In this document: piece after piece, positions 1 to 64,000 of the stretch | Layout: every line of letters begins with the position of its first letter | How positions within the stretch are numbered: position 1 is the first letter of the stretch | Assembly: GCA_964368835.1 (NCBI GenBank) | Contig: CAYJCZ010000005.1 | Location: 43,695 to 107,694, forward strand | Reading direction: 5' to 3' | DNA length: 64,000 bases | From: an uncultured Candidatus Saccharibacteria bacterium | Lineage (GTDB): Bacteria; Patescibacteriota; Minisyncoccia; Phycocordibacterales; UBA6065 | Position numbers and translations under genes: made by a program | Notes under the pieces: model-generated | Told to the model about the DNA's origin: nothing | Seen by the model: the letters and a program-made list of their open reading frames with translations, nothing else | Databases searched by the model: none

Positions 1-952
1 CGAAGCATGGAACGAGTTCAAAAACGGCAAACGAAAGAGAAAGGATGTTCAAGAGTTCGAGCGAAATCTCATGAGGAACATCATATCGCTCCACGAAGAT
101 CTGAGCGAGAAGACCTACAAACACTCGTCCTATGAGGCCTTTAACATATGCGACCCGAAGCCGAGAAGCATCCACAAGGCGTCCGTGCGCGATAGGCTGT
201 TGCATCATGCGATATACAGGAAGCTCTATCCGTTTTTCGATAAGGTATTCGTGCCAGATTCCTATTCCTGTCGCCTAGGCAAGGGCTCACATAGAGCCCT
301 TAACAGGTTTAAGGATTTTGGTCACATTGTCTCGAAAAATCGCATTTGCACGGCGTGGGTGCTCAAATGCGACGTGCGGAAATTCTTCGCCTCGATAGAC
401 CACGGCGTGCTTCTAAAAATCCTCGATAAGAATATTCCAGATAAGGATGTTCTGGCCTTGCTGGAAAATATCGTTTGGAGCTTCCATTCGACCAGAGAGG
501 GTGTGGGTCTGCCGCTAGGAAACCTGACCTCGCAGTTGCTCGTGAACATATACATGAACGAGTTTGATCAGTTCGTGAAGCATAAGCTAAAAGTAAAATA
601 TTATATACGCTACGCCGATGACTTCGTGATCATGTCGAGCGACAAATCGTCTCTCGATTCGCTCCTGCCCGAAATGGCCCGTTTTCTCTCCGACAGACTC
701 AGGCTCTCGCTTCACCCAGACAAGGTCTTCATAAAGACGCTGTCCTCGGGCGTGGATTTTCTGGGCTGGGTACATTTTTCCGATCATCGGGTGCTAAGAA
801 CGGCCACAAGGAAAAGGATGATGAGGGGAATAATATTGAATGAAGGAAAACGAGAATCCGTAGAATCGTATTTAGGTTTAATAAGTCACGGCAATTCCTG
901 GAAGCTGAAAAATAAAGTTCTCGATTTGTCCAAAAAGGACACGTTACTGTAA
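1..952 (+). CDS. Reverse transcriptase, DGR (diversity-generating retroelement) type; 5' end cut by the window edge
   Basis: The reading frame is open from nt 2 (EAWNEFKNGKRKEKDVQEFERNL...) into the listed ORF at 71..952. RT motifs are present, including 'GLPLGNLTSQLLVNIYMNEFD', where the [ILV]GxxxSQ motif is a hallmark of DGR RTs (Bordetella phage Brt has IGSLTSQ). The catalytic 'YIRYADDFVI' YxDD box is also present. Confidence 0.8.
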   Translation, partial: EAWNEFKNGKRKRKDVQEFERNLMRNIISLHEDLSEKTYKHSSYEAFNICDPKPRSIHKASVRDRLLHHAIYRKLYPFFDKVFVPDSYSCRLGKGSHRALNRFKDFGHIVSKNRICTAWVLKCDVRKFFASIDHGVLLKILDKNIPDKDVLALLENIVWSFHSTREGVGLPLGNLTSQLLVNIYMNEFDQFVKHKLKVKYYIRYADDFVIMSSDKSSLDSLLPEMARFLSDRLRLSLHPDKVFIKTLSSGVDFLGWVHFSDHRVLRTATRKRMMRGIILNEGKRESVESYLGLISHGNSWKLKNKVLDLSKKDTLL

Positions 953-1292
953 CTTTATTGCCCTAGATGTGTCACTTTTGTCACTTTTCAAAAACCATAG
1001 GCGCACGAGAAGCGTCGATCTGATACACTAAAAGCATTAAAAATAACCTTACGGTGCAAGGATTCACGAAGTCGCAGCACGAGAAGCCTCACAAAAAGGG
1101 ATAATTCTCATTTTTTCAGAACGAAGATCTATTTTTATCCTTATTTTTCAACATTTTTAGAAATAAGAAAGTTCTGAAAAAGTAATATCCAGAAGTTGTT
1201 GATTTTATATTAATTTTGTAATTAGCTCTCATAAATAAAGAGTTTATTACAGTTCTGAAATTTTCAGCTACTTATATAAGTCCGCGGTTTTA

Positions 1293-2075
1293 TTGTATAA
1301 TCAAGCGAACATGAAAAACTTTTTTGGAAGGGCATTTCTACCAATTATTATCATCTATTTCTTAGTCGTAATTATTGGGAACTTACTGTTTCACCAATCT
1401 ATAAGTTCAATTTCAAGTGTTTCTTCAGGTGTTATTTCCTTCCTGCTAGTTTCTCAATTAAGCTTTGTTGCTTTATTAACAATTGTACCCCTCATTATTG
1501 GTGGATTTGCACAACACATATCAAATAGAAAAAGTATTCTTGCCGGATTTGTTTTTAACCTTTCAGCAGCGATTTTGTTGAGTCTTGGTTTGTTTTTTTG
1601 GGCATCAAGTAGTGGCGAATCTGGAGGATATTTTTTACTAGGGTTTTTATTCGTCTATTCCTGGTTTGTCCTAGGTGGGTTGATATTGTATTCGTTACTT
1701 CAAAAGACACCTCAAAAGGTCTTGTATACCGTTTTTGTAGCATTAGCCGTTGTGGTAGTGATACTTCTTGTAAGGCAAGTTCAAACTATAAAAACAACTC
1801 AATTACAAGGTGGGGATTTACCTCAAATTTATACCAATCTTGATGTAAATCAAGATATAGATCGATCAGGAGAGTATTTTGATCAAAAAGTATCTTATTG
1901 TAAGACCTTTTCAACCGACGACTCGAAGAGAACTTGTGCATACAAACTTTATGACGATCTATTATTGGAGAGTTTCAAACCAAATATAAATATCTCAACA
2001 TTAATCTCGCAATCCAATCTTGATTTTTTGTGTAAATACAAGAGTGGTAATCAAAATCCTGTTTTGTGTAACTAG
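1293..2075 (+). CDS. Hypothetical polytopic membrane protein with a Cys-containing C-terminal domain
   Basis: A 260-aa ORF with about 6 hydrophobic helices and a hydrophilic C-terminal region containing 4 Cys. The true start may be ATG 1311 (MKNFFG...), because 'TTGTATAAT' at 1291-1299 looks like an extended -10 box. No homolog is recognised. Confidence 0.45.
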   Translation: MYNQANMKNFFGRAFLPIIIIYFLVVIIGNLLFHQSISSISSVSSGVISFLLVSQLSFVALLTIVPLIIGGFAQHISNRKSILAGFVFNLSAAILLSLGLFFWASSSGESGGYFLLGFLFVYSWFVLGGLILYSLLQKTPQKVLYTVFVALAVVVVILLVRQVQTIKTTQLQGGDLPQIYTNLDVNQDIDRSGEYFDQKVSYCKTFSTDDSKRTCAYKLYDDLLLESFKPNINISTLISQSNLDFLCKYKSGNQNPVLCN

Positions 2076-2183
2076 ATAATTTCTTGAAGATTTTAAATTG
2101 CTAATTTGATATAAATCTTCTGCGTTAAAAGTTCCGAAAGTCAGACACTAGGGTCACCAAGAGTAATTTGTTAATATATATTT

Positions 2184-2501
2184 ATGGTAAAAGAACAATT
2201 AAAGGGCTTTTTTGAGTTTATTCGAACCCAGGGTGTAGTCGGTTTGGCGGTAGGTTTAATACTTGGTGGTGCAGTGACAGGTCTTGTTACCTCACTTGTT
2301 AAAAACGTAGTTAATCCCCTCCTCGGTCTATTACTTGGTCAGGCAAAGGATCTCGCACTCTCATCTCTTGATATCATGGGAGCAAAAGTTATGTACGGAG
2401 CATTGATTCTCGACATAATCAACTTTGTCGTCATTGCATTCATCGTATATTTTGGAGTTAAAAGACTTGGGTTGGATAAACTTGATAAGCCAAAGAATTA
2501 G
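2184..2501 (+). CDS. mscL: Large-conductance mechanosensitive channel MscL
   Basis: A 105-aa protein whose N-terminus 'KGFFEFIRTQGVVGLAVGLILGGAVTGLVTSLVKNVVNP' matches the MscL TM1 signature, followed by TM2 and a charged tail. Confidence 0.85.
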   Translation: MVKEQLKGFFEFIRTQGVVGLAVGLILGGAVTGLVTSLVKNVVNPLLGLLLGQAKDLALSSLDIMGAKVMYGALILDIINFVVIAFIVYFGVKRLGLDKLDKPKN

Positions 2502-2524
2502 TGTAAAGTTGTTCTTATCAACAA

Positions 2525-2597
2525 GCGCGCTTAGCTCAGTTGGTAGAGCATCTCATTGACGTTGAGAGGGTCATAGGTTCAAGTCCTATAGCGCGCA
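2525..2597 (+). tRNA. tRNA-Val (anticodon GAC)
   Basis: Manual cloverleaf: acceptor GCGCGCT/AGCGCGC, D-arm GCTC-AGTTGGTA-GAGC, anticodon stem TCTCA/TGAGA with loop TTGACGT, T-arm ATAGG-TTCAAGT-CCTAT. No CCA is encoded. Confidence 0.9.
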
Positions 2598-2599
2598 CA

Positions 2600-3775
2600 A
2601 TGAAAATCCTCGGCATTGAAACATCGTGTGATGAGACGGCAATCAGCCTCATCGAAGTAGATGAGAAAAAGCGGACAGTACACATTTTAGGTAATACCGT
2701 TCACTCTCAAATAGACATCCACGCATCGCATGGAGGTGTTTTTCCTGTGTTAGCAAAGCGCGAGCATGAAATAAATCTCATTCCGGTTTTGCAAAAGACT
2801 TTAGTCGAGGCAAAGATGCTTGAAAAGCCTGAGGTAAAAAGTCCTATAGGCACAGATACGCTTTCGATTCTTGATCGAGAAAAAACTTTGCAAGGCGCAT
2901 TTGCGGAATTTATTCCAACAATCAAAAAACCAGACGTAGATTTCATAAGCATTACAACAGGACCCGGACTTGAGCCTGCGCTCTGGGTTGGTATCAGCTT
3001 TGCCCGCGCACTATCTGCCACTTGGGGAATTCCTCTTATTCCTTGCAATCATATGGAGGGACACATTCTTGCGGCGCTTATAAAGAAGAATGGTGACCAC
3101 TATGAGCTTGAATCACCAAAGTTTCCCGCACTTTCTCTCCTTATCTCTGGTGGACACACACAAATTGTCCTCATTGAATCAATTGGTTCATATAAAATCG
3201 TTGGAGAAACGCGAGATGACGCGATTGGTGAATGCTTTGATAAGATCGCGCGAACTCTTGGACTCACCTACCCCGGCGGACCTAAAATTTCAAAACTTGC
3301 AGATGAAGCACGTGCTTCACATATTCAAAGTCCAGAGCCTCTCCCTCGCCCAATGATCGATTCAAAAGATTTTGATTTCTCTTTTTCAGGACTCAAGACC
3401 GCAGTTCTATATTTAGTTAAAAAACTTACCAAAGACGGCGTCCAGCTCACTGAAAACCAAATCAATGGCATTGCCCGCGAGACTGAAGATGCAGTTACTG
3501 ACGTCATCATCACAAAAATGCGCAAAGCAATCGAAGCATATGCAATAGAAACCATAATCGTAGGTGGTGGCGTGATTGCTAACACACACATACGAACACA
3601 TCTCGAAAAGCTCGCACAAGATTCCTCTATCAAACTCCTTTTACCTCAAACAGACCACTCGACCGACAACGGACTTATGATTGCGCTCGCTGGATTCTTT
3701 AACACAGACAACAAAACTGATTCACGTACACTTTTAAAGGCGATGGGCACACTTGCTTTGGGACCTCGCGTCTAG
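2600..3775 (+). CDS. tsaD: tRNA N6-adenosine threonylcarbamoyltransferase TsaD (Kae1/YgjD family)
   Basis: Canonical N-terminus 'MKILGIETSCDETA' and the metal-binding 'CNHMEGHILAA' motif. The track ORF at 2540..3775 is an artefactual 5' extension that overlaps tRNA-Val. ATG 2600 lies 2 nt after the tRNA 3' end. Confidence 0.9.
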   Translation: MKILGIETSCDETAISLIEVDEKKRTVHILGNTVHSQIDIHASHGGVFPVLAKREHEINLIPVLQKTLVEAKMLEKPEVKSPIGTDTLSILDREKTLQGAFAEFIPTIKKPDVDFISITTGPGLEPALWVGISFARALSATWGIPLIPCNHMEGHILAALIKKNGDHYELESPKFPALSLLISGGHTQIVLIESIGSYKIVGETRDDAIGECFDKIARTLGLTYPGGPKISKLADEARASHIQSPEPLPRPMIDSKDFDFSFSGLKTAVLYLVKKLTKDGVQLTENQINGIARETEDAVTDVIITKMRKAIEAYAIETIIVGGGVIANTHIRTHLEKLAQDSSIKLLLPQTDHSTDNGLMIALAGFFNTDNKTDSRTLLKAMGTLALGPRV

Positions 3776-3777
3776 TT

Positions 3778-3806
3778 TTGTAAAAAAGCCTTATTTTTGC
3801 TATATT
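3778..3806 (+). promoter_or_regulatory. Candidate sigma70-type promoter for valS (TTGTAA-17nt-TATATT), giving a near-leaderless transcript
   Basis: -35 'TTGTAA' at 3778-3783, a 17-nt spacer, and -10 'TATATT' at 3801-3806. The ATG is at 3817, so the leader would be at most about 5 nt. Confidence 0.35.
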
Positions 3807-3816
3807 TTCCGTACCT

Positions 3817-5985
3817 ATGGAGCCTTATAAAGAGCCAAATATTCCGGCAAAATTCCTTAAGCCGTACAACCCTATAGAAACCGAAGAAGCTATATACAAA
3901 AAATGGCTTAATGAAGGCTATTTTAATCCGGACAACCTCCCTCCTCGACACAAGGAAGCCTTTTCAATAGTTTTGCCACCTCCGAACGTAACAGGAACCC
4001 TCCACATTGGTCATGCATCAATGCTTGTTATCGAAGACATCATGGTTCGCTATAAGCGAATGATGGGATTTAAAACTCTATGGATTCCCGGCACCGATCA
4101 CGCAGCAATCGCAACTCAATCAAAAGTTGAAAGTGAAATATATAAAAAAGAAGGTAAGCGCAGGCAAGATTTGGGTCGAGAAGAACTCTTAAAGAGAGTT
4201 AACGCATTCGCACAAGAAAGCCACGATACAATTACAAACCAGATCAAAAAGATGGGCGCTTCTATAGACTGGTCACGCGAAGCCTACACTCTCGACGCAA
4301 AAAGAGAGTTGGCTGTTTTTGAAGCGTTCAAAAAGATGCACGAGGATGGTCTTATCTATCGTGGACACCGAATCGTTAACTGGGATCCAAAAGGTCAAAC
4401 AACTATTTCTGATGACGAAATTATATACACCGAAGAAAAGACTAAATTCTATTATTTCAAATACGGCCCTTTCACTATAGGTACAGCTCGACCAGAAACA
4501 AAATTCGGTGATAAGTACGTGGTGATGCATCCAAACGATGAACGATACAGTAAATTCAAGCACGGAGATCAAATAGACCTTGAATGGATCAACGGCCCAA
4601 TCAAGGCAACCATCATCAAAGATGAATCTATTGATATGGAATTCGGTACTGGTGTAATGACTATCACTCCTTGGCACTCTAACGTTGACTTTGAAATCGC
4701 AGAGCGACACAAGCTAGACAAAGAACAGATAATCGATAAGTACGGCAAGCTCCTCCCTATTGCTGGTGAATTTTCTGGCATGAAAATTGCAGACGCTCGA
4801 CAAAAGATCGTTGAAAAACTTCAAGCAAAGGGTCTTGTCGCAAAGGAAGAAGAATACACTCACAATATTGCCACTGCAGAACGAACCGGAGGCATTATCG
4901 AACCGCAGATAATGAATCAGTGGTTTGTCGATGTGAATAAAAAGATAAAGAACCGAGACAATAAATCCCTCAAGGAACTCATGCTCGAGGTAACTGTACC
5001 TGGAGACAAAAATATAGAGTTTATTCCAAGTCGTTTTGAAAAAATCTACACTAATTGGATTTCCAATCTTCGCGACTGGTGTATTTCTCGTCAAATATGG
5101 TTCGGTCATAGAATTCCTGTTTGGTATAAGGATTCTGAAATTAAAGTAAGCCTTGAAAGCCCCGGTGCAGATTGGACTCAGGACGAAGACACACTTGATA
5201 CCTGGTTTTCATCTGGCCTTTGGACATTCTCAACCCTAGGCTGGCCTGAAAAAACAAAAGATTTCAAAACATACCATCCAACATCAGTCCTAGAAACTGG
5301 ATATGACATCATTTTCTTCTGGGTCGCTCGCATGATTCTCATGTCTCAATACTTGGTTGGAGAGATCCCTTTCAAAACCGTATACCTACACGGCCTTGTT
5401 CGTGATGCTCAAGGCAGGAAGATGTCAAAATCACTTGGTAACATTATCGACCCTCTCGATATGGCCCAGAAGTACGGCACAGACGCAGTACGCATGTCGC
5501 TTATCGTAGGCACGGGTCCTGGAAATGACACCAAGATGTCCGAAGACAAAATCCGTGCGTACAAAAACTTTGCAAACAAGCTCTGGAACATCACCCGATT
5601 TGTTCTCTCTGCTACCGAAGGTGAAGTACTTGAACCAAAATTTTCAAAATATTCCGCAAAAGATAAGGAGCTTCTTGAAAAACAGTCTGCTCTCATATCA
5701 GAAATCACAAAAGAAATGGATGAATACAAGTTCTATCTTGTTGCTGAAAAACTCTACGCATACACATGGACTGAGTTTGCTGATGTTATCCTCGAGGAGT
5801 CAAAGAAAATCCTCGCTGAAGGCACAGATGCGGACAAGAAATCACGAAAGCAGTTCCTTCTCCACACTCTCTCTGTCATTTTGAGGTCACTTCACCCATT
5901 CGCACCTTTCGTTACCGAGGAAATCTGGTCTGACATGCCTATAAAAGATAAAAAATCGCTTATAATAGAAGAATGGCCGATTTAA
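3817..5985 (+). CDS. valS: Valine--tRNA ligase (short form lacking the C-terminal coiled coil)
   Basis: HIGH-type motif 'PPPNVTGTLHIGHA', the 'KMSKSLGN' motif, and ValRS-like editing and anticodon-binding domains; 722 aa. Confidence 0.9.
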   Translation: MEPYKEPNIPAKFLKPYNPIETEEAIYKKWLNEGYFNPDNLPPRHKEAFSIVLPPPNVTGTLHIGHASMLVIEDIMVRYKRMMGFKTLWIPGTDHAAIATQSKVESEIYKKEGKRRQDLGREELLKRVNAFAQESHDTITNQIKKMGASIDWSREAYTLDAKRELAVFEAFKKMHEDGLIYRGHRIVNWDPKGQTTISDDEIIYTEEKTKFYYFKYGPFTIGTARPETKFGDKYVVMHPNDERYSKFKHGDQIDLEWINGPIKATIIKDESIDMEFGTGVMTITPWHSNVDFEIAERHKLDKEQIIDKYGKLLPIAGEFSGMKIADARQKIVEKLQAKGLVAKEEEYTHNIATAERTGGIIEPQIMNQWFVDVNKKIKNRDNKSLKELMLEVTVPGDKNIEFIPSRFEKIYTNWISNLRDWCISRQIWFGHRIPVWYKDSEIKVSLESPGADWTQDEDTLDTWFSSGLWTFSTLGWPEKTKDFKTYHPTSVLETGYDIIFFWVARMILMSQYLVGEIPFKTVYLHGLVRDAQGRKMSKSLGNIIDPLDMAQKYGTDAVRMSLIVGTGPGNDTKMSEDKIRAYKNFANKLWNITRFVLSATEGEVLEPKFSKYSAKDKELLEKQSALISEITKEMDEYKFYLVAEKLYAYTWTEFADVILEESKKILAEGTDADKKSRKQFLLHTLSVILRSLHPFAPFVTEEIWSDMPIKDKKSLIIEEWPI

Positions 5986-6674
5986 GCACATCTAACTTGC
6001 ATCTTCTTGTTTTTGCCGCATTCGGTGGCATACTCCCTGCTCTTTTCTGGCTTTGGTTTTGGCTTCAAGAAGACAAGCTTCATCCGGAGCCGCGCGGACG
6101 AATCCTTTTTGCATTTTGGGGCGGTATGATGGCGGTTCCCCTCGTGTATCCTCTTGAGCGTTTTATTTATGAACATTTTGGTGTCTCAAACGCTACCCTG
6201 TTTCTATGGGCAATCATTGAAGAAGTAGCCAAATACGCAGCCGTCTCCATTACAGTCCTTCATTCGAAAGCATTTGATGAGCCGATCGATGCGCTGGAAT
6301 ATCTTATAACTGGTGCACTCGGTTTTGCTGCTCTAGAAAACACTTTGTTTATTCTCAACCCGCTTGTGGGTGGAAATGAATTCCAAAGCCTCATCACGGG
6401 TAACATGCGATTCATCGGAGCAAGCCTTTTACATGTTGTTTGCTCTGGTGTACTTGGATATTGTATCGGCCGAGAGTTTTATCGAGGCTGGTTTGCCAAA
6501 ATTAGCTGGAGAGTTTTCGGACTTGCGATCGCCGTCACATTGCATACAGTTTTCAACATGTTTATAATGTATCAGAACGGAGATAAGACTTTCATGGTCT
6601 TCGCAGGCGTCTGGGTAGCGGTCATCGGCATACTCCTCCTGTTTGAAAGATTAAAAAAAGTACAAGCACAATAA
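5973..6674 (+). CDS. PrsW/CPBP-like intramembrane metalloprotease family protein
   Basis: Polytopic membrane protein carrying the family motifs 'EEVAKY' (EExxK), 'FxxxN/ENTLF', 'HVVCSG' and 'HTVFN' (HxxxN). Confidence 0.55.
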   Translation: MADLSTSNLHLLVFAAFGGILPALFWLWFWLQEDKLHPEPRGRILFAFWGGMMAVPLVYPLERFIYEHFGVSNATLFLWAIIEEVAKYAAVSITVLHSKAFDEPIDALEYLITGALGFAALENTLFILNPLVGGNEFQSLITGNMRFIGASLLHVVCSGVLGYCIGREFYRGWFAKISWRVFGLAIAVTLHTVFNMFIMYQNGDKTFMVFAGVWVAVIGILLLFERLKKVQAQ

Positions 6675-6680
6675 AATCAT

Positions 6681-7130
6681 ATGCAGCCATCAAAAAAATC
6701 ATTCTTTGAACGCCTCACGGGCACCGTAAAGCTTGATGAAGAGGCGGTTGAAGAGACGGAACGACCTTCCCGAAACAGCATCCTCGAAGAATCAGAGGAA
6801 GAAGGTGAACTTTCGGTTGACGTCTATCAAACACCTGACGAAATCGTGATCAAAACCATGGTCGCAGGCGTTCGACCGGATGATCTTGATGTAAATATCA
6901 CTCGAGACATGGTGACCATCAAGGGCAAGCGTGAGGAAACGACCGATGTTCACAATCACGACTATTTCCATAAAGAACTTTATTGGGGCTCATTCTCACG
7001 AACCGTCATGCTCCCTGAAGAAATCGATGTAGAAGAAGCAGAGGCTGTAGAGCGCCATGGACTTCTTATCATAAAGCTTCCAAAAGTAGATAAGTCAAAA
7101 CAAAATAAGCTTCGAGTTAAGTCAGCTTAG
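6681..7130 (+). CDS. Hsp20/alpha-crystallin family small heat-shock protein
   Basis: ACD core 'LSVDVYQTPDEIVIKTMVAGVRPDDLDVNITRDMVTIKGKRE...GSFSRTVMLPEEIDVEEAEAVERHGLLIIKLPK'. Confidence 0.85.
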   Translation: MQPSKKSFFERLTGTVKLDEEAVEETERPSRNSILEESEEEGELSVDVYQTPDEIVIKTMVAGVRPDDLDVNITRDMVTIKGKREETTDVHNHDYFHKELYWGSFSRTVMLPEEIDVEEAEAVERHGLLIIKLPKVDKSKQNKLRVKSA

Positions 7131-7142
7131 CTATCACAAACA

Positions 7143-7174
7143 AAATCGCCTCACATATGGGCGATTTTGTTTTT
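7143..7174 (+). terminator. Rho-independent terminator after hsp20
   Basis: Hairpin aatcgcc-tcacatatg-ggcgatt followed by TTTGTTTTT. Confidence 0.6.
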
Positions 7175-7203
7175 GAGGGTGAGAGTGATAGATTGATTCG
7201 TAC

Positions 7204-7275
7204 GCCCCCGTAGTTCAATGGATAGAACGGCTCACTCCTAACGAGCTGATGTAGGTTCGATTCCTGCCGAGGGCA
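7204..7275 (+). tRNA. tRNA-Arg (anticodon CCT)
   Basis: Acceptor GCCCCCG/CGAGGGC with one C-A mismatch, D-arm GTTC-AATGGATA-GAAC, anticodon loop CTCCTAA, T-arm GTAGG-TTCGATT-CCTGC. Confidence 0.75.
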
Positions 7276-7282
7276 CACATAG

Positions 7283-8206
7283 CTACTTTGACAATCTCTT
7301 AAGGCAGACAAAAAGAAGTCCGAGAAGCACCAATCCAATTACACTCATTAGACCGTAGCCTCCCGGAATTGTGCCGCCATAAATCGCAAGCGTGATTGTG
7401 TGTGGGATGTAATAGCCCAAAACAAATATTCCTCTCTTTCGATCATTTGTACGCGGATTAAACCACTGCGACCACAGAAACCATACGTATACCAACAAAA
7501 ATCCGCCCTTAAATAAGATGTGCCAGAATGCAGCCTTATCATATATAAAAAAGGAGGTAAGCCAGTTTAATACGGGAAAAAGAAATCCCGCAACAAGAAA
7601 AAGCACCTCGGGATAACTTACTGCCTTAGAATTCGGTAGGTTAATTTTCCTTGAAAGATATATAAGAAAACCGATGAGACTGAACGTCACTAGTATCGGA
7701 AGCGCAAAACGCGGAAAAGGCTCATTAAAGACAAAGGTGAAAATAATGAAAGCAACAAGAGCAATCATCGCATTCCTTGCTACACCTCTTGTAATAACTT
7801 GGTTATTAAGTGGGATAAAAACTGCCGCAAGTGCAAGTGGCAACAAGAAGCTTGTCATCATGTGGCTCGATACGAGCGAAAGCGTCCACGGCCATTGCAC
7901 GCCGGCCCAATATCCAACACCAGCAAGCTTGTCTAATTGAGGAAAAATAACATCAAAAAACGATCGTGTGATAAGCCCTTCTACAACCAGACCAGCTACC
8001 GGGAGCAGAAATAATCTAGACGAACTCGAAGCGGCTGTTGTGAAAAAATACGAAAGACAAATTATAAGTAGTGCATAGGGTGCGAGTGATACCAGCCACA
8101 CAAGAGGATTAGCAAGATTAAATAACGCTGTAGAACCGTTTAAAAGTTCAGCACACAATGGTGCACAGAGAGATACCACCAGTAGATATAGATGGGAGCT
8201 TTTCAT
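7283..8206 (-). CDS. Hypothetical polytopic membrane protein
   Basis: A 307-aa ORF with about 9 hydrophobic helices; no recognisable family. Confidence 0.5.
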   Translation of the reverse strand: MKSSHLYLLVVSLCAPLCAELLNGSTALFNLANPLVWLVSLAPYALLIICLSYFFTTAASSSSRLFLLPVAGLVVEGLITRSFFDVIFPQLDKLAGVGYWAGVQWPWTLSLVSSHMMTSFLLPLALAAVFIPLNNQVITRGVARNAMIALVAFIIFTFVFNEPFPRFALPILVTFSLIGFLIYLSRKINLPNSKAVSYPEVLFLVAGFLFPVLNWLTSFFIYDKAAFWHILFKGGFLLVYVWFLWSQWFNPRTNDRKRGIFVLGYYIPHTITLAIYGGTIPGGYGLMSVIGLVLLGLLFVCLKRLSK

Positions 8207-8304
8207 TCTAGCTTTATAACAGAGTGATTATCTGACAAAACGGAACCCGGCGCAATAAGGGCACAAAATCTTGTTTTTAGGCTGTTTTTCAGTATACTAA
8301 TGCC

Positions 8305-8559
8305 ATGACTCCAGAAGAACATCGATTACTTGAAGAAACACGGGCGCTTACAGAAGAAAACGCAAAAATTCTTAAAAGCATCCAAAGAATGTCGCGTACA
8401 GGCGCCATTATCAAGATCGTTTACTGGGTCATAATACTAGGAGTCACATTTGGAGCGTTCTACTTCATACAGCCCTATTTTGACGCTTTAAAAGGCACTA
8501 CAGGCGACACTCCTGGGCCTTCAACTAATACTTTCGAACAGCTTCTTAAAGACCTATAG
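8305..8559 (+). CDS. Hypothetical small membrane protein
   Basis: An 84-aa ORF with one central TM helix; it sits between tRNA genes. Confidence 0.4.
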   Translation: MTPEEHRLLEETRALTEENAKILKSIQRMSRTGAIIKIVYWVIILGVTFGAFYFIQPYFDALKGTTGDTPGPSTNTFEQLLKDL

Positions 8560-8561
8560 AC

Positions 8562-8634
8562 GCTTGGATAGCTCAGTTGGTAGAGCATTCCCCTGAAGAG
8601 GGAAGGGTCCCCAGTTCGAACCTGGGTCCAAGCA
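8562..8634 (+). tRNA. tRNA-Phe (anticodon GAA)
   Basis: Acceptor GCTTGGA/TCCAAGC, D-arm GCTC-AGTTGGTA-GAGC, anticodon stem TTCCC/GGGAA with loop CTGAAGA, T-arm CCCAG-TTCGAAC-CTGGG. Confidence 0.9.
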
Positions 8635-8644
8635 CACAAGACAC

Positions 8645-8672
8645 GAAAAAGCCGCCTATCTGGCGGCTTTTT
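8645..8672. terminator. Bidirectional intrinsic terminator (serves tRNA-Phe on + and the glutaredoxin gene on -)
   Basis: Hairpin aagccgcc-tatct-ggcggctt flanked by an A-run upstream and a T-run downstream. Confidence 0.6.
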
Positions 8673-8673
8673 C

Positions 8674-8910
8674 TTATTTTACTTCTAGAAGCTCTCTCAA
8701 GACTTTTTCATCGAAACCTACAACGATATCGCCACCAACATCGATAACAGGCACTCCGAGCTGACCTGACTTCTCTACCATTTCTGCTCGCTTTGCCTGA
8801 TCTCCTGCTACATCATATTCCGAATACGGAATATTATTCTTCTTGAAAAAATCCTTTGCCGCTACACAATACTTACACACCGGCGTTGAATATATTTCTA
8901 CTTTTTTCAT
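8674..8910 (-). CDS. Glutaredoxin-like protein (CxxC thiol-disulfide oxidoreductase, NrdH/Grx family)
   Basis: 'MKKVEIYSTPVCKYCVAAKDFFKKNNIPYSEYDV...' contains the CKYC active site and a thioredoxin fold. The track ORF is extended 5' to 9024, but the internal Met at 8910 is the likely start. Confidence 0.7.
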   Translation of the reverse strand: MKKVEIYSTPVCKYCVAAKDFFKKNNIPYSEYDVAGDQAKRAEMVEKSGQLGVPVIDVGGDIVVGFDEKVLRELLEVK

Positions 8911-8959
8911 ACCAATATTGTACAGGATTTGAAAGCTTTTAAAAGCAGTCTGACTACCC

Positions 8960-9337
8960 TTACTTGATATAGTCAAGAAATTTTTGCCACCAGCTCTTTT
9001 CGTCCCGTTTGAGCGGTTTTTCATCCGAGCTGTCCCCTACAAGCACTACCAATGTCTCGCCCTCTTTAATGACACCAAACCTGTCTCTTAGTTCCCTCTC
9101 TTTACCCTCATCAGTGTTGAGAGATTCAATTGAAAGGGCAAGCATTTTCTGACGATCTTCGAGTGCTACAAGGTCAGTTTGAGCTTTTTCGGTAATTGCC
9201 CGGCTACGTTCGTACTTTACATATATTCCCCAAACAGCTCGTGCTACAAGCAAAGCAAGAATGATTAATATCACAAGCACATATCGTGAATGAAAAAGCT
9301 TTCGTATGCGACGCTGTTCTTGGAATTCAAGTAACAT
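8960..9337 (-). CDS. Septum formation initiator family protein (FtsB/DivIC-like)
   Basis: An N-terminal TM helix, a coiled coil, and 'ELRDRFGVIKEGETLVV' (the FtsB/DivIC 'gyvkpgE' motif). Confidence 0.6.
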   Translation of the reverse strand: MLLEFQEQRRIRKLFHSRYVLVILIILALLVARAVWGIYVKYERSRAITEKAQTDLVALEDRQKMLALSIESLNTDEGKERELRDRFGVIKEGETLVVLVGDSSDEKPLKRDEKSWWQKFLDYIK

Positions 9338-9525
9338 AGAGATGATTGAAAATGGTGGCGAAACGCGCTACCATGTCCAGTACATTATAGTACTGTAATC
9401 AATTTCCACCATGTTTCTTAATCCAAAGCACAGAAAAGTCCTTAATATCGTCTGGAGCGTCGTAGCAATACTCATTGCTTTGTCTATGATTCTCGCATTC
9501 TTGCCGTCATTGTACTAAGCGGAGC

Positions 9526-11328
9526 CTACTCTCCCATTCGCATCATTTTGACGAAGACTTCCTGAGGGATATTAATATCTCCCTGTCCTCTTTCGAGCAT
9601 TCGTTTCTTTCCTTCCTTTTGGATATTCCAAAGTTTTTTCTTTCGGCTGATGTCTCCACCGGATAGATGCGCTGTAACGGTTTTCTTAAGAGCCGCAAGA
9701 GTTCGCGAAGCAAGAATTCTTCCACCTGCCTTTCCTTGAATTTTTGTGACGAAAAGCTGTTTTGGTAGTATTCGCTCGAGCTTTTCTACAGCGGCTTCAG
9801 CTTCTTCATATGCTTTTGACGTTGCCACGATTCGAGTAAACGCAGGAACAATTTCCTCACCGATCAAAATATCGAGTCTCTGTACGTCTGCTACTTTCAT
9901 AACTGTTGGCGTATATGAAATAGATGCGTAACCTGAAGAAACAGACTTCACTCCGTCAAAAAAGTTTCGCATAAGCTCGCGCAAAGGCATGTTGACTGTG
10001 ATTGATGTTCTGCCAACACCCCACGTATCCATGTGATCAGCTGTTCCCTCGTGCTCGAATATAATCTGCGTCAAAGGTCCAATATAATCGTTTGGGGTAA
10101 TTATTTTAAGCTCTACCCATGGCTCTTCTATCTTTACTATTTCCCCTTCATCTGGGAAAAGTGGCGGTGAATAAATAATATCTTTCTTTCCATTTTTGAA
10201 AGTTACCTCGTAGGTAATCGAAGGAGTCGTAACAACTAGATTGAGATTAAATTCACGGCGAAGACGCTCTGTGATGATTTCAAGGTGAAGCATTCCCAAA
10301 AAGCCGCAACGGAATCCTCGCCCGAGCGTACCTGATGATTCTTCTTCGTATGTAAATGCAGAGTCAGAAAGTGAGAGTCGACCAAGAGCCTGACGCAAAA
10401 GCGTAAGGTCATCCTGACTCTCCGGATAAATAGATGCCCAGACGACAGGAAACGGCTTCATGTATCCCGGGAGTGGAGAAAGTGTTGATCGCACAGCCGT
10501 GATTGTATCTCCCACAGATGCAATACCTGGTTCTTTGACGCCCGTTACGATATAGCCGATTTCTCCAGCAGACAAAGTATCCTTTGGAGTTTCGTCCGGT
10601 GCAAAAATACCAACTTCGTTAGCAATGAATGTCTCTTCTGCAATACGGAAAAGAACGGTGTCGCCTTTTTTAATTGAACCGTCCATAACTCGAGTGTAGA
10701 CAGTAACACCACGATGATTTGAGTATTGAAAATCGAACACGAGCGACCTGAAGTCTTTATCAAGTAATTCTGATTTAGGCGCTGGCACACGCTTTACAAG
10801 TTCCATAAGAAGTTCTGGTACACCTTCACCAGTTTTGCCGGACACACCAAGGATGGTATCGAGCGGCACACTAAGAAGCTGTGAGATTTCAAGCTTTACT
10901 TCATCTGTACGGGCCAAGGGTGAATCAATTTTTGAAACCACAGGAATTATCACAAGCCCCGACTCACGTGCCATGTTAAGCGTTGTGAGGGTCTGTGCCT
11001 GCACACCCTGTGTCGCATCAACAAGTAGAATCGAACCTTCAACGGCTTTTAGAGCGCGAGAAACTTCGTATGAAAAGTCGATATGCCCTGGGGTGTCGAT
11101 AAGATTCATTACGTACTCAGTACCGGCAAGGCTATATTTCATGCGCACCGGCTGCATTTTGATCGTAATACCGCGCTCGCGCTCAAGTTCCATAGAATCA
11201 AGCACCTGCTCCTGCATTTTGCGCTTTTCGATAGTGCCTGTGAGCTCAAGCAAACGATCAGCAAGAGTGGATTTGCCGTGATCTATGTGGGCGATTATTG
11301 AGAAATTTCGTATTCGAGAGATATCCAT
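9526..11328 (-). CDS. lepA: Elongation factor 4 (LepA)
   Basis: 'NFSIIAHIDHGKSTLADRLL' G1 motif, GTPase domains and the LepA-specific C-terminal domain. The start was chosen at the 'MDISRIRNF' Met. Confidence 0.9.
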   Translation of the reverse strand: MDISRIRNFSIIAHIDHGKSTLADRLLELTGTIEKRKMQEQVLDSMELERERGITIKMQPVRMKYSLAGTEYVMNLIDTPGHIDFSYEVSRALKAVEGSILLVDATQGVQAQTLTTLNMARESGLVIIPVVSKIDSPLARTDEVKLEISQLLSVPLDTILGVSGKTGEGVPELLMELVKRVPAPKSELLDKDFRSLVFDFQYSNHRGVTVYTRVMDGSIKKGDTVLFRIAEETFIANEVGIFAPDETPKDTLSAGEIGYIVTGVKEPGIASVGDTITAVRSTLSPLPGYMKPFPVVWASIYPESQDDLTLLRQALGRLSLSDSAFTYEEESSGTLGRGFRCGFLGMLHLEIITERLRREFNLNLVVTTPSITYEVTFKNGKKDIIYSPPLFPDEGEIVKIEEPWVELKIITPNDYIGPLTQIIFEHEGTADHMDTWGVGRTSITVNMPLRELMRNFFDGVKSVSSGYASISYTPTVMKVADVQRLDILIGEEIVPAFTRIVATSKAYEEAEAAVEKLERILPKQLFVTKIQGKAGGRILASRTLAALKKTVTAHLSGGDISRKKKLWNIQKEGKKRMLERGQGDINIPQEVFVKMMRMGE

Positions 11329-11381
11329 ATGCCCGACCAAAATACCACAATTCCTGTTTTTTGGCTAATTTAGGCCCTATT

Positions 11382-13067
11382 TTAAGGATGCGTTGCCGGA
11401 CTTTCCAAAGACGACCTGTCTACCTTCCATACCTTTTCATGAAGCGCCTGATTTATATCCTCCAGCTCCCTATTTTTAAGCAATTTAAGTACGATGATGG
11501 TCACTATGATTCCGGCAATGCCCGCACATAATCCTTGCATGAAAATACCGAATGTCGTGTTCACATCAAAGATATTATTAAAGAATCTTAGAGACTGATA
11601 CGCCGCAAAACCACCAATAATTGATGAGCTCGTCACCTGGAATATTGTCCGGAGGATTGGTTGAGTAAAATTGGTAAACTCTTTTGCAAATGATCTCCAG
11701 TGAAGGTAGAGGTTAAGAAATGTTCCAAGCGTGAAGGCAAGAGGAAGCATGAGTACACTTGAATCGGGCGAGCTCATTGTCTTCATAAGTGCCGCTGTGA
11801 AGTTGGCAAACAACGGAATCGTACGGAACATTTTTATAAGGACGAAACCAAGTACGATTGTCGCAACCATTGAAATAACATTTATAAGCAGAGGCTTTGC
11901 AGTCTTGCCCTCGGCATAGAAGGATCGAACAAACAGAAGTATAAGCGACTGCCCTGCTGCTGAAACCACAAAGAGAGCGAGCGCAGCTGCAGTAAGCCTT
12001 GTGTCTGACCATGAGAATTCACCGGAACCTAGCGCAGTGCGAACTATTTGCGCACGAAGAACTATAAACAGAACTGATAATGGAACCGACCAAAATATCA
12101 CGTGCTTTGCTGCTGCGATCATGCGCTCAAGAAACGCCTCCCTCTTTCCCTCAGCAATAAGCTTTGCAAGAAGCGGAAATGCTGCCGAGGAATAACTTAC
12201 ACCAATAATCGCAAGCGGTACCGATTGTAGGTTAAACGAAAGGTTGAATATCGATATCGATCCCGCACCCAAGAATGAGGCGAACGAAACTAATCCAAGT
12301 GTCGAAAGCTGCTGCGAAGACAGTGTGATTGTTCGTGGCACAGAAAGTCTTGCCACCCTCTTTATCTTCTGCCAATCAAACCTCGTACCAACTTTCGGGA
12401 AAAGACCATCTCGAATTACAATCGGAATCTGTGTGAGACACAAAAGCAATGCACCCAAGATGACTCCGAGCGCAAGCCCTGCCACCCCAAAGTGTGGAAG
12501 AAGAAAGATAATACCGAGAATGATGCCCACATTGTAAAGCGGTGCTGACAAAGCATAGACCAAGAATCGATTCTGAATTTGTGTGATCGATGCAAAGAAG
12601 CTTGCAAAGCCAAGTAGAATTGGAGAAACAAGCATAATCCTAGACGCCGTCACTAATTGTGCACCGAGCCCTGCCTCAAATAGCCTTGGGAAAAGGATTT
12701 TCTGAAGTGGCTCCATGAATACCGCTGCGAGCGCACAAACGACAAAGATCAAAATCGAAAACGCGGAGAAAAGGCTTGTGATCGATGATTTAAGCTCATC
12801 TTCTCCTTTCGTCTTTGATTCGATCAGAAATGGAACAAGAATTGATGTCGATACGAGCGATGCAACAATGACGAATATGAAGTCGGGAATTCTGAATGCT
12901 GCGTAGTAAATATCAAGCGTTGTTCCCGCACCAAGTATGTGCGCGAGCAAGCGGTCACGAACAAGTGCAAAGATAAGTGATGCTATCGAAGATAAGGCAA
13001 GCAGATAAGCGGCCTCGTGAAGGCCGCTTATCTCTTTTCCTACAAATGACAGTATCTTTTTTACCAA
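11382..13067 (-). CDS. murJ: Lipid II flippase MurJ (MviN)
   Basis: N-terminus 'LLALSSIASLIFALVRDRLLAHILGAGTTLDIYYAAFRIPDFIF' and a 14-TM MOP-superfamily fold. Confidence 0.85.
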   Translation of the reverse strand: MVKKILSFVGKEISGLHEAAYLLALSSIASLIFALVRDRLLAHILGAGTTLDIYYAAFRIPDFIFVIVASLVSTSILVPFLIESKTKGEDELKSSITSLFSAFSILIFVVCALAAVFMEPLQKILFPRLFEAGLGAQLVTASRIMLVSPILLGFASFFASITQIQNRFLVYALSAPLYNVGIILGIIFLLPHFGVAGLALGVILGALLLCLTQIPIVIRDGLFPKVGTRFDWQKIKRVARLSVPRTITLSSQQLSTLGLVSFASFLGAGSISIFNLSFNLQSVPLAIIGVSYSSAAFPLLAKLIAEGKREAFLERMIAAAKHVIFWSVPLSVLFIVLRAQIVRTALGSGEFSWSDTRLTAAALALFVVSAAGQSLILLFVRSFYAEGKTAKPLLINVISMVATIVLGFVLIKMFRTIPLFANFTAALMKTMSSPDSSVLMLPLAFTLGTFLNLYLHWRSFAKEFTNFTQPILRTIFQVTSSSIIGGFAAYQSLRFFNNIFDVNTTFGIFMQGLCAGIAGIIVTIIVLKLLKNRELEDINQALHEKVWKVDRSSLESPATHP

Positions 13068-13084
13068 GGTAGCTTTAGCCTACT

Positions 13085-15499
13085 CTAGATATCCTCTCGT
13101 GTCGTCGACTCCTGGATTGGGAGATTTGGATTCTTTACTGGGTTTGTTGGAGTTGTGAATGGTCCCTTTCCAGCTTCGAGATTCTTAATGATTGCCATAA
13201 CTTCTGCGTTTCCAGGGTTTGTCTCAAGAATTCCCTTAAACTGCGCGATTGCCTTTGCTTCCTCGCCTACCTGGTAGTAGCTGAGTCCCAAGAAGTACTT
13301 TGCATTAGCATACTGACCATTGAGAGTTACAGCTCTTTCAAATGCCAAAGCTGAGTTAACATAGTTTCGCTGGTTGTAATAGAGAAGACCGAGCTGGAAG
13401 AAGATACCAGGATCATTTGGAGACAATGTTGCGACAGCTTTTACTGACTCAATCGCATTCATCACATCATTCTCAGCAATCTGGATTTGAGCAAGAAGGA
13501 AGATTGCATCAGCATAGTCATTCTTCTTTTCAAGCGATTTTGTGATATATGCCTTTGCTGCCTTTGCATCTATATTTGCAACCTCAAGACGAGCAAGCAA
13601 GAGATAGATCTCTGGGCTTTCAGGATTCACCGCAAGAGCAGCTTCGTATGCCTTCTTTGCGCTTTCATATGATCCTTCGATCTTTAGAGGAACAACAGCT
13701 TCGAATACACGACCAAGTGAAAGGTAATTTCGGTAATTTGTGCTATCAAGCGCCACCGCTGCCTGTGAAGCCTTGATTGCTGCGCCGATAAGATCCTGGA
13801 ATTTAGTCTGAGCTTCTGACTGAGAAATTGTTTTGTCCTGAAGAAGTGTATTTACTCGAGAAAGGTAAATTTCTGAGAGTGACTGGTAGTGACTATCAAC
13901 TGGAGAAAGTGAAACTGCTCGCAATATATCCCTCTCGCCTTTTTCTAGATCACCTGACTGATTAATCGTGATGAGGCCCTTCTGGAAGTACGTTGTTGCA
14001 AGCGTCTTTATAGTGACAAAATACGCAAACGAAACAGCGCCAATGATAGCAATGATGATGAGGAGTACTGAGATAAAGCTTGCTGCAGGCCTATGAGCAA
14101 TTGAATAAGACTTTGTGACAAGTACATTTTCTTCTCGAGCTGCGGCAACAAAGAGTCCTGATAGCGCGAGTGTAAGAACCCAGATAGCTGCAGATGGAAC
14201 GTAGATGATCGCAAATATCCAGAGATACACGCTTCCGAAAAGTGATGAGAGCACAAGATATCGTGAGAATGGAGTTGCGGTAGGTTTAAGAAGCGCCTTT
14301 ACTGCAAGCATTCCAAAAAGCACGATAAAGAGAACTACTGCGAGAAATCCAAGAAGACCTGTTGTCGTTATGAAGCTTGGAATAAATCCAATACCGTAGT
14401 TGAAATCAGTGTTCCAGAAAAGCGTATTGTTGATTCCATCTGGCTTATGCATGAGCCAATCAGATGAGAATCGGTTTGGACCTACACCGAAGATTGGATT
14501 CTCAGAAAGAGAGTCCTTTGCAATATCAAGAGTTGCACTCCATGAAGGTCGAACTTCAAGCTGAGATGTGCCTAGTCCGTCTGCGATAACTGATGAAATC
14601 TTTGAACCAGCAAAGATAAAGACGATTGAGAGAATGAGGACTGTGAGTGCGTGATGAGGAATTCGAGCTCCGATTGATCCTGGCTCTTTGTCAAAAGAGA
14701 ATTTGTAGACAAAGAATACGAGTGAAAGTATCGCAAGAGCAATCCATACTGGAGCGAAGTTAATCACTGCAATCATCACAAGTGAGAGTGCGAAACATGC
14801 GTATACAAGTCCCTTTATGAACTTGCTGAGTGTTGCCTTCTCGAGCGTCACAAACGATACGATAGCACCAAGACCAAAGAAGATACCGAGGTCATTCCAC
14901 TTTCCAATGATATTCGATGTCGCTGTCGTAAATATTCCAAAAGAAAGAGTATCAGCTCCGAACATGAATCGGATTATGTGAAAGAGCGCGATCACAAAAA
15001 ACGATACGAGTAGAGTGCTGTATGAATAAAAGATTTGTTCTTTTGTTCGTACGATAAGCGGAATGAGAGCAAAGAGCACGAGTGTTGGCAAGAAAAATGC
15101 GAGTGTCCCCATCTCAAAGCCCATGCCTGAGAACGATACAGAATGATTACCCGACATAAGCGCTGCAAACGTGTACGCAAGAGCAAGAACTCCTGAAGAC
15201 GCGTAGAAGAGTGACTTAGGAACTTCAAATACACCGTCCTTAAGTCGTGCTACTGCCCAAACAAGAAACGCTGCGACCACACCGTAAAGAATGAAGGTTG
15301 CCCGACCTGTCTGGAAAGGAACTGAGACCGAAGGGATAAAGAAAATCGGAGTAAAGAAGAGAACAATCTGAAGAATTATAAAGGCAATTCTGTCGAGACC
15401 AAAAGACCTCTCTGATGCTGCGTGTGCGCTCAAAAATGACATCGTATCGTTATTAAGGAAATAATACTTTGTATTATATAAAATACGCAGCTCAATCAC
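13085..15499 (-). CDS. O-antigen ligase-like (Wzy_C) polytopic membrane protein with C-terminal TPR repeats
   Basis: An N-terminal half with about 12 TM helices, then a C-terminal run of TPR-like repeats ('...AYEAALAVNPESPEIYLLLA...', 'AKYFLGLSYYQVGEEAKAIAQFKGILETNPGN'). It is a paralog of 32317..34659. Confidence 0.6.
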   Translation of the reverse strand: MIELRILYNTKYYFLNNDTMSFLSAHAASERSFGLDRIAFIILQIVLFFTPIFFIPSVSVPFQTGRATFILYGVVAAFLVWAVARLKDGVFEVPKSLFYASSGVLALAYTFAALMSGNHSVSFSGMGFEMGTLAFFLPTLVLFALIPLIVRTKEQIFYSYSTLLVSFFVIALFHIIRFMFGADTLSFGIFTTATSNIIGKWNDLGIFFGLGAIVSFVTLEKATLSKFIKGLVYACFALSLVMIAVINFAPVWIALAILSLVFFVYKFSFDKEPGSIGARIPHHALTVLILSIVFIFAGSKISSVIADGLGTSQLEVRPSWSATLDIAKDSLSENPIFGVGPNRFSSDWLMHKPDGINNTLFWNTDFNYGIGFIPSFITTTGLLGFLAVVLFIVLFGMLAVKALLKPTATPFSRYLVLSSLFGSVYLWIFAIIYVPSAAIWVLTLALSGLFVAAAREENVLVTKSYSIAHRPAASFISVLLIIIAIIGAVSFAYFVTIKTLATTYFQKGLITINQSGDLEKGERDILRAVSLSPVDSHYQSLSEIYLSRVNTLLQDKTISQSEAQTKFQDLIGAAIKASQAAVALDSTNYRNYLSLGRVFEAVVPLKIEGSYESAKKAYEAALAVNPESPEIYLLLARLEVANIDAKAAKAYITKSLEKKNDYADAIFLLAQIQIAENDVMNAIESVKAVATLSPNDPGIFFQLGLLYYNQRNYVNSALAFERAVTLNGQYANAKYFLGLSYYQVGEEAKAIAQFKGILETNPGNAEVMAIIKNLEAGKGPFTTPTNPVKNPNLPIQESTTREDI

Positions 15500-15547
15500 A
15501 ACAAAGAACCAGCTGGCTTTTTCTCAGAAAGAGTGTATAAAGTATGG

Positions 15548-15863
15548 GCCTGTATCAGACGGCCGCTCTCGCCAAAAGCGAGGGAGGAAAGTCCGAACAC
15601 ATCCGGGCGAAAGTCCGGAGCACAGTAGCGGGTAACCCCCGTCCAGGGCAACCTGAGAGGTGCGAACAGAAACGGCTCTCAACGAAAGAAGAGAGATGTC
15701 CCTTGGGACAGTCCTCATGGCAACATGAGGGTGCAACGGCAAAATCCTTACTTATGTGCAAGGCCGTGCCGACCGCAAGGTCGGAGTGCCGCTCGAGGTC
15801 TTTGGTAACAAGGATCCCAGATAAATGGCCGTCCACGACAAAATTCGGCTTATCGATACAGAC
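15548..15863 (+). ncRNA. rnpB: RNase P RNA (rnpB), reduced bacterial type
   Basis: Conserved blocks 'GAGGAAAGTCCG', 'GGGTAACCCCCGTCCAGGGCAACC', 'GTGCGAACAGAAACGGCTCT' and the 3' block 'GTCCACGACAAAATTCGGCTTATCG' (E. coli M1 RNA has GTCCACGACAGAACCCGGCTTATCG). P1 pairs tgtatc with gataca. The region is GC-rich and lacks an ORF. Confidence 0.8.
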
Positions 15864-15869
15864 AAAATG

Positions 15870-15900
15870 AAAAAGTCCGCCCTAAAGGCGGACTTTTTCT
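15870..15900. terminator. Bidirectional intrinsic terminator (rnpB on +, nrdB on -)
   Basis: Hairpin gtccgcc-ctaaa-ggcggac followed by TTTTTCT; the mirrored T-run serves the minus strand. Confidence 0.65.
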
Positions 15901-15905
15901 ATACT

Positions 15906-16889
15906 CTATTTCTTATGACTGCCGCTGTCGACTTCGTAGTTTGTATTCTGAGCTTCAAAGAAGTTCACAAGCTCAAACACGTCCGTAGCTGTCGACATCC
16001 ATTTTGCAGGGTTGGTTGCATTGTAATACTTTGGCAAACCAAGCTCCTCCAATCGCCTGTCAGTAACATACATTACATACTGATTCACATAGTCAGCATT
16101 GAGTCCAAGGATACCATTTGGGAATAGATCTTTGTTGTAATTTACCTCAAGATTAACTCCTTCAATAATGATATCTCTGATCTCTGTTGCGAAATCTTCA
16201 GTAAGAAGAACGGCATTCTCTTCAAGAATGTTATGAATGAGGTTCATACCGAATTTCAAGTGTAGTGATTCGTCTCGAATAACCCAGTTGATCATCGATC
16301 CGAAGTTTCGAAGCTGGTTTCTCTGGCGGAACGAGAGTGCCACCATAAATCCTGAGTAAAACCAGATTCCTTCCATCACAATGTTTGTTGCAACAAGGTT
16401 TCGAATGAAATCTTTCTTTCCATCAGCAGTCTCGATGTCGAGTTTGCTATCCATCATTCTTTTCATGTACTTGTTGATGTACGCCTCTTTTGCCTGCATT
16501 GATGGCACACCAAGGTGGAGACTGAATATTTTTTCTCGATCAAAAGGGAACGTCTCAAGCACGTATTCGAAGGCTACGCAGTGATTCGCCTCTTCCCACA
16601 TTTGCTTTGCGAGATACAGATGACATTCAGGAGACTTCAAGTATGGGTAAATTCCCAAAGCGATAGATCGGTTCACGATAAGTTCCGCTGGATTGAAAAA
16701 CGCCATGAGGAATTTCACCGCATGCCTCTCGTCTTCGGTCATTTTTGCCCAATCCTCAAGGTCTTCCTTAAGGGCGATTTCGTGTGGGAACCACGTATTT
16801 CGAACGGCCTGATTGTAGAGATCATACGCCCACTTGTAATTAAGTGGGTGCAGATTTACATCTTCCGGAGAAGCTTTTCCGATAAGCAT
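15906..16889 (-). CDS. nrdB: Ribonucleotide reductase class I beta subunit
   Basis: Ferritin-like R2 motifs ('EEANHCVAFEYV', 'RDESLHLKFG') and a C-terminal tail ending in 'F' that interacts with NrdA. Confidence 0.9.
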   Translation of the reverse strand: MLIGKASPEDVNLHPLNYKWAYDLYNQAVRNTWFPHEIALKEDLEDWAKMTEDERHAVKFLMAFFNPAELIVNRSIALGIYPYLKSPECHLYLAKQMWEEANHCVAFEYVLETFPFDREKIFSLHLGVPSMQAKEAYINKYMKRMMDSKLDIETADGKKDFIRNLVATNIVMEGIWFYSGFMVALSFRQRNQLRNFGSMINWVIRDESLHLKFGMNLIHNILEENAVLLTEDFATEIRDIIIEGVNLEVNYNKDLFPNGILGLNADYVNQYVMYVTDRRLEELGLPKYYNATNPAKWMSTATDVFELVNFFEAQNTNYEVDSGSHKK

Positions 16890-17033
16890 GATTTTTCTAT
16901 AAAACTAACTAATAAGTAAACTGTCGGTAAAAATCCCCCTGCGCGTGAAAGATATGACGCATGAGCAAAAAGTCTGGTGACTTACGCGAGGTATTGTATA
17001 AGTTCCCCGCTTTAAAATGTAAAAGAATGAGAC

Positions 17034-19802
17034 CTACTGACAAGAATCGCACTGGGCAAGTTCAGCTGGATCAGTTGGGCACGTTTTATTGCCAGCGATT
17101 ATAACACGAGGTTTTTTAACTTCCACTGCCTCCGTATCCGATGATGTTACCTGTGAAGCAAGCGATGCAAGTGACTGGTATCCAGCTGTAGCTTTTGCCT
17201 CTTCTACTTTTGGTGCCACTGGAGCAGAAACTGTATTTACTTTGTTTATATTCCAAGACACGACTGGTGCACGTACTGGATCTGGTGCTTTGAATTGTTC
17301 CTGTACTGGCTGCTTTTCAAGAACAGACTCTACAACTGGTGCGACCATCGGCGCAGGCTCTACGATATCGAGTGATTTTTGAAGAGGAACATTGAACGCT
17401 CCTTTCTTTTCGTTGAGTCCTGAAGCAACAGAAGCAAATCCTACCTTACCCATCTTTTCTGCTTTGTTAACACGTACAGTTGATTGTTCAGCTGTATGTC
17501 GAGGTTCCATATGAAGATAATATGTAGTCTTTACACCCTTTTCCCAAGCTGCGGTATAAATTTTCATCGTCTCATCAATATCTCGCGTTCGCAGATACAT
17601 GTTTCGGGAAATCGCCTGGTCAATCCATTTCTGTGCACGTGCAGCCACTTCTATAAATGCGTACGGAGATGTAGTGAATGAAGTCTTGTAGATATCTTTA
17701 ACGTGCTGTGGAATACCTTCGATTGTTTCAAGATTTCCTTGGCTTGCAATAATTTGTTCACGAACCTTTTCCCAAATACCCATGTTCTTGAGATCTTTAA
17801 CAAGGTTATGGTTTATATCCATGTACTTACCAGAAATCTTGTTTCGAGAGAACACCTGAGCGAAACGAGGATCCATACCCGGAGTTGTTCCAGCAACGAG
17901 ACCAATGTTTGCATTAGGAGCGATCGCCATGAGCGTTGCGTTTCGCATTCCCCTCTTAACTTTTGAGCGAAGAAGATCCCAATTGAGTCCCTTGTGGCGA
18001 GATTCTTTTGAAACTGTAACAGGTCGACCTCGATCTGCTTCGAGTACCTTGATCGTGTCGACTGGCACTTCTCCTTTTGACCACCTTGAGCCTTCGAAAT
18101 TTTTATATGAGCCGCGGACCTGAGCGAGGTTTGCTGATTCATCAATTGCCATATATGAAACGAATTCAAATATACGATCAGCAAAATCCCATGCGTGTTC
18201 AGAATCGTATGACATTCCAAGCTGCTCAATCGCATCGGCAAAACCCATGACACCAAGACCAATTGCTCGATTTTCTTTGTCTGACTTAACTGCTTCTGGA
18301 ATTGGAAGTTTGTTGATATCAATCAAGTTATCAAGCTGACGAACCGCGAGTCGAACAGACTCTTCTAACTTTGCCCAGTTAATTTCTTTGTTATTTATAT
18401 GACCAGCGAGATTGACGGAGATAAGGTTACAGACCGCAACGTTATCTTTGTCCTGTGGAAGACAAATTTCCGTACAAAGGTTCGACATATGAATCGTTCC
18501 TGTATTGTTGTTGAGAGCACGGAGGTTTATAGGATCCTTCCATGTAATCCATGGATGTGATGTGGACTGAAGTGAAGTGAGAATAAGTCTCCACTGCTCT
18601 GATGCTGGAACCTTCTTGTAGGTTCGAAGTTCGCCTCGCTCTGCCTTTGCGACATATTCCTTATACTTTTCTGAGAAAGCTGAACCATAGAGTTCATTGA
18701 GCTCTGGAGTTTCAGATGGGTCAAACATGTACCAATCCTGGCCTGAAATAACACGCTTCATGAATTCATCAGAAAGATATGCTGATGTGTTCGCTGTTCT
18801 CATACGGAGATAGTCATCGCCTGCATTGTGCTTCCAATCAATAAATTCTGGGAAATCGAGGTGCCAGTTCTCCATATAGAAACACAACGCACCTTTTTTC
18901 TTACCTCCTCGCTGAATTGCTCGAATTGCAGTATCGATAATTTTCGCAAATGTTGTAGGACCTGTTGAAACACCACCGAAGTTTGATTTGAGTGGAGATC
19001 CTGAAGAGCGAAGCTTTGTGATCGATGCACCGATGCCACCAGAACCTTTTGAAAGAAGCATCACATCTGATACTGACTTTGCAATGTGCTCCATGTTGTC
19101 ATGAATCTCAAGAAGGAAGCAGTTAGAAAGTGACGGTCGATTTGTTCCTGCGCCAACATTTGTCGAACCACCTGCGATGAACTCATGCTTCGACATCTTG
19201 TTATAGAACCTAATCGCCCACTCTGTAGGGTTTGCTTCGTTGTATGAAAGCCCCATCGCGATTCGCATAAAAAGGTACTGCGGAGTTTCCACCATTTCCT
19301 GCTTTACGTTTCGAATTGAATATCGATTCATCAAGCCATCAAGACCTGAGTAGAGAAAAAGCTCGTCACGGGTAACATCTAATGCGTTGGCGAGCTTTGG
19401 TAAGTCATATTTAAGCATATCAGGATGGAGTCGGTTTTCTGCGACACCTTTCTGGATATACTCGATAAACCCGGCCTCGTGTTTACTCCTCAAATCCTCA
19501 GGACTTGCAGTATCATAGTCGCCAATCACCTTCTTATAGATAGTCTTAAGGAGAAGTCGCGTTGCAACTTTATCAAAATCAGTATCGTCTTTGATATTTT
19601 GAATTGCTGCGTTAATAGTCGCCTTGTCGAGTTCCTCTGTAGTCATGCCATCATACATAGTCACCCGCGTATCGGTGGCTATTTGGGTCACAAGCGAAAT
19701 TGGATCTGCGAGACCCACACACGCTCTCTCTATCGAACGATTGATTTTGTTCGCATTAAACAATTCCTTCGTACCGTCTCGCTTGGTTATGAAGATATTC
19801 AT
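17034..19802 (-). CDS. nrdA: Ribonucleotide reductase class I alpha subunit with an N-terminal ATP-cone and an extended low-complexity C-terminal region
   Basis: The ATP-cone 'MNIFITKRDGTKELFNANKINRSIERACVGL', the catalytic core ('NLCTEI', 'GLGVMGFADA'), about 165 low-complexity residues rich in A/P/V/S, and a terminal 'CPTDPAELAQCDSCQ' that is the probable shuttle-Cys tail. Confidence 0.9.
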   Translation of the reverse strand: MNIFITKRDGTKELFNANKINRSIERACVGLADPISLVTQIATDTRVTMYDGMTTEELDKATINAAIQNIKDDTDFDKVATRLLLKTIYKKVIGDYDTASPEDLRSKHEAGFIEYIQKGVAENRLHPDMLKYDLPKLANALDVTRDELFLYSGLDGLMNRYSIRNVKQEMVETPQYLFMRIAMGLSYNEANPTEWAIRFYNKMSKHEFIAGGSTNVGAGTNRPSLSNCFLLEIHDNMEHIAKSVSDVMLLSKGSGGIGASITKLRSSGSPLKSNFGGVSTGPTTFAKIIDTAIRAIQRGGKKKGALCFYMENWHLDFPEFIDWKHNAGDDYLRMRTANTSAYLSDEFMKRVISGQDWYMFDPSETPELNELYGSAFSEKYKEYVAKAERGELRTYKKVPASEQWRLILTSLQSTSHPWITWKDPINLRALNNNTGTIHMSNLCTEICLPQDKDNVAVCNLISVNLAGHINNKEINWAKLEESVRLAVRQLDNLIDINKLPIPEAVKSDKENRAIGLGVMGFADAIEQLGMSYDSEHAWDFADRIFEFVSYMAIDESANLAQVRGSYKNFEGSRWSKGEVPVDTIKVLEADRGRPVTVSKESRHKGLNWDLLRSKVKRGMRNATLMAIAPNANIGLVAGTTPGMDPRFAQVFSRNKISGKYMDINHNLVKDLKNMGIWEKVREQIIASQGNLETIEGIPQHVKDIYKTSFTTSPYAFIEVAARAQKWIDQAISRNMYLRTRDIDETMKIYTAAWEKGVKTTYYLHMEPRHTAEQSTVRVNKAEKMGKVGFASVASGLNEKKGAFNVPLQKSLDIVEPAPMVAPVVESVLEKQPVQEQFKAPDPVRAPVVSWNINKVNTVSAPVAPKVEEAKATAGYQSLASLASQVTSSDTEAVEVKKPRVIIAGNKTCPTDPAELAQCDSCQ

Positions 19803-20081
19803 GAAACTACAGATACTTATAAAATTTATAATACTCGCTCAAGGGATTCTTTCTATCGAAAAATTACGCTCAATCATTTTACATGAGCTATGATTCAAAA
19901 AGAATACGTTTTTCTACTTAAAATCCGTTACGACATGGGAGATGTTTGTTGGCAAACCAAGATTTGTGCGACATCCATAGGGGCGCTTAAAACCTTTAGA
20001 TTTTAGGAATGTCCTTTACGACCTTTTAAGAAAAAATCCTACGGAAGAATGTAATTTAAGACATCTGTGGATATTTTTGTA

Positions 20082-20104
20082 CAAAAAAATCGCCTATGCG
20101 CGAT
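20082..20104 (-). terminator. Intrinsic terminator after the DUF192 gene (minus strand)
   Basis: Hairpin atcgc-ctatgc-gcgat followed on the minus strand by TTTTTTT. Confidence 0.5.
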
Positions 20105-20149
20105 CTTTTCCCACCAAAAATATATAAAAAAAATATTTTCCCACCAACA

Positions 20150-20638
20150 TTACTTCAAAATAATCTCATCTCCAATTTTTACACCCAATTGATCCACTGT
20201 CCCAGAATTAAATTCAAGAACATACAAAGATTTTTCTCCCGCTGAAAAAGATTTTGGAAATGTCTCAGGAGAGACAGCTTTTTCAATGCCGACAACAGAT
20301 TTATTTTTATCAAGCCAAACCATATCAATAGAAAATTTCATGTCTTTCATCCAAAAATCCCACATCCCCTCGTTCTCAAAAATAAAAAGCATTGCTTCAT
20401 CGTCATGAAGCTTGGAAAAACCACTAAGACCTCGAGAACGAAGCTCTCCCGTGTCAGAAACAAAGGCAGAAAATGTGCTGCTGGCAATAACAACCGAAAC
20501 CTCCTTATATGAGAGATCTCGCGGAGATGTTACGACGGTTTGTTTTTCGGAGCTTTCGTCTTGGTTCCAAGCTGAGTACAGCACACCACCACATATGAGA
20601 ACGAATATGATTCCTCCTAAAAAATATTTCTTCGGCAT
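20150..20638 (-). CDS. DUF192 (COG1430) family protein with an N-terminal signal anchor
   Basis: C-terminal '...MWDFWMKDMKFSIDMVWLDKNKSVVGI...SLYVLEFNSGTVDQLGVKIGDEI' fits the DUF192 pattern. Confidence 0.6.
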   Translation of the reverse strand: MPKKYFLGGIIFVLICGGVLYSAWNQDESSEKQTVVTSPRDLSYKEVSVVIASSTFSAFVSDTGELRSRGLSGFSKLHDDEAMLFIFENEGMWDFWMKDMKFSIDMVWLDKNKSVVGIEKAVSPETFPKSFSAGEKSLYVLEFNSGTVDQLGVKIGDEIILK

Positions 20639-22072
20639 TTATGAAATAAGCGAAAGAAGCATTGTCTTTAATACTTCTGGGTTTGCAGAACCTTTTGATT
20701 TCTTCATTCCCTGACCAACAAGGAACATAAGTGATGCCTGTTTTCCATTTTTGTATTCAGTGACCGCCTGTGGGTTTTCTGCAATGACCTCCTCTGCGAT
20801 CTTTTTTATAGCACCCTCATCTGATTTCTGAATGAGACCATTTTTGTCAGCAATTTTTTCTGCGTCACCTCCCTGTTCAAACATAATCGCAAGAGTATCT
20901 TTTGCTCCACGAGAAGAAATAGTTTTCTTTTCAATAAGAGTAATGAGTTTTGCAAATTCCTTTGCATTAAATGGCAGAAGAGTAATCTCTGCCTCCTTTC
21001 CTTCTCCATGCTTCTTTTTTATAAGACCCAATATATCTGATGAAATATAATTTGAAGCAAGAAGCACTGATTCTTTTTTATCGCCGAGCGCTTTTGCTGA
21101 TTCTTCAAAAAATGTTCCTACTTCAGGAATGGTCACGTAAATATAGACATCGGTCGGTTTAAGACCAAGTTTTGTATAGCGCTCTCGTTTCTCCCACGGC
21201 AACTCAGGAAGCGACTTTTTGAGATTCTCTAGAGAGAACTCTGGTATTTCTGAAATTTTGAGCTTTGGCAGATCAGGATCTGGAAAATATCTATAATCAT
21301 GGCTGTCTTCCTTCTTTCTTTGAGAGAAAGTCTTACCCTTGTTATCGTCCCAACCACGAGTTTCCTGCTCGATTTTGCCGCCTGATTCTAGGACTTCGAT
21401 ATGGCGCTTTATTTCATACTCAGTCGCCTTTTCAGCGGCCTTGAATGAACCAATGTTTTTAACTTCTACCTTGGTACCAAGTTTGTCTGTAGGTGAAACC
21501 GATACGTTCACTTCGAGTCTCATCTCACCCTTTTCCATATTTGCATCAGACACACCGAGAGTTCGTAAGAGAAGCTGAAGTTCTCGTCCAAAATTTCCTA
21601 CCTCCTCAGCAGAATGTATTACGGGCTCCGTAACCAGTTCCATAAGCGGCACACCAGCTCGGTTGAAATCAACAAGAGAATAATCTCCTTCATCATGACC
21701 CGATGATGCTGTGTCTTCTTCTAGGTGAACACGTGTAATTTTTACACCAGCAACTTCTCCGCCTGAAACGAGCGGATATTTATACTGAGAAAGCTGATAG
21801 CCTTTTGGAATATCTGGATAAAAATAATTCTTTCGATCAAATTCAGTAAAGTCTGCGAGCTTTGCATTAATAGCGGCGCCGACACGGAGCACGGACTCTA
21901 CTGCCTTTTTATTTATGACAGGCAACGTTCCCGGATGGCCCATACACACAGGACAGACGTGCTCGTTTGGCTTTGCGTTAAACGGATCGTTTTTAGAATC
22001 GCAGAACATCTTTGTCTGCGTCTTAAGCTCAGCGTGTATTTCGAGGCCGATCGTTGCCTTATACGTTTTCAT
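20639..22072 (-). CDS. gatB: Asp/Glu-tRNA(Asn/Gln) amidotransferase subunit B
   Basis: 'IGLEIHAELKTQTKMFC...CPVCMGHPGTLPVINKKAVE' and a C-terminal YqeY-like domain; collinear with B. subtilis GatB. Confidence 0.9.
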   Translation of the reverse strand: MKTYKATIGLEIHAELKTQTKMFCDSKNDPFNAKPNEHVCPVCMGHPGTLPVINKKAVESVLRVGAAINAKLADFTEFDRKNYFYPDIPKGYQLSQYKYPLVSGGEVAGVKITRVHLEEDTASSGHDEGDYSLVDFNRAGVPLMELVTEPVIHSAEEVGNFGRELQLLLRTLGVSDANMEKGEMRLEVNVSVSPTDKLGTKVEVKNIGSFKAAEKATEYEIKRHIEVLESGGKIEQETRGWDDNKGKTFSQRKKEDSHDYRYFPDPDLPKLKISEIPEFSLENLKKSLPELPWEKRERYTKLGLKPTDVYIYVTIPEVGTFFEESAKALGDKKESVLLASNYISSDILGLIKKKHGEGKEAEITLLPFNAKEFAKLITLIEKKTISSRGAKDTLAIMFEQGGDAEKIADKNGLIQKSDEGAIKKIAEEVIAENPQAVTEYKNGKQASLMFLVGQGMKKSKGSANPEVLKTMLLSLIS

Positions 22073-22080
22073 TACTTTAA

Positions 22081-23052
22081 TTATATCTCGCGGAGAGTCT
22101 TCACCAAATCATCTTTAAGAGTCTTTACTCGTTCATCATCAAGTACAGATACAGCAAACACTTCTTTATTAAGTTTTTTCGCTTCCTTTATTTTTGCTTT
22201 AAGCGTTTTCTCGTCAACAAGATCTGTCTTTGTAAGAAGAATGATTTCTTTTTTCGTTCCAAGTTCTTCTGAGTAATTCTCAAGCTCTTTTCGAATAGTT
22301 TTGTATGCAGTTGCAAGGTCTTCGTTCTCGAGAGAAATACAATGAAGGATCATCTTTGTACGAGCAATATGTCGGAGGAATTTATCTCCAAGACCCTTTC
22401 CGTCTGATGCACCTTCAATAAGTCCTGGAATGTCGGCCAAAATAAATTTATGCATTTCACCAAGGCTCGGCTCAAGTGTTGTGAATTGATACGCCGCGAC
22501 TTTTGACTTTGCATTTGTAAGCGCGTTCAAAAGCGATGACTTGCCTGCATTTGGAAATCCTACAAATCCTGCGTCTACAACGAGTTTGAGGACAACATGA
22601 AAATCTCCTTCTTCGCCGTTGCGGCCTTCAGTCGTTTGCTCTGGTCTCTGGTTGGTTGAAGCTTTGAAGTGTTCATTACCAAGTCCATAGCGTCCACCTT
22701 TAAGAATCTGAACTCGTTCCCCTTCTTTCAATAACTCAAAAGACTGTTGAGTGTCTTTGTTATACACAACAGATCCGATAGGCAGCTTAATAATGAGATC
22801 ATCGCCGTTTTTCCCATCCATCGATTTTTTGTTTCCGTTTCCACCGTTCTCAGCTTCAATGACCTTGGTATTTCGGTAATTAACCAAAATACTGATATCT
22901 CGAACAGCCTCAACATATACGTCGGCTCCTTTTCCGCCATTTCCACCGGCAGGACCCATGAACTCCTTACCCTTCTCATGAAGCCAGCGCACAACGCCAT
23001 CACCGCCCTTGCCTGCTTTTACGTGAAATTCAACTTCGTCAATAAATGCCAT
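22081..23052 (-). CDS. obgE: GTPase ObgE/CgtA
   Basis: An Obg fold 'MAFIDEVEFHVKAGKGGDGVVRW...GPAGGNGGKGADVYVEAV' followed by a G domain 'GFVGFPNAGKSSLL'. The track ORF is extended to 23157, but the Met at 23052 matches the canonical Obg N-terminus. Confidence 0.9.
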   Translation of the reverse strand: MAFIDEVEFHVKAGKGGDGVVRWLHEKGKEFMGPAGGNGGKGADVYVEAVRDISILVNYRNTKVIEAENGGNGNKKSMDGKNGDDLIIKLPIGSVVYNKDTQQSFELLKEGERVQILKGGRYGLGNEHFKASTNQRPEQTTEGRNGEEGDFHVVLKLVVDAGFVGFPNAGKSSLLNALTNAKSKVAAYQFTTLEPSLGEMHKFILADIPGLIEGASDGKGLGDKFLRHIARTKMILHCISLENEDLATAYKTIRKELENYSEELGTKKEIILLTKTDLVDEKTLKAKIKEAKKLNKEVFAVSVLDDERVKTLKDDLVKTLREI

Positions 23053-23092
23053 AGAGCTATAAACTACATCATAATCAAGAATAAATAAAGGA

Positions 23093-23121
23093 AAGGCCGT
23101 TGCGAAATGTTCGCAACGGCC
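23093..23121 (-). terminator. Strong hairpin (12-bp stem) plus a T-tract on the minus strand, about 40 nt upstream of the obgE ATG
   Basis: ggccgttgcgaa-atgt-ttcgcaacggcc, followed on the minus strand by TTTCCTTTATTTATT. Confidence 0.5.
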
Positions 23122-23319
23122 CGATTCAAACGACAGGTCTTGAAGACCTGGACCCACAACCAGAAACCAGTGACTAGTCTACGCCTCTAACCAAAGAACA
23201 AAAACCGATGGACCACCGGAGTGAGAGGATTACTCCGGTGGTCCCCGCCACGGTTGGCGTGCCAGACTAAGACCACCTTAGCATTTGCATTATACAAAGA
23301 AAGATAAAAACCGCAAGAG

Positions 23320-23664
23320 CTACTTGAGTTTCGATACCACCCAGTTCATTGCTGAAATAACGAGCGCGCCAAAAAATGCAGCTTTGTAAGAATCAACATC
23401 AAAACCCGGCGTTCGCAAAGCGACAAACCAAAGCATTGCTGCATTCACCACAAGTCCAAATAAACCAAGCGTAACGATGTTTACTGGAAGCGTTATCAAA
23501 CTTACGATCGGTTTTATCAAAAGATTTGCAAGCGCAAGCACCACCGTCGCCAAAAGCGCGTATTTAAATCCCTCAACAGTAATCCCTGGAATAAAATGCG
23601 GAAGTGCCATTATCGTAAAGCCGATAATGATCACTTTGAGTGTAATTCTGGCCAACACTTTCAT
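23320..23664 (-). CDS. DUF360/YvlD-like small membrane protein ('phage holin family 4'-like)
   Basis: A 114-aa protein with 4 TM helices and a Gly-rich helix pattern typical of the COG1950/DUF360 family. Confidence 0.5.
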   Translation of the reverse strand: MKVLARITLKVIIIGFTIMALPHFIPGITVEGFKYALLATVVLALANLLIKPIVSLITLPVNIVTLGLFGLVVNAAMLWFVALRTPGFDVDSYKAAFFGALVISAMNWVVSKLK

Positions 23665-23736
23665 AAGGAAAAGTATACCATGTAAAGTATTACGTATTCC
23701 CCAAAATCCTATATAATGGGGCCCTGTTACAAATAG

Positions 23737-25029
<1,293 letters not shown>

Positions 25030-25035
25030 GAAATG

Positions 25036-25075
25036 AAAAAGCCGCCGTGCTCTGCACGGCGGCTTTGATTTTGGA
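25036..25075. terminator. Bidirectional intrinsic terminator between eno (+) and the 25079-25585 gene (-)
   Basis: Hairpin gccgccgtgc-tctg-cacggcggc followed by TTTGATTTTGG; the mirrored T-run lies on the minus strand. Confidence 0.65.
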
Positions 25076-25078
25076 AAG

Positions 25079-25585
25079 TCAGTCATCACGACTGCAGAGA
25101 TAATAATCTCTCAGCGCCGGCGTGAGCAAATCCAAATCGTATGCCAACTGTAACGGAATGTGGAGCTCGAACTCACCATTCCTTTCATGCTCCTTAACAC
25201 CGATGCGCCGGATGATTTCCGGGAGTGCCTCGAAGTCAATCTGAGTACAACACATGTAGCAGGACTGCTCGTCGCTACAACGGCATTCACCATGAAGACC
25301 GTGCGTATGGACTTCTTCAGGAACATCATCAGTCTGGATGAAAACACGCTCCTTGTGCTGATTGATTCGGACTTCGTTCTCAATCTCGTCCGGATCAGTT
25401 TCTTGCAACAGAAGCTCCTGGTCCATACCACGAGCCAAGTGCCGATTCCGACCAAAGGGATCCCGTGACGCTGCCTCAAGCCGAGTGAGTATATCTTCTT
25501 CTTTCTGAGCAACCCTTACGAGCGCTCGCCTATCCTGTCTCGATAGAACTGAATTTTCAGACATAACTGTTTTCGATTTTTCCAA
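25079..25585 (-). CDS. Hypothetical acidic protein with a Cys/His cluster (orphan; locally elevated GC)
   Basis: A 168-aa ORF with no recognisable domain and a cluster 'HTHGLHGECRCSDEQSCYMCC'. Local GC is about 50% against about 40% in the flanks. The likely start is the 'MSENSV' Met. Confidence 0.4.
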   Translation of the reverse strand: MEKSKTVMSENSVLSRQDRRALVRVAQKEEDILTRLEAASRDPFGRNRHLARGMDQELLLQETDPDEIENEVRINQHKERVFIQTDDVPEEVHTHGLHGECRCSDEQSCYMCCTQIDFEALPEIIRRIGVKEHERNGEFELHIPLQLAYDLDLLTPALRDYYLCSRDD

Positions 25586-25693
25586 CGTTTACTGATTCGA
25601 TTTTTGGGGAACTGACTCAGTTGTAAACATTACAACTCTACACATGTAACGTCAAGCACAACTTCTGCCTAAATTTTGTACAATGAAGGCCTT

Positions 25694-27208
25694 ATGAAAA
25701 CGTTCAAACAGACGGTGCTTATTGTTCTTGATGGCTGGGGCTACCGCGAAGATCCACAAAACAACGCTGTTTCCGCAGCAAAAAAGCCTTTCTTTGACCA
25801 TATTTGGAAAGAGTATCCCCATACCCTTCTCGAAGCATCAGGCCTTGATGTAGGACTTCCTGAAGGACAAATGGGCAACAGCGAAATCGGCCACACGACT
25901 ATCGGAGCAGGTACAGTTATTGATACAGACCTTGTTCGTATAAAAAAATCGATAGACCTCGGAGAATTCGAAAAAATTCCTGCCTTTGTTGAACTTTTTG
26001 ATCACGTAAAAAGAAACAACTCGACTCTTCACGTAAAAGGACTTCTCGGAACAGGTGGCGTACATGCTCACCAAGATCATTTGGTTGCATTTGTGCAGGC
26101 GGCCAAGCATGCAGGCATTCGAAACATTGCGATCCATGTATATACCGATGGACGAGATACAGCACCGCAATCTTCTGCTCAGTTTTTGAAAAATCTTGAG
26201 TCGGATTTAGAAAAGATTGGAGTCGGATTTATAGCAACAGCTACTGGCCGTTTTTATGCTATGGATAGAGATAATAATTGGGATCGTGTAAAGCGTGCCG
26301 AAGAAGCACTGTTTGAATGCAAAGGAACTGTATGCAAACCAGGCGATATTCCATCAGAAGTTGTTTCAAAGCTACACGCCCAGGGAATCATCGATGAACA
26401 TCTAGAACCGCTTATTTTTGTTGATAAAACTGGAAAAAGCTTCCCCATCAAAGCTCATGACGGTGTATTCTTCTTTAACTTTCGTGCAGATCGCGCTCGC
26501 ATGATCTCAAGGAAAATGATTGAAAAGGCACAGAAAGAAGATATTGCGTTTGTTACACTCACTGAGTACGACAAAACTTTTGCCTGCAAAGTTGCCTTTC
26601 CTCCTCGCACAATAGAAACCACAATCGCAAAAGAAGTCTCAGGGGCTCACATGACACAGGCCCATATCGCTGAAACAGAGAAATTTCCTCACGCAACATA
26701 TTTCCTTAATGGTGGAATCGAGGAAAAATATCCAGGTGAAAAACATATACTTTTGGATTCGCGAAAGGATGTAAAAACTCATGACCAAGCACCTGAAATG
26801 CGAGCCGAAGCAATCGCGGACAAAGCAATCGAAGAAATAGAAGCAGGCTCAAACTTTATCTTTATAAACTTTGCGAACCCTGACATGGTTGGTCATACCG
26901 CAAATGTCCCAGCTATCATACGTGCTGTTGAAACAGTAGACACTCAGCTTAAGCGTGTCATTACAGCACTCGAAAAAAGCGGAGGAATTGCCTTTGTTAC
27001 AGCTGACCACGGAAACGCCGAAGTAAATATTGATCCATTAACCGGTGAGAAGCACACAGCGCATACTATTAATCCCGTACCTGCAATTCTTACGTCCAAA
27101 GATGTCAAAGTAACATCAGGAGGTCTTGCAGACATCGCTCCAACAATTCTTGCTCTCCTTGGCATCAAAAAGCCAAAAGGTATGACAGGAAAAATACTCG
27201 TTAGTTAG
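25694..27208 (+). CDS. gpmI: 2,3-bisphosphoglycerate-independent phosphoglycerate mutase
   Basis: 'VLIVLDGWGYRED...GNSEIGHTTIGAG' with a metalloenzyme/alkaline-phosphatase core. The start was chosen at 'MKTFKQT'. Confidence 0.9.
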   Translation: MKTFKQTVLIVLDGWGYREDPQNNAVSAAKKPFFDHIWKEYPHTLLEASGLDVGLPEGQMGNSEIGHTTIGAGTVIDTDLVRIKKSIDLGEFEKIPAFVELFDHVKRNNSTLHVKGLLGTGGVHAHQDHLVAFVQAAKHAGIRNIAIHVYTDGRDTAPQSSAQFLKNLESDLEKIGVGFIATATGRFYAMDRDNNWDRVKRAEEALFECKGTVCKPGDIPSEVVSKLHAQGIIDEHLEPLIFVDKTGKSFPIKAHDGVFFFNFRADRARMISRKMIEKAQKEDIAFVTLTEYDKTFACKVAFPPRTIETTIAKEVSGAHMTQAHIAETEKFPHATYFLNGGIEEKYPGEKHILLDSRKDVKTHDQAPEMRAEAIADKAIEEIEAGSNFIFINFANPDMVGHTANVPAIIRAVETVDTQLKRVITALEKSGGIAFVTADHGNAEVNIDPLTGEKHTAHTINPVPAILTSKDVKVTSGGLADIAPTILALLGIKKPKGMTGKILVS

Positions 27209-28178
27209 GAAAATAGATAGTGCCTTGAGGCTTCCTACCTGCAAAGAAATCAACAATATTTTGAGCCGCGATATGTGACATGTCAGAACGAGCCTCCTTT
27301 GTCGCAGAAGCGATATGAGGCGTTAAAATGACATTCGACATCTTCAAAAGCTCTTTTGATATCTTTGGTTCAAATTCAAAGACATCGAGTGCAGCGCCGG
27401 CAATTTTGCCTTTTGAGAGGGCGTGAGCAAGTGCTTTCTCATCCACAACCGGTCCTCGAGCTGTGTTTATGACAACTGCTGACGGTTTCATAGTTGCTAG
27501 CCGAGCAGTATTTATAAGATGCGTCGTTGATTCATTCAAAGCAACATGAAGGCTGATTACATCTGCGACCTTGCACAGCTCATCAATCTCGAGCCTTTTG
27601 GCACCAAGTTCTTTCTCAATCGTCACGTTTGGAGCAATATCTGCATACACAACATTCATACCAAAACCCCGGTGAAGTATCTGCGCAGCATTTGAACCAA
27701 TATGACCACTTCCGATAATACCAATGGTCTTACCCCTCAAGGTGTCGCCTATAAAGATATTCGGATCCCATCCTTTGTATTTACCCTTTGCAGTAAACAT
27801 ATGCGCCTCTGTCACCCTGCGAAGAAGTGAGACTGCGAGTGAAGCGGTAAATTCTGCAACCGCATATCCATCAATCGGAGTATTCGTAACAGCAATCTGA
27901 CCGGCTTTTGCAGCATCAAGGTCAATATTGTTGTACCCGACAGCATAGTTAGAAACAATTTTAAGCGACTTGGTTGCTTCAAGTACTTTTTTAGAAATCG
28001 GATCCGTGAGAAAGGAAATAATTCCGTCTGGCTTATGCTTTTGAAGAAGTGAGATTAATTCCTTTTCAGAATAACTCTTCTTATCAGACACAATGACATC
28101 AATCCCCTCCTTACCAAGGAGTGTTTCTGCTCCTTCTGGCAATCGATGGGTAATGAGAACTCTTTTTTGAATATCCAT
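27201..28178 (-). CDS. D-isomer-specific 2-hydroxyacid dehydrogenase (GhrB/PGDH-like)
   Basis: NAD-binding 'GKTIGIIGSGHIGSNAAQ' and the catalytic R/E/H triad region '...TARGPVVDEKAL...TPHIASAT'. Confidence 0.8.
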   Translation of the reverse strand: MDIQKRVLITHRLPEGAETLLGKEGIDVIVSDKKSYSEKELISLLQKHKPDGIISFLTDPISKKVLEATKSLKIVSNYAVGYNNIDLDAAKAGQIAVTNTPIDGYAVAEFTASLAVSLLRRVTEAHMFTAKGKYKGWDPNIFIGDTLRGKTIGIIGSGHIGSNAAQILHRGFGMNVVYADIAPNVTIEKELGAKRLEIDELCKVADVISLHVALNESTTHLINTARLATMKPSAVVINTARGPVVDEKALAHALSKGKIAGAALDVFEFEPKISKELLKMSNVILTPHIASATKEARSDMSHIAAQNIVDFFAGRKPQGTIYFPN

Positions 28179-28198
28179 AATAATTTAATAAAATTTGT

Positions 28199-28759
28199 CT
28201 AATTATACTCTTCTTTATTTTTTATGATGGAGACAAGCCATACCGCAATGGCAATCACTCCCAAACCAATAAACACCTCCTTTTCATATGATTTTATATT
28301 GTCGACAAAGAGGGTGAAAATATCGCCAAAGAAATAACCGCCAAAACAAAATAGAAGTGACCAAATTACAGAATTCAGAATATTTATGAAAACGAATTTT
28401 TTCGTTGAAAGCTCGCTTGTACCAAGGGCAAGAAGCGTTGGGATTCTGAGACCGTAAAGGAATCGATACCCGAAGAGAATTTTATTGTGATGCTCGTGAA
28501 CCAAACCACGAATGCGCTCTGAGCGAACTTTGATATGAGGTCTTTTCTCCAAAAATGCTGTACCGTGATTTCGGCCAATGTAGAAAAAGAACAGATCGCC
28601 CAAAAATGTTGCTAGAAATACCGTAGGCAACACAAACGAGAGATCCAGAAACCCGAGCTTTGAAAGCAATCCTCCTGCAATGACGACAATTTCACCTTCC
28701 AGGAATGTTCCCAGAAAAACCGCGATGAGACCGTACTGTGCAAGGATTACTTCGAGCAT
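28199..28759 (-). CDS. DedA/SNARE-associated family membrane protein
   Basis: 'LGTFLEGEIVVIAGGLL' DedA motif and about 5 TM helices. Confidence 0.7.
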   Translation of the reverse strand: MLEVILAQYGLIAVFLGTFLEGEIVVIAGGLLSKLGFLDLSFVLPTVFLATFLGDLFFFYIGRNHGTAFLEKRPHIKVRSERIRGLVHEHHNKILFGYRFLYGLRIPTLLALGTSELSTKKFVFINILNSVIWSLLFCFGGYFFGDIFTLFVDNIKSYEKEVFIGLGVIAIAVWLVSIIKNKEEYN

Positions 28760-28768
28760 GTGATGAGC

Positions 28769-31264
28769 CTATTCTTTGACTAGCCAACCGTCCTTGAGGT
28801 AAGAATCAAGCTTCTTCCATTTTACCTCTTTTTCTTCCCCATTTTTAGTGACAACTACTTTTTCATTCCTGCCTTTTCTATCACCCGCGACTGCAACGCT
28901 ATCGGATCCTAGAATACCTTTGGCATCGGATTCAATTGTGTTTAGAGGTTTAAGCTCAATTGAGTTGCCTCCCATATTGGGTAAAAGCGTAATCACCTGA
29001 GCATTGATAGAGATCTGCATTGATTTAAAGAGAGCAAGACCTTCACGCTTATATTCAACAAAAGGATCACGCTGTCCGTATGCGCGGAGATTTACTGATG
29101 AGCGTAGATAATCCATCGCTTCGAGGTGCTCAACCCAGAACATATCCAAAGTCTGCAAGAAAAGATGTCGGAGGGCCTGAGCAAAACCTTCTTCGCCAAA
29201 CATTTTTTTCTTTGCTTCAATCACGCTCATGATAGCCGGATCTTTATCGTCAACAATCGACATAAGATCTTTTACCACTTCTTCGTTTGTGCCTAAAAGC
29301 ATTTTGCGGCGGCGCTCGTAGATTGCCTTTCGATGAAGGTTCATCACGTCGTCATACTCAAGCACATGCTTTCGAGCATCAAAGTTGAAGCCTTCGATTC
29401 TTGTCTGTGCTGTTTCAAGCGAACGAGTAATCATGCTGTTTTCAATTGGCTCATCTTCAGGAATACCAAAGCGGCCCATCATCTTTTTAACCATGTCAGT
29501 TGCAAAGACGCGCATGAGGCTGTCTTCGAGCGAAACAAAAAATTGTGTCTCTCCCGGATCACCCTGACGACCAGATCGTCCTCGAAGCTGGTTATCAATT
29601 CGTCGCGCTTCGTGTCGTTCAGTACCGAGGACAAATAGACCTCCGACTGATTTTACTTTTTCAGAAAGTTCAGCTGACGCAGGAATACCTCCAAGCTTGA
29701 TGTCGACACCTCGACCCGCCATGTTGGTTGCAATGGTAACTGCACCGTATCGTCCCGCCTGAGCAATAATTTCACCTTCTCGCTCGTGATTCTTTGCATT
29801 AAGAATTTCATGAGCAACACCTTCTCGTCGTAGATACTCTGAAAGAAGCTCGTTTTTCTCGATTGAAACAGTACCAATAAGTACAGGCTGTCCTTTCTGA
29901 TTAACCTCTTTTACCTTGCGGGCAATTGCCTTAAACTTTCCTTTTTCTGTCTGAAATATTTGATCGTTACGATCTATTCGAGCAATTGATCGGTTGGTAG
30001 GAATCGCAATTGTGTTGAGGCCATACACCTTGAAAAATTCTTCTTTAGAAGTAAGTGCAGTACCCGTCATGCCAGAAAGCTTCTTATAAAGCCTGAAATA
30101 GTTTTGATACGTGATAGACGCAAAAGTACGAGTCTCCTTTTGAATGGCGACACCTTCCTTTGCTTCAATCGCTTGGTGAAGACCTTCTGACCAGCGACGG
30201 CCGGGCTGAAGTCGGCCGGTGAATTCATCAACAATAATAATTTCATTATTTTTGACTACATACTCTTTGTCTACATGGAAAAGAGCCTTGGCACGAACCG
30301 CTGTTTCCAAATGGTGAACGTATTTCACGCCTCGATCAGTATAAATATTATCGATTCCCAAAAGCTTTTCTGCTTTGGTAATACCCGCATCTGTAAGCGT
30401 AATTGCCTTTCTCTTTTCATCAATCTCAAAGTCTGTGTTTACTGAAAGATTTCCGGCAATCTTTGCAAACATTTTATAAAAATCCTCAGAGTCAGAGGTT
30501 GCTGAAGAAATAATAAGTGGCGTTCGAGCTTCGTCGATCAAAATTGAGTCAGCTTCGTCCACAATCGCAAAATTCCATTCTCTCTGGCGAAGATTTACAG
30601 GGTTATATTCGAGATTGTCTCGCAAGTAGTCGAAACCGAATTCCTGATTAGTTCCGTAAGTAATATCAGCAAGATATGCCTCCTTTCGCGTACATGGTTT
30701 CAAAAAGTCATACGCAACCTTAAACGATCCTTCTTCGTCTCGTTTAACATCTGCCTCTTTATGAGTCGGATCATATCGATATGAGGCTTCGTGGTTTACG
30801 ACAGCTGTTGTGAGTCCCAAGAAATCAAAAATTTGTCCCATCCATGCAGCATCTCTTCGAGAAAGATAGTCGTTTACAGTCACAAGATGCACTCCTTTTC
30901 CAGAAAGTGCATTCAAATAAAGTGGCAATGTTGCGACGAGCGTCTTTCCTTCACCAGTTCGCATTTCAGATATACCTCGTGAATGAATGATTGCACCACC
31001 AATCATTTGAACATCAAAGTGTCTCTGTCCTAGAGTTCGCTTAGATGCTTCTCGAACTGCAGCAAAAGCTTCTGGCAAAAGATCATCAAGAGACTCACCT
31101 TTAGAATGACGATCCTTAAACTCTGCTGTTTTAGCCTTTAGATTGGCATCAGAAAGAGCGCTTATTGATGGTTCAAAAGCGTTTATTTTGGGCACCAATG
31201 CCTCAAAAGCCTTTAGATCGCGGGTATTTTGGTCTCCAAACAGTTTGGACAGAATATTGGCCAT
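28769..31264 (-). CDS. secA: Preprotein translocase ATPase SecA
   Basis: 'MRTGEGKTLVATLPLYLNAL' DEAD-like motor, NBD2, HWD and HSD regions; the start was chosen at 'MANILSKLFG'. Confidence 0.95.
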   Translation of the reverse strand: MANILSKLFGDQNTRDLKAFEALVPKINAFEPSISALSDANLKAKTAEFKDRHSKGESLDDLLPEAFAAVREASKRTLGQRHFDVQMIGGAIIHSRGISEMRTGEGKTLVATLPLYLNALSGKGVHLVTVNDYLSRRDAAWMGQIFDFLGLTTAVVNHEASYRYDPTHKEADVKRDEEGSFKVAYDFLKPCTRKEAYLADITYGTNQEFGFDYLRDNLEYNPVNLRQREWNFAIVDEADSILIDEARTPLIISSATSDSEDFYKMFAKIAGNLSVNTDFEIDEKRKAITLTDAGITKAEKLLGIDNIYTDRGVKYVHHLETAVRAKALFHVDKEYVVKNNEIIIVDEFTGRLQPGRRWSEGLHQAIEAKEGVAIQKETRTFASITYQNYFRLYKKLSGMTGTALTSKEEFFKVYGLNTIAIPTNRSIARIDRNDQIFQTEKGKFKAIARKVKEVNQKGQPVLIGTVSIEKNELLSEYLRREGVAHEILNAKNHEREGEIIAQAGRYGAVTIATNMAGRGVDIKLGGIPASAELSEKVKSVGGLFVLGTERHEARRIDNQLRGRSGRQGDPGETQFFVSLEDSLMRVFATDMVKKMMGRFGIPEDEPIENSMITRSLETAQTRIEGFNFDARKHVLEYDDVMNLHRKAIYERRRKMLLGTNEEVVKDLMSIVDDKDPAIMSVIEAKKKMFGEEGFAQALRHLFLQTLDMFWVEHLEAMDYLRSSVNLRAYGQRDPFVEYKREGLALFKSMQISINAQVITLLPNMGGNSIELKPLNTIESDAKGILGSDSVAVAGDRKGRNEKVVVTKNGEEKEVKWKKLDSYLKDGWLVKE

Positions 31265-31289
31265 AGACGGCCATTCTAACATAAAAACC

Positions 31290-32309
31290 CTATCCTACCC
31301 ACTCGACTTCTCGCTCAATTACTATGCCAGTTTTCTCCTTTACGAGAGCTGATATTTGGGCAGAAAGTGCCTTAACTGCCTCAGAAGACGACCCGTGTTC
31401 TGCGACGACGACCAGTGGCTGCTTGTTAAACAGACCCGCGGTCCCGACTGTATAGCCTTTGAGTTTACAAACATGATCGAGTATCCAGGCTAAAGGAATT
31501 TTTACTTTATTTCCTGAAGGAAATGATGGGAGCTCTGGAAAAAGTAGTTTAAGGCGCTCAAATTCTGCTTTTTCTATTATTGGATTTTTCCAAAATGACC
31601 CTGCGGTACCCGTTTTGGTTAGATCTGGAAATTTTCCCATGCGAATTTCAATAACTGCGTCCCGTATTTCTTTTTGACTCGGTGAAGTATTTCCCTTGGC
31701 GAGAAAAAATTGCGTGATGTCCTTGTATGAAGTCTGTGGCCGAGAATCTAGAGAAAGTTTGAAAGTAACAGCGACGATAATGAATTTTTTATACTCAGGT
31801 CGCTTGAATATGCTGTCTCTGTAGGAAAAAGCGCATTCTGCACCCGTAAATTTCCTTTCCGTGCCTGTTTCTGTATCAATTGTCCGTACACTGTCGATAT
31901 AATCCATTACCTCCACACCATAGGCACCAATATTCTGAACAGGTGACGCTCCAACAGTGCCAGGAATAAGCGAAAGATTCTCGAGACCCCAGAAACCTTC
32001 TTTAACCGTGAACTCGACAAAATTATCCCACCCTTCTCCGGCGGCAGACGTTACGAGAACTGAGTCGGCTTTTTTCTCTGTAGTAATACCCCGAAGATTT
32101 ACCTGAATCACGAGGCCTGTAAATCCAGCATCAGAAAATAAAACATTCGATCCTCCGCCCAATACATGTATTGGCAACTTCTTTGATCGGGCAAAAGCCA
32201 AAGCCTCATTCAATTCCTCAATTGAATTTACTTTGCAGAAATATGAAGCTGTACCTCCTATTTGGAATGTTGTATACGGTACAAGAGAAATATCTTTCTC
32301 TATCTTCAT
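31290..32309 (-). CDS. murB: UDP-N-acetylenolpyruvoylglucosamine reductase
   Basis: FAD-binding 'LPIHVLGGGSNVLFSD' and a MurB C-terminal domain. Confidence 0.85.
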   Translation of the reverse strand: MKIEKDISLVPYTTFQIGGTASYFCKVNSIEELNEALAFARSKKLPIHVLGGGSNVLFSDAGFTGLVIQVNLRGITTEKKADSVLVTSAAGEGWDNFVEFTVKEGFWGLENLSLIPGTVGASPVQNIGAYGVEVMDYIDSVRTIDTETGTERKFTGAECAFSYRDSIFKRPEYKKFIIVAVTFKLSLDSRPQTSYKDITQFFLAKGNTSPSQKEIRDAVIEIRMGKFPDLTKTGTAGSFWKNPIIEKAEFERLKLLFPELPSFPSGNKVKIPLAWILDHVCKLKGYTVGTAGLFNKQPLVVVAEHGSSSEAVKALSAQISALVKEKTGIVIEREVEWVG

Positions 32310-32316
32310 AAAAGGC

Positions 32317-34659
32317 TTATTGAGCTTGAATCTCCTTTATGTACTGCTCGCCTTCTGCCTTGAATGACGGATCCAGTCGGATCATCTCCTGTAGTGTTGC
32401 TACCGCCGATGCCTTATCTCCTAGTTGGAAATAAGCAGAAACAAGATTCATTCGATTTTGCTTGTTTGTTGCATCTCGCGCAATTTTTGCCTTAAGAATC
32501 GGAATAACGTTTGCCCACTTTTTCATTTCTGCATAAGCCGAGAGAAACGCATCCTCTGCAGCATCCCCCAATAGCTCTTTTGCCTCTGCTTCTCGTCCAA
32601 CATAGATAAGTGCTGCACCGTACATTTGTCGTGCCTGAACATTTGAAGTTTCGAGTTCGTAGGATTTCTTGAAAATCTCCATCGCCTTTTCATACTGACC
32701 CGACATAACATACGCAGAACCTAGCTGAGAAAGAATTGTCTGTTTGTTTGGAGAAAGCTCGACAGCTTTAGTTAAGTTTTCAATCGCAAGATCGGTCTGA
32801 CTATATGAGCCATAGAATCCTCCGGCAAAAACATAGTATCGAGCGTCGTTTGAATACCTCTTGAGCTGTCGATCAACCGCCTCCTTTGTTGCTTCAAAGT
32901 ATTTCTGCCTCGTTTCAAGTGAAATTCCATTTCCATTCATAGGGCGAATCGACTCCACCATTCTTTCTGTAACCTCTGAACGACCCAAAGTATCGTATGA
33001 CAGCGCCTTGTTAAATGATGCAAGCGCAACCTCTGCATTAACAGGATTACCGCTCACAGCACGCAACGCATCAATGAGAGTTGTGCCTGTTGCATATCCT
33101 CGCCACACAAAGAAATAAAGTGAAAATACGAGTGCAACAAGAATAATAGGAGCTGCGACACGAGTATCTGAATCATCAAGCTCATCCGCATCTGAAGCGA
33201 CAGGCTGCATCAGCTTTGTAGAACTGTAATGAATGTACGCGAGCACACTGACAAACAAGATATAGCTTACGATGTTGTCGAACACAAAGAGGTTGTGAAA
33301 GACATATGCTGCACCAAGTCCTGTAATAAGTGCTTTCTCTGTAAACTCCAAGCCAATAGCCTTTTTCCACAAAAGATATATTGCAGAAACAAAGAGCGAG
33401 AGATACGCAAGAAGTCCGAGAAGTCCTCCTGCCACAAGCCAATCAAGAACTATGTTATGAGTGTGATCAAACCACTGTTCCTGAGCATACATGCGAGGAT
33501 CGTAATTCTTGTTGAACACATAATTGAAATTCTCCTGTCCCCAACCCAAAATCGGACGTTCCTTCCATCCTTCAATAGCCATTGGCCACACGTATGCACG
33601 CGCCTGTGTTTTGGTATCGTTCCATGAAATAGAAGCGAATCGAGAAAGGACCGGACTCTGTTGAACAAGAGCTGTATCCTTTATGCCGATGAATACCGAG
33701 ACAACGAGAATGATTGCTCCCACCGCAGACGCAGAAATAATCCGAGTTTTCTTATCCTTTTTGTTAAAGAGAGCAATGATAATTGCTGAAAGAAATAGCC
33801 CTCCGATAAGACCCAAAATCGCACCTCGAGTTGCAGTGAAAAAGAGTACAAAGGCAAACACTGGCACGCTGTAAAGATAGAGTGCAGCAGAAGTAAACTT
33901 TCGAGAAAGCCATGTGAAGACCGCGACAAGTCCAAGCACCACATATATCAAGAAGACACTTCGGCCAAGATTCGGAATCGAGCGTGTAAAGAGATCGTTG
34001 TAGTCTATGAAATACCATACATAGAGCATTACAAGCGCGACTCCTGAATACATCCAAATCGATGCGGTTCGTGTAATTTTCTCTCGGTGATATTTAAACG
34101 CCAACACAAGCGCAAAGAAAATATTGAAGACAAGGAAGATTGCGAGATACGTTGCGTTACCAAACTTACCGTCAACACGCACACCTCCTTGGTTTATTAC
34201 GAGTGCGCCCGATAGCTGGAAGAATGAATAGACACACATAAGGAAACTTGAGACCAAAGAGAGGCTCAAGAACTTCTTCCACAGACCCTCTGTTGCCATA
34301 ACAGATCCTGCGATGAGGAAGTAGAGGAAAAGATGAATGATGGTGACATACCCTTCCATTCGCTCAAAGTTTGACCAGAAGCTCTTCCATGGGCTTTCTC
34401 CGAAAATATTAGCGAGACCGATTACAGCGAGAAATGCCACAAATGACCACATGAGCGCTGACTTTCGTGGGCGAAATGCAGCATCCTTCATGCTCAAGAG
34501 AAGCCATGCAGCAAAGCCAATTTCAATCATGGCCCTAAAGAAGAATCCCTTACCGCTGATAAACGGGAAGAATAGATTATTTCCAACAATAAATGGCACT
34601 ATCAGTACTGAAAATACTGAAGCTATAACCGTTCCGCGTAATATTTTGTTTAATGTCAT
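32317..34659 (-). CDS. O-antigen ligase-like (Wzy_C) polytopic membrane protein with C-terminal TPR repeats (paralog of 13085..15499)
   Basis: A multi-TM N-terminal half, then TPR repeats ('AYVMSGQYEKAMEIFKKSYELETSNVQA', 'AYFQLGDKASAVATLQEMIRLDPS'). The track ORF (to 34998) overlaps the divergent flippase gene, so the internal Met 'MTLNKIL' at 34659 was preferred. Confidence 0.55.
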   Translation of the reverse strand: MTLNKILRGTVIASVFSVLIVPFIVGNNLFFPFISGKGFFFRAMIEIGFAAWLLLSMKDAAFRPRKSALMWSFVAFLAVIGLANIFGESPWKSFWSNFERMEGYVTIIHLFLYFLIAGSVMATEGLWKKFLSLSLVSSFLMCVYSFFQLSGALVINQGGVRVDGKFGNATYLAIFLVFNIFFALVLAFKYHREKITRTASIWMYSGVALVMLYVWYFIDYNDLFTRSIPNLGRSVFLIYVVLGLVAVFTWLSRKFTSAALYLYSVPVFAFVLFFTATRGAILGLIGGLFLSAIIIALFNKKDKKTRIISASAVGAIILVVSVFIGIKDTALVQQSPVLSRFASISWNDTKTQARAYVWPMAIEGWKERPILGWGQENFNYVFNKNYDPRMYAQEQWFDHTHNIVLDWLVAGGLLGLLAYLSLFVSAIYLLWKKAIGLEFTEKALITGLGAAYVFHNLFVFDNIVSYILFVSVLAYIHYSSTKLMQPVASDADELDDSDTRVAAPIILVALVFSLYFFVWRGYATGTTLIDALRAVSGNPVNAEVALASFNKALSYDTLGRSEVTERMVESIRPMNGNGISLETRQKYFEATKEAVDRQLKRYSNDARYYVFAGGFYGSYSQTDLAIENLTKAVELSPNKQTILSQLGSAYVMSGQYEKAMEIFKKSYELETSNVQARQMYGAALIYVGREAEAKELLGDAAEDAFLSAYAEMKKWANVIPILKAKIARDATNKQNRMNLVSAYFQLGDKASAVATLQEMIRLDPSFKAEGEQYIKEIQAQ

Positions 34660-34804
34660 AGGGAAAATATTACCATATAACACAATACTGTCTGCAACCT
34701 TTTTGACCTGTAATGTGTTATAACTACTACGATTTATGAAAGAGACTTGGAAAGCACCATTAATCCGCCTTTTAAGGCGTTCAGAGAAATACACCAAGAC
34801 AGAT

Positions 34805-35992
34805 ATGGTGTATTTCATGAAAGGTAATTTCTGGCTCACCGCGAGCAGGGTTGTTTCGGTAGGAAGTGGCATGATTCTCACCATTGCCTTCGCGAACCTA
34901 CTGTCGAAAGAGGTATTCGGCACATATAAGTACGTGATCGCTATCGCGGGATTTTTCACAGCATTCTCACTCTCCGGCTTGAGCCTTGCTTTAAGCAAGT
35001 CTGTAGCTCAGGGCAAACAGGATATCGTGAGGTCATTGTTTGGAACGAGCGTAAAATGGAGCATACCTGCAAGTATCGCCGCCCTTCTCGCAGCGCTTTA
35101 TTATTTCTATAAAGGAAATGTTGAACTCGGGACCGGCCTCGCACTCATCGCAGCATGCACACCTTTCCTTAACGGCTTCGGACTCTACAAAGGACTTCTG
35201 AGCGGTAAGGGAGATTTTAAGTCACTTGCTGTATGGAGCATACCGAGAAACATAATACCAATCATCGCTCTCGTAACGACGCTTCTCGTAACGAAAAGCA
35301 CAATTGCGATCGTCGTCGTGTATTTCATCTCTAACTTCATCGCAGGCTGGGCAACATACGCATGGTCATTACATAAGTACAAGATCGGAAACTCGCAAGA
35401 TGGAGTTAAAGAAACAGTTGAGTACAGTAAGCATCTCAGCTTTCTTGCTCTCTTCATCCAAGCCTCGAGCCAAATCGATCTCCTTCTTCTTTGGCACTTC
35501 ACGGGTCCAGCAGAGCTCGCCATATACACCTTCGCTCTTGCTCCTGTCCGTGAGATGAGGAACTTCTCAGAGAATTTTTTTCCTATAATATTCCCGAAAT
35601 ACGCGACCAAGACCGTAGAAGAAATCAGAATGAGCATGGGACTACGCCTACGACAAATGGGACTGGTCTCGATCGCAATCGCCGCAGTATATATTCTTGC
35701 TGCGCCTCTTATATTTAAAATTTTCTTTCCTCAATATCTCGCCTCAGTATTCCTGAGCCAGCTTCTAGCGCTCGCTATTGTCCTTCAACCGAAAGGACTC
35801 ATAGAAACCATGTTCCTTGCTCAAGGTGAGATAAAAAAGAGATACACTGTAGTAATTTTGACGAACGTTACAAAGATCGCCTTACTCTGCGTCCTGATAC
35901 CTACTCACGGGATACTCGGCGCAGTCATAGGAAGCATCGCGACTGAAATCGTTTCCACTATAATTATGTATATCGCCTATAAAAAGAAATAG
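34805..35992 (+). CDS. Polysaccharide/oligosaccharide flippase (Wzx-like, MOP superfamily)
   Basis: About 12 TM helices with the typical Wzx N-terminus 'NFWLTASRVVSVGSGMILTIAFANLLSKEVFGTYKYVIAIAGFF'; the start was chosen at 'MVYFMKG'. Confidence 0.65.
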   Translation: MVYFMKGNFWLTASRVVSVGSGMILTIAFANLLSKEVFGTYKYVIAIAGFFTAFSLSGLSLALSKSVAQGKQDIVRSLFGTSVKWSIPASIAALLAALYYFYKGNVELGTGLALIAACTPFLNGFGLYKGLLSGKGDFKSLAVWSIPRNIIPIIALVTTLLVTKSTIAIVVVYFISNFIAGWATYAWSLHKYKIGNSQDGVKETVEYSKHLSFLALFIQASSQIDLLLLWHFTGPAELAIYTFALAPVREMRNFSENFFPIIFPKYATKTVEEIRMSMGLRLRQMGLVSIAIAAVYILAAPLIFKIFFPQYLASVFLSQLLALAIVLQPKGLIETMFLAQGEIKKRYTVVILTNVTKIALLCVLIPTHGILGAVIGSIATEIVSTIIMYIAYKKK

Positions 35993-35994
35993 TC

Positions 35995-36549
35995 ATGGAA
36001 ACAATCAAACTGAGAATAAATAAAATTCTCGCGATATTCGATGTATCCCTGTCCCGTATCGACCGAAGCGAATACACATTTAGAGACGATCTCCATATAA
36101 AAGCAATCGTAGCGGCCAAGGAACCCAGAGGAAAGCGCATCCTTGATATCGGATCAGCGCGCGATTCATGGACAAAGGAAAAGTTCGGCAAAGATAACGA
36201 AGTCATATCATTCGATCTTGAAGGTGATGTTGATGTCAAAGGATCTATTCTCTCTGCCCCATTTGAAGACAAATCATTTGATCTCGTCTTTTTCTTTGAG
36301 ACCCTAGAACATGTCGACAATCCTTTTCTCGCCATACAAGAGATACGAAGAATACTTAAACCGAAAGGAATGCTCGTAGCCAGCGCGCCATTCATATACG
36401 AGCTCCATGGCGAAGATTATGGCGATTATTGGCGTATTACCAGACAGGGTTGGCAGAAGCTGCTTAAAGAATTTAAGGACATCGAAGTATCTTCTATGGG
36501 AAGACACGAATTGAAGCCTCATCATTATTTCATTAAAGCTATAAAATAA
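35995..36549 (+). CDS. Class I SAM-dependent methyltransferase (Methyltransf_11-like)
   Basis: 'ILDIGSARDSW' motif I, 'FDLVFFFETLEHVDNP' and 'RILKPKGMLVASAP'. It is a paralog of the 53872..54501 gene. Confidence 0.7.
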   Translation: METIKLRINKILAIFDVSLSRIDRSEYTFRDDLHIKAIVAAKEPRGKRILDIGSARDSWTKEKFGKDNEVISFDLEGDVDVKGSILSAPFEDKSFDLVFFFETLEHVDNPFLAIQEIRRILKPKGMLVASAPFIYELHGEDYGDYWRITRQGWQKLLKEFKDIEVSSMGRHELKPHHYFIKAIK

Positions 36550-36553
36550 AGGT

Positions 36554-38311
36554 ATGTGTGGGATTATAGCCATAGCAGGAAAAGGTATAGAAAAGGTGCA
36601 CGACGATAAGGTGGAAGCCATGCTCTCCTGCCTTGCTTTGCGTGGACCAGATGACCAGGCATTTGCGCGATTTCCCAGTGCCCTAGTTGGTCAAACGCGC
36701 CTCGCCATTGTTGACTTGGCGGGCGGTCATCAACCAATGAAGGATAATGCAAATCCTTACACCATTGTGTTTAACGGTGAAATCTATGGTTACAAGGATT
36801 TGCGATCCGATCTCGAAAAAAAGGGTCACAAATTCACCACGCACTCTGACACCGAGGTAATTTTGAAATCGTATGCAGAGTACGGTAAGGATTGCGTGAA
36901 ATATATTGACGGCATGTTCATGTTTGCCATTTATGATGAAAAGAAGGATGAACTTTTCATTGCACGGGACAGATTTGGTAAGAAGCCTTTCTACTACACA
37001 AACCACGAAGGACTCTTTATTGGTGCGTCAGAAATGAAATCCTTGTTCGCTCTGAAACTTTTTAAAGGCAAGATAGATCCTGAGGCTCTCGAGGAATATT
37101 TAAGACTCATGTATATTCCCCCTTACATGACGATATATTCAAATATATATACGTTGCCGCCGGCACATGCGGGAATTGTGAAAAACGGTGTACTGGAATC
37201 ATGGAGATATTGGCACCTAGAAAAGAAGGGAATTTCAATATCATATGAAGACGCAAAGAAGAAAGTAAAAGAGCTCTTTGATGATGCGGTTAAAAAAAGA
37301 ATGATTGCCGATGTTGAAATTGGAGCCCTCCTTTCTGGTGGAGTTGATTCAACGATCGTCACACAGTACGCCCAGAAGTATTCCAAAACCCCCATCAAAA
37401 CTTTTTCCGTCGGCTATGAAGGAGCAAAAAACGAGCTTCCTTATGCCGCAGAAGCATCAAAAAAGATAGGAACAGATCACCACACCATCGATGTTCACAC
37501 CGAACTCTCTACAGAGCTTGAAAACATAATCACCTATATGGATGAACCTCATGGAGATTCCTCAAATTTCCCTCAGCACCTCATTTCCGGAGTTGCATCA
37601 TCAAAAGTTAAAGTTGCATTAACCGGAGACGGAGCAGATGAAATATTTCTAGGATATGGTTGGTACCAGAAATACTGGCATACACCTCGGTGGAAACCAT
37701 CGAGAATCTTTGGTAATCCTTTTTCTGCCGCTCAAAAAGCAATCACCATATTTGATACTAGTGAGAGAAAGAGGCTTTTGGTCAATCCAGTTGAAAACAG
37801 AAAAAACGTATATGAAAAAGAAATTCTAGATCCGATCAAGGATCCCATCTCTAAAATAAATGCTTTTGACCTCAATATTTATTTGCCGGGCCAGCTCCTT
37901 TCAAAAATAGACAGGACCAGCATGATGCATTCGCTTGAGATACGTTCGCCGTTTCTCGATACTGCGCTTGTGGAGTTTGTATACAATCTGCCCCTTGAAT
38001 ATAAAATGACAGAGTCTAAAAACAAGATTATCCTCAAAGATATCCTGTCAGAAACTTTTCCGGATGAATTCGTTAATAGACGTAAACAAGGTTTCGGTGC
38101 ACCAGTCGAACGATGGCTTAAAGAAGCAAAAATGCAGAAAAGCATCGATGTAATCCTAGACGAGCGAAATAGGATGTTTAATTACATCGACAGAACAAAG
38201 GTATTTGAAATCTACAATGATTTCTACGGTAAAAGTATCGGCGCACAGAAGCTATGGCTCCTAGTCTGCCTTGCCTTGTGGTTTAGAACGCACTCCGACG
38301 TAATCGCTTAG
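36554..38311 (+). CDS. Asparagine synthase (glutamine-hydrolysing) family amidotransferase
   Basis: 'MCGIIAI' with the Cys2 nucleophile, and 'SGGVDS' PP-loop. In this setting it is probably a sugar-uronate amidotransferase (WbpS-like) rather than housekeeping AsnB. Confidence 0.85.
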   Translation: MCGIIAIAGKGIEKVHDDKVEAMLSCLALRGPDDQAFARFPSALVGQTRLAIVDLAGGHQPMKDNANPYTIVFNGEIYGYKDLRSDLEKKGHKFTTHSDTEVILKSYAEYGKDCVKYIDGMFMFAIYDEKKDELFIARDRFGKKPFYYTNHEGLFIGASEMKSLFALKLFKGKIDPEALEEYLRLMYIPPYMTIYSNIYTLPPAHAGIVKNGVLESWRYWHLEKKGISISYEDAKKKVKELFDDAVKKRMIADVEIGALLSGGVDSTIVTQYAQKYSKTPIKTFSVGYEGAKNELPYAAEASKKIGTDHHTIDVHTELSTELENIITYMDEPHGDSSNFPQHLISGVASSKVKVALTGDGADEIFLGYGWYQKYWHTPRWKPSRIFGNPFSAAQKAITIFDTSERKRLLVNPVENRKNVYEKEILDPIKDPISKINAFDLNIYLPGQLLSKIDRTSMMHSLEIRSPFLDTALVEFVYNLPLEYKMTESKNKIILKDILSETFPDEFVNRRKQGFGAPVERWLKEAKMQKSIDVILDERNRMFNYIDRTKVFEIYNDFYGKSIGAQKLWLLVCLALWFRTHSDVIA

Positions 38312-39255
38312 CGTTTCTTGCCTACTATTTTCTTCCCTTTCCTCTTTACTGCTGAAATGAGAGCTTTGAATGCTGCGTAGCCACCTAGTTCTGGACGTGT
38401 CCACTCTGAGTACCATTCAGGCATATGTGAGTGTTTTGCTGACAAATCTCGGTGATGATTATTTGAATGATGCATTCCTTCAAGCAAATCTACATTGCGA
38501 CCATTTTTCTTGTGCCATGTGAGAAATGCATGAGAATCCTTTGGAAGACAGTGACCGTCATATGCTTTTCCATAGCGGAAATATGCTTTTCGTTCAAAGA
38601 AGAAATCCATAAGCTTTTCAGTCCTCTGAAGACTCTCTTTATCCTTAGGTAGAGCAATAGCATTTCCAAACTCATTAACAAAAGCGATTCGGAGTGCGTT
38701 CCAAATATTTGAAAGGTATTTAAGATAAGACGCTTCTTCTGGAGTACCATGAAATACTTTGACTGCCCGTCGATCCCAGATATCAAAGAAGCTCGGCCAC
38801 TTTTTTTCACTTTTCTTACCCAAAAGGAAATAGTGAGGATTCATGCACTCTTCCACGGCTTTCTTTTCGTGCAAAAATTCTGGAACATAGAAATCAAACT
38901 TAAGTCCACCAAGATGTCCCGGCAAAATCGTTGATCGCAAAATCACACCTCCCTTTGCACCCTTAAGTGAATCAAGGGCTTTTTTAATAAGTGAAATATC
39001 CTGCTCTCCATCAGGCAAAACTCTGTCTCCAACAGAAACGATGTACCAAGTGTCAGCACCATCCTCATCAAGAACTTTTTTTAGTCTTTTAAGCTTCTTG
39101 TATGCCTCCTTATATTTATCTTCGTATTTCAGAGTCGGCGTACCCGGATCAAAGTAGCAGACATTATAGCCAGCATTAGAAAGCGACAGCGCATTCGCCT
39201 GTCCAACCCATCCAAAACCAACAATCACAACGGTTTCTTTCGTGTTTGGTTTCAT
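38308..39255 (-). CDS. Nucleotide-sugar dehydrogenase family protein (UDP-glucose/GDP-mannose dehydrogenase-like, C-terminally short)
   Basis: Rossmann 'VVIVGFGWVGQANA' and a catalytic-Cys region 'DGHCLPKD' (canonical GGSCFPKD). The protein is only 315 aa, so the C-terminal UDP-binding domain is largely missing. Confidence 0.5.
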   Translation of the reverse strand: MKPNTKETVVIVGFGWVGQANALSLSNAGYNVCYFDPGTPTLKYEDKYKEAYKKLKRLKKVLDEDGADTWYIVSVGDRVLPDGEQDISLIKKALDSLKGAKGGVILRSTILPGHLGGLKFDFYVPEFLHEKKAVEECMNPHYFLLGKKSEKKWPSFFDIWDRRAVKVFHGTPEEASYLKYLSNIWNALRIAFVNEFGNAIALPKDKESLQRTEKLMDFFFERKAYFRYGKAYDGHCLPKDSHAFLTWHKKNGRNVDLLEGMHHSNNHHRDLSAKHSHMPEWYSEWTRPELGGYAAFKALISAVKRKGKKIVGKKR

Positions 39256-39313
39256 AATTTCTATTTAAGTACCGAAATGCTATCATTTAAAAACTACATA
39301 ATCAACGACCAAC

Positions 39314-40315
39314 ATGGCACAGAAGAAAAAGGCGCTTATTACCGGAGGAGCAGGTTTCGTGGGTTCCCATCTTGCCAAAAGGCTCGTAAATTCAGGATAC
39401 GAAGTCGTCATCGCTGACAACTTCTTTAGAAGTGAAAAAGATGCTGATCTCAAGGAGCTTCTCGCGCACCCATCAGTCACTATGATTGAAGGAGACCTCA
39501 CCAAAGCAGAATCATGGGACAAACTCGGTAAAGGATATGATCATGTGTATCACCTTGCGAGCATAAACGGCACAAAACTTTTCTATGAGATTCCTCACGA
39601 AGTTTTGCGCATTGGTATCATGTCTGCATTCCATGTACTTGATTGGTTTCGTGAAAAAAATGGAAAGAAAGACGCGAAAATTCTCTTTACTTCATCAAAT
39701 GAAGCTTATGCGGGTGCGCTCGAAGCGTTTGGCAAACTTCCGATTCCAACACCAGAGAATGTACCGCTAGTAATTGCTGATACATACAACGCCCGATGGT
39801 CATATGGCGGTCAAAAACTTATCGGCGAGCTTCTATTCATCCATTACGCAAAGGCATACAACTTTCGAATGTCGATTGTGCGCCCACACAACTTCTATGG
39901 ACCACGAGAAGGATACCTTCACGTTATCCCTGAAATAATTGAGCGTGCACGGCAAAAAACAGATCCATTTCCAATTTTTGGTTCAGATGACATGCGATCA
40001 TTCTGCTATATCGATGATGCTGTTGAGGCAATACAAGCTGTAATGGAATCAACCAAAACAGATGGTGGTACATATCACATCGGTAGCAATGATGAGATCG
40101 TTATCAAAGATCTCATTGAAAAGATTTTCACAATAATGAATTGGCACCCAGATAAGCTTGATATCAAATCTTCACCTGCTGGTAGCGTAAAGCGTCGGTT
40201 GGCAGATGTATCGAAAATAAAAAAAGATACTGGTTGGGAGGCAAAAACATCGCTCGATGAGGGCCTTAAGAAAATAGTTGATTGGTATCTGAAAAATCCA
40301 AAGCCGACAAAATAA
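39314..40315 (+). CDS. NAD-dependent epimerase/dehydratase (extended SDR, UXS/4,6-dehydratase-like)
   Basis: 'ITGGAGFVGSHLAKRL' and a catalytic 'YGGQK' (YxxxK). Confidence 0.8.
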   Translation: MAQKKKALITGGAGFVGSHLAKRLVNSGYEVVIADNFFRSEKDADLKELLAHPSVTMIEGDLTKAESWDKLGKGYDHVYHLASINGTKLFYEIPHEVLRIGIMSAFHVLDWFREKNGKKDAKILFTSSNEAYAGALEAFGKLPIPTPENVPLVIADTYNARWSYGGQKLIGELLFIHYAKAYNFRMSIVRPHNFYGPREGYLHVIPEIIERARQKTDPFPIFGSDDMRSFCYIDDAVEAIQAVMESTKTDGGTYHIGSNDEIVIKDLIEKIFTIMNWHPDKLDIKSSPAGSVKRRLADVSKIKKDTGWEAKTSLDEGLKKIVDWYLKNPKPTK

Positions 40316-40350
40316 AAATACCGGGATTAATCCCGGTATTTTTATTTTTT
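40312..40350. terminator. Bidirectional intrinsic terminator between the epimerase gene (+) and the DegT gene (-)
   Basis: Hairpin ataccggga-ttaa-tcccggtat flanked by an A-run and a T-run. Confidence 0.6.
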
Positions 40351-41442
40351 ACCCTTGTAAAAATTCTTTATCTCAGTGCAAACAGTCATTGTCTCTTCGT
40401 CTGTCATGGTAAACGCAGATGGCAGCCATAATGCTTGTGGCACCAGTTTTGTAGAGTTAGGAAAATTTTTGTCAGATACTTTGTATGCAGGTTGTCTGTG
40501 AAGCGGAAACCAGAATCGACGACAATCAATATTTCGCTCTCGTAGGAATGCGTCGAGTTCATCCCGCTTCTCAACGAGCACATCTGTCCATTGCGGAATT
40601 TCGCCCTTCTTTGTATCACACTCAAAGATTTCAAATCCCTTTATCCCCTCCAATTCCTTCTTGTAGATCTCATGGATCTTCTTCATTCGTTCAAGGCGCT
40701 TATCGAGCATTGCCATCTGACCGAGTGCTACAGCAGCCTGCAGATCCGTAAACTTGAAGTTAAAGCCAAGTGTTGGATGTACATCATCACCGCCAGTAAG
40801 CTTCCCTTCAACACCCTGATTTCGAAGTTGTCGCATACGGATATAGAGCTTTTCGTCATTTGTCACAACAAATCCTCCCTGACCTGATGTTATGGTTTTA
40901 TTTGGTGAAAGAGAAAAACATCCCGCATTACCAAATGTTCCCAGAAACTTTCCATCCTTTTTTGAACAGAATGCTTCCGCCGCATCCTCTACTACAACAA
41001 GTCCTTTCTTCTGTGCAAAAGAAATAACGTCAGCCAGGTGTTCTGACCTGCCACTTACATGAACAGGAATAATTGCTTTAGTTTTCTTGGTGACGGCTTT
41101 TTCTAGGGCCTTCATATCAAACATCAAAGACTTGTCGACATCTGCAAACACAGGCGTTGCTCCTGCGAGTGTGACCGCATTAGCGGTAGCGATGTAGGTT
41201 ATATCTGGAACAATGACTTCGTCACCATGACCAACACCGAGTCCCTTGAGAGCCATGAATATTGCTACTGTTCCTGAATTTGTTGCAAGAGCATATTTTG
41301 CTCCAAGACGCTTGGCTACCTCGGCCTCAAACTTTTCGGTCATAGGACCTTGATTCGTGTAGTTATTATCAAGAACCTGCTTTATGAGAGGATATTCTTC
41401 GGTTCCGATCTGTGGCATCCACCAAGGAATTTTTTTGTTCAT
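40342..41442 (-). CDS. DegT/DnrJ/EryC1/StrS family PLP-dependent sugar aminotransferase
   Basis: 366 aa, with a '...DAAEAFCSKKDGKFLGTFGNAGCFSLSPNKTITSGQGG...' region carrying the conserved Lys. Confidence 0.85.
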   Translation of the reverse strand: MNKKIPWWMPQIGTEEYPLIKQVLDNNYTNQGPMTEKFEAEVAKRLGAKYALATNSGTVAIFMALKGLGVGHGDEVIVPDITYIATANAVTLAGATPVFADVDKSLMFDMKALEKAVTKKTKAIIPVHVSGRSEHLADVISFAQKKGLVVVEDAAEAFCSKKDGKFLGTFGNAGCFSLSPNKTITSGQGGFVVTNDEKLYIRMRQLRNQGVEGKLTGGDDVHPTLGFNFKFTDLQAAVALGQMAMLDKRLERMKKIHEIYKKELEGIKGFEIFECDTKKGEIPQWTDVLVEKRDELDAFLRERNIDCRRFWFPLHRQPAYKVSDKNFPNSTKLVPQALWLPSAFTMTDEETMTVCTEIKNFYKGKK

Positions 41443-41444
41443 AC

Positions 41445-42704
41445 TTATTTAATTACTTTTGGAATAGGAAGAGGAATTATGAATTTTGACTTACAACCAA
41501 GTTCTTTCATTTTCTTAACTAACTCCTGTCCAATATGCCATGAAAGAACCAAAACATACTCCGGCTGATCTTTAAAAATCTTTGCTTCGTCCACAACAGG
41601 AATGTGTGTACCTGGTGTATAAAGACCAATTTTTGGCGATCCGCTTTTTTCGCCAAGATAATCCACAAGATTTGTATCAATATGAGTGAATCCAAGAAGA
41701 GTGTTTGATCGCGCAGCACTTGAAAGCCCTACAATTCTTCCACCTTTCTTTTTTATATCTAGTAGCAAAGCTACCAAATCTCTCTTTGCATTGATCACCT
41801 TGTTAGCAAAACCTAGCAATGAAGAATAATCATACAGGCCAGCTTTTTCCTCTGCAGACAAAATTTCTTTTACTCGAGCACTTGTAGTTCTCTTTCCTTT
41901 CATTGCATACACTCGAATCGAACCTCCGGCAGCGCTAATTCGCTCTGCATCAACAATGGTAAGTCCAGCTAGCTCAAAAAGTCTCATGAGAGGCTTGAGC
42001 GCGTAGAAGCGAAGATGCTCATGATATATAGTATCGAACTCAAGTTTTTCGACGATATCCATCAAATACTGAGATTCGGAAATAAACACACCATCCTTAT
42101 CAAGAATTGATGCAACGTTTTTTGCGAGGCCAACGGTGTCGTTGATGTGTGCAAACACGTTTGTCGCTGTTACGAAACGAGCCTTTCCCTGTTTTTTAAC
42201 AATTACCGCTGCAGATGTTTTATCAAAAAACGCCTCGAGTGTTGGAATTCCATTTTTATTAGCCACTTTTGCAGCACCGGTTGGTTCAACTCCAAACACC
42301 TTCATACCCTTATCTTTAAAGCCTTGAAGAAGTGTTCCGTCATTTGATCCTATATCAACAATCAGATCATCTTTTTTGAATGGATAATTTTTTTCGAGCG
42401 TGTCTGCAAGTGAGCGGAAATTTCTGATGAGCATGTTCGTGAGTCCCGTACGATACGGATAATGCGGAGGAAATACGATCTTAGGATCTACAACATGATC
42501 GATCTGTACCAAGCAGCAATCTGAACACATGACCAAATTAAGAGGAAACGTTGCCTCGGGCATATGCATTTTCTGTTCTGTAAGATATTCCTGAACAACA
42601 GGCTGATGTCCCAAAGAAAGAATCATCCTGAGTTCTTTGTTGCCGCAAATCTGACACTCTGTGACTGGACCAATGTACTTATTAGGCTTAGCTTTCATTT
42701 TCAT
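41445..42704 (-). CDS. SAM-dependent methyltransferase with an N-terminal Zn-ribbon; sugar C-methyltransferase-like (TylC3/NovU-type architecture)
   Basis: N-terminal 'CQICGN...CSDCC' zinc ribbon, a central Rossmann 'LIVDIGSNDGTLL', and a C-terminal domain typical of C-methyltransferases acting on NDP-4-keto sugars. Confidence 0.5.
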   Translation of the reverse strand: MKMKAKPNKYIGPVTECQICGNKELRMILSLGHQPVVQEYLTEQKMHMPEATFPLNLVMCSDCCLVQIDHVVDPKIVFPPHYPYRTGLTNMLIRNFRSLADTLEKNYPFKKDDLIVDIGSNDGTLLQGFKDKGMKVFGVEPTGAAKVANKNGIPTLEAFFDKTSAAVIVKKQGKARFVTATNVFAHINDTVGLAKNVASILDKDGVFISESQYLMDIVEKLEFDTIYHEHLRFYALKPLMRLFELAGLTIVDAERISAAGGSIRVYAMKGKRTTSARVKEILSAEEKAGLYDYSSLLGFANKVINAKRDLVALLLDIKKKGGRIVGLSSAARSNTLLGFTHIDTNLVDYLGEKSGSPKIGLYTPGTHIPVVDEAKIFKDQPEYVLVLSWHIGQELVKKMKELGCKSKFIIPLPIPKVIK

Positions 42705-42783
42705 GGCTTAGATTATAGGTTTTCTGCGTTCCTGCTTTAGAATAATGCGTCAAGTATAGCTTGAAATCCCGCCTTTTTTTAGA

Positions 42784-42812
42784 TTGACAAAGATAGATGC
42801 GGGTGCTTTTAT
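42784..42812 (+). promoter_or_regulatory. Candidate promoter for the HD-domain gene in the divergent intergenic region
   Basis: TTGACA at 42784-42789, a 17-nt spacer, and TTTTAT, which is a weak -10. Confidence 0.25.
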
Positions 42813-42848
42813 CAATACCACAAGATTGATCAATTACACTCCATCCTC

Positions 42849-43574
42849 ATGAACTCTAAAAGAATTTGGGACGTGTTCCCCGCTTTAACAAAAGCAATAA
42901 AAAAGTCGCATGATGAACAGCAGGCGAAGAGTGGTTTTGAAATGTTTTACGGTCATGATTTCGATCACGCATTACGTGTTGCTGATTACGCAATGAAAAT
43001 TGCTGAAGACCCGCGTGTCGGAGCTTTGGCTGGTGCATCAGGACTGTGCCATAACGCTGATCGAATTTTGCAAATTCAAGCGGGTGTTGGTGCCTACGGT
43101 GAAATAGATGATATTTTAGTTACTGAATGTGTAAACACATGGCTTGATGCAGAACCTGTCGGAACATTTAGTGTTCAAGAAAGAAATACTATTCTTCAAT
43201 CTGTACTCAACCACAGCAAACCTAACGAAATAACTGACAGCGCTGTGCTCATTGCACTCAAGGATGCAGATCGACTTACAAATGTAGATAGCGACATTCT
43301 GGTCAGAGAAGGTCAGTTTCATGGAGATGCCCTAAAAGTAGTAGATCCGATGAAACTTCTCAGTGATCCTCATGCTACTTACAGAAATTCAGGTTCAATA
43401 CTCAGACACATACAAGAATTTCTGGATTGGGAGAAAGAAGGCGGATTTGTTGGCATAAGACTACCGAAGGCTCGTGAAATCGCAAAAACACGTTTTGATT
43501 TTCTACGTCTCTATTTAAAAACTGTTATTGATCAACGAAAGGAAGCAGGTCTTATACCTTATCCTAAACTTTAA
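42849..43574 (+). CDS. HD-domain metal-dependent phosphohydrolase
   Basis: 'FYGHDFDHALRVADYA' H..HD motif, and 'ALKDADRL'. Confidence 0.6.
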   Translation: MNSKRIWDVFPALTKAIKKSHDEQQAKSGFEMFYGHDFDHALRVADYAMKIAEDPRVGALAGASGLCHNADRILQIQAGVGAYGEIDDILVTECVNTWLDAEPVGTFSVQERNTILQSVLNHSKPNEITDSAVLIALKDADRLTNVDSDILVREGQFHGDALKVVDPMKLLSDPHATYRNSGSILRHIQEFLDWEKEGGFVGIRLPKAREIAKTRFDFLRLYLKTVIDQRKEAGLIPYPKL

Positions 43575-44347
43575 TCAAAACCTTTAAAGTATTTCTTTTC
43601 AACTATTACCATTTCTTTTTCTCCGATTTTGAAATCAGCCGGAGGAAATGGTTCGAATGTCATTGCACGAATAAATCTTTCTATCGTTTTTCCATCCCAC
43701 GACCAGTCTATTTTTCCATCATTTGGCAAACCTTTTGGATATGTGGTGGCCTTTGATTCATCCTGGCGATATGAGTCTATTTTTTTCCCTGCAATCCAGA
43801 GATCAGTAAAATTTTTAAAGAGTTCCCCTCCCGCGACCGTAAACTTGTCATAGACTGTTCGAGCAGTATCAAAATCAGTAATTGGAAATGCCTTTTGAGA
43901 AACAATTGGACCGGTGTCCATGGTGTCTTCCATGAACTGGAGAGTTGCTCCTGTTTCCTTTTCATTATTGAAGAGTGCGTGGACGGTCGAATATCGTCCC
44001 CGATACTTTGGTAAAAGTGCAGGATGAATGTTTATGGTTCCACCCTTTGGAATAGCCAGGATTTCTTTTGGCACTATATGTATCCCACCGATGCAGAAAA
44101 TCACATCAGGGTTGATTTCTTTTACTTTTGCAAGAACCTCAGGTTCGCGAAGATTTTTACCCCGCATAATTTCCAACCCTGCAGCTTCTGCAGTCTTTGC
44201 TAATGAATCATGCCAAGTCTCTTTTGGGCTCTCATCGTCTGAATTAGGAATCACAATGTCGGGACGGATTCCCTTTTCAAGAAGAATATTAAGACAATCC
44301 ACTCCAATCTGCTTACCGCCCATAAACACGCATTTTTTATTTGTCAT
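43571..44347 (-). CDS. Formyltransferase (Fmt/ArnA-N-like; probable sugar N-formyltransferase)
   Basis: 'GGTINIHPALLPKYRG' N10-formyl-THF motif, with the catalytic His-Asp in context. The start was chosen at 'MTNKKCVFMGG'. Confidence 0.75.
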   Translation of the reverse strand: MTNKKCVFMGGKQIGVDCLNILLEKGIRPDIVIPNSDDESPKETWHDSLAKTAEAAGLEIMRGKNLREPEVLAKVKEINPDVIFCIGGIHIVPKEILAIPKGGTINIHPALLPKYRGRYSTVHALFNNEKETGATLQFMEDTMDTGPIVSQKAFPITDFDTARTVYDKFTVAGGELFKNFTDLWIAGKKIDSYRQDESKATTYPKGLPNDGKIDWSWDGKTIERFIRAMTFEPFPPADFKIGEKEMVIVEKKYFKGFD

Positions 44348-44469
44348 AGAAGTATCTTTAAGTATACAGAATTGAGGTTTTTGGTCGAGAAACTCGCCAA
44401 TGTATATAATTTGACGCACCATATCCTTAAAGCTAGAATCAGCATACGTTTAAATAACTCCAACTCCCA

Positions 44470-45345
44470 ATGAACCCTATAAAACTCTCGTATGTAACGA
44501 GCACGATGAATAAACTTCCCTATCTCAAGATTTCCCTTGAGCGGCTCATGAAAGTTCGAAAGCCGGATGAAGAAATCATGGTTGCTGATGGCGGCTCAAC
44601 TGATGGCACAAAAGAATACCTTGAAAAACTTTTTAAAGAAGGAAAAATAGACTATTTCACGTCAGGTAAAGACGCTGGAGAATCACACGCTCTCAACAAG
44701 CTATTCCTCAAAGCTCGCGGTGAACTCATCACCCTTATCACTGACGATGATGCTTTCAATCACGCAAACATTCAAGAGTGTAAAAAATTCATGCTTGAGC
44801 ACCAGGAAATCGATATGCTCGGTACTGATGGTGGCAAGAAAAATCAGGACTTAAACGAATCTGTGCGCCGACTAACGTACGTCTCTCTTTTTAAGACATG
44901 GAAAGAAAAGCACACTCCTTTTATGACATGCGGACTTGGCCTCATGCTTCGCACTTCATCACTGCCCATCCTTGGTCTTTGGAATCCCCCATTTTCACGT
45001 GCCGATGCAGAATTTATGCTTCGTGTGACATCTGGTAAATCAAAGCTTGCATGGTATTCGAATCCTAGTTTCGTAAACATAAGCAACCCTTTGAGTGTGA
45101 GTGTTACCAAGATGAAGAAAATATTCTACGAAACACAAAGGCTCGAACAGATGTATTTGGGTCGTGTTTTTGTACAGCCAAAATGGTATGTAGAACTCCG
45201 TGAGAAAATATCAAAACTCATTAAGGGTGAAAAGAAAAACACCATCGTTGCTTCACTCGCACTTTCAGAATGGGAAAAAATTCTCGTAAAATCAGAAGAA
45301 TGGCTTAAGCAAGAAAATTCAAAGCCGGGCGAATTCTTGTATTAA
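44470..45345 (+). CDS. Glycosyltransferase family 2
   Basis: 'SYVTSTMNKLPYL' and 'EIMVADGGSTDGT' (DxD region). Confidence 0.65.
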   Translation: MNPIKLSYVTSTMNKLPYLKISLERLMKVRKPDEEIMVADGGSTDGTKEYLEKLFKEGKIDYFTSGKDAGESHALNKLFLKARGELITLITDDDAFNHANIQECKKFMLEHQEIDMLGTDGGKKNQDLNESVRRLTYVSLFKTWKEKHTPFMTCGLGLMLRTSSLPILGLWNPPFSRADAEFMLRVTSGKSKLAWYSNPSFVNISNPLSVSVTKMKKIFYETQRLEQMYLGRVFVQPKWYVELREKISKLIKGEKKNTIVASLALSEWEKILVKSEEWLKQENSKPGEFLY

Positions 45346-45349
45346 AGTA

Positions 45350-46501
45350 ATGGAAATATCTTTTTCTCCACTCTCTGTTTTCCTTAGAAAAATCGAAAAT
45401 AAGCTCTTCGGTCAAATATCTCTATCACCAAAGAAAGCTTCAGGTAAGCGAGCTCTTGTATCGTATGTAAAGCATCCTTTCCTTTTGTCGGCGCAGGAAC
45501 TTGGGCGCGTCCCACATACCAACCCATTTGAATGTTTGGATACAGTACTTGTACTTCTAAACGCTGGTTACCATGTTGATGTTATAGATTGGACCGACAC
45601 AAAGTTCATACCAACTAAAAAGTATGATCTCTGTATTGATGTTCATCAAAATCTAGAACGACTCAAAAACGTTCTACCAAAGGAGTGTGTGAAAATCTTT
45701 TACATAACAGGTGCACATTGGAAGTTTCAAAATTCATCTGAGAACAAGCGCATGGAAGAGCTAAAGAAAAGACGCGGTATAACTCTAGCTCCGCGCCGAA
45801 ATATTGTACCCGCTGATAATATTGAGCATTGCGATTTTGCCCTCGCGCTTGGATCAGAGTTTGCAAAAGGAACGTACCTCTACGCAAAGAAAGATATCGA
45901 GAGAATTCCTCTGCCTTCAGTTGTATTTTATGACTCGCCCGAAACAAAGAATTTCAGCTCTATCCGAAATAATTTTGTATGGATTGGTGGTGGAGGTGCG
46001 GTTCACAAGGGTCTTGATGTAACCCTTGAATGCTTTAAGGATTTACCAAATCACACTCTCACCATCTGCGGTCCAGTACGGGCAGAAAAAGATTTTGCCG
46101 AACTCTATAAAAAAGAATTGTTTGAAACACCTTCAATTAAAACTGTTGGCCGCATAGACATTCGAAGTAAGGAATTTAAAGATATCGTACAAAATTCAGT
46201 TGCCCTCATTTACCCATCATGTTCTGAAGGACAATCTGGAAGTGTCATCACAGCCCTCCAAGCAGGACTAATTCCCCTTATAAGTTACGAATCAGGCGTT
46301 GATGTAAATGATTTTGGAAAAATTCTCGCAGGTCATTCACCTGAGTACCTCAAACAAGAAGTTTTGGCGCTTTCAAACAGAAATCCTGAAGAGCTCAAGA
46401 AAATGGCTGTTTCTGCCTGGAAGTATGCTCGACAGAACCACAGCCGTGAAATATTTCGCGCTACAATAGAAAAGATTCTACGAAAGAGAAACCTTATATG
46501 A
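45350..46501 (+). CDS. Glycosyltransferase family 4 (GT-B)
   Basis: C-terminal 'FVWIGGGGAVHKGLD...SCSEGQSGSVITALQAGLIPLIS' (EX7E-like). Confidence 0.6.
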   Translation: MEISFSPLSVFLRKIENKLFGQISLSPKKASGKRALVSYVKHPFLLSAQELGRVPHTNPFECLDTVLVLLNAGYHVDVIDWTDTKFIPTKKYDLCIDVHQNLERLKNVLPKECVKIFYITGAHWKFQNSSENKRMEELKKRRGITLAPRRNIVPADNIEHCDFALALGSEFAKGTYLYAKKDIERIPLPSVVFYDSPETKNFSSIRNNFVWIGGGGAVHKGLDVTLECFKDLPNHTLTICGPVRAEKDFAELYKKELFETPSIKTVGRIDIRSKEFKDIVQNSVALIYPSCSEGQSGSVITALQAGLIPLISYESGVDVNDFGKILAGHSPEYLKQEVLALSNRNPEELKKMAVSAWKYARQNHSREIFRATIEKILRKRNLI

Positions 46502-47352
46502 AGCCCCTCATTTCAGTAATAATCCCTGCACACAATAATGAAGCCACAATCGGCGATGCTATTTCATCGATGATCAACCAGACATGGAAAGAACTCGAGA
46601 TACTTGTGATTGATGACAACAGCACTGATAACACAAAAAATGTGGTCCTGGATTACGTTAAGAAGGACGCCCGCGTGTTCTATTATTCTCTTCCCTTCGA
46701 CGATCCAAATAGAGTGAATAAAAGGGGCCGCAATATAAACGCCGGTTACATGGCCCGCAATTATGGTTTTGAAAAAGTGAAGGGTGACTATATAACGTTT
46801 CAGGATGCTGATGATGCTTCTTTTCTTAATCGAATTGAAGCTCAATATGAATTACTCGTAAGACATAATGCGACCCACGTGACACTCGATTGGCAAACAT
46901 TCGATTCAAGGCTTGTAGGTAAAAAATTCAATATCAAACAATTCATGGAAGATAATAAAAACCTTATCGTCCGTCCAGATGAATTAGTGGCACTAGCCAA
47001 GGAATCAAAAGGTATTTTTATAAAACTACTCCCGAAATTCGCTCCTTTTGTGGATTTCGAAATAAAGAGACTGCGAGTCATTAATAAACTATTTTTCGGT
47101 TCACTTGAAAGCTATCCTGGCACAGGCAATTCACCGCTTTTCAAGCGAGAAGTAATTGAACGGGTACAATTTCGCAAACTAGCCGACAGAGTGTGGCCAT
47201 CATTTATGGGTCGCGGCGCAGACAGAGATTTTAACCTTCAAGTTGCAGAGACCTACAAGAATAGCTATGTATTCTTTATACCAATGTATATGTGGAGAGT
47301 TAATCGCCCGAATGAACGATATCAAACGCTTGATAGTTATATAATTACTTAG
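46498..47352 (+). CDS. Glycosyltransferase family 2
   Basis: 'ISVIIPAHNNEATI...ILVIDDNSTDNT...QDADD'. Confidence 0.8.
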   Translation: MKPLISVIIPAHNNEATIGDAISSMINQTWKELEILVIDDNSTDNTKNVVLDYVKKDARVFYYSLPFDDPNRVNKRGRNINAGYMARNYGFEKVKGDYITFQDADDASFLNRIEAQYELLVRHNATHVTLDWQTFDSRLVGKKFNIKQFMEDNKNLIVRPDELVALAKESKGIFIKLLPKFAPFVDFEIKRLRVINKLFFGSLESYPGTGNSPLFKREVIERVQFRKLADRVWPSFMGRGADRDFNLQVAETYKNSYVFFIPMYMWRVNRPNERYQTLDSYIIT

Positions 47353-47353
47353 C

Positions 47354-48118
47354 ATGAAAGAAACACTCAAAAATATCTCCTTACTTAAATACCTCGTGAT
47401 TACAACGAGAGCTTTTAAAGTAAAACCTGGTTTTATTGTGAGGACAAAACAGCTAACCTCATATTTGAATGACTGGAAGACATACAACAAGCTTCCTCGA
47501 AATAGCGCATACAAAAATAGTACCGCTGATCTTTTTCCACGCATCGAGGACAAGACTACAAATCATGAGATTGATCCTATCTATTTTATTCAAGGATGTT
47601 GGTGTGCTCGTAAGGTATTCGAAAACAAACCATCGCAGCACTTTGATATCGCTTCGCAGGCGCTTATGGTTGGCATCATTTCTCAATTCGTTCCAACAAC
47701 CATGATCGATATTCGCCCCCTATCGATCAAGCTTCCCGGCCTTTCATTTGTCCAAGGAGACATCACAAAGCTTCCTTTCAAAAACGGCGAAATACAATCA
47801 CTTTCATCTATATGTGTCATTGAGCACATTGGACTTGGTCGCTATGGTGATCCTCTTGATCAGTTTGGTACGGAAAAGGCTGCAGCTGAACTGACACGTG
47901 TGTTGGCACCCCAGGGCTCTCTTTATATTTCAGTGCCGATTGATAAAGAAAACAAAACATATTTCAACGCACACCGTGCATTCACACGAGACCGAGTCAT
48001 CGAACTTTTCAGCGGATTAAAGCTTGTCGAAGAAAAGTACATCTATGGACGCACTGTATTTGATACATACGAGGAGAGCAAAGGTTTTGGAACAGGGCTA
48101 TATCATTTCAAAAAATAA
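47354..48118 (+). CDS. Methyltransferase-fold protein (DUF268-like)
   Basis: 'LSFVQGDITKLPFKNGEIQSLSSICVIEHIGLGRYGDPLD' resembles a SAM-methyltransferase-fold family; the assignment is tentative. Confidence 0.4.
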   Translation: MKETLKNISLLKYLVITTRAFKVKPGFIVRTKQLTSYLNDWKTYNKLPRNSAYKNSTADLFPRIEDKTTNHEIDPIYFIQGCWCARKVFENKPSQHFDIASQALMVGIISQFVPTTMIDIRPLSIKLPGLSFVQGDITKLPFKNGEIQSLSSICVIEHIGLGRYGDPLDQFGTEKAAAELTRVLAPQGSLYISVPIDKENKTYFNAHRAFTRDRVIELFSGLKLVEEKYIYGRTVFDTYEESKGFGTGLYHFKK

Positions 48119-49044
48119 TGAAAAAAGCGGTCATTATTGAACACGGTGGCGGAGAGCTTGCAAACCAACTCTGGAACTACGCGAGCATCTATGCCTACAC
48201 CCTGGAAACAGGTTTAAAGCTCGAAAATCCCTCTTTCTACGAGTATGGGAGCATGTTTCGTATTCCTCACGGCTTTATCGAGGATATGCTTCTCTACAGC
48301 CCTTTTAGAAGCTACCGTGGCCGACGTGATGCCTTTCTACCCAAACTTTGGCGCAACTTCTACAAGCTCTATTCAAAAGCCGTAATTTCTACTCACGCGT
48401 CAGAAGTAATTTCCTCAGTTAACTCAAACAATGATGTTTATTACCTGCCACCCACAAAACCTCACACTCAAGAATTAAAGGAGCGCGAAGTGCTTGGAAA
48501 AATATATTTCTCTGGCTGGCTCTTTCGAAACCCACAAGGACTCGAAAAACACCGAGAAGCCATTGTTGAGTATTTCAAACCTATAGAAAAAATTGAACTT
48601 GAGATAGAGGATTTCCTAAAAGACGCGCGAACATTCAAACACGTGGTTGGTGTACATATTCGCCAAGGTGACTACAAGAAATTTAAAGATGGTAAATACT
48701 GGATCGAACAGACTCGAGTCCGTGAAATTATGGATGAGTATTTAAAATTTTCGGGCAAGAGCAAAGACGAAGTATGCTTTGTAATCGCCTCAGATGGAGT
48801 CATAAGGCCCGAACTCTTTACGGGACTTAATATCCAAATCTCTTTTCTTTCTGCGATTCATGATCTTTTTATGCTTTCAAAGACAAATATAATTCTAGGC
48901 TCAGACTCAAGCTTTAGTGACTTCGCCGCATATTACGGAAACATCCCCCATGTCGTATTCCAAAAGAACACCGTTGATTGGAACTACTACTTTGGAAAGG
49001 ATACTTATTTTGAGAACACGTACTGCACGATGGTGCACTATTAA
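48118..49044 (+). CDS. Glycosyltransferase family 11 (alpha-1,2-fucosyltransferase-like)
   Basis: Motifs 'VGVHIRQGDYKKF' (GT11 HxRRGDY), 'VCFVIASDG' and 'DLFMLSKTNIILGSDSSFSDFAAYYG' align with FutC motifs I-III. Confidence 0.55.
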   Translation: MKKAVIIEHGGGELANQLWNYASIYAYTLETGLKLENPSFYEYGSMFRIPHGFIEDMLLYSPFRSYRGRRDAFLPKLWRNFYKLYSKAVISTHASEVISSVNSNNDVYYLPPTKPHTQELKEREVLGKIYFSGWLFRNPQGLEKHREAIVEYFKPIEKIELEIEDFLKDARTFKHVVGVHIRQGDYKKFKDGKYWIEQTRVREIMDEYLKFSGKSKDEVCFVIASDGVIRPELFTGLNIQISFLSAIHDLFMLSKTNIILGSDSSFSDFAAYYGNIPHVVFQKNTVDWNYYFGKDTYFENTYCTMVHY

Positions 49045-49067
49045 AAAAGCCACCTTGTTAGGTGGCT
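49042..49067 (-). terminator. Intrinsic terminator for the 49076..49810 gene (weakly bidirectional)
   Basis: Hairpin agccacc-ttgtta-ggtggct, with TTTTTTAAT following on the minus strand. Confidence 0.45.
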
Positions 49068-49075
49068 TGAAATGA

Positions 49076-49810
49076 TCACGGGTTAACCTTAAGTTTTCCC
49101 GGCTTGTGATGAACACTTTGCAGACGATCGAGAAGTCTCAGTTGCTGCTTTTGCGGCATCATACTGGCTGACTTGAAAACGCAGTATCGCAACAGGCTGC
49201 AGTAAGTCCACCGAGGCCAAGATGCTTGGTCGTTAGTCGGGTGATCCTTCTGAACCTCCAGCTCATGAGAATTCGCCCAGATGTACGTGGTGGTTTCAGG
49301 AAACACCATCCTCGAAAGATGAAGTTCGCTTTTCGAATGCATCTCACAGGTCGAGATAAGCATTCTACTCGGAACACCACACTCTTCAGAAAGCTTCTTC
49401 CTCCAGACACGCATCTCATCGACGGAGTTCAAAATCGGTCCACACGGCAGGCATCGTGCGCCATAACGAGCACACGTCTCCGTTTTCATCCTTTCCTCCC
49501 ACAGATGGGCTCCTCCGAACGCATGTGAACAAGATCCGAAAACAATAAGAGGTTTTTCAGTCTGGGCATGCTCCCAAAACCAGAGTGCGCTTTCCAAATT
49601 GTTCTGTGTCGCGAGAGCGAGTCTCGTAGGACTGACTGCCGAATATGACGCTACGCAAATTACAGGCACTCTTACATTCAGAATCGTCTCCTTATCGCTT
49701 GACCAACGCAGACGACGGGCAACTGACCTGGCATAAAAGGGTGACACATATCTCCTTGGTTGAAGTGAGGGTATGCTCTTTGTAAAGAGCGGTTCGACCA
49801 CTTTATACAA
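49076..49810 (-). CDS. Hypothetical protein, possibly DUF218/YdcF-like; GC-elevated orphan inside the glycan cluster
   Basis: A 244-aa ORF with local GC about 50-53%. 'PLIVFGSCSHAFGG' and 'LISTCEMHSKSE' faintly resemble the DUF218 'GG' and 'TSxxHM' motifs; confidence is low. Confidence 0.35.
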   Translation of the reverse strand: MYKVVEPLFTKSIPSLQPRRYVSPFYARSVARRLRWSSDKETILNVRVPVICVASYSAVSPTRLALATQNNLESALWFWEHAQTEKPLIVFGSCSHAFGGAHLWEERMKTETCARYGARCLPCGPILNSVDEMRVWRKKLSEECGVPSRMLISTCEMHSKSELHLSRMVFPETTTYIWANSHELEVQKDHPTNDQASWPRWTYCSLLRYCVFKSASMMPQKQQLRLLDRLQSVHHKPGKLKVNP

Positions 49811-49831
49811 TAAAAACCAATAAATTGCAAA

Positions 49832-51388
49832 CTATTTCTTCCTCCCTAAAATATAGAGATGTGTCGCCACCGCATCTGACCCAGGCATGTGAATGAAAAT
49901 ATAATCAAGATATTTCAAAGGACCGAGCACGAGCATAAAAATATGAGCGAGGAATGGTGCAATCTTTTTTGAACCAAATGAAAATAGTACTCCGAGCCAA
50001 TATGCTAGAAACATAAGAAACGTTGACCATGGTCCTGACCTCACACCAGATTCAACAATCTCAAGATCATGAAACATGTGCTTTAGCCCTGAAATAGTCC
50101 AACGATTGAAATCATCTGGTGATGCATGATACGGATGCATAAATGGCGCACTTACATACACATATCCACCAGGCCTTACAACACGGACCATCTCACGGGC
50201 CACAAGGTGTGCATCGGGCACATGCTCAAAGAGCGACTCAGACACAGCTGCATCAATTGTATTTGTTTTAAACGGTAGTTTTGTCGCATCAGAAACAATA
50301 TCTACTTCAGGGAAAGGAAATATGTCGACGTTTATAAATTCTTTGCCGAGTCGCTCGGGGCCAGAACCAACATCGATCACTTTACTTCCCTTTTCTACTT
50401 TGTTTAAAACCATACGAGGACCATTCACAAGCATCATCACCGGACAAAATACGTGCCAAATAGAATAGTAGATTTTAGGAAATTGTTTAAAAAATGACTT
50501 GAGCCAATTAACTCCAGACTCGTGCTGATTTGAATTGTGCTCATAGACATGCTTTTCAATAAGTATCGGCCTGCGAGATTCATCCACGGTAAAATGTCCG
50601 TGGGTTTTACAGACGAGGCCCTTATCTGACTTCAAGAGATCCTCCTTACAAAATGGGCAACAAATAATCTTTGAATGATCCGCTGTCTCGCGGATTTGAG
50701 GCTTTCGGAGGTTGAGGAGTTTGTCAGCGAACAAAAGCTGAATAGCCCTAAACCCATCACGATAACGAATTTTCTTCCCTGCCCCTGCATCACGTGGTGT
50801 ATGTGAAATCGGCACTTCGACTATCTTGTGTCCGTCGCGCAAAAGTGCGGTTGTAAACAAAAGCTCTGCCTCAAACCGACCTGCCACAAAATGTTTCTTT
50901 GCATGCGCTGGAAAAAGTTTATAACACGTCCACACATCTGTTAGCTTTGCACCGTAAAGTCCATTAATTATTTTTGTGATCATCCACACGCCAAATCTCT
51001 GAAAATAGAATCCCTCTCGTTTTACATGGTGAAGATTTCTTGAACCGTAGACAACCCTTGCTTCACCTTTATTTATAACGGCCAGAAATTGTGGAATTTC
51101 TTTTGGATTATATTCAAGATCAGCATCCTGAATAATTATGTAGTCCCCCGTCGCTTCTTGTAACCCACGCAAAACAGCCGTACCTTTACCGCCGTTTTTA
51201 TCCTGACGGACAAACTTTATTCGATCACCATAGGCCTTAAGTATATGAGGAGTTTTGTCTGTTGAGGCATCATCCACGACCACAACCTCCTTTTCCCATG
51301 AAGAAAAAGGCACATTAAGTACTGAATCGATAAGAGTTTTGAGTGTTGCCTCTTCGTTATACGCGGGAATGACTACGGAAAGCTTCAT
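49832..51388 (-). CDS. Fusion protein: GT2 glycosyltransferase (DPM1-like), Zn-ribbon, class I SAM methyltransferase, C-terminal TM helices
   Basis: N-terminal 'LSVVIPAYNEEATL...VVVDDASTDKT...IQDADLEY', a mid 'CPFCKEDLLKSDKGLVCKTHGH' ribbon, 'VIDVGSGPERLG...TIDAAVSESLFEHV' methyltransferase motifs, and a hydrophobic C-terminus. Confidence 0.7.
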   Translation of the reverse strand: MKLSVVIPAYNEEATLKTLIDSVLNVPFSSWEKEVVVVDDASTDKTPHILKAYGDRIKFVRQDKNGGKGTAVLRGLQEATGDYIIIQDADLEYNPKEIPQFLAVINKGEARVVYGSRNLHHVKREGFYFQRFGVWMITKIINGLYGAKLTDVWTCYKLFPAHAKKHFVAGRFEAELLFTTALLRDGHKIVEVPISHTPRDAGAGKKIRYRDGFRAIQLLFADKLLNLRKPQIRETADHSKIICCPFCKEDLLKSDKGLVCKTHGHFTVDESRRPILIEKHVYEHNSNQHESGVNWLKSFFKQFPKIYYSIWHVFCPVMMLVNGPRMVLNKVEKGSKVIDVGSGPERLGKEFINVDIFPFPEVDIVSDATKLPFKTNTIDAAVSESLFEHVPDAHLVAREMVRVVRPGGYVYVSAPFMHPYHASPDDFNRWTISGLKHMFHDLEIVESGVRSGPWSTFLMFLAYWLGVLFSFGSKKIAPFLAHIFMLVLGPLKYLDYIFIHMPGSDAVATHLYILGRKK

Positions 51389-52736
51389 AGAGTCGCTCCT
51401 TTATAGCAAATATTGCATAGATAGCAAAGGAGAATATGAAGACATTCACAGGGATTCTAAATCTAGCATTCACACCTAGTCCGTTTATACATGTCGTTGC
51501 AGCAAAATAGAGAATCATAAGAAAAGCTGCCAAAATCATAGGTCGTAGACCCTGACGTTTAAACATAAGAAATACTCCTACAAAGAAAAGAAGTGTGATC
51601 AAAATCCATACAAGTCTCATCATGAGAATAAGCACAGCCGGGCTCTGAATGTACTTTCCTATCACTTTAATAAGTTCAATCGGTTCTTTGATAAGCGAAA
51701 TAACGGGTTTCGATAGAACGTTCGGGATAGTAATTCCTGAATACTGTAGAACTGTAAGCATTCCGTCGTGAGTAAAGAATGTAACTCCGGAAATGAAAGC
51801 AGATTTTATGAGCGCGGTTTTATGCTCGAGCAAAACTTTAATCGCCTCTTCTTTATAGAAATCAGCGTTTGAAAGATTGATATCGTTTACATCAAAATTA
51901 TCTTCCAGAGCGAACGCCTCAAGTTCTGTTTGAAAATTAGTATCGTTGTCTATTGAAAGCACTGTTGGAACAAGATACACATAAAGATTGAAAGATGGCT
52001 GCGCGCTTATTCCCCACACTCCGAATTCCTGGTGATTTCTCCAAAGCCACGGAGCAATGATCACAAAGAAGGCTAGTAGAAATGCCGCCGCCTGCTTTAG
52101 ATGCGTGACCGCTAAATTCTTTCTCCATAGTATTGCCAAGGCGATAGGTATAAAGATTGGAAAAAATTGCACCGTTGGCTTTATAAGACATGCGAGCCCG
52201 AGAAACACTCCAGTCCACACGGCATTACGAAGTGTCTGCTTTTCAATATATCTAAATAGAAATATGAGGAATATGAGAAAAAAGAATGTAAATGAAGTTT
52301 CAGTATAAAGAATGAAAGAAAGAAGGATCGAATACGGTTCGAATACCAAAAGTCCTGCAACCCATTTTGAAAGCTTCTGTCCTACCAATCGAGAAGCGAC
52401 ATAGTATCCCAATACTGGAATAAAGGATCCTAAGATAAGTTCCAGAATCAAGACTGCCCAATAACTTCCAAAAATCTTTGCTATAAAAGCGATAAGTATC
52501 GGCCAAAGTGGAGGTCGTAGTGGATTCGGTCTAAACGGTGGCACCTCATCAAAGGTAAAGCCATTTCCAGCGTTTATATTCTGACTTAGTTCATAGTAGC
52601 CATCATCTCCTTTAATCGTAGGTACAAGATTGTGATCGTTTACAGAAAAGTTTATGGAAAATAAAACAATACGCACGAGGAGCGCACAGAGAAATAGTGC
52701 GACCGGAAATTTGTGAGCTTTTAACCAATCCTTCAT
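51357..52736 (-). CDS. Glycosyltransferase family 39/83-like (ArnT/PMT-type polyprenyl-phosphate-sugar-dependent GT-C)
   Basis: About 11 TM helices, and an N-terminal loop 'DDGYYELSQNINAGNGFTF' that matches the GT-C catalytic-loop pattern. Confidence 0.6.
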   Translation of the reverse strand: MKDWLKAHKFPVALFLCALLVRIVLFSINFSVNDHNLVPTIKGDDGYYELSQNINAGNGFTFDEVPPFRPNPLRPPLWPILIAFIAKIFGSYWAVLILELILGSFIPVLGYYVASRLVGQKLSKWVAGLLVFEPYSILLSFILYTETSFTFFFLIFLIFLFRYIEKQTLRNAVWTGVFLGLACLIKPTVQFFPIFIPIALAILWRKNLAVTHLKQAAAFLLAFFVIIAPWLWRNHQEFGVWGISAQPSFNLYVYLVPTVLSIDNDTNFQTELEAFALEDNFDVNDINLSNADFYKEEAIKVLLEHKTALIKSAFISGVTFFTHDGMLTVLQYSGITIPNVLSKPVISLIKEPIELIKVIGKYIQSPAVLILMMRLVWILITLLFFVGVFLMFKRQGLRPMILAAFLMILYFAATTCINGLGVNARFRIPVNVFIFSFAIYAIFAIKERLYEAFRSHSRV

Positions 52737-53875
52737 ATATGCATATATGATACTATGCGCGCTGCCCTTTTATCCCATGTGTGATCAAGTACTTTTGAAT
52801 AGGCTTTTTGTGCCAAGGCTTCGTACTTGCTTGAGTTGCTTACGACTTCTTGGATTGCTTGCGCGAGCGCCTGTGGATCATCTGGTATGACAAGATACGC
52901 TGAGTGCTCATCCACAATCTCACGAATCGATGGGATGCTCGACGCAACAATAGGCCGTCCGCTTGCCATATACTCGTAAAGCTTCATTGGTGAAGTGTAG
53001 TAGGCTGATATTTTTTCTTTTGCCGTGTTTGGAAGTACGAGCACATCTGCCGCTTTTTGCCACAAAGGCATTTCGTCATGAGGCTTAAAACCAACAATTG
53101 AAATGGTGGACTCCTGATACTTTTGCTTAAATGCTTCGACATCTATAGGAGTTCCTCCCACAAATATCACTTGGTAGTCATTTTGTAATAACTTTGCAGC
53201 TTGAGCGAGAGTATCAACACCCTTCCAGCCATAAAGATGTCCAGTGTAGACAGCGATTTTCTTTGAAGGTGGAAGAGAAAGCTTTTTTCGGGCGTCTTCC
53301 TTTGAAATAGGTATGTCGAATGCCTTTATATCAACTGCGTTTGGTTCATATAAAAATTTTGTTTGAGGCACTTTTGGAAAGAGTTTTTTTGCCTCTTCGA
53401 GCTTCCATCTATTATGAATAAGGATCCATTTCATGCGTGAGAGAAACTTTCCAAAGAAAGTAATTTTGCTTTCAGGGAAATCATGCATTTCGTAAAAACA
53501 GTTCTTGAAATCCCAAGATAAAAGAAAAAGTGGTAATGATTCGTTTGAATACATTACGTCCTGCTTGCCTGCGTGCTTCATCATAAAGAAATAGACAGAT
53601 GTTGAGAAAGCTAAGAAGCTCGTCCAGAAAGCAAAACGGCGAAGTATTGGCACGTTGTAGATATCGATTGTCTTTACGTACTCGATAGTAAAGTTTTTTT
53701 CTACAGAATAAAAAGTGTATGGGTCATCTTTTATAATCCCCTTGCGGGCTGGGACGACGAGAGTGACATCAAAGCCTTGGCGGACAAAGGCTGCGGCGCT
53801 TTTTGCGGCAAAAAGCGCCGCAGCTTTCTCACTCGGAAACCTCCCATGAAAAATGAGGAAAAGTTTCTTTTTCAT
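52733..53875 (-). CDS. Glycosyltransferase family 4 (GT-B)
   Basis: 'VLPNTAKEKISAYYTSPMKLYEYMASGRPIVASSIPSIREIV' EX7E motif. Confidence 0.75.
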   Translation of the reverse strand: MKKKLFLIFHGRFPSEKAAALFAAKSAAAFVRQGFDVTLVVPARKGIIKDDPYTFYSVEKNFTIEYVKTIDIYNVPILRRFAFWTSFLAFSTSVYFFMMKHAGKQDVMYSNESLPLFLLSWDFKNCFYEMHDFPESKITFFGKFLSRMKWILIHNRWKLEEAKKLFPKVPQTKFLYEPNAVDIKAFDIPISKEDARKKLSLPPSKKIAVYTGHLYGWKGVDTLAQAAKLLQNDYQVIFVGGTPIDVEAFKQKYQESTISIVGFKPHDEMPLWQKAADVLVLPNTAKEKISAYYTSPMKLYEYMASGRPIVASSIPSIREIVDEHSAYLVIPDDPQALAQAIQEVVSNSSKYEALAQKAYSKVLDHTWDKRAARIVSYMHI

Positions 53876-54501
53876 TTTTTCCCTAGAAATATATAGCCCA
53901 ACGGATACCTTCCCTTTACATTTGGTTGAATTCGAAACGTCACTTCATCCAAAAGGAGAGCTCCATAAGCACCAATCAATCGAAGGGGCTTTGGAAATGA
54001 AAGCATCATGCTATTAAATGCAGCCGTAAATGGCCCCTTACTAATCGCCTTTACAGCTACTTCCTTAAACCCGATGTCGCCCAGTATTCGTGCAAGTGCC
54101 TCATGCGTATATCTAAAATAATCTTTAGGATCTGGATGATATTGAATAAAAAATGGCACAAAACCAACAAGAGTTCCTTTTGGTTTTAAAATACGCCTCA
54201 TCTCCCCAACTAAAAAACTGTGATTATACACATGCTCAAGAACATTCGCGCACACAACAGTATCCAGTGCATTATCCGAAAACGGCAGTTTATCTTTCTC
54301 AAAATCGATGGGGGTGATACTTCCGTCGACTGGAGTAATTGAAATCACACTATCCTTCTTAAAGTAGTTAAAATAATCTGGATTTCTTCCACCACCAATA
54401 TCGGCAACCTTTCCATAAATCGTATAGTCCCGAAAGCCTTCGTCCATAAGAATTCTCATCATGGTCTGTCCTTGCCACATTTTTTTAAAATATGTGCTCA
54501 T
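53872..54501 (-). CDS. Class I SAM-dependent methyltransferase
   Basis: 'VADIGGGRNPD...LDTVVCANVLEHVYN...RILKPKGTLVGFVP'. Confidence 0.7.
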   Translation of the reverse strand: MSTYFKKMWQGQTMMRILMDEGFRDYTIYGKVADIGGGRNPDYFNYFKKDSVISITPVDGSITPIDFEKDKLPFSDNALDTVVCANVLEHVYNHSFLVGEMRRILKPKGTLVGFVPFFIQYHPDPKDYFRYTHEALARILGDIGFKEVAVKAISKGPFTAAFNSMMLSFPKPLRLIGAYGALLLDEVTFRIQPNVKGRYPLGYIFLGKK

Positions 54502-54506
54502 AACTA

Positions 54507-55142
54507 TTATTTTGGAGTTGCTGTGATGACTAGTGTCTCAACAAACTTTGGTGTAAATCGAGAAAAGAAGGCATACAACACATTGAGAAATTTCTTCTTT
54601 ATGCTCTGCTTGTATTCAACACCCAACGAATAGAGAAAATCTACAGATTCAACTTTCCAACCATTTCTTTCCAAAAGTACTGAGAGTGTCTTCGAATTGA
54701 AGTAGCACGTGTGCTCCCGATTAACCGTCGGCTCTGTCTTTGAAAGTTTTTCGGCAAGGTTAAAAAGATTGAATGTATTTGGAGTTGAAAGCACCAATCG
54801 TCCACCAGGCTTTATGTGCTTCTTTGCTTGAACAAGAAATAAGCCAGGATTAGATAGGTGTTCAATAAGATCTCCGGCAAAAATAACATCAAATTTCTTA
54901 TTGATTGAAAAATTTTCTGCATCACCCTTGAAATAATTTTGTTTCGGCCCAGGAACAAGACTTGGGTCATATTCAAGATCAAAGGCAAACACTTCTTGTG
55001 CACGAGCTCTCAAAATTTTATGAACCCAGTTTTCATCTTTCGGACTTACCCCTTGGCCCCAAAAACCCACATCAAGCACGACATCCTTAGAAGTTACACA
55101 GGTATTAATGAGTTCTTGTTTGTTTTTAAAGATTTTATTCAT
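54507..55142 (-). CDS. Class I SAM-dependent methyltransferase
   Basis: 'VVLDVGFWGQG...FDVIFAGDLIEHLSNP...IKPGGRLVLSTPN'. Confidence 0.7.
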   Translation of the reverse strand: MNKIFKNKQELINTCVTSKDVVLDVGFWGQGVSPKDENWVHKILRARAQEVFAFDLEYDPSLVPGPKQNYFKGDAENFSINKKFDVIFAGDLIEHLSNPGLFLVQAKKHIKPGGRLVLSTPNTFNLFNLAEKLSKTEPTVNREHTCYFNSKTLSVLLERNGWKVESVDFLYSLGVEYKQSIKKKFLNVLYAFFSRFTPKFVETLVITATPK

Positions 55143-56164
55143 TGCATTGAAACTATAAGATGCTCTGCGAGTTTTTCCAAACTGTGATGAGCTTCAGTGA
55201 TGGCGCGCAGACTTTTACCTGCAGCATCCTTGTCCTTTCGAGCAAGCAGTAATTGAAGCTTGTTTGAAACATCCTGAGTCTCGGCATTACAAATAAACGA
55301 ATCGTCAACGAGTGTTCGCAGGTTTTCATTCGAAGCAAGAATCATCGATTCACATGCAGCCGCTTCAAAGATTGTCTTGTCGTACATTCCCGACGAAGAG
55401 AGGTTCACGAAAATCTCGTGCTCACTATATACCTTCGGAGTTGAATCGTTAGGAATGCCTGAAAAAAAAGTAACCTTATCAGACAATCCCCAGTCCTTTG
55501 ATTTTTTCTTTAAGTCCTCAAGATACTCTTTATCCTTAGGAAGCGGATCACCGTAAAACGATGCGTTGAATGAAATTCCTTTATCTGAGATTTCTTTCAA
55601 AGCCTCGAGAAGAACGTGTGGCTTTTTAACTGGTGCAACACGACCCAAGAAAAGTATTGATGCTGGTTTACGAACCACATCTGTCTGCTTCCTAAAAAAA
55701 TGAGTGTCGATTCCAACCGGCATAAGAACTGTCTTCTTATACTTTGCTGTAAAAGAAAACTTTGAAGTGCAAAATACTTTTGTGCAAAATGCTGCAGCGA
55801 TATCCGTGAGCAGATTTCCTGCATGGTGATTGCGCCACATATATACACGCTTGCCTAAAAGCTTCCACAACAGTCCTCCCAAGAGCACATATTCTTGATT
55901 CATATGCACGAGCACTGCATCGTACTCACTCTTCAAGCTCGTGATATATCTGAAAAAATTCTTAACGTACAAAAATCTTGATTCCTTCTTCTCCTTACCG
56001 AGTGAGTAAACTTTGACATTGGCTGGCAGTGACGTGACCCCCTGCTTAAGACAAATCACAGAAACTGAATCTACTTTCTTTGAAAACTCACTTACCCAAC
56101 GATGAAAGAAGCCGAGCACCGGATCATTCTTATCAATAACCTGCGTGATAACGAGGAGTTTCAT
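55139..56164 (-). CDS. Glycosyltransferase family 4 (GT-B)
   Basis: C-terminal 'SSSGMYDKTIFEAAACESMILASN' and a typical GT4 length. Confidence 0.65.
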   Translation of the reverse strand: MKLLVITQVIDKNDPVLGFFHRWVSEFSKKVDSVSVICLKQGVTSLPANVKVYSLGKEKKESRFLYVKNFFRYITSLKSEYDAVLVHMNQEYVLLGGLLWKLLGKRVYMWRNHHAGNLLTDIAAAFCTKVFCTSKFSFTAKYKKTVLMPVGIDTHFFRKQTDVVRKPASILFLGRVAPVKKPHVLLEALKEISDKGISFNASFYGDPLPKDKEYLEDLKKKSKDWGLSDKVTFFSGIPNDSTPKVYSEHEIFVNLSSSGMYDKTIFEAAACESMILASNENLRTLVDDSFICNAETQDVSNKLQLLLARKDKDAAGKSLRAITEAHHSLEKLAEHLIVSMQ

Positions 56165-56589
56165 TGTTTCTTAAATATGAAAAGCCTGTAGATAAAGAAA
56201 CAACCTGAGGCAACAAGGAGTATTGATGCGATTTGAGATGGAAGATAATGCAAACGTAACTTTTCGACAAAAAAGTATACGAGCGCAGTTGTGGCACACA
56301 AACTCGCAAAATAAAGAATCGAGTAATATACAAACTGTCTTGTCGCGTGTGTTTCATCCTTGTCCTCAAAGGTTACGTACTTCTGAAGAAGAAAACGAAC
56401 AACGAAAGCAATCGTCATTGCGAAAATATGTGCTGAGATGTAGTAAACGTTAACATATGCCACTAAAACGTTTGCCAAAATGACCTCAATTGCCGCAGCC
56501 GTGCCTCCCGAAAATACATATCGTATAAACGTAGATTTATGGAATATATCGAGCCCCCACTGTACCGGTGCTAAAAGGAGTTTTGCCAT
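56161..56589 (-). CDS. GtrA family polysaccharide-biosynthesis membrane protein
   Basis: 142 aa with 4 TM helices, 'RYVFSGGTAAAIEVILANVL' and a C-terminal 'RLFIFKK'. Confidence 0.7.
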   Translation of the reverse strand: MAKLLLAPVQWGLDIFHKSTFIRYVFSGGTAAAIEVILANVLVAYVNVYYISAHIFAMTIAFVVRFLLQKYVTFEDKDETHATRQFVYYSILYFASLCATTALVYFFVEKLRLHYLPSQIASILLVASGCFFIYRLFIFKKQ

Positions 56590-56597
56590 AGCCTCAA

Positions 56598-57701
56598 TTA
56601 TAGCAGAGCACGCTCTATATCGGCCCTAAAAGCCTCTAAATAGGCCTGTTTTGAGGCATATGGGTACTTATAGTCCTTATTCCTAACCATGCATGAAAAG
56701 GCCTTTTTAAGGGCTTCTGAGAGGCCTCTTAGGTCCCCTGGGGTCACAATACATTCTTCGCTTGCAAGCAGGGGTGCAATACCAGCATCGGTTGCTACAA
56801 GCATCGCACCAGAAGCATGCGCCTCAAGCATCGAAAGTCCGTACCCTTCATACAGCGATGATGAGATAAACACATCGCATGTCTTCATATATGAAATCAA
56901 AGTTTTCTGATCCGCCCAATCTTCTACAATTACTGCACCTTTAAAACTTTTTGCTTTGGTTAAAATACCTGGCAAAAGTGGACCCGATCCAACAATGACA
57001 AGTCCTGAGTCGGAATATGCTTTGTGTGTGATATTAAATGCTCGAAGTGCTGTATAAATATCTTTCTCTTTTGTGAATCGTGATGCAATGAGCGCTATTT
57101 TTTTAAATTGAGGATATTTCTTTGCAAGATCAACAGTCACAGGACTTGTTCGAATTGCATCTAGATCTGCAAATATAGGCAACACAGTAACTTTGCTTTG
57201 ATATCGCGGAGCAAGCGAAGTCTTTATTCGCTGTGACACAACGCGAATCGCATGGCTCTTTTTTAGAATTTTTCTTGATAAGAAAATACGAAATTTATTC
57301 AAGATGCCCTGCGCAAAGTAAAAACTATTAAGATCTGTATGTATCTGGGTATGTAAATGAATGCCTGTTTGTTCAGAGAGATATAGTCCCACTATTCCCG
57401 CTTCAAAAGGATCCTGAGTTGTTATAACCGTATCCTGCACTGAGAGACCCGACACTGAAATAACCTCCCTTCCGATTTTCTTAGCATCTGGAATATATGA
57501 AAACTTTGATGACGAGTTAGTTGGATACACACGGACATTATGCCCAATCGAAATCACAGAACCTGCATGCAAACTTTTTTTTGTGAATAAAACTATATGT
57601 AATTCCTTAAAAAGCTTTCCGTACTCTTCCATGCGTAGACGTACAGAAGAACCCTCTTCGAGGATTTTCTGATCGGTCGATATCATGAGTACTTTTATCA
57701 T
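56598..57701 (-). CDS. Glycosyltransferase family 4 (GT-B)
   Basis: 'SSSLYEGYGLSMLEAHASGAMLVATDAG'. Confidence 0.7.
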   Translation of the reverse strand: MIKVLMISTDQKILEEGSSVRLRMEEYGKLFKELHIVLFTKKSLHAGSVISIGHNVRVYPTNSSSKFSYIPDAKKIGREVISVSGLSVQDTVITTQDPFEAGIVGLYLSEQTGIHLHTQIHTDLNSFYFAQGILNKFRIFLSRKILKKSHAIRVVSQRIKTSLAPRYQSKVTVLPIFADLDAIRTSPVTVDLAKKYPQFKKIALIASRFTKEKDIYTALRAFNITHKAYSDSGLVIVGSGPLLPGILTKAKSFKGAVIVEDWADQKTLISYMKTCDVFISSSLYEGYGLSMLEAHASGAMLVATDAGIAPLLASEECIVTPGDLRGLSEALKKAFSCMVRNKDYKYPYASKQAYLEAFRADIERALL

Positions 57702-58810
57702 AACGATTTGAGTTCTTTTTCGAGGGTGTCGAGCATCGCCTCATCGGTAAATTTGCCAACAGCTTTCTTTGCTTCTTTTGCAATCATGAAGGCAATCGCT
57801 CGCTCAGACAAAAATCCTTTGATCGCTTCAATAAATGCGCCCTTATCATTTGGAGGAAGGAGTGCGCCACTGCGACCATGCGTAATCACTTCTGGATTTC
57901 CACCTATATCTGTTGTTACAACCGGTGTACCGATCGCCATAGTTTCAAGAATCTGATGAGAGAGGCCCTCGTACGACGTGTTGAGTACAAATACATCGGC
58001 CGCCTTTATATATTCAAAAAGCTCAGCCTGTGAAAGCCTGCCAGCAAGTCGGACCGCACCTGCCAGATTTAGTTCCATAATCCTTTTTTCGAGCTGTGGT
58101 CTTTCTGGACCGTCGCCCACGATGACAAGATTTGCATTGGGTAGCGATTCGATAATCTCAGGCATCATTTCAATCACTTCCATCATTCCTTTCCACGGAA
58201 CAAGTCTTCCGGCCGTAACAATAACTTCTCCCGACAAAGAAAGTCTTTTACGAATATTTGGCTTGAGTGCCTTTGTTACCGATACATGAAAACCGTTATA
58301 TATGACAGAAATCTTTTCCAAGGCGATGCCCCACGCAGAAACAATTCCTTTGAGATACTTGGACGGCACAACAATACGGAAAGAACCCTCAGCAACATAC
58401 ATCTGGATTCTCTTAAGGAGTCTTACCTGCCACGGATATTTTTCATGCTCTTTCACAAACTGATCGAGCGTATCTGATACGTTCCATCTCTGAGATCCTT
58501 GCTCCCAGGCATAGTCACCAGCAATACGAAGTACGAATTTTTTCTTTCGTACTTGAGCAGCAATAAGGGCCGGCAAACCTACTGAAACTGGATCCAGTGC
58601 ATAAATAAGATCAACATCCGGAGCCTTTCTTAAAAGTTCAAGAAAATACAAAAAATGTCGAATAATCTTTGGTTTGTCTAAATAATCGCCAAATGTGGCG
58701 ATCTCGACATCTATACCTCTTTTAGGTAGTTCGTCATATAAAAGTTTCGAATATGTAGCAGGTCCTCCAATCTGTGGCGGGAATATGCCGGTAGCTAAAA
58801 GGATTTTCAT
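57698..58810 (-). CDS. Glycosyltransferase family 4 (GT-B)
   Basis: 'NTSYEGLSHQILETMAIGTPVVTTDIGGNPEVI'. Confidence 0.8.
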   Translation of the reverse strand: MKILLATGIFPPQIGGPATYSKLLYDELPKRGIDVEIATFGDYLDKPKIIRHFLYFLELLRKAPDVDLIYALDPVSVGLPALIAAQVRKKKFVLRIAGDYAWEQGSQRWNVSDTLDQFVKEHEKYPWQVRLLKRIQMYVAEGSFRIVVPSKYLKGIVSAWGIALEKISVIYNGFHVSVTKALKPNIRKRLSLSGEVIVTAGRLVPWKGMMEVIEMMPEIIESLPNANLVIVGDGPERPQLEKRIMELNLAGAVRLAGRLSQAELFEYIKAADVFVLNTSYEGLSHQILETMAIGTPVVTTDIGGNPEVITHGRSGALLPPNDKGAFIEAIKGFLSERAIAFMIAKEAKKAVGKFTDEAMLDTLEKELKSL

Positions 58811-60039
58811 TCGCCCATTATATCAAAGACCTTCTTTTTCATATCACTGGAAACTATGTTCCAATCATATTTTTCCTTCACCATACTCATTGCATTATCA
58901 ACAATCTCGTCGCGTAACACTTTGTCGTGAAGGTACACCTCAACTTTCCGAGCAATATCTTCAGGTGAATGAACTTCGCAAAAAAGACCCGTCTCTTTAT
59001 TCTTCAAGAAATCAACAATACCTCCGACAGGTGTGGCGATTACAGGTAGTCCTGCAGCCATCGCCTCTATAAATGAATTTCCAAAACCTTCAGATAGTGA
59101 AGGGCGAATAAAAATGTCAGAGACCTTAAGATACTTTGGCATATCAGCGTGCGAAACATACCCAAGGAAGATTACGCGATCAGAAACACCTTTATCTGTT
59201 GCCAGCCTCTTAAGTTCCTCAAGTTGATAGCCTACACCGAGCACAAGCAGCTTTACATTTTTTGGTAAAAATTCGAGCGATTCGATGATATCGCCAACAG
59301 CATTCTTAACTACCAGCCTTGAGGTTGTTATAAGGAAAATATCCCCTGGTTCTTTATGGAGATTCCTTTTAAGGGTCTCAAGCTCCGCTCCAGAATACTC
59401 ATACGTAAAGCGTGCTATATCAACGCCATTTGGCACCACTTCGACCGCGGCCGTCGCACCCATATCATTTGCAAAATCTGCAAGATACTTTGAAATAGTC
59501 TGAATTTTCTGTGCATTTCGAAAAATCATTTTAAAAATTGAATACACAAGAAACTTCACAGGAATTTTTACAGGACCAATGATTACTTTGAAAGATTGAT
59601 TCTTTATATACTCAAGCGGATCACCCTCTTGAAGGGTAAGAATAAAAGGCACATTCATATGAAAAAGTTTAAAGAAAAGGGCGCCGAATCCCGAGTAGTT
59701 TGCCATCATGCCCCATATGCCATCAAACTTTTTCTCACTGTGCAGATGCGTCGCTTTTATCACCGCAAGGAATGGATACGCGTATTTATTAAGGTGTAAG
59801 TACCACGGCAGTGAATCCGCCGAATCTTTACTTTTGCCCGTCCAACCAACACGATGAACCATCACGTTTCCAATCTTCTCTTCTTTGGGGAGATTCTTAT
59901 CGAGTCGAAGTGCGATCAAATGAAATTCAAAATCTTCCTGATCCATTCGATCAGTTATTTCCTTAATCGCGATTTCTGCTCCGCCGATAAATCGCGGATA
60001 GTATACGAATGAAAATATGAGTACTCGTTTTGCTGCCAT
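58807..60039 (-). CDS. Glycosyltransferase family 4 (GT-B)
   Basis: 'RPSLSEGFGNSFIEAMAAGLPVIATPVGGIVDFL'. Confidence 0.8.
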   Translation of the reverse strand: MAAKRVLIFSFVYYPRFIGGAEIAIKEITDRMDQEDFEFHLIALRLDKNLPKEEKIGNVMVHRVGWTGKSKDSADSLPWYLHLNKYAYPFLAVIKATHLHSEKKFDGIWGMMANYSGFGALFFKLFHMNVPFILTLQEGDPLEYIKNQSFKVIIGPVKIPVKFLVYSIFKMIFRNAQKIQTISKYLADFANDMGATAAVEVVPNGVDIARFTYEYSGAELETLKRNLHKEPGDIFLITTSRLVVKNAVGDIIESLEFLPKNVKLLVLGVGYQLEELKRLATDKGVSDRVIFLGYVSHADMPKYLKVSDIFIRPSLSEGFGNSFIEAMAAGLPVIATPVGGIVDFLKNKETGLFCEVHSPEDIARKVEVYLHDKVLRDEIVDNAMSMVKEKYDWNIVSSDMKKKVFDIMGE

Positions 60040-60097
60040 ATCAGTCTTTGTTATTACTATAATAGTCTGTTTGTCTGAAAAGTTACTCTGATTTTAG

Positions 60098-61993
60098 TTA
60101 GACTTCAAGTATTCTCTTGAGCACATCTTCCGGTACTTCTTTTGCTTCATGCTTGGGAGCCTCTACTGGCTGCCTTCGCGCCTCAACTTTAGGCTCTTCT
60201 TTTGGAACATGTTTCTCCTCTTTCTTTGGCTCTTCTACTGGCTTTGGCTTATCCCCTGCAGTATTGCCTATAAGTGAAGCAAGAGCCTTCTTGAGATCTT
60301 CTCTACTTTCAGGAGTTACTCCCTTTTTCTCTGGTCGTGGAGTGTTGCCCGTACGCATAGAAGATTCTGATTTTGAGTGCTGCAAATTTTTAAGCGCATC
60401 GAGTCCCTGAAACCCATCAGCTTCATCTGCTGGAGGCTTTGGCATTTCTTTTCGTTCGTGCGGTACCTGTGGAGCTTGTCTGTCTCTGCTATCTCTGCCG
60501 TGATCATGATGTGGATGCTGGTCTCTTCGAGGCGCATCATTTGATGGTCGGGGAGAATGAGTCTGAGGCGGGTGTGAGTGCTGAGGGTGCGAAAGCGTAG
60601 TATGTGCTGTTTGTGTTGAAGGTGCTGCTGTTTGTGCTCCTCGTTCGTCAGGTCTTCGTGGCGGCTGTGCATCCCTTGGTTTGCCTGGCACTGCATTGAG
60701 TTCCTCACTCATAGTTTGCTTGCGCACCTGCTCTTCAACTATAGAACGCACCTGACCAAACTGTGCTCGAGAACTTTCAACAACCAAGTCTCTGTGTGAA
60801 ATAGCCGGCTCTGCGATTGGCGGCAGATTACGCGCTGAAAACGGCTGAGATCCAACACCGTCGATCATAAGGCGAAGGTACAGTTGAAACTGTCCCAAGT
60901 TAACTATATCTTCGGCTGTAAACTGTGGTGCAAACTCCTTTTCAAGTACTTCGGCATCATATGCTCCCACACGAAATACAATCATTGTTCCCACGTTACC
61001 GAACACCGCCGCCCTAACTTCTTCTGACATCTGCTCTATATATTGATGAGCAATGGTGAGGTTAAGCTTATACTTTCGCGCCTCTGACAAAATGTCGGCA
61101 AAAGACTCGTTTGCAAAAGACTGAAATTCGTCCACAAAAAGATAAAAGTTTGGAAGAGTCTTGAGTGTTTTTTCTGCCACGTCGGCACGTGACATTGCCG
61201 CAAGATAAATTTTGGTGATAAGCATCGCACCCAATAGGTTTGCGTTTGATTCTCCCACCCTTCCCTTAGAAAGGTTAACAATGATGATTTTGCGCTCGTC
61301 CATCATCTTTCGAATATCGAATGATGATTTTGGCTGACCGATAATGTTTCTAATAAGCGGATTGTTTGTAAACTGTCCGATCTTGTTTTGAATAGCGGGG
61401 GTCGCTTCTGCTGCAAACTTTTCTGTATACTTTGCAAATTCATCTACCCAAAAAGATTTCACGGCTGGATCACTAATATTGTCCACAACCTTTTTTCGAT
61501 ACGCTTTGTCAGAAAGCATTTTGTTTACACCCAAAAGAGTTGCCCCTGGATATTCAAGCAAGGCGAGAAGTGTATTTCCTAAAATGTATTCCATTCGAGC
61601 CGACCACGCATCAACCCAGATTTTTTTAAAGGTCGACATAAGACCCGACACGACGAGATGTCGCTTGTCATAGCCCACATCTTCCATCACGTTAAACGAT
61701 GCAGGAAAATCAGTATCGAAGGGTGCAAAATAGAGCACATCTTTGATTCGATGCTCTGGAACATAATTGAGGAGGAGTTCAGCAGTCTTGCCGTGAGGAT
61801 CAATAAAGCAGAGACCCTCGCCCGACTGAATATCTTGTACCGCCATGTTCTCAAGGAGGGTCGATTTACCCATACCCGTCTTACCGATGACATACATATG
61901 GCGCGTACGATCTTTGGCCTTTATGCCGAATTTTATTTTCTTATTTCTGGAGTCCGTCTCGGCGAAGTATGTGACTTTGTCATCGCTCGTCAT
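60098..61993 (-). CDS. P-loop ATPase of the VirD4/TraD/HerA-like (AAA_10/DUF87) clan with a long disordered C-terminal tail
   Basis: Walker A 'VIGKTGMGKSTLLENM', Walker B-like 'FYLFVDEFQSFA', and 'LTIAHQYIEQM'. There are no N-terminal TM helices. The last roughly 200 aa are rich in P/Q/H/K/E and of low complexity. Confidence 0.55.
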   Translation of the reverse strand: MTSDDKVTYFAETDSRNKKIKFGIKAKDRTRHMYVIGKTGMGKSTLLENMAVQDIQSGEGLCFIDPHGKTAELLLNYVPEHRIKDVLYFAPFDTDFPASFNVMEDVGYDKRHLVVSGLMSTFKKIWVDAWSARMEYILGNTLLALLEYPGATLLGVNKMLSDKAYRKKVVDNISDPAVKSFWVDEFAKYTEKFAAEATPAIQNKIGQFTNNPLIRNIIGQPKSSFDIRKMMDERKIIIVNLSKGRVGESNANLLGAMLITKIYLAAMSRADVAEKTLKTLPNFYLFVDEFQSFANESFADILSEARKYKLNLTIAHQYIEQMSEEVRAAVFGNVGTMIVFRVGAYDAEVLEKEFAPQFTAEDIVNLGQFQLYLRLMIDGVGSQPFSARNLPPIAEPAISHRDLVVESSRAQFGQVRSIVEEQVRKQTMSEELNAVPGKPRDAQPPRRPDERGAQTAAPSTQTAHTTLSHPQHSHPPQTHSPRPSNDAPRRDQHPHHDHGRDSRDRQAPQVPHERKEMPKPPADEADGFQGLDALKNLQHSKSESSMRTGNTPRPEKKGVTPESREDLKKALASLIGNTAGDKPKPVEEPKKEEKHVPKEEPKVEARRQPVEAPKHEAKEVPEDVLKRILEV

Positions 61994-62011
61994 TTGAGAA
62001 TAAGTATGCCA

Positions 62012-62050
62012 TTTTTTCGTTATAAAAAGAAGAACCCGCCGAATTGCTTC
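62012..62050 (-). terminator. Minus-strand intrinsic terminator about 20 nt upstream of the ATPase start codon
   Basis: Hairpin acccgccgaa-ttgc-ttcggcgggt, with TTCTTCTTTTTAT following on the minus strand. Confidence 0.6.
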
Positions 62051-62446
62051 GGCGGGTTGTGTAAGGCTTAAGGCCTCAAACTACGGAATCAGGTACCCCT
62101 CGGTTGGGTGAATTGCACCGTTCTCGCAGCAAAGCGAGCATCGATGTTACTTGCACCCTGAGTCGAGAGGCATTGGCCGGGCAAACCTTGGCGTCGTTCG
62201 GGCGGACGGGGCGTAGACCCCGACATATCCCGAAACGAATAGGCACCATGATGTACAGGACCAGGAGAAGGCGTCCCCCCTCCGATGACTCCATCTTTCA
62301 ATGTACTCATTTCGATATCAATTTCGATTTTTCTAGGCACTTTCTCGGAGGCGATCGTCCTTCGGGAAAGGTCCAAATCAGAGTGACTTAGACAAAGAAA
62401 ATCATACTCCTTAATCATGATATTGTAAAGGCCAGTCAATTTTGAG

Positions 62447-62488
62447 GAGAAAAATAAAAAAGCCGCACGAATCACTTCGTGCGGACTT
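62447..62488 (-). terminator. Minus-strand intrinsic terminator
   Basis: Hairpin agccgcacgaa-tcac-ttcgtgcggact, with TTTTTTATTTTTCTCC following on the minus strand. Confidence 0.65.
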
Positions 62489-62498
62489 GAAGCCAGTA

Positions 62499-62711
62499 TT
62501 AAATACCGGCCGAACGTACCCTGCGGCAAATCGGCTGTCTGCCCCGATCGCAGCTGTTGCAAATGTCTCCACTTCGCATGAGCGGCATGAGCTTTTTCCA
62601 ACCACAGGTATTGCACCTGTAGGCAAACACGATAACACAGTTGTTGACAAACCGAACCGTTCTAATCGATGCAACAACAAGAGGTCTGAACTGACGTTTT
62701 ATTGAGGTCAT
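62499..62711 (-). CDS. Candidate small zinc-ribbon protein (CxxC-x15-CxxC)
   Basis: A 70-aa ORF, 'YRCNTCGWKK...ICNSCDRG', lying between the GH-like gene stop (62788) and the 62447-62488 terminator. No homolog is recognised and it is GC-rich. Confidence 0.25.
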   Translation of the reverse strand: MTSIKRQFRPLVVASIRTVRFVNNCVIVFAYRCNTCGWKKLMPLMRSGDICNSCDRGRQPICRRVRSAGI

Positions 62712-62787
62712 CTAAGAGCCTTACCGAATTGTTGAATGAGCGAAACAACGTCAAAACTATATCATATAAAATTGACCCACGCAAGCA

Positions 62788-64000
62788 CTAGAGTGCCGGT
62801 TCAAGAGCGGCCCGAGTATACCTATTCCCTGCGTTCCATAGGAGCCATGAATCCAAGCCAGCGTCATACGCGGCCTTAATCTGATCACGCACCATTTCAG
62901 CAGTATAGGGAACGGGATAATTATTATCTTGAAGCCACGGTCTAAGCTTCCTTCTATCAAAGGGAGGCTTTTCATACATCGCTGGTGTAGAGGTACCGAT
63001 GCGAGCATTAGGAATAAATACTTTTGTGGTTGTAGCAATTGTTCTCTCCACTGCCCTGTCCATCGAATATTTCACGACTTCGTACACATGCTGATTTGGA
63101 TCGCCAAACCCAAGAAAAGTTTTTGGATAATGTGACGGATACACCATAGGAGAAATAAAATCGAAATTAGGCAAAGCATCTTCGAGGACCTGACCGATAT
63201 TAAGATCATCAAAGTTAGTAGTCGTCATGCCAAAAAGATCGGCAGAAATAACAATGCCCTTTGGTGACAACGTCTCATGCAAATATCCAAAGAAAGATCG
63301 CATCACATCACTTTTCTTTTGATCCCCACTCCACGGATAATAAATATCTTTCATGTTTCCGTCTGATGGGAACCTGATGTAATCAAAATTGATTTCATCA
63401 AATCCAATGCCATGCGCCTCTTGCGCAATATCGACAAGATACTTCCAGTGAGGACGTGCAGAAGCATCGATCCACGAGATACCCTTATGATCTGCCCACG
63501 CGGTTGTGGTCGCACTCTCTTTTTTAACCGCTAACTCTGGATGAAACTTAACTTGGAGAGCGTCCTGAAATGAAGCAAGTCGACCAATCACATAAATATC
63601 ATGGTCGTGAAGCTTGTCTATCAGATCTTGCATGTCGGGAACAAAACATCCCCCTTCAGCCTTTTTAATTATTTCGTCTTTTGCCTCAAAAGAAATATGT
63701 CCATCAAATGATTTAATATCAATCACCACAGCGTTGAGCTCGGTCTCATCGATAAGCTTAATTAAGTTATCTCGAAGATTTTTTACAGAAGCTACGCAAG
63801 ATGTCATGTATATGCCCCTTACAAACTCAGGCGTAGAAACATGAGTAGCTTTTCTGCCAGTATCTTCGATAACAGGAGTTGTCGTTGCAAGCACAACATC
63901 CTGACCCTGATATGTTGTGTCACTTAGGACAGGAACACCTATATAAAGCCCAATGGTAGCGAGAAGGAAAAGAAGCCCGAGGCCGATGCTCGTTCTGTAT
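62788..64000 (-). CDS. DUF4015-like putative glycoside hydrolase (TIM-barrel GH-like), N-terminally anchored/secreted; 5' end beyond the window
   Basis: 'FDEINFDYIRFPSDG' DUF4015 motif. The frame stays open to nt 64000 and encodes the TM/signal segment 'IGLGLLFLLATIGLYIGVPVL'. The track's 'M' at 63894 is a GTG codon inside the ORF. Confidence 0.55.
   Translation of the reverse strand, partial: YRTSIGLGLLFLLATIGLYIGVPVLSDTTYQGQDVVLATTTPVIEDTGRKATHVSTPEFVRGIYMTSCVASVKNLRDNLIKLIDETELNAVVIDIKSFDGHISFEAKDEIIKKAEGGCFVPDMQDLIDKLHDHDIYVIGRLASFQDALQVKFHPELAVKKESATTTAWADHKGISWIDASARPHWKYLVDIAQEAHGIGFDEINFDYIRFPSDGNMKDIYYPWSGDQKKSDVMRSFFGYLHETLSPKGIVISADLFGMTTTNFDDLNIGQVLEDALPNFDFISPMVYPSHYPKTFLGFGDPNQHVYEVVKYSMDRAVERTIATTTKVFIPNARIGTSTPAMYEKPPFDRRKLRPWLQDNNYPVPYTAEMVRDQIKAAYDAGLDSWLLWNAGNRYTRAALEPAL

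Follow-up and report, generated by a model that had tools for sequence, protein, structure and literature searches.

The yvlD-obg spacer

The stretch of DNA analysed here, 64 kb in length and called the window below, carries on its minus strand a yvlD-like gene followed by obg. The two genes are separated by a spacer of 267 nt, which extends from the yvlD-like stop codon (23322-23320) to the obg ATG (23052-23050). In Pfam the product of the upstream gene matches PF04020 and the obg product matches PF01018 and PF01926, in agreement with the identities given in the original prediction. A longer version of obg, a GTG-started ORF of 358 aa (from 23157), was rejected as an in-frame artefact; the Pfam Obg domain begins at residue 4 of the protein that starts at ATG 23052.

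The original prediction described this spacer as a GC-rich, hairpin-dense leader. All the elements that it listed can be read from the sequence on the minus strand, at the positions where they had been placed. The G+C content is indeed higher in the spacer (0.50-0.55) than in its flanks (about 0.40-0.46), but the excess is modest. The long hairpins are far beyond chance: the fold z-scores against shuffled sequences are -4.8 for the minus strand and -7.8 for the plus strand, and the window holds nine perfect stems of at least 12 bp versus none in the shuffles. Since most of these nine stems lie in intergenic or just-post-gene spacers, for instance after tRNAs, RNase P RNA and enolase, the two long hairpins of the spacer, T1 and T2, are of the usual terminator type of this genome.

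No Rfam family accounts for the spacer. With Rfam (15) at the gathering threshold, the whole window gave only RNase P RNA and three tRNAs; a 2.5-kb region searched at E values up to 10 and the 261-nt spacer searched alone returned no relevant family, riboswitch or leader. The best match to the spacer alone was RF02499 (Atu_C4) at 23149-23086, with 17.9 bits (gathering score 80) and an E value of 0.32 for the 261 nt searched. ARAGORN found no tRNA or tmRNA in the spacer. A second copy of a T1 arm, or of any other segment of the spacer, was not found within the 64-kb window, and the idea of a repeat or mobile element was rejected on this ground.

Turnover of the spacer among relatives

Obg homologs place the window in the Paceibacteria/Parcubacteria, within the candidate phyla radiation (CPR). 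The comparison with relatives drew on 140 obg loci in collections of genomes and metagenomes and on 12 more (L141-L152) retrieved by exact-protein look-up of intermediate relatives. In most of them no more than 10-25 nt lie in front of obg, and the preceding gene is usually one of about 300 aa which, judging from its C-terminal sequence motifs, we take to be MYG1-like. Among these loci, the spacer sequence of the window is shared only with two contigs of 99% identity, L061 (same population) and L152, and a blastn search of the spacer against the upstream regions of relatives hit only L061, which is of the spacer's own type, and 41 nt of L004 at the obg promoter. Block-wise homology with heavy turnover was seen with L141/L142 (98%), L143/L144 and L146 (93%), L147 (90%) and L004 (86%). 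Relatives with an Obg identity of 89% or more have spacers of 16 to 521 nt, and at 86% the sequence similarity is gone. In L148 and L150, with 90% Obg identity, the gap between yvlD and obg is just 16 nt and has no hairpins.

By these comparisons, the spacer sequence turns over quickly within a subclade of Paceibacteria. About six distinct lineages carry the element, four of them alignable, and it adjoins obg even where the upstream gene is a different one (L084, L151). As the element is missing from close relatives, it must be dispensable for obg. The region 5' of obg emerges as a hotspot of small and fast-changing promoter-terminator cassettes, some with conserved mini-ORF motifs, and metatranscriptomes could be searched there at little cost for the first small RNAs or micropeptides from these uncultured bacteria.

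Predicted promoter and 5' hairpins of a small unit

Right after the yvlD stop codon lies a predicted sigma-70-type promoter (23289-23316, minus strand), composed of a -35 hexamer TTGCGG (23316-23311), a 16-nt spacer and a -10 hexamer TATAAT (23294-23289), from which transcription of a small unit would start at about 23284-23281. In five lineages the hexamers recur at this position behind yvlD and at fixed spacing, with variable sequence between them: they read TTGCAG/TATAGT in L141, TTGCGA/TATAGT in L004 and TTGAAT/TATACT in L146, and L143 has a weak -35 followed by TATAAA. The combination TTGCGG-16-TATAAT was not listed by a consensus promoter scan.

The RNA from this promoter would begin with a small hairpin, P1 (23266-23282), of sequence GCUAAG-GUGGU-CUUAGU, which is part of the minimum free energy (MFE) structure of the promoter-to-T1 RNA. 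At the same site L143 has GGCUAAG-GUCA-CUUAGCC, with the stem extended and the loop changed. A linker, UCUGGCA, of which CUGGCA is common to the window and L143, leads to a second small hairpin, P2 (23246-23259; CGCCA-ACCG-UGGCG). Its equivalent in L143 is GCCGC-UUC-GCGGC, and the arms GCCCU/AGGGC in L141 and GCCCC/GGGGC in L146 differ by a U-A to C-G change. The fold with the three hairpins P1, P2 and T1 is the MFE structure in the window and, independently, in L143 at 93% identity, despite the changes in sequence.

On the same comparisons, the spacer has no conserved coding potential. Among its ORFs of at least 20 aa, none has a start that is kept in L143, and those in the sense of the RNA either cross T1 or begin upstream of the predicted transcription start. 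A leaderless mini-ORF, MLRWS*, with an ATG 4 nt after the -10 hexamer, was rejected for its unsuitable spacing and because L143, L141 and L146 do not have it.

The T1 hairpin

T1 together with its U-rich tract occupies 23193-23244 of the minus strand. Its stem of 13 perfect pairs, nine of them G-C, is formed by GGACCACCGGAGT (23244-23232) and ACTCCGGTGGTCC (23222-23210) around a 9-nt loop, and is followed by five nucleotides, AUCGG, and then by the U-rich UUUUUGUUCUUU (23204-23193). The hairpin is not directly behind yvlD but begins 76 nt beyond its stop codon.

T1 has been kept by compensatory changes across the four lineages that could be aligned (window, L143, L141 and L146), although at that number the statistics are thin. 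Over 12 aligned pairs, 95.8% of the positions are paired and five pairs have changed on both sides, a result equalled in just 1-2 of 500 shuffles; every slid register does much worse than the true one. Moreover, L143 and L146 have G.U pairs in T1 that would be A.C on the other strand, so that the selected structure lies in the minus-strand RNA. A plus-strand RNA was rejected for this reason and also because its hairpins are not followed by U tracts, which occur 3' of T1 and T2 on the minus strand only. A long-range pairing of CUUAGUCUGGCACGCC with GGCGUAGACUAGUC, seen in the plus-strand fold, was likewise discarded; it is lost in L143 and is broken by a single substitution in L061 and by a patch of changes in L152. 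The plus strand also has a small ORF, MDHRSERITPVVPATVGVPD (23208-23270), antisense to the small unit and open in L143 too. It has no Shine-Dalgarno or -10 context, and its similarity to L143 follows from the DNA homology of the stem.

As a terminator T1 is not canonical. In every lineage the U tract is set 4-7 nt off the stem (5 nt in the window), and T1 passes a terminator scan only via a nested 6-bp hairpin or an AACCG/CGGUU extension. The tail TTTTGTTCTTT is invariant in six lineages that span 71-100% Obg identity, including L084 with its different upstream gene; a T1-like hairpin in L151 has no U tract at all. T1 is probably an intrinsic or partial terminator, both of the small RNA and of read-through from yvlD. 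Given the distance of the U tract from the stem, it may nevertheless be leaky as a terminator, or serve chiefly as a structural hairpin within one RNA of about 195 nt with its end at T2.

Second segment and predicted terminator T2

Between T1 and T2 lies a second segment (23123-23192, minus strand), which comprises a G/U-rich part of about 45 nt, a 7-bp hairpin CAGGUCU-UCA-AGACCUG (23150-23134, in which 23150-23144 pairs with 23140-23134) and the linker UCGUUUGAAUC. A weak -10-like TAGACT (23181-23176) and a GUGGGU (23157-23152) occur within it, and in the window no convincing promoter could be assigned to it. Its homologies are divided: the part with the hairpin and T2 is homologous to L141, and the part GUUAGGCG...UAGUCAC to L143 and L147. 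L147 lacks the T1 unit, and there the homologue of the second segment directly follows a promoter of its own, TTGCAA-17-TATTAT. The sole difference between L152 and the window is an 11-nt patch (23186-23176) that creates a TATAAT inside the second segment.

T2 (23080-23122, minus strand) has the form of a canonical intrinsic terminator. Its stem (23122-23094) has 12 Watson-Crick pairs, eight of them G-C, and one G.U pair around the loop CAU, and UUCCUUUAUUUAUU follows directly on the 3' side. It was listed both by the terminator scan and by the scan for perfect hairpins, and its 3' end lies 42 nt before the ATG at 23052, close to obg as had been predicted. Hairpins at the T2 position in L141, L143, L146, L004, L147 and L151 have unlike stems and a common CTTT(A/C)TTTAT tail. 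No upstream segment able to compete with the pairing of T2 was found.

The predicted promoter and start of obg

The region from the T2 tail to the start codon (23050-23089, minus strand) has the features of a promoter. A -35-like TTTATT (23089-23084) in the T2 tail is followed, after 17 nt, by a -10-like TAGTTT (23066-23061), which ends 8 nt before the obg ATG, and there is no Shine-Dalgarno sequence. Among 49 distinct obg upstream regions with at least 70% Obg identity, a TAnnnT box whose end lies 7-10 nt from the ATG, typically TGTAAGTT, is present in about 40, and a Shine-Dalgarno-like 4-mer in only six. The TGTAAGTT box is retained in L148 and L150, both of which are without the spacer element. 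The CTTTATTTAT of the T2 tail sits at the expected -35 position, and a T-rich version of it is kept in L008 although there is no terminator hairpin in that locus.

The other genes of the window are similar in this respect. A TAnnnT box ends 5-9 nt before the start in 15 of 49 genes, against four of 49 at a control offset, while a Shine-Dalgarno-like 4-mer at -20 to -5 is found in four of 49 against five at the control offset. In published work (GeneMarkS-2, PMC6028130), leaderless genes are marked by a Pribnow box 6-8 nt before the start codon. With a conserved -10 box near the ATG, no Shine-Dalgarno sequence and this signature, obg would have its own promoter, and its transcript most likely starts at the ATG, downstream of T2, and is leaderless. 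It follows from the position of this promoter that the hairpin-rich spacer would not be an obg leader. A genome almost without Shine-Dalgarno use and with a clear leaderless signature is also of use to CPR genomics, as it bears on the calling of gene starts and on the reading of any "5' leader" in such genomes.

A proposed independent non-coding transcription unit

The explanation that we favor, with a probability of roughly 0.55, is that the spacer is a lineage-restricted, independent non-coding transcription unit and not the 5' leader of obg. The promoter right after the yvlD stop would start an RNA near 23283, which would fold into P1, P2 and the very stable T1 and continue into the conserved U-rich tract. 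Where transcription stops at T1, the RNA would be about 85-90 nt long. Where it reads through T1, whose U tract is set back by 5 nt, about 110 nt more would be added via the small hairpin up to T2, for a total of about 195 nt. T1 would additionally end read-through from yvlD. T2 would shield the next promoter, its U-rich tail doubling as the -35 region of obg, and the obg mRNA would begin at or next to the ATG. The use of the promoters, the ends of the RNA and any role that it may have in trans are what we infer from this arrangement. The original prediction had also considered a small structured non-coding RNA rather than a plain terminator, and the conserved -35/-10 pair, the common three-hairpin fold and the compensatory changes in T1 point, by inference, in that direction. 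The spacer RNA is thus an unannotated candidate orphan small RNA, bounded by ordinary terminators.

A simpler explanation would be that T1 and T2 are plain tandem terminators that end yvlD and insulate obg, with no functional RNA between them, and that neither the hexamers nor the small hairpins are more than neutral features in a spacer that is AT-rich and fast-drifting. The resemblance of T1 and T2 to other terminators of the genome agrees with it, as do the rapid turnover in length, the dispensability of the element in close relatives and the generic "hairpin plus terminator" nature of the best Rfam match (E=0.32). However, a terminator of yvlD would be expected right behind the gene and not 76 nt past its stop, and neutral drift does not readily explain why the -35 and -10 hexamers have kept their position in five lineages when the sequence between them has not, or why L143 again forms P1 and P2 from a changed sequence. 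Moreover, the invariance of TTTTGTTCTTT from 71 to 100% Obg identity goes beyond what a U tract needs, and in L147 the second segment stands behind a promoter of its own with no T1. We therefore consider that plain terminators are a rather unlikely explanation of the whole spacer. It is more doubtful still that the spacer is a decayed coding cassette, in which only the terminators function, derived either from the tiny-ORF units found upstream of obg (mini-ORFs MGGF, MGEL, MGGL and MGDFN) or from the 3' end of the MYG1-like gene. Such an origin is suggested by GTGGGTCC at 23157 in the window, 105 nt before the obg ATG, where L006, L017, L146 and L151 have ATGGGYGR mini-ORFs at 94-121 nt, and by the likeness between the invariant (CCAC)TTTTGTTCTTT and CCACTTTTTGTTRTTTAT, which codes for PLFV(I/V)Y in the MYG1-like gene of relatives with 63-65% identity. 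These motifs are short and T-rich, however, and T1 is under selection as an RNA structure. The blastn comparison showed no similarity of the spacer beyond L061 and the 41-nt L004 match, and a tblastn search with 21 MYG1-like proteins against 14 spacers, including that of the window, gave nothing significant (best E=0.035, for L141, in a tiny database). A MYG1-like pseudogene was accordingly rejected, and the MYG1-like gene is found nowhere else in the window.

The same recurring motifs allow a more speculative interpretation, to which we give little credence: the spacer would be a member of a hypervariable cassette family located on the 5' side of leaderless obg in this Paceibacteria subclade, behind any upstream gene, and would constitute a new cis-acting device. 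The features that recur are a T1-like hairpin, the invariant (CCAC)UUUUGUUCUUU, a UGGGY or a mini-ORF motif MG[GDE][FL] some 100-120 nt upstream of the obg ATG, and a terminator joined to the -35 of obg. If this were true, translation of the cassette or protein binding to it might, for example, determine the amount of transcription that proceeds past T2 to the obg promoter region, or the RNA might influence the expression of obg.

Alternative pairing and the proposed attenuation of obg

According to the original prediction, mutually exclusive pairings upstream of obg suggested a transcription-attenuation element. In such an attenuator or riboswitch-like switch, GGUGGUC (23277-23271) would pair with GACCACC (23243-23237), enclosing P2 and blocking T1, and a signal would set termination against read-through into the second segment and obg. 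The pairing is real in the sequence: it is a 7-bp Watson-Crick helix, its two strands are exactly 27 nt apart, and GGUGGUC spans the last base of the P1 5' strand, the loop and the first base of the 3' strand. When the 3' arm of T1 was held unpaired, as a mimic of nascent RNA, the best fold was indeed the antiterminator, but the terminator fold is much more stable (-40.2 versus -26.8 kcal/mol). A GUGGUC is also present in the P2 loop of L141 and L146, where it can make 6-7 bp with the T1 5' arms using G.U pairs, and the persistence of the element by obg despite other upstream genes (L084, L151) leaves room for a role in cis.

However, the helix is within what chance would give. When the 40 nt upstream were shuffled, 247 of 2000 shuffles (12%) could pair with the T1 5' arm in a helix of 7 bp or more, with G.U allowed, and the corresponding values in L143, L141, L146 and L004 were 63%, 60%, 24% and 8%, none of them significant. 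In L143 the equivalent segment is the GGUCAC of the P1 loop, which forms no more than four contiguous bp with the T1 5' arm, and the best alternative helix anywhere is one of 5 bp at another position. Across the four aligned lineages, the covariation seen in five of the 12 pairs of T1 has no counterpart in the competing helix, which has no pair changed on both sides and 75% paired cells against a shuffle mean of 77.7%. A conserved sensor upstream of T1 was not found either, as no Rfam riboswitch or leader family matched, even with the spacer alone, and no leader ORF is common to the window and L143. Beyond T1 there is nothing to regulate but about 110 nt and the strong, unregulated T2, with the predicted promoter of obg downstream of it, and relatives at 90% identity (L148, L150) do without the element. 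Attenuation of obg is not supported, and we regard it as improbable; the wobble pairing of GUGGUC in L141 and L146 keeps it as a minor rival. What falls away is a tempting but unsupported annotation, that of an attenuator for an essential GTPase; ordinary terminators and an orphan small RNA candidate take its place.

Comparison with known systems

Attenuators of the terminator/antiterminator type and ON-type riboswitches have in common with the spacer an upstream segment that can pair with the 5' arm of the terminator, and the nascent RNA would fold in this way first. Unlike them, the spacer has no conserved aptamer, Rfam match or leader peptide, and no gene lies directly under the control of T1. 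The likeness to RF02499 (Atu_C4), a small RNA of Rhizobiales, lies in the succession of a small hairpin, a short linker and a U-tailed terminator hairpin; with a score far under gathering, it concerns the general shape and is no sign of membership.

In enterobacteria, type I 3'UTR small RNAs such as DapZ and MicL have their own promoter in the 3' region of the upstream gene and share the terminator of its mRNA. The spacer has no sequence or family relation to them, and its host is a CPR bacterium with no Hfq context known. It resembles them in architecture only, with a promoter at or just after the upstream stop codon and a short structured RNA that would end at the terminator of that gene.

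As regards intrinsic terminators, including tandem ones and those that overlap a promoter, a U tract 5 nt off the stem, as in T1 (4-7 nt in relatives), is unusual for an efficient terminator, and a T1 tail invariant across lineages is more than a U tract requires. In other respects T1 and T2 are alike to these terminators, with G+C-rich stems of 12-13 bp, short loops and U-rich tracts on the transcribed strand, and with stems that are kept by compensatory change while the sequence drifts.

Translation starts in the window and the start of obg

Start sites were surveyed over the whole window, in a set comprising 49 ORFs with a length of 150 aa or more and the yvlD-like gene. A Shine-Dalgarno-like 4-mer at -20 to -5 was present before 4 of 49 starts, as against 5 of 49 at the control offset, and the genes of the window are thus essentially without Shine-Dalgarno (SD) sequences. 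A TAnnnT box ending 5-9 nt before the start codon was found at 15/49 starts and at 4/49 control positions; it is seen, for instance, as TATAAT-agaaga-ATG at 5973 and, before gatB (22072), as TATAAT-taaagta-ATG. A start-proximal box is the signature of leaderless genes described in PMC6028130. Since SD-like sequences stay at the control level and TAnnnT boxes exceed it, the start-site sequences point to a largely leaderless genome in this CPR bacterium.

The mechanical ORF list gave obg as a 358-aa ORF with a GTG start (22081-23157, minus strand), which we reject as an artefact because 35 codons happen to be free of stops, so that the frame runs through the terminator-type hairpin T2 and the promoter region. 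In the protein starting at the ATG at 23052, the Obg Pfam domain begins at residue 4.

Sequence elements upstream of obg

Downstream of hairpins that are otherwise unrelated, TTTTGTTCTTT is invariant in lineages whose Obg is 71-100% identical to that of the window. It lies at 23203-23193 in the window and is also found at the obg loci L004, L084/L085, L141-L144, L146 and L152 of relatives, often directly preceded by CCAC and always 139-191 nt from the obg ATG. A resembling sequence, CCACTTTTTGTTRTTTAT, encodes PLFV(I/V)Y within the MYG1-like gene found 5' of obg in relatives at 63-65% identity. The TTTTGTTCTTT region was also considered as a relic of a MYG1-like pseudogene, and this reading was discarded, as a tblastn search with 21 MYG1-like proteins against 14 spacers was negative.

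The window and L152 (99% Obg identity) were compared along the 273 nt between the yvlD stop and the obg ATG, and they differ there by 8 substitutions only, all within 11 nt (window 23186-23176, L152 1367-1377). These change AGGCGTAGACT of the window to GCATATAATCA in L152, where a TATAAT arises, and one of them is also present in L061. The difference looks like replacement of a patch and not like point mutation.

A mini-ORF motif, ATGGGYGR..TAR, occurs at a near-fixed distance of 94-121 nt before the obg ATG in four lineages (L006, L017, L146 and L151), with the peptides MGGF, MGDFN, MGEL and MGGL, each ending at the stop codon. It has five matches in 1.4 Mb on both strands, four of which are those upstream of obg, and a second start-stop mini-ORF (ATGGA..TAA) often lies 5' of it. 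The equivalent place reads GTGGGT in the window (within GTGGGTCC at 23157-23150), CTGGGT in L143 and ATGGGTTAG in L147. This may be a peptide or an RNA motif.

Another type of cassette was observed 100-300 nt 5' of obg in L011, L114, L002, L149, L015 and L017, with its own promoter and an SD, then a tiny ORF that is not conserved, some 100 nt of structured RNA and, last, a terminator. The SD is strong, a rarity in these genomes, and lies within the motif CAACCAAAGGAG. The tiny ORFs read MIVRIVNI, MIALNVIVAK, MINWSPAANT, MLALTSLNSS and MSGFDKIIIGCRRFA, several being rich in Ile/Val.

Other RNAs, repeats and hairpins

Searches of the whole window with Rfam and ARAGORN gave no matches beyond bacterial class A RNase P RNA (15547-15868; Rfam, 136.6 bits) and three tRNAs, tRNA-Val(GAC) at 2525-2598, tRNA-Arg(CCT) at 7204-7276 and tRNA-Phe(GAA) at 8562-8635 (Rfam/ARAGORN), all on the plus strand. 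At 20103-20162 a tandem duplicate of 30 nt, A/T-rich and with 77% identity, covers the end of a spacer and the final codons of a DUF192 gene (20150-20638, minus strand). The perfect 16-bp G+C-rich hairpin GCTGCGGCGCTTTTTG-CGG-CAAAAAGCGCCGCAGC (53790-53824) falls within predicted coding sequence (52733-53875, minus strand), a placement not shared by most other long hairpins of the window. Between two convergent genes lies a perfect 40-nt palindrome (40309-40348), which is probably a bidirectional terminator.

Follow-up and report, generated by a model that had tools for sequence, protein, structure and literature searches.

The interval from 34736 to 60039 of the 64-kb stretch of DNA analysed here (the window) is a real gene set for a methylated, amino-sugar-containing cell-surface glycan. 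Our preferred reading, to which we give a probability of roughly 0.7, is that of a lineage-conserved, modular surface-glycoconjugate locus in which three modules cooperate and diversity is generated by cassette swapping within a fixed backbone. The host is an ultra-small groundwater CPR bacterium of the Paceibacteria/Parcubacteria type, in line with the original prediction of a CPR-like genome: the nearest relatives of its MurB and SecA come from Taylorbacteria and Parcubacteria/Paceibacterota-type MAGs (47–72% amino acid identity), all named members of its short-dehydrogenase family are Patescibacteria, and all named homologues of its HD-domain protein (75 homologues) are CPR.

A densely packed locus of glycan genes

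The ORF map of 34736–60039 consists of 25 consecutive ORFs (∼99% coding; gaps of −32 to +144 bp), 23 of which gave glycan-related matches to profile HMMs. Nearly all of the predicted family assignments were upheld by these profiles, and with them the view of the region as a surface-glycan biosynthesis locus. Assemblies from three independent Logan runs were 100% identical to the window across 40319–53574; thus, the locus is not an assembly artefact. As to its proposed division into a plus-strand and a minus-strand arm, a uniform, translationally coupled minus-strand run does exist, but only at 49076/49832–60039, whereas 34736–49044 is of mixed polarity, with the genes at 38308, 40342, 41445 and 43571 on the minus strand. 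Two ORFs had not been named before, i.e. the HD-domain gene at 42849–43574 and a variable ORF at 49076–49810. The latter (g15, minus strand, 244 aa) has no family match, a Pfam search returning nothing at E ≤ 5, and it differs among close relatives, being absent from locus L019 and 51% identical at the amino acid level in L020.

Glycosyltransferases and methyltransferases

Three proteins matched Glycos_transf_2, namely g10 (44470–45345, plus), g12 (46498–47352, plus) and the fusion protein at 49832 described below, and five minus-strand genes are firm Glycos_transf_1/GT4 members: g18 (52733–53875), g21 (55139–56164), g23 (56598–57701; 60 bits), g24 (57698–58810; 133 bits) and g25 (58807–60039; 125 bits). 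At least 10 glycosyltransferases had been counted previously. These GT2 and GT4 calls stand, while one further GT4-like protein (g11, 45350–46501, plus; 26.4 bits against a Pfam cut-off of 27) and the GT11-like g14 (48118–49044, plus; 21.3 against 23.9) are sub-threshold. The g14 protein carries the GT11 motifs GGxxANQL, HxRxGDY and SxFS, and these are collinear with those of a true GT11. NCBIfam matches of all glycosyltransferases fell far below the family cut-offs. Pfam also located five class-I SAM methyltransferase domains, the minimum foreseen: g02 (35995–36549, plus; Methyltransf_11/23), the DUF268 protein g13 (47354–48118, plus), the C-terminal half of the 49832 fusion, g19 (53872–54501, minus; missing from the related locus L019) and g20 (54507–55142, minus). 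The order of the five-gene plus-strand block g10–g14 (44470–49044) is kept in many CPR loci, and orthologues of g23–g25 adjoin a VirD4-like gene in many loci.

In the proposed cytoplasmic module, eight to nine soluble GT2, GT4 and GT11-like enzymes together with SAM O-methyltransferases would build a lipid-linked, methylated oligosaccharide, on which the AsnB-type enzyme discussed below would probably amidate a carboxylate.

Proposed export, ligation and an extracytoplasmic branch

Both membrane transport calls of the original prediction held. The Wzx-type flippase g01 (34736–35992, plus; at least 8 TM) scored 81 bits against Polysacc_synt, and the small GtrA-family protein g22 (56161–56589, minus; 4 TM), a candidate flippase for polyprenyl-phosphate sugars, scored 64.6 bits against GtrA_DPMS_TM. 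An adjoining gene belongs functionally with the locus; it encodes a membrane protein of ∼13 TM with a Wzy_C domain (84.6 bits) and C-terminal TPRs (32317–34998, minus), a candidate ligase or oligosaccharyltransferase of the O-antigen ligase/PglL type. Read from the TTG, the ORF runs into the start of Wzx, and its orthologue has 824 aa, so the true start is probably further downstream. The gene is syntenic with MurB–SecA in nine related loci.

The remaining membrane enzyme, g17 (51357–52736, minus; ∼10 TM), is a GT-C glycosyltransferase of the PMT_2 type (42 bits) with 46 metagenomic homologues at 36–59% identity. Its earlier label, GT39, was over-specific, the protein matching PMT_2 alone and yielding no match in a PDB sequence search. 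It overlaps by 32 bp with g16 (49832–51388, minus), a GT2 domain (Glycos_transf_2, 127 bits) fused to a SAM methyltransferase (Methyltransf_11), and GtrA is encoded in the same gene run. The GT2 domain of g16 resembles polyprenyl-phosphate-sugar synthases, its best NCBIfam similarities being AglJ, PgfS, ArnC and dolichyl-phosphate hexose transferase, all below the cut-offs. A metagenome scan placed g16 directly after the PMT_2 gene in ∼24 related loci, and the same arrangement is found in a close relative. We propose that the oligosaccharide is flipped by Wzx and that the Wzy_C–TPR protein ligates it, or polymerizes and ligates it, to an acceptor. In a Gtr/Arn/Ppm-Pmt-like extracytoplasmic branch, the GT2–methyltransferase would make a polyprenyl-phosphate monosaccharide, GtrA would help it to cross the membrane, and the PMT_2 enzyme would transfer the sugar to glycan or protein outside. 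The gene families, their arrangement, conservation and variation are observed; the substrates, the acceptor and the order of steps are what we infer.

The nucleotide-sugar cassette

The third module is a nucleotide-sugar cassette, g04–g09. Its first gene (g04, 38308–39255, minus; 315 aa) gives partial matches in Pfam (UDPG_MGDP_dh, N-terminal and central domains) and in NCBIfam. The protein resembles NDP-sugar dehydrogenases in its NAD-binding and central catalytic domains, but the C-terminal domain, with which every characterized relative binds the nucleotide sugar, is absent. Although it had been described as truncated, it is no decayed gene: homologues of 305–340 aa (n = 518; the best 120 of these at 52–99% identity), some fused to a methyltransferase domain, form a conserved CPR family, and Cys236 of the GHCLPKD motif, Lys179 and Asn183 are invariant across 36 of them. 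The AF2 model (pLDDT 91) had only UGDH-family proteins among its top 50 PDB neighbours (TMq 0.70/TMt 0.5). Every context of the short dehydrogenase includes an adjacent orthologue of the extended SDR (g05, 39314–40315, plus; Epimerase and GDP_Man_Dehyd matches), and the motifs TSSNEAY, RWSY..K and RPHNFYGPR do not vary among these proteins. The PDB entries for RmlB, GalE, a GDP-sugar 4-epimerase and UXS are all equally distant from g05, so that the comparison does not decide between dehydratase, decarboxylase and epimerase chemistry; g05 is a putative 4-keto-forming enzyme, either a decarboxylase or a 4,6-dehydratase.

The aminotransferase, C-methyltransferase and formyltransferase assignments were as predicted. 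The DegT/DnrJ/EryC1 PLP-dependent sugar aminotransferase g06 (40342–41442, minus; Pfam, 336 bits) matched 7b0m (3.5e-63), GDP-perosamine synthase (1.7e-53) and ArnB (1e-45), and its closest characterized relatives are C-4 aminotransferases. The NDP-sugar 3-C-methyltransferase g07 (41445–42704, minus; TylC3/TcaB9/KijD1 family; zinc-binding Methyltransf_13, Methyltransf_23 and Methyltransf_14) gave full-length matches to three solved sugar C-3 methyltransferases (4rv9, 1e-74; TcaB9, 7e-61; 5t64, 5e-59). The Fmt/ArnA-N-like N-formyltransferase g09 (43571–44422, minus; Formyl_trans_N, 102 bits) matched Fmt (3e-28), the ArnA N-domain (1.3e-27) and WbkC (9e-25), and its Asn131–His133–Asp169 triad is intact in the alignment; translation likely begins ∼25 codons further in, which would shorten the protein to 258 aa, a length also seen among the members of its cluster. 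The plus-strand HD-domain protein g08 (Pfam HD, E = 1.4e-3), also found inside the cassettes of L019 and L025, resembles metal-dependent phosphohydrolases. H21, H36, H68, H122 and D139 are invariant in its CPR-restricted family and D37 is nearly so; the AF2 model (pLDDT 96) is closest to YpgQ-type HD hydrolases. The protein may act as a (pyro)phosphohydrolase on nucleotides or NDP-sugars.

Proposed route to the amino sugar

It is reasonable to predict an amino sugar that is N-formylated, C-methylated and O-methylated. In the proposed route, g04, the SDR and g07 would produce an NDP-3-C-methyl-4-keto sugar, DegT would transaminate C-4, and the Fmt-like enzyme would then N-formylate it. The product could be a 4-formamido-4-deoxy-3-C-methyl pentose, if a dehydrogenase and a decarboxylase act in the manner of ArnA or CalS8/CalS9; with a 4,6-dehydratase it could be the equivalent kansosamine-like 4,6-dideoxyhexose. 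In orthologous loci, a hexapeptide acyltransferase holds the formyltransferase slot (L025, L072) or a Gfo/Idh/MocA reductase replaces DegT (L024, L074, L075), as would be expected if a single 4-keto intermediate had alternative fates.

That the SDR is indeed a 4,6-dehydratase yielding a 4-formamido-4,6-dideoxy-3-C-methylhexose that resembles N-acyl-kansosamine or N-formylperosamine, with the short dehydrogenase serving another sugar, is a tentative alternative that we consider rather doubtful. The top NCBIfam models of the SDR are dTDP-glucose 4,6-dehydratase (144 bits) and LegB (135 bits), and its top single-sequence PDB match is an archaeal RmlB, but none of these scores comes near its family cut-off, with UXS nearly equal, and the SDR family has an invariant Asn in place of RmlB's acid/base Asp. 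DegT is nearest to GDP-perosamine synthase and the formyltransferase matches WbkC; an extra NTP_transferase gene in L074 lies between the dehydrogenase and the SDR, directly before the latter as RmlA before RmlB; and L007 has a paralogous C-methyltransferase beside a true GDP-mannose 4,6-dehydratase. This route, however, would not account for the C-6 dehydrogenase-like partner that the SDR has in all nine contexts.

The AsnB-type glutamine-dependent amidotransferase g03 (36554–38311, plus; Asn_synthase, 294 bits, plus GATase_7; TIGR01536, 478 bits) had been combined with the dehydrogenase to predict a uronamide sugar. This inference is weakened: short dehydrogenase, SDR and C-methyltransferase co-occur in nine of nine contexts examined, whereas AsnB lies near the dehydrogenase in only five of the nine. 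AsnB belongs to the backbone that the locus family shares, and in four loci, all without the dehydrogenase (L043, L052, L060, L061), it adjoins GT4w/GT2. The unequal linkage suggests a route to a 3-C-methyl-4-formamido sugar through either a dehydrogenase–decarboxylase pair (Arn/CalS8–S9-like) or a 4,6-dehydratase. AsnB could in principle be metabolic instead, as it passes the generic asparagine-synthase threshold.

It is unlikely, in our judgement, that the dehydrogenase makes a hexuronic acid for AsnB to convert to the uronamide, with the SDR possibly a 4-epimerase of the WbpO/WbpP or TviB/TviC type and the 4-keto sugar coming from a dehydratase encoded elsewhere. In P. aeruginosa O6 and in Francisella, GalNAcAN is indeed produced by a dehydrogenase, an epimerase and AsnB. 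A formyltransferase, WbtJ, is also encoded in the Francisella cluster (PMC3952080). The epimerases WbgU and WbpP are among the PDB matches of the SDR (1e-20 to 1e-25), and AsnB and the dehydrogenase are convergent and overlapping in the window, L019, L025 and L072. Against this, AsnB is not found near the dehydrogenase in L023, L024, L074 and L075, the dehydrogenase lacks its nucleotide-sugar-binding domain, and the SDR has an invariant Glu130 at the position where dehydratases and decarboxylases, such as RmlB and ArnA, have their catalytic Glu.

A fixed backbone with variable cassettes

Comparison of related genomes for presence and absence revealed a fixed backbone and variation in the sugar cassette, Wzx, g15 and g19. 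Dozens of CPR contigs, many of them groundwater-derived, have this backbone in the order VirD4-like, GT4s–GtrA–GT4–PMT_2–GT2/methyltransferase, GT11-like–DUF268–GT2–GT4–GT2, variable sugar cassette, AsnB, Wzx and Wzy_C–TPR–MurB–SecA. It is fully collinear from VirD4-like to SecA in Ga0210043_1000029 (L025 and L027) and largely so in six other loci. In a close relative with 96% SecA identity, Wzx is replaced, a five-gene cassette occupies the g02 position and single-gene indels affect g15 and g19. The two Wzx proteins are 35% identical, which against the SecA value indicates allele replacement, and 34838–36639 has no nucleotide match in L021/L019.

The comparison does not support calling the locus an 'island', if that means an insert that was acquired or is peculiar to one strain: the locus is lineage-wide, a fixed backbone with swappable sugar-tailoring cassettes. 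Horizontal acquisition in the manner of classical O-antigen or capsule islands would agree with the slightly lower GC content inside (0.414, against 0.428–0.450 outside and 0.428 in the left flank), with the Wzx, cassette and single-gene differences from the close relative, and with the other genes that three more distant relatives (L003, L009, L011) carry beside Wzy_C–TPR. We nevertheless regard it as very improbable. The borders are free of integrase, transposase and tRNA genes, no mobility genes were found, nucleotide identity to the close relative is similar inside (80–83%) and outside (82–86%), and the collinearity of the backbone in many CPR contigs (36–78% amino acid identity) argues for vertical inheritance with local recombination.

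The acceptor and known systems

The 64-kb window lacks an initiating phosphoglycosyltransferase of the Bac_transf or MraY/WecA type, a sugar-1-phosphate nucleotidyltransferase, a dedicated Wzy polymerase and a chain-length regulator, so the pathway as seen is incomplete. S-layer or pilin glycosylation or host attachment had been suggested as its purpose; the window contains no pilin motif and no S-layer gene. The locus is not one for peptidoglycan or teichoic acid, as 34736–60039 holds no Mur ligase and no Glyphos_transf/TagF-type gene. It is possible, though less probable than not by a clear distance, that the product is a conserved, cell-wall-attached secondary polymer (teichoic-, teichuronic- or rhamnopolysaccharide-like) rather than a protein glycan, decorated by a GT2/GtrA/GT-C trio like CsbB/GtcA/YfhO of Firmicutes. 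The locus lies beside MurB, MurJ and a second TM+TPR protein are encoded in the window, the backbone is conserved across the clade, and a Glyphos_transf gene occupies the corresponding place in L003. TuaC, TuaG and TuaH of teichuronic acid synthesis are among the best NCBIfam similarities of several glycosyltransferases, but every such match is far below the cut-off; 34736–60039 has no TagF/TagB-type, LCP-ligase or ABC-exporter genes, and the combination of Wzx with Wzy_C is just as typical of protein O-glycosylation of the PglL type.

The tailoring repertoire had been called unusually rich, yet comparable clusters are known. The O-glycosylation cluster of Tannerella forsythia spans 27 kb and, like the modular surface-glycoconjugate locus proposed here, combines glycosyltransferases with methyltransferases (PMC6120980). 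As a system the locus is of an ordinary kind, although the group that carries it, the CPR, is understudied.

Gene content and layout of the glycan locus

The glycan locus at window positions 34736–60039 is filled by 25 consecutive ORFs (g01–g25) with intergenic gaps of −32 to +144 bp, and our ORF map gave ~99% coding density. Pfam scans backed nearly all family calls of the original prediction, whose observation of a surface-glycan gene cluster is confirmed with corrections and whose interpretation is supported in part. The locus encodes a Wzx-type flippase at 34736 (Polysacc_synt, 81 bits, at least eight TM segments) and a GtrA protein at 56161 (GtrA_DPMS_TM, 64.6 bits against a cut-off of 26.1). 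Its glycosyltransferases comprise nine firm and two sub-threshold Pfam assignments. Firm are three GT2 proteins (44470, 46498 and 49832, with a SAM methyltransferase domain fused to the last), five GT4 proteins (52733, 55139, 56598, 57698 and 58807) and a PMT_2 GT-C protein at 51357 (42 bits against a cut-off of 26.1, ~10 TM segments). Five class-I SAM methyltransferase domains were also assigned by Pfam within the locus, as were an AsnB protein at 36554, an extended SDR at 39314 and, on the minus strand, a DegT protein at 40342, a three-domain sugar C-methyltransferase at 41445 and an Fmt-like formyltransferase at 43571 (Formyl_trans_N, 102 bits). The dehydrogenase, SDR, DegT, C-methyltransferase and formyltransferase are tailoring genes clustered with the glycosyltransferases.

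Several assignments had to be corrected. Six to seven GT4 enzymes had been counted; five are firm, and one further, at 45350, scored 26.4 bits against a Pfam cut-off of 27. The protein at 48118, called GT11, likewise fell below threshold (Glyco_transf_11, 21.3 bits against 23.9) and lacked a PDB match, but its GGxxANQL, HxRxGDY and SxFS motifs are collinear with those of a bona fide GT11. The GT39 label proved over-specific for the PMT_2 protein (g17), which gave only the generic family match and, in NCBIfam, a sole match to an uncharacterised Leptospira family; when it was tested against CAZy GT39, neither a PMT (PF02366) core with MIR domains nor specific Pmt similarity was found. PDB sequence searches with the GT4-like (g11), GT11-like (g14) and PMT_2 proteins returned no match. 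As to the proposed two-arm layout, the minus-strand operon stands, 49076/49832–60039 being the sole uniform run, with neighbouring genes that mostly overlap by 4 bp, whereas the 'plus-strand arm' is mixed, with minus-strand genes at 38308, 40342, 41445 and 43571.

Two ORFs had been overlooked, an HD-domain protein (42849–43574) and an unassignable ORF (49076–49810). The latter, on the minus strand, is Cys- and Trp-rich, has a TTG start and lacks a family match. It is polymorphic among near-identical relatives, being absent from one contig of a close relative (L019), 51% identical at the amino acid level in another (L020) and ~30% identical in a further related locus (L036); either gene decay or a small novel accessory gene could explain it. 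An assembly artefact was ruled out by three independent Logan assemblies that carry window 40319–53574 at 100% identity.

A conserved clade locus that varies by cassette exchange

The region had been described as an island. We found instead a locus that is inherited vertically throughout a clade and diversified by the local exchange of cassettes, because its backbone is kept across many CPR contigs, its GC content (0.414) is near that of the left flank (0.428), and no integrase or transposase was found in the locus and no tRNA at its borders. The backbone emerged from a metagenome scan with the PMT_2 protein as query, which returned 46 loci, and from the subsequent tblastn comparison of all locus proteins. 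Its recurring right-hand part consists of a VirD4-like gene, a number of GT4 genes, GtrA, GT4, PMT_2 and GT2/methyltransferase; the middle part of GT11-like, DUF268, GT2, GT4-like and GT2 genes followed by the sugar cassette; and the left-hand part of AsnB, Wzx and the Wzy_C-TPR–MurB–SecA block, the last syntenic in six genome loci. Contig Ga0210043_1000029 (loci L025 and L027) shares the gene order of the window throughout, at ~50–78% amino acid identity. Four loci (L043, L052, L060 and L061) are without the amino-sugar cassette, and AsnB there comes straight after the GT4-like gene.

The presence/absence variability that the original prediction had proposed to look for across related genomes was seen at close range in a relative from Logan assemblies SRR23592399/405 (SecA 96% identical at the amino acid level). 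This relative is collinear with the window, at 82–86% nucleotide identity in the housekeeping flank and 80–83% over locus positions 36639–55028, and differs at three places. First, window 34838–36639 (Wzx and a small methyltransferase) is swapped out for a Wzx that is merely 35% identical and a five-gene cassette encoding a carbamoyltransferase, a true GT11, a cupin-like ORF, a second C-methyltransferase and a short SDR. Second, ORF 49076–49810 is missing in one contig of the relative and diverged in the other. Third, the methyltransferase at 53872–54501 is missing.

Another cassette occupies the same chromosomal position, upstream of Wzy_C-TPR–MurB–SecA, in Candidatus Taylorbacteria MHRT01000004 (L007, 525–4132). 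Beside a true GT11 and an ORF of 128 aa, it contains a canonical GDP-mannose 4,6-dehydratase scoring 458 bits as well as a C-methyltransferase paralogue; an ABC transporter follows. This gene set suggests a GDP-6-deoxy-3-C-methylhexose (virenose/evalose-like) pathway.

Could the cluster instead be a conserved peptidoglycan or teichoic-acid operon? MurB is a flanking gene only, and this candidate was rejected because 34736–60039 contains no Mur ligase, MraY, TagB/TagF-type, LCP or ABC-exporter/TagGH gene.

The short dehydrogenase and its partners

The dehydrogenase g04 had been called truncated. Homologues numbered 518, of which the best 120 are 305–340 aa long and 52–99% identical; the GxGxxG NAD motif and residues K179, N183, C236 and D240 are invariant in the family. 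The short length is that of a conserved family with its catalytic residues in place rather than of a decayed gene, and a pseudogene was rejected on these grounds. All structural neighbours of the AlphaFold model (pLDDT 91) belong to the UGDH family, and they match in the N-terminal and central domains only; with 315 aa, against 390–480 aa in characterised members, g04 covers about half of each target (TMt ~0.5). No Pfam match to the C-terminal nucleotide-sugar-binding domain (UDPG_MGDP_dh_C) was obtained for g04, an absence kept across the family, and it is at this domain that UGDH-family membership fails.

Some homologues are fused to a SAM methyltransferase. The fusion of a g04-type dehydrogenase with a C-terminal class-I SAM methyltransferase (~545 aa) was seen across several CPR genomes, in related loci L024 (8001–9638) and L075 (7001–8647) and in homologues P0176, P0189, P0193, P0197, P0200, P0204, P0205 and P0209. 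The fused dehydrogenase still precedes the same SDR, and DegT is replaced there by a Gfo/Idh/MocA reductase.

Dehydrogenase, SDR and C-methyltransferase occurred together in 9/9 contexts examined, the constant neighbour being a single orthologous SDR family in which TSSNEAY, RWSY..K and RPHNFYGPR are invariant. AsnB lay near the dehydrogenase in 5/9 contexts, and four backbone loci carry AsnB without the dehydrogenase. The uronamide sugar that had been deduced from the pairing of AsnB and dehydrogenase is weakened, because it is the SDR and the C-methyltransferase that accompany the dehydrogenase every time and AsnB only in some contexts. AsnB looks like a backbone enzyme acting on a separate carboxylate substrate.

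The C-methyltransferase (g07) matched solved sugar C-3 methyltransferases over its full length (4rv9, 1e-74, residues 13–418; TcaB9, 7e-61; 5t64, 5e-59). It has the three domains Methyltransf_13 (N-terminal, Zn-binding), SAM domain and C-terminal Methyltransf_14 (Pfam 70, 57 and 141 bits), and its CxxC...CxxC motif was seen in the alignment. The best characterised relatives of DegT (g06) are C-4 aminotransferases, namely GDP-perosamine synthase (1.7e-53) and ArnB (1e-45). For the formyltransferase (g09), the matches to the ArnA N-domain (1e-27), WbkC (9e-25) and Met-tRNA Fmt (3e-28) were near-equal. Its Asn-His-Asp triad is present, N131, H133 and D169 aligning with N102, H104 and D140 of ArnA. 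Context argues for a sugar as the predicted substrate of g09, because the gene is part of the DegT/C-methyltransferase cassette and its slot is filled in L025 and L072 by a hexapeptide acyltransferase. The N-formyl version is rare in the locus family, being confined in the 46-locus tblastn comparison to the window and its close relative. The HD protein (g08) belongs to a CPR-restricted family with invariant H21, H36, H68, H122 and D139 and nearly invariant D37, and the closest structures to its model (pLDDT 96) are YpgQ-type nucleotide pyrophosphohydrolases. Elsewhere, a Gfo/Idh/MocA reductase stands in place of the aminotransferase (L024, L074 and L075) or a cupin is added to the cassette (L023 and L073). 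Such substitutions are the pattern expected for alternative fates of one NDP-3-C-methyl-4-keto intermediate.

Two possible routes to the cassette sugar

The product depends on the chemistry of the SDR (g05), which sits close to several families. NCBIfam gave dTDP-glucose dehydratase (144 bits), UDP-4-keto-pentose synthase (79) and ArnA (62). PDB searches, run with the single sequence and with a five-sequence profile (top profile match, 8vr2), placed RmlB, GalE-like enzymes, UXS (UDP-xylose synthase) and the GDP-sugar 4-epimerase 8rdg (PMC12171764) within a few bits of one another. The protein keeps the Glu of the dehydratase/decarboxylase motif and has an invariant Asn at the RmlB Asp position.

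A dehydrogenase-then-decarboxylase route (ArnA or CalS8/CalS9-like), leading to a 4-formamido-4-deoxy-3-C-methylpentose, is weakly favoured because the dehydrogenase–SDR linkage is obligate. Nearly as likely is a 4,6-dehydratase route, which would lead to a kansosamine-like 4-formamido-4,6-dideoxy-3-C-methylhexose. Building on the decarboxylase route, the CPR trio of short dehydrogenase, SDR and 3-C-methyltransferase might constitute a previously undescribed branched-chain aminopentose route with Arn-style surface delivery, a reading to which we would give about one chance in five. C-6 oxidation and 4-oxidative decarboxylation would then yield a 4-keto-pentose; this would be C-3-methylated, transaminated and N-formylated, and the product would reach the CPR cell surface through the GT2(-MT)/GtrA/PMT_2 branch. 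The domain-less dehydrogenase may function as a complex with the SDR, or its substrate may be a non-nucleotide (lipid-linked) one. If the reading is true, the glycan variability created by cassette swapping would be the CPR counterpart of serotype variation and would bear on host and phage recognition.

Assembly, export and acceptor

Eight to nine soluble glycosyltransferases and the O-methyltransferases would build a lipid-linked, methylated oligosaccharide stepwise, which Wzx would then flip outward. A Wzy_C+TPR membrane protein (Pfam, ~13 TM segments) is encoded at 32317–34998, just outside the glycan locus, and is conserved with it; it is the obvious candidate for a ligase or oligosaccharyltransferase. 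The Wzy_C domain is common to WaaL, Wzy and PglL/PilO and does not separate polymerase, ligase and O-oligosaccharyltransferase at the sequence level; no other multi-TM Wzy or ligase candidate was found in the locus. Scans of ~50 window ORFs gave no Bac_transf or Glycos_transf_4 match indicative of a priming phosphoglycosyltransferase (WbaP/PglC or WecA/MraY), and the initiating enzyme may be encoded elsewhere in the genome. Likewise, no sugar-1-P nucleotidyltransferase was found anywhere in the window.

A second branch is predicted from three genes. The GT2 domain of the GT2–methyltransferase fusion (g16) had as its best NCBIfam models AglJ (97 bits), PgfS, ArnC and Dol-P hexose transferase, all below cut-off. 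Its gene overlaps that of PMT_2, the pair is adjacent in ~24 related loci, and GtrA is encoded in the same gene run. The three proteins have the make-up of a putative extracytoplasmic glycosylation system of the Gtr, CsbB-GtcA-YfhO, Ppm-Pmt or Arn type. The glycan had been tentatively linked to S-layer or pilin glycosylation; within the window, a regex search for the class-III (pilin) signal motif gave no match and no S-layer gene was found. Proteins, wall polymers and lipids are all candidates for the acceptor.

Flanking genes and host lineage

To the left of the locus lie Wzy_C+TPR, MurB, SecA and a VTT/DedA protein, and farther left glycolytic and translation genes; to the right lie a VirD4/TraG-like ATPase and a DUF4015 protein. 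The closest genomic relatives of MurB (47–51% amino acid identity) come from Candidatus Taylorbacteria, Parcubacteria/Paceibacterota and MAGs labelled Saccharibacteria, and SecA is 57–72% identical to its counterparts in these relatives. Every named member of two locus protein families is from Patescibacteria, and many related contigs are from Hainich-type groundwater metagenomes. The description of the genome as CPR-like is therefore supported.

Several neighbours were recorded alongside. The VirD4/TraG/HerA-like ATPase (60098–61993, minus strand, 631 aa) borders the locus and is its best-conserved neighbour (62–81% amino acid identity), found at the same locus end in many CPR contigs; the DUF4015 glycoside-hydrolase-like protein (62788–63894, minus strand) is on the same flank. 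The VTT/DedA-family membrane protein (28199–28759, minus strand) adjoins SecA, with synteny kept in L021 (the close relative) and L025. DedA proteins are implicated in undecaprenyl-phosphate recycling, a role that would fit a nearby glycan locus with a high demand for lipid carrier. Between the window and the close relative, tblastn gave only ~69% identity for MurB (31290–32309, minus strand, versus L021 8974–9993), whereas the flanking genes are much closer (SecA 96%, Wzy_C-TPR 91%); local recombination or a fast-evolving gene may account for this.

A further large protein that combines multiple TM segments with C-terminal TPR (13085–15499, minus strand, 804 aa) directly adjoins MurJ (11382–13067, minus strand), an arrangement that mirrors Wzy_C-TPR beside MurB. 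Paralogy of the two was rejected, their alignment being confined to the TPR parts. At the left edge, a reverse transcriptase (71–952, plus strand, 293 aa, RVT_1 85 bits) is followed by an ORF at 1293–2075 (260 aa) and a tRNA-Val. No direct repeats of at least 40 nt, as sought for the template/variable repeat pair of a DGR, were found in 1–4000, where the element is clipped by the window edge.

Implications

Most CPR/Patescibacteria have yet to be cultured. Their genomes measure ~1 Mb and they are believed to spend their lives attached to host cells, so the chemistry of their surface probably plays a central part in their biology. One clade keeps a ~25-kb locus, several percent of the genome if that is of typical size, at a fixed site between the VirD4-like gene and Wzy_C-TPR–MurB–SecA, and diversifies it by cassette swaps (formyl versus acyl, amino versus hydroxyl, whole cassettes present or absent). 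The system type is ordinary and well known in bacteria; what deserves attention is its scale, fixed position and modular variation in a lineage of reduced genomes and probable attachment to hosts, together with the conserved domain-less dehydrogenase family. New biochemistry could lie in the dehydrogenase–SDR–C-methyltransferase trio and in the HD protein. Two of the families involved, that of the short UGDH-like dehydrogenase and that of the HD protein, are CPR-restricted and have biochemically testable roles. Heterologous expression and glycan mass spectrometry on groundwater enrichments thus have defined targets, and the locus could serve as a strain-typing marker for these organisms.

Comparison with known systems

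Functionally, the region is a Wzx-type surface-glycan locus with a three-component GT-C branch. It recalls the Arn (L-Ara4N) pathway of Ugd, ArnA, ArnB, ArnC, ArnD, ArnE/F and ArnT (PMC12690121, PMC12650200): a C-6 dehydrogenase-like protein, an SDR, DegT, an ArnA-N-like formyltransferase, an ArnC-like GT2 and an ArnT-like PMT_2 are all here, with similarities below family cut-offs, and a formylated amino sugar passed to a polyprenyl-P carrier would be the logic common to both. However, GtrA stands here for ArnE/F, the set is enlarged by a 3-C-methyltransferase and an HD protein, the dehydrogenase lacks the C-terminal domain and the SDR is not demonstrably a decarboxylase. By gene content, membership of the Arn pathway fails, because neither an ArnD-type deformylase (Polysacc_deac_1) nor ArnE/F (EamA/SMR pair) was found in the locus, and the window as a whole has no deformylase of the ArnD type; a deacetylase-family gene is present in the distant locus L023. 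To our knowledge, lipid A is absent from the CPR cell.

The Francisella tularensis wbt O-antigen cluster includes the dehydrogenase and epimerase WbtE/F, the AsnB protein WbtH and the DegT protein WbtI. It also encodes the formyltransferase WbtJ, Wzx and Wzy (PMC3952080). Like our locus, the Francisella cluster unites NDP-sugar dehydrogenase, SDR, AsnB, DegT, sugar N-formyltransferase and Wzx. In contrast, the Francisella dehydrogenase is full length, C-methyltransferase, O-methyltransferases and GT-C branch are lacking there, and the AsnB–dehydrogenase linkage is inconstant across the loci related to ours. Over its full length, the C-methyltransferase is homologous (1e-59 to 1e-74) to the TylC3/TcaB9/KijD1 C-3 methyltransferases (PDB 4rv9, 3ndi, 5t64), and the dehydrogenase/SDR/aminotransferase order mirrors the CalS8/CalS9/CalS13 aminopentose route (CalS8, PDB 4xr9), whereas these pathways rely on dehydrogenases of full length or on canonical 4,6-dehydratases, their products going mostly into antibiotics or LPS. 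Among pathogens, branched-chain sugars include Coxiella virenose and mycobacterial kansosamine, the latter a known 3-C-methyl-4-amino sugar with N-acylation and O-methylation. We know of no characterised CPR example of a branched-chain or aminopentose sugar pathway, and the literature searched contained no description of CPR glycan loci of this kind, an absence that is not proof of novelty.

As in GtrA/GtrB/GtrC, CsbB/GtcA/YfhO, Ppm1/Pmt and Streptococcus mutans Pgf, a GT2 synthase-like protein, a GtrA-family protein and a GT-C protein are encoded together, but here the GT2 carries a fused SAM methyltransferase domain and the GT-C is assigned to PMT_2 in the generic sense only. The closest comparator for overall design and inter-strain variation is the 27-kb general protein O-glycosylation cluster of Tannerella forsythia (PMC6120980). 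This cluster and the Gram-positive S-layer glycan (slg) clusters are of like size, combine polycistronic glycosyltransferases and methyltransferases with a Wzx-type flippase, and specify a species-specific methylated oligosaccharide whose gene content varies by strain or species at a fixed locus. By gene content, our locus shares this plan; it belongs to a CPR bacterium and adds the 3-C-methyl/4-formamido cassette, the GT2–GtrA–PMT_2 branch and the adjacent Wzy_C-TPR.

Follow-up and report, generated by a model that had tools for sequence, protein, structure and literature searches.

The window, the whole 64,000-nt stretch of DNA analyzed here, carries on its minus strand a 631-aa CDS for a T4CP-family ATPase at positions 60098 to 61993 (ATG start, stop codon at 60098-60100; ORF call and Pfam). 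Its product matched P0001 at 100% and had thousands of homologs (more than 8000, the best 120 of which were all at least 80% identical), and its start codon lies at the same position across 80 related loci. Upstream on the same strand are a 73-aa Gly/Pro/Arg-rich small ORF (62089-62310), a 70-aa zinc-ribbon small ORF with its terminator (62463-62711; ORF at 62499-62711 with CxxC-x13-CxxC, terminator at 62484-62463, from the ORF call and a terminator scan), and a gene for a DUF4015 putative glycoside hydrolase (62788-64000; Pfam E = 1.2e-88), whose 5′ end lies beyond the window and whose protein in locus L001 has 414 aa. Analogous CxxC...CxxC small ORFs occupy the equivalent place in L002-L005. 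Downstream, minus-strand genes at 55139-60039 encode GT4 (58807-60039), GT4 (57698-58810), GT4 (56598-57701), GtrA (56161-56589), and GT4 (55139-56164), the first GT4 beginning 58 nt past the ATPase stop codon with no terminator in the gap.

The ATPase ORF is a real gene, and its product is a soluble P-loop ATPase that belongs, within the HerA/FtsK superfamily, to the VirD4/TrwB coupling-protein branch. The protein passed the Pfam gathering cut-offs of T4SS-DNA_transf (33.1 bits; cut-off, 20.1), TrwB_AAD_bind (residues 26-343; 32.3 bits; cut-off, 20.5), and TraG-D_C (24.9 bits; cut-off, 22), all three by narrow margins, and of DUF87 (27.3 bits; cut-off, 23.2). On the other hand, FtsK_SpoIIIE stayed below its cut-off (12.7 bits versus 24), as did VirB4 (TIGR00929, 19.3 bits versus 643; the VirB4 N-domain is absent), and the ATPase reached none of the NCBIfam TraD/VirD4 equivalog cut-offs, scoring far below them (53 versus 366 bits and 36.5 versus 250 bits). 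TrwB was the top match in a PDB sequence search, and the DNA-translocating ATPase CedD was matched weakly. The AF2 model had a pLDDT above 90 over residues 1-432, and Foldseek matched it to HerA, Cag-beta, TrwB (TM-score on target, 0.60-0.66), DotL, and VirB4, HerA having the best E value (9e-14). These profile and structure results, together with the gene context, agree with the first-pass annotation, made from the sequence alone, which had called the protein a cytoplasmic ATPase of the T4CP/HerA clan and proposed the profile searches.

The nucleotide-binding domain of the protein is RecA-like, carries invariant Walker A and B motifs, and is interrupted by an all-alpha domain. Walker A (GKTGMGKS, residues 37-44; 61862-61885, minus strand) and the Walker B region (FYLFVDEF, residues 283-290, with VDEF at 287-290; 61124-61147, minus strand) were located by sequence and alignment, and residues G37, K38, G40, G42, K43, and S44 of the former and D288, E289, and F290 of the latter showed no variation in a 117-sequence CPR-wide alignment. 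The all-alpha domain (residues 108-232; 61298-61672, minus strand), seen in the AF2 model, the Pfam match, and the alignment, has eight helices with a pLDDT above 90, falls inside the TrwB_AAD_bind match, and holds 16 residues that are invariant in the same alignment. Only about 25 aa precede the P-loop strand; the model has no N-terminal domain and hence no HAS-barrel, and the gene has no NurA neighbor. No transmembrane segment was found in the protein (peak 19-residue Kyte-Doolittle average, 1.26).

TrwB of plasmid R388, VirD4, TraG, TraD, and DotL share with the window ATPase the RecA-like domain, Walker A and B, and an all-alpha insertion at the equivalent place, but TrwB and the other T4CPs are only about 14 to 16% identical to it. 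Canonical T4CPs join the secretion channel through an N-terminal membrane domain; the window ATPase lacks this domain, which speaks against a T4SS role. It also differs from T4CPs in being unlinked to Mpf or relaxase genes and in being encoded by a chromosomal core gene; its identity across the class, 78%, is unusually high for a coupling protein and a further point against such a role. With HerA it shares the superfamily fold and the DUF87 match, but the HerA HAS-barrel and a partner nuclease or effector (NurA, Sir2, DUF4297) were not found with it, its neighbors being glycan genes. Both the motor signature and the gamma domain of FtsK/SpoIIIE are missing from it.

Residues 433-631 (60101-60697, minus strand) form a disordered P/E/K/R-rich tail, defined by pLDDT and composition, whose length and sequence vary among relatives. 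The pLDDT there was about 40 to 60 except in two helices (residues 561-575 and 622-630), and hydrophobic residues made up 12% of the tail versus 36% of the ATPase domain. This bears out the earlier description of a disordered, low-complexity tail of about 200 aa. Its reading as P/Q/H/K-rich held for P, K, and a His cluster but not for Q, which is only modest; counted from residue 431 (201 aa), the tail has P 29, E 21, K 19, A 17, R 17, D 13, H 13, S 12, and Q 11. Tail length was 142 to 330 aa in 106 homologs (median, 214). Within the tail lie a semiconserved helical motif, EDLKKALASLIG (residues 565-576; 60266-60301, minus strand), which overlaps the first model helix and belongs to a DLKxALxxI type present in 79 of 119 homologs, and a conserved C-terminal peptide, EVPEDVLKRILEV (residues 619-631; 60101-60139, minus strand), a putative docking motif containing the second helix. 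The C-terminal motif recurs among the last 25 aa in at least 81 of the 119 homologs, behind a linker that cannot be aligned, and has a single occurrence across all six reading frames of the window. C-terminal extensions act as docking regions in TraD-TraM and in the DotL tail, and by analogy the window tail could do the same.

The hairpin 5′ of the ATPase belongs to a separate 73-aa gene, which it terminates. This intrinsic terminator (62023-62058, minus strand) consists of a stem-loop at 62058-62033 (11 pairs, 7 of them G-C, with a loop of 4) and a T tract at 62032-62023, which end 39 and 29 nt, respectively, from the ATPase ATG, rather than at 62012-62050 and 20 nt from the start as first annotated. 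Relative to L174 and L175 it shows two compensatory pair changes (A-T to G-C and C-G to T-A). The 73-aa ORF, which forms the core of what had been called a GC-rich element, was recognized by codon-position statistics and ORF retention: its length is held at 73 to 77 aa in L002, L169, and L174, and the comparison with a close relative showed 8, 12, and 24 substitutions at the three codon positions (p = 0.009, a third-position excess), an in-frame 3-nt indel, and a shared stop codon. The ORF is fast-evolving; its region had no match in Rfam or ARAGORN, and the ORF had none in Pfam. It has a sigma-70-type promoter (TTTACA, 17 nt, TATGAT; 62401-62429, minus strand), conserved in L002, L169, L174, and L175, and a 5′ UTR of about 85 nt with two hairpins.

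Between the hairpin and the ATPase, 9 nt from the ATG, lies an extended -10 element, TGGCATACT (62003-62011, minus strand), kept as TGnCAtAAT in loci L002-L007, L174, and L175. A -10-like hexamer was present within 45 nt of the ATPase start in 74 of 80 related loci versus 55% of control ORFs, and leaderless -10 spacing (5 to 11 nt) in 43 of the 80 versus 21% of controls. The predicted transcription start at about 61995-61997 would make the ATPase mRNA leaderless or nearly so. From this pattern we infer that the extended -10 promoter belongs to the ATPase gene itself and drives a predicted leaderless mRNA, and we regard the case for its identity and its transcription, graded jointly, as strong.

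The first-pass annotation had instead suggested that ATPase expression would need transcription from the GC-rich element (62051-62446), with read-through or attenuation at the hairpin. An ATPase gene with no promoter of its own, governed by this element through the hairpin, would fit a hairpin that is strong and close to the ATG, a 372-nt upstream transcript with an unusually stable fold (z = -5.0), and a window hexamer, CATACT, that matches only 4 of 6 consensus positions. However, the element is an independent protein-coding unit with promoter, ORF, and terminator, and it is confined to the close relatives of the window, the spacer at other loci being as short as 31 to 133 nt. The hairpin does not look like an attenuator either, as it ends a separate coding unit, has the conserved extended -10 box downstream of it, and matched no leader, riboswitch, or other cis-regulatory family in Rfam. 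We therefore consider the read-through model very unlikely, and an independent promoter, which the annotation itself had set against its proposal, is what is seen at the sequence and comparative level. The general lesson for genome scanning is that a terminator can mimic an attenuator when a leaderless promoter follows it.

The ATPase is a core chromosomal gene of nearly all Paceibacteria, ultrasmall CPR bacteria, and is under very strong constraint. Relatives were encoded at 592 loci in GTDB species genomes and at 580 loci in metagenomes, and median identity across the class fell from 78% in the ATPase domain to 51% in DUF4015 and 46% in the first GT4. Orphan T4CP homologs in Patescibacteria are already known from published work, and the window ATPase is a variant among them: VirD4-like homologs number 5,713 in 2,918 of 3,035 Patescibacteria genomes, only 148 of them near virB4 (PMC12102498). 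These T4CP homologs occur in more genomes (2,918) than does VirB4 (2,417), a count that weighs against a T4SS role. In Southlakia, the T4SS cluster has no recognizable coupling protein (PMC10633639). The Southlakia t4cp homolog, a candidate counterpart of the window family, was dispensable in an organism in which the T4SS is essential (PMC12102498), another observation unfavorable to a T4SS role.

The same ATPase occurs fused to an N-terminal DUF8128 domain in other CPR classes and in a Gram-positive conjugation operon. In the long forms of Gracili-, Peregrini-, Berkel-, and Abawacabacteria, the ATPase domain is 45 to 53% identical to that of the window, and 76 alignment columns are invariant across short and long forms. 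These CPR proteins are chromosomal, mostly distant from T4SS genes, and in some cases also have disordered tails; unlike the window protein, they carry an N-terminal DUF8128 of 300 to 420 aa, in some starting with a hydrophobic helix. Their gene contexts vary, Berkelbacteria carrying two tandem copies and one Peregrinibacteria form being located after LCP, VanW, and GH3/VanY genes. The closest relative found in a recognizable conjugation context was a 913-aa protein of a 65-kb Bacillus subtilis plasmid (CP120602.1, P5635_00045), the ATPase domain of which is 31.6% identical over 84% (E = 3e-36). Its C-terminal tail is long, acidic, and of low complexity, comparable with that of the window protein, but the plasmid protein also has an N-terminal DUF8128 of about 350 aa (hhalign 98.8%, E = 1.4e-16), and it is set in a plasmid transfer operon with TcpD/TcpE-family genes downstream, whereas the window gene is chromosomal. 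Domain-only or DUF8128-fused homologs were also found on plasmids and beside transposases.

The best overall explanation, to which we assign a probability of roughly 55%, is that the gene encodes an own-promoter, T4CP-family core ATPase that works as a tethered motor or receptor and has a chromosomal T4SS as its likeliest partner. The protein would act as a ring-shaped, ATP-driven motor or as a substrate receptor, and the C-terminal peptide would tether it to a membrane-associated partner. That partner may be the unlinked, conjugation-derived chromosomal T4SS of Patescibacteria, the cluster of which has no coupling protein of its own. The T4SS step is the weakest of the explanation and, taken alone, falls somewhat short of even odds.

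The surroundings of the gene are conserved. DUF4015 lies on the ATPase strand within 3 kb upstream at 43 of 59 loci, and a GT4 orthologue lies downstream at 43 of 61, with the GT4/GtrA gene order conserved among related loci; most related loci are thus flanked by DUF4015 and GT genes, and in the window positions 32 to 64 kb form a single large glycan cluster. The ATPase-to-GT4 gap was at most 100 nt and free of terminator-like sites in 30 of 52 loci, with some genes overlapping. Terminator-like hairpins upstream of the ATPase were commoner than in controls (25 of 79 loci versus 8.5%), suggesting that the gene tends to start a transcription unit; it probably often heads a transcript running on into the GT4 glycosyltransferase genes. 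Among the 30 other window ORFs scanned, no secretion, conjugation, or pilus gene was found, nor any integrase, relaxase, or transposase, and the ATPase gene lies outside any mobile element. The earlier view of a stand-alone ATPase thus holds for T4SS genes (0 of 30 ORFs) but not overall, given the conserved glycan-gene neighborhood. The lack of T4SS genes among these ORFs, the flanking genes, and the constant place at the head of a GT4 operon, which suggests another partner, are observations that run counter to a T4SS role.

This neighborhood could mean that the ATPase was exapted to a cell-envelope glycan pathway, where a glycopolymer or a glycosylated surface protein would be assembled or exported with the ATPase as motor or organizer. 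The linkage to DUF4015 and GT4 persists despite the 46 to 51% identity of these neighbors, the short gaps and upstream hairpins point the same way, and the context of one Peregrinibacteria long form agrees; a loose analogy is SecA2, an accessory ATPase whose gene lies among GT4 genes. However, no glycan pathway is known to use a HerA/FtsK-type ATPase, the long forms in Berkelbacteria, Abawacabacteria, and other CPR are not consistently associated with glycan genes, a shared gene order inside a single class may be inherited without a functional link, and the ATPase is much more conserved than the GT genes. We consider such a role possible but unlikely. A related proposal, which we hold with similar reserve, is that a conjugation-derived coupling ATPase shed DUF8128 and became a domesticated, essential housekeeping motor with no remaining T4SS function; tethered in an FtsZ-like manner through its disordered linker and C-terminal docking peptide, it would have as partner either the divisome or the envelope glycan or surface-protein machinery encoded by the operon that it heads.

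Less probable still is a housekeeping role as a HerA/FtsK-like DNA motor that segregates chromosomes at division, takes up DNA behind ComEC or type IV pili, or serves in end resection, with the tail peptide recruiting it to the divisome or uptake machinery. The best Foldseek E value, the DUF87 and weak CedD matches, and the near-universal presence and very strong conservation of the gene favor this role. FtsZ also combines an NTPase domain, a disordered linker, and a short conserved C-terminal peptide, a layout similar to that of the window ATPase, which we take as a lead only. The missing HAS-barrel and NurA neighbor, the failure of FtsK_SpoIIIE, and the absence of the FtsK gamma domain argue against it, and no DNA-metabolism gene is conserved beside the ATPase in related loci. 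Finally, a part in anti-phage defense (HerA type or MADS type), an option raised in the first-pass annotation, or an origin as a relic of an integrated conjugative element is highly improbable because the ATPase is a single-copy core gene in fixed synteny, present in more than 590 species genomes, the opposite of patchy islands and mobile elements. PADLOC gave a weak mad8 match (E = 2.4e-15), weak HerA matches, and a partial mad2 match to a methyltransferase 5 kb away (E = 3.8e-8), and there are the plasmid- and transposase-associated homologs, but the mad2 match spans only the generic SAM-binding fold, the other eight neighbor proteins scanned had no PADLOC match, and the window ORFs scanned lack mobility genes.

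A large part of uncultivated bacterial diversity belongs to the Patescibacteria, and in this group conserved genes without an assigned role seldom equal this ATPase in constraint; its relatives occur in nearly every CPR genome. Exaptation to the envelope or to division would be a first for a coupling-protein ATPase, and a domesticated housekeeping motor would represent a new use of a HerA/FtsK-class ATPase. If the protein is instead the missing coupling protein of the chromosomal T4SS, which is essential, the cargo moved between epibiont and host could be sought directly through the tail peptide and the all-alpha domain.

The gene at 60098..61993 on the minus strand (ATG start, 631 aa) encodes a soluble ATPase of the T4CP fold with intact catalytic motifs and a tethered C-terminal motif; the gene belongs to the core set and is preceded by its own promoter-like element. 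The ORF is present as the first-pass annotation described it, and its assignment to the coupling-protein/HerA clan was right. Four Pfam families matched above their gathering cut-offs, namely, T4SS-DNA_transf (33.1 bits, cut-off 20.1), TrwB_AAD_bind (32.3 bits, 20.5), DUF87/HerA (27.3 bits, 23.2), and TraG-D_C (24.9 bits, 22), and TrwB was the top match among solved structures in a sequence search. Matches to the NCBIfam models TraD, VirD4, CedD, and VirB4 were all sub-threshold. In an AlphaFold2 model based on an alignment of 117 homologs, residues 1-432 were modeled confidently (pLDDT mostly >90), with a RecA-type core and a helical insert (residues 108-232), and residues 433-631 were predicted to be disordered, except for short helices at 561-575 and 622-630. 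We found no transmembrane segment in the protein, its top Kyte-Doolittle 19-residue average (1.26) being below transmembrane hydrophobicity. P, E, K, and R abound in the tail, which also has a cluster of histidines and only 12% hydrophobic residues and varies freely among homologs in length (142-330 aa) and sequence. It closes with an EVPEDVLKKIL-type peptide in at least 81 of 119 homologs and contains an internal DLKxALxxI helix in 79 of 119. Such a variable tail with conserved short motifs is the sequence signature of a flexible tether with putative docking motifs.

More than 8000 homologs of the ATPase were detected. Identity over the ATPase domain was 80% or higher for each of the best 120, and those among them with a name all came from MAGs of Paceibacteria/Parcubacteria or of Patescibacteria generically. 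Among GTDB species representatives, one scan confirmed 592 loci, with Taylor-, Zambryski-, Yonath-, Wolfe-, and Nomurabacteria represented; metagenomes added 580 loci, and 1.8 billion cluster representatives, searched without a profile, yielded 6,101 matches at E ≤1e-30. Within Paceibacteria, the median identity was 78% for the ATPase domain, compared with 51% for DUF4015 and 46% for GT4 at the same loci. Many TPA MAG records labeled Saccharibacteria (related loci L002 and L009-L011, among others) carry the ATPase gene at 75-95% identity, and the gene order around it matches that in Taylor- and Zambryskibacteria records; the label "uncultured Candidatus Saccharibacteria bacterium" on them looks generic or wrong.

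The window is ordinary chromosome, carrying a tRNA synthetase, LepA, MurJ, ribonucleotide reductase, GatB, SecA, enolase, and RNase P RNA (class A bacterial; 15547-15868, plus strand, 136.6 bits), as well as tRNA-Val (2525), tRNA-Arg (7204), and tRNA-Phe (8562). Scanning 30 of its other ORFs revealed no secretion, pilus, or conjugation gene, in agreement with the earlier remark that the ATPase has none nearby. A cluster of glycan-biosynthesis genes, about 30 kb long, occupies 32317-64000, comprising a Wzy_C-TPR protein, a Polysacc_synt flippase, asparagine synthase, a DegT aminotransferase, a C-methyltransferase, a GT2-methyltransferase fusion, PMT_2, at least five GT4s, GtrA, two SAM methyltransferases, and DUF4015. 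A same-strand DUF4015 gene lies upstream of the ATPase gene in 43 of the 59 loci with enough flank and a GT4 ortholog downstream in 43/61; the gap to GT4 is ≤100 nt, sometimes an overlap, and devoid of a terminator-like site in 30/52. Given this short, terminator-free gap and the kept gene order, the ATPase, with glycan genes on both sides, is the predicted head of an operon of GT4s and GtrA in much of the class.

The region at 62051-62446, termed a GC-rich element in the first-pass annotation, yielded no RNA gene by Rfam (E up to 1) or ARAGORN. The spacer from DUF4015 to the ATPase gene contains two small independent units, both on the minus strand. Unit 1 has a 70-aa zinc-ribbon ORF (62499-62711; CxxC-x13-CxxC) and a terminator (62484-62463). 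Across its extent (62463-62711), it has its own -10-like box and terminator, no family match was found, and analogous CxxC...CxxC small ORFs stand at its position in L002-L005. Unit 2 consists of a sigma-70-type promoter (62429-62401; TTTACA, 17 nt, TATGAT), a 5′ UTR of ~85 nt containing a conserved GCCTAGAAAAATCGAAA box as well as two hairpins, a Gly/Pro/Arg-rich 73-aa ORF (62089-62310) in which the motif G[PR]VxHxxY is conserved, and a terminator hairpin (62058-62033) followed by a T tract (62032-62023). Its transcript is predicted to fold unusually stably (z = -5.0), and Pfam, Rfam, and PADLOC searches with its product or RNA gave no match. The layout of both units recurs in the closest relatives (L002-L005, L007, L169, L174, and L175), with sequence alignment over the region possible only for the nearest ones; unit 2 evolves very fast and could be aligned only to L002, L169, L174, and L175. 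The two genes were inserted in the window's clade only, and the spacer ranges from 31 nt to >2 kb among loci.

L174 encodes an ATPase 99% identical to that of the window. Between the two, the unit 2 ORF differs at 44/222 sites, of which 8 fall on the first, 12 on the second, and 24 on the third codon position (chi-square p = 0.009), while the single indel is 3 nt and in frame and the stop codon is the same. These three features identify unit 2, at the level of sequence comparison, as a protein-coding gene. In the same comparison, pairing in the terminator stem (62058-62033) survives two double changes, one from A-T to G-C and one from C-G to T-A, so the hairpin is functional and belongs to unit 2. 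The hairpin reported earlier at 62012-62050 therefore exists, but at 62058-62033 plus the T tract at 62032-62023, and it lies 30-40 nt rather than 20 nt from the ATPase ATG.

Between this T tract and the ATG sits an extended -10 element, TGGCATACT (62011-62003), whose hexamer ends 9 nt 5′ of the ATG; close relatives have TGGCATAAT, TGACATAAT, or TGGCACAAT at this position. We aligned 80 loci on the conserved ATPase start codon and compared them with control ORFs, whose starts were taken as the first ATG, a caveat on the control percentages. A -10 hexamer (≥5/6 matches, ≤45 nt from the ATG) was present in 74/80 ATPase loci versus 55% of controls, and one at the leaderless spacing of 5-11 nt in 43/80 versus 21%. 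An upstream Shine-Dalgarno-like 4-mer was found in 1/80 versus 13%, and a terminator-like hairpin ≤120 nt upstream in 25/79 versus 8.5%. The recurrent order 5′ of the gene is terminator, promoter, ATG. The ATPase gene thus appears to begin its own transcription unit, and its mRNA is probably leaderless when translated. The sequence and its comparison speak against the proposal that it is expressed by read-through or attenuation; we judge the attenuation idea wrong, as the hairpin ends unit 2 and the promoter-like element lies 3′ of it. Among the control ORFs themselves (≥200 aa, from the window and L002-L081), the 13% with a Shine-Dalgarno-like 4-mer at -20..-4 and the 21% in which a -10 hexamer precedes the first ATG by 5-11 nt suggest that SD-independent or leaderless initiation is widespread in these genomes.

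A long form of about 750-1100 aa, found in other CPR classes, including Gracili-, Peregrini-, Berkel-, and Abawacabacteria, has an N-terminal DUF8128 domain (PF26449) followed by the same ATPase at 45-53% identity. Some long forms start with a hydrophobic helix, some have long disordered tails, and their variable gene contexts are devoid of T4SS genes; the only T4SS-related neighbor among the contexts examined is a weak T4SS_pilin (VirB2-like) gene in L088 (16893-17336), about 6.7 kb from a long-form DUF8128-T4CP gene. In a complete Berkelbacteria genome (CP011213.1; L173, 6851-12988), a 171-aa gene lies between tandem DUF8128 + T4CP-like paralogs of 831 and 995 aa, and within 10 kb there is no T4SS gene; the pair fits the roughly two T4CP homologs per genome in the literature and suggests that hetero-oligomers may form. 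Two related proteins, P0225 (1210 aa) and P0254 (1227 aa), carry two tandem T4CP-like ATPase domains per polypeptide, judged from two matched stretches with a second P-loop near residue 820. Outside the CPR, a 65-kb Bacillus subtilis plasmid (CP120602.1; L172, 6948-9689) encodes a 913-aa "DUF87 domain-containing protein" just upstream of TcpD/TcpE-family conjugation genes. Its ATPase domain is 31.6% identical to that of the window, and an hhalign comparison shows homology between its N-domain and DUF8128 (98.8%, E 1.4e-16), so DUF8128 is not CPR specific and is part of a Gram-positive conjugation ATPase. A Sulfitobacter plasmid has a domain-only copy, 40.6% identical, among transposases. These plasmid relatives indicate that the lineage is a coupling-protein branch tied to monoderm conjugation systems, and the Paceibacteria form, judged by its domain content, has lost DUF8128. 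No indexed paper mentions DUF8128.

Orphan T4CP homologs in CPR are already known from two reports. Of the 5,713 VirD4-like homologs that Quinonero-Coronel et al. found in 2,918 of 3,035 Patescibacteria genomes, only 148 lay near virB4; VirB4 itself was present in 2,417 genomes and branched as a clade inside the monoderm MPF-FATA class, relaxases were almost absent, and the authors kept exaptation as a possibility (PMC12102498). In Southlakia, the t4cp homolog was dispensable and the T4SS essential (PMC12102498), and Wang et al. reported recognizable coupling and relaxase proteins to be missing from the T4SS cluster (PMC10633639). We found no description in the literature of the short form, which lacks a membrane segment and DUF8128, or of its extreme conservation, tail peptide, GT4-operon position, and predicted leaderless promoter.

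We propose that the ATPase would form a ring acting as an ATP-driven receptor or motor, which the tail peptide would dock to a membrane-associated partner. Because of the shared ancestry and the coupling protein missing from the T4SS cluster, our best guess for this partner, held tentatively at a probability of about 0.35 to 0.4, is an unlinked chromosomal T4SS. The main rival, that the ATPase was exapted to an envelope-glycan pathway, is suggested by the conserved operon, but we consider it rather doubtful. A HerA/FtsK-like role on DNA ranks next and seems more doubtful still. A defense gene or mobile-element relic is unlikely given the distribution of the gene, and the weak PADLOC matches to MADS components that point that way, mad8 for the ATPase (60098-61993, minus; E 2.4e-15) and mad2 for a methyltransferase (54507-55142, minus; E 3.8e-8, partial), are probably generic fold matches. 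Whether as the tentative partner of a T4SS or otherwise, what this ATPase does is a worthwhile question for CPR biology.
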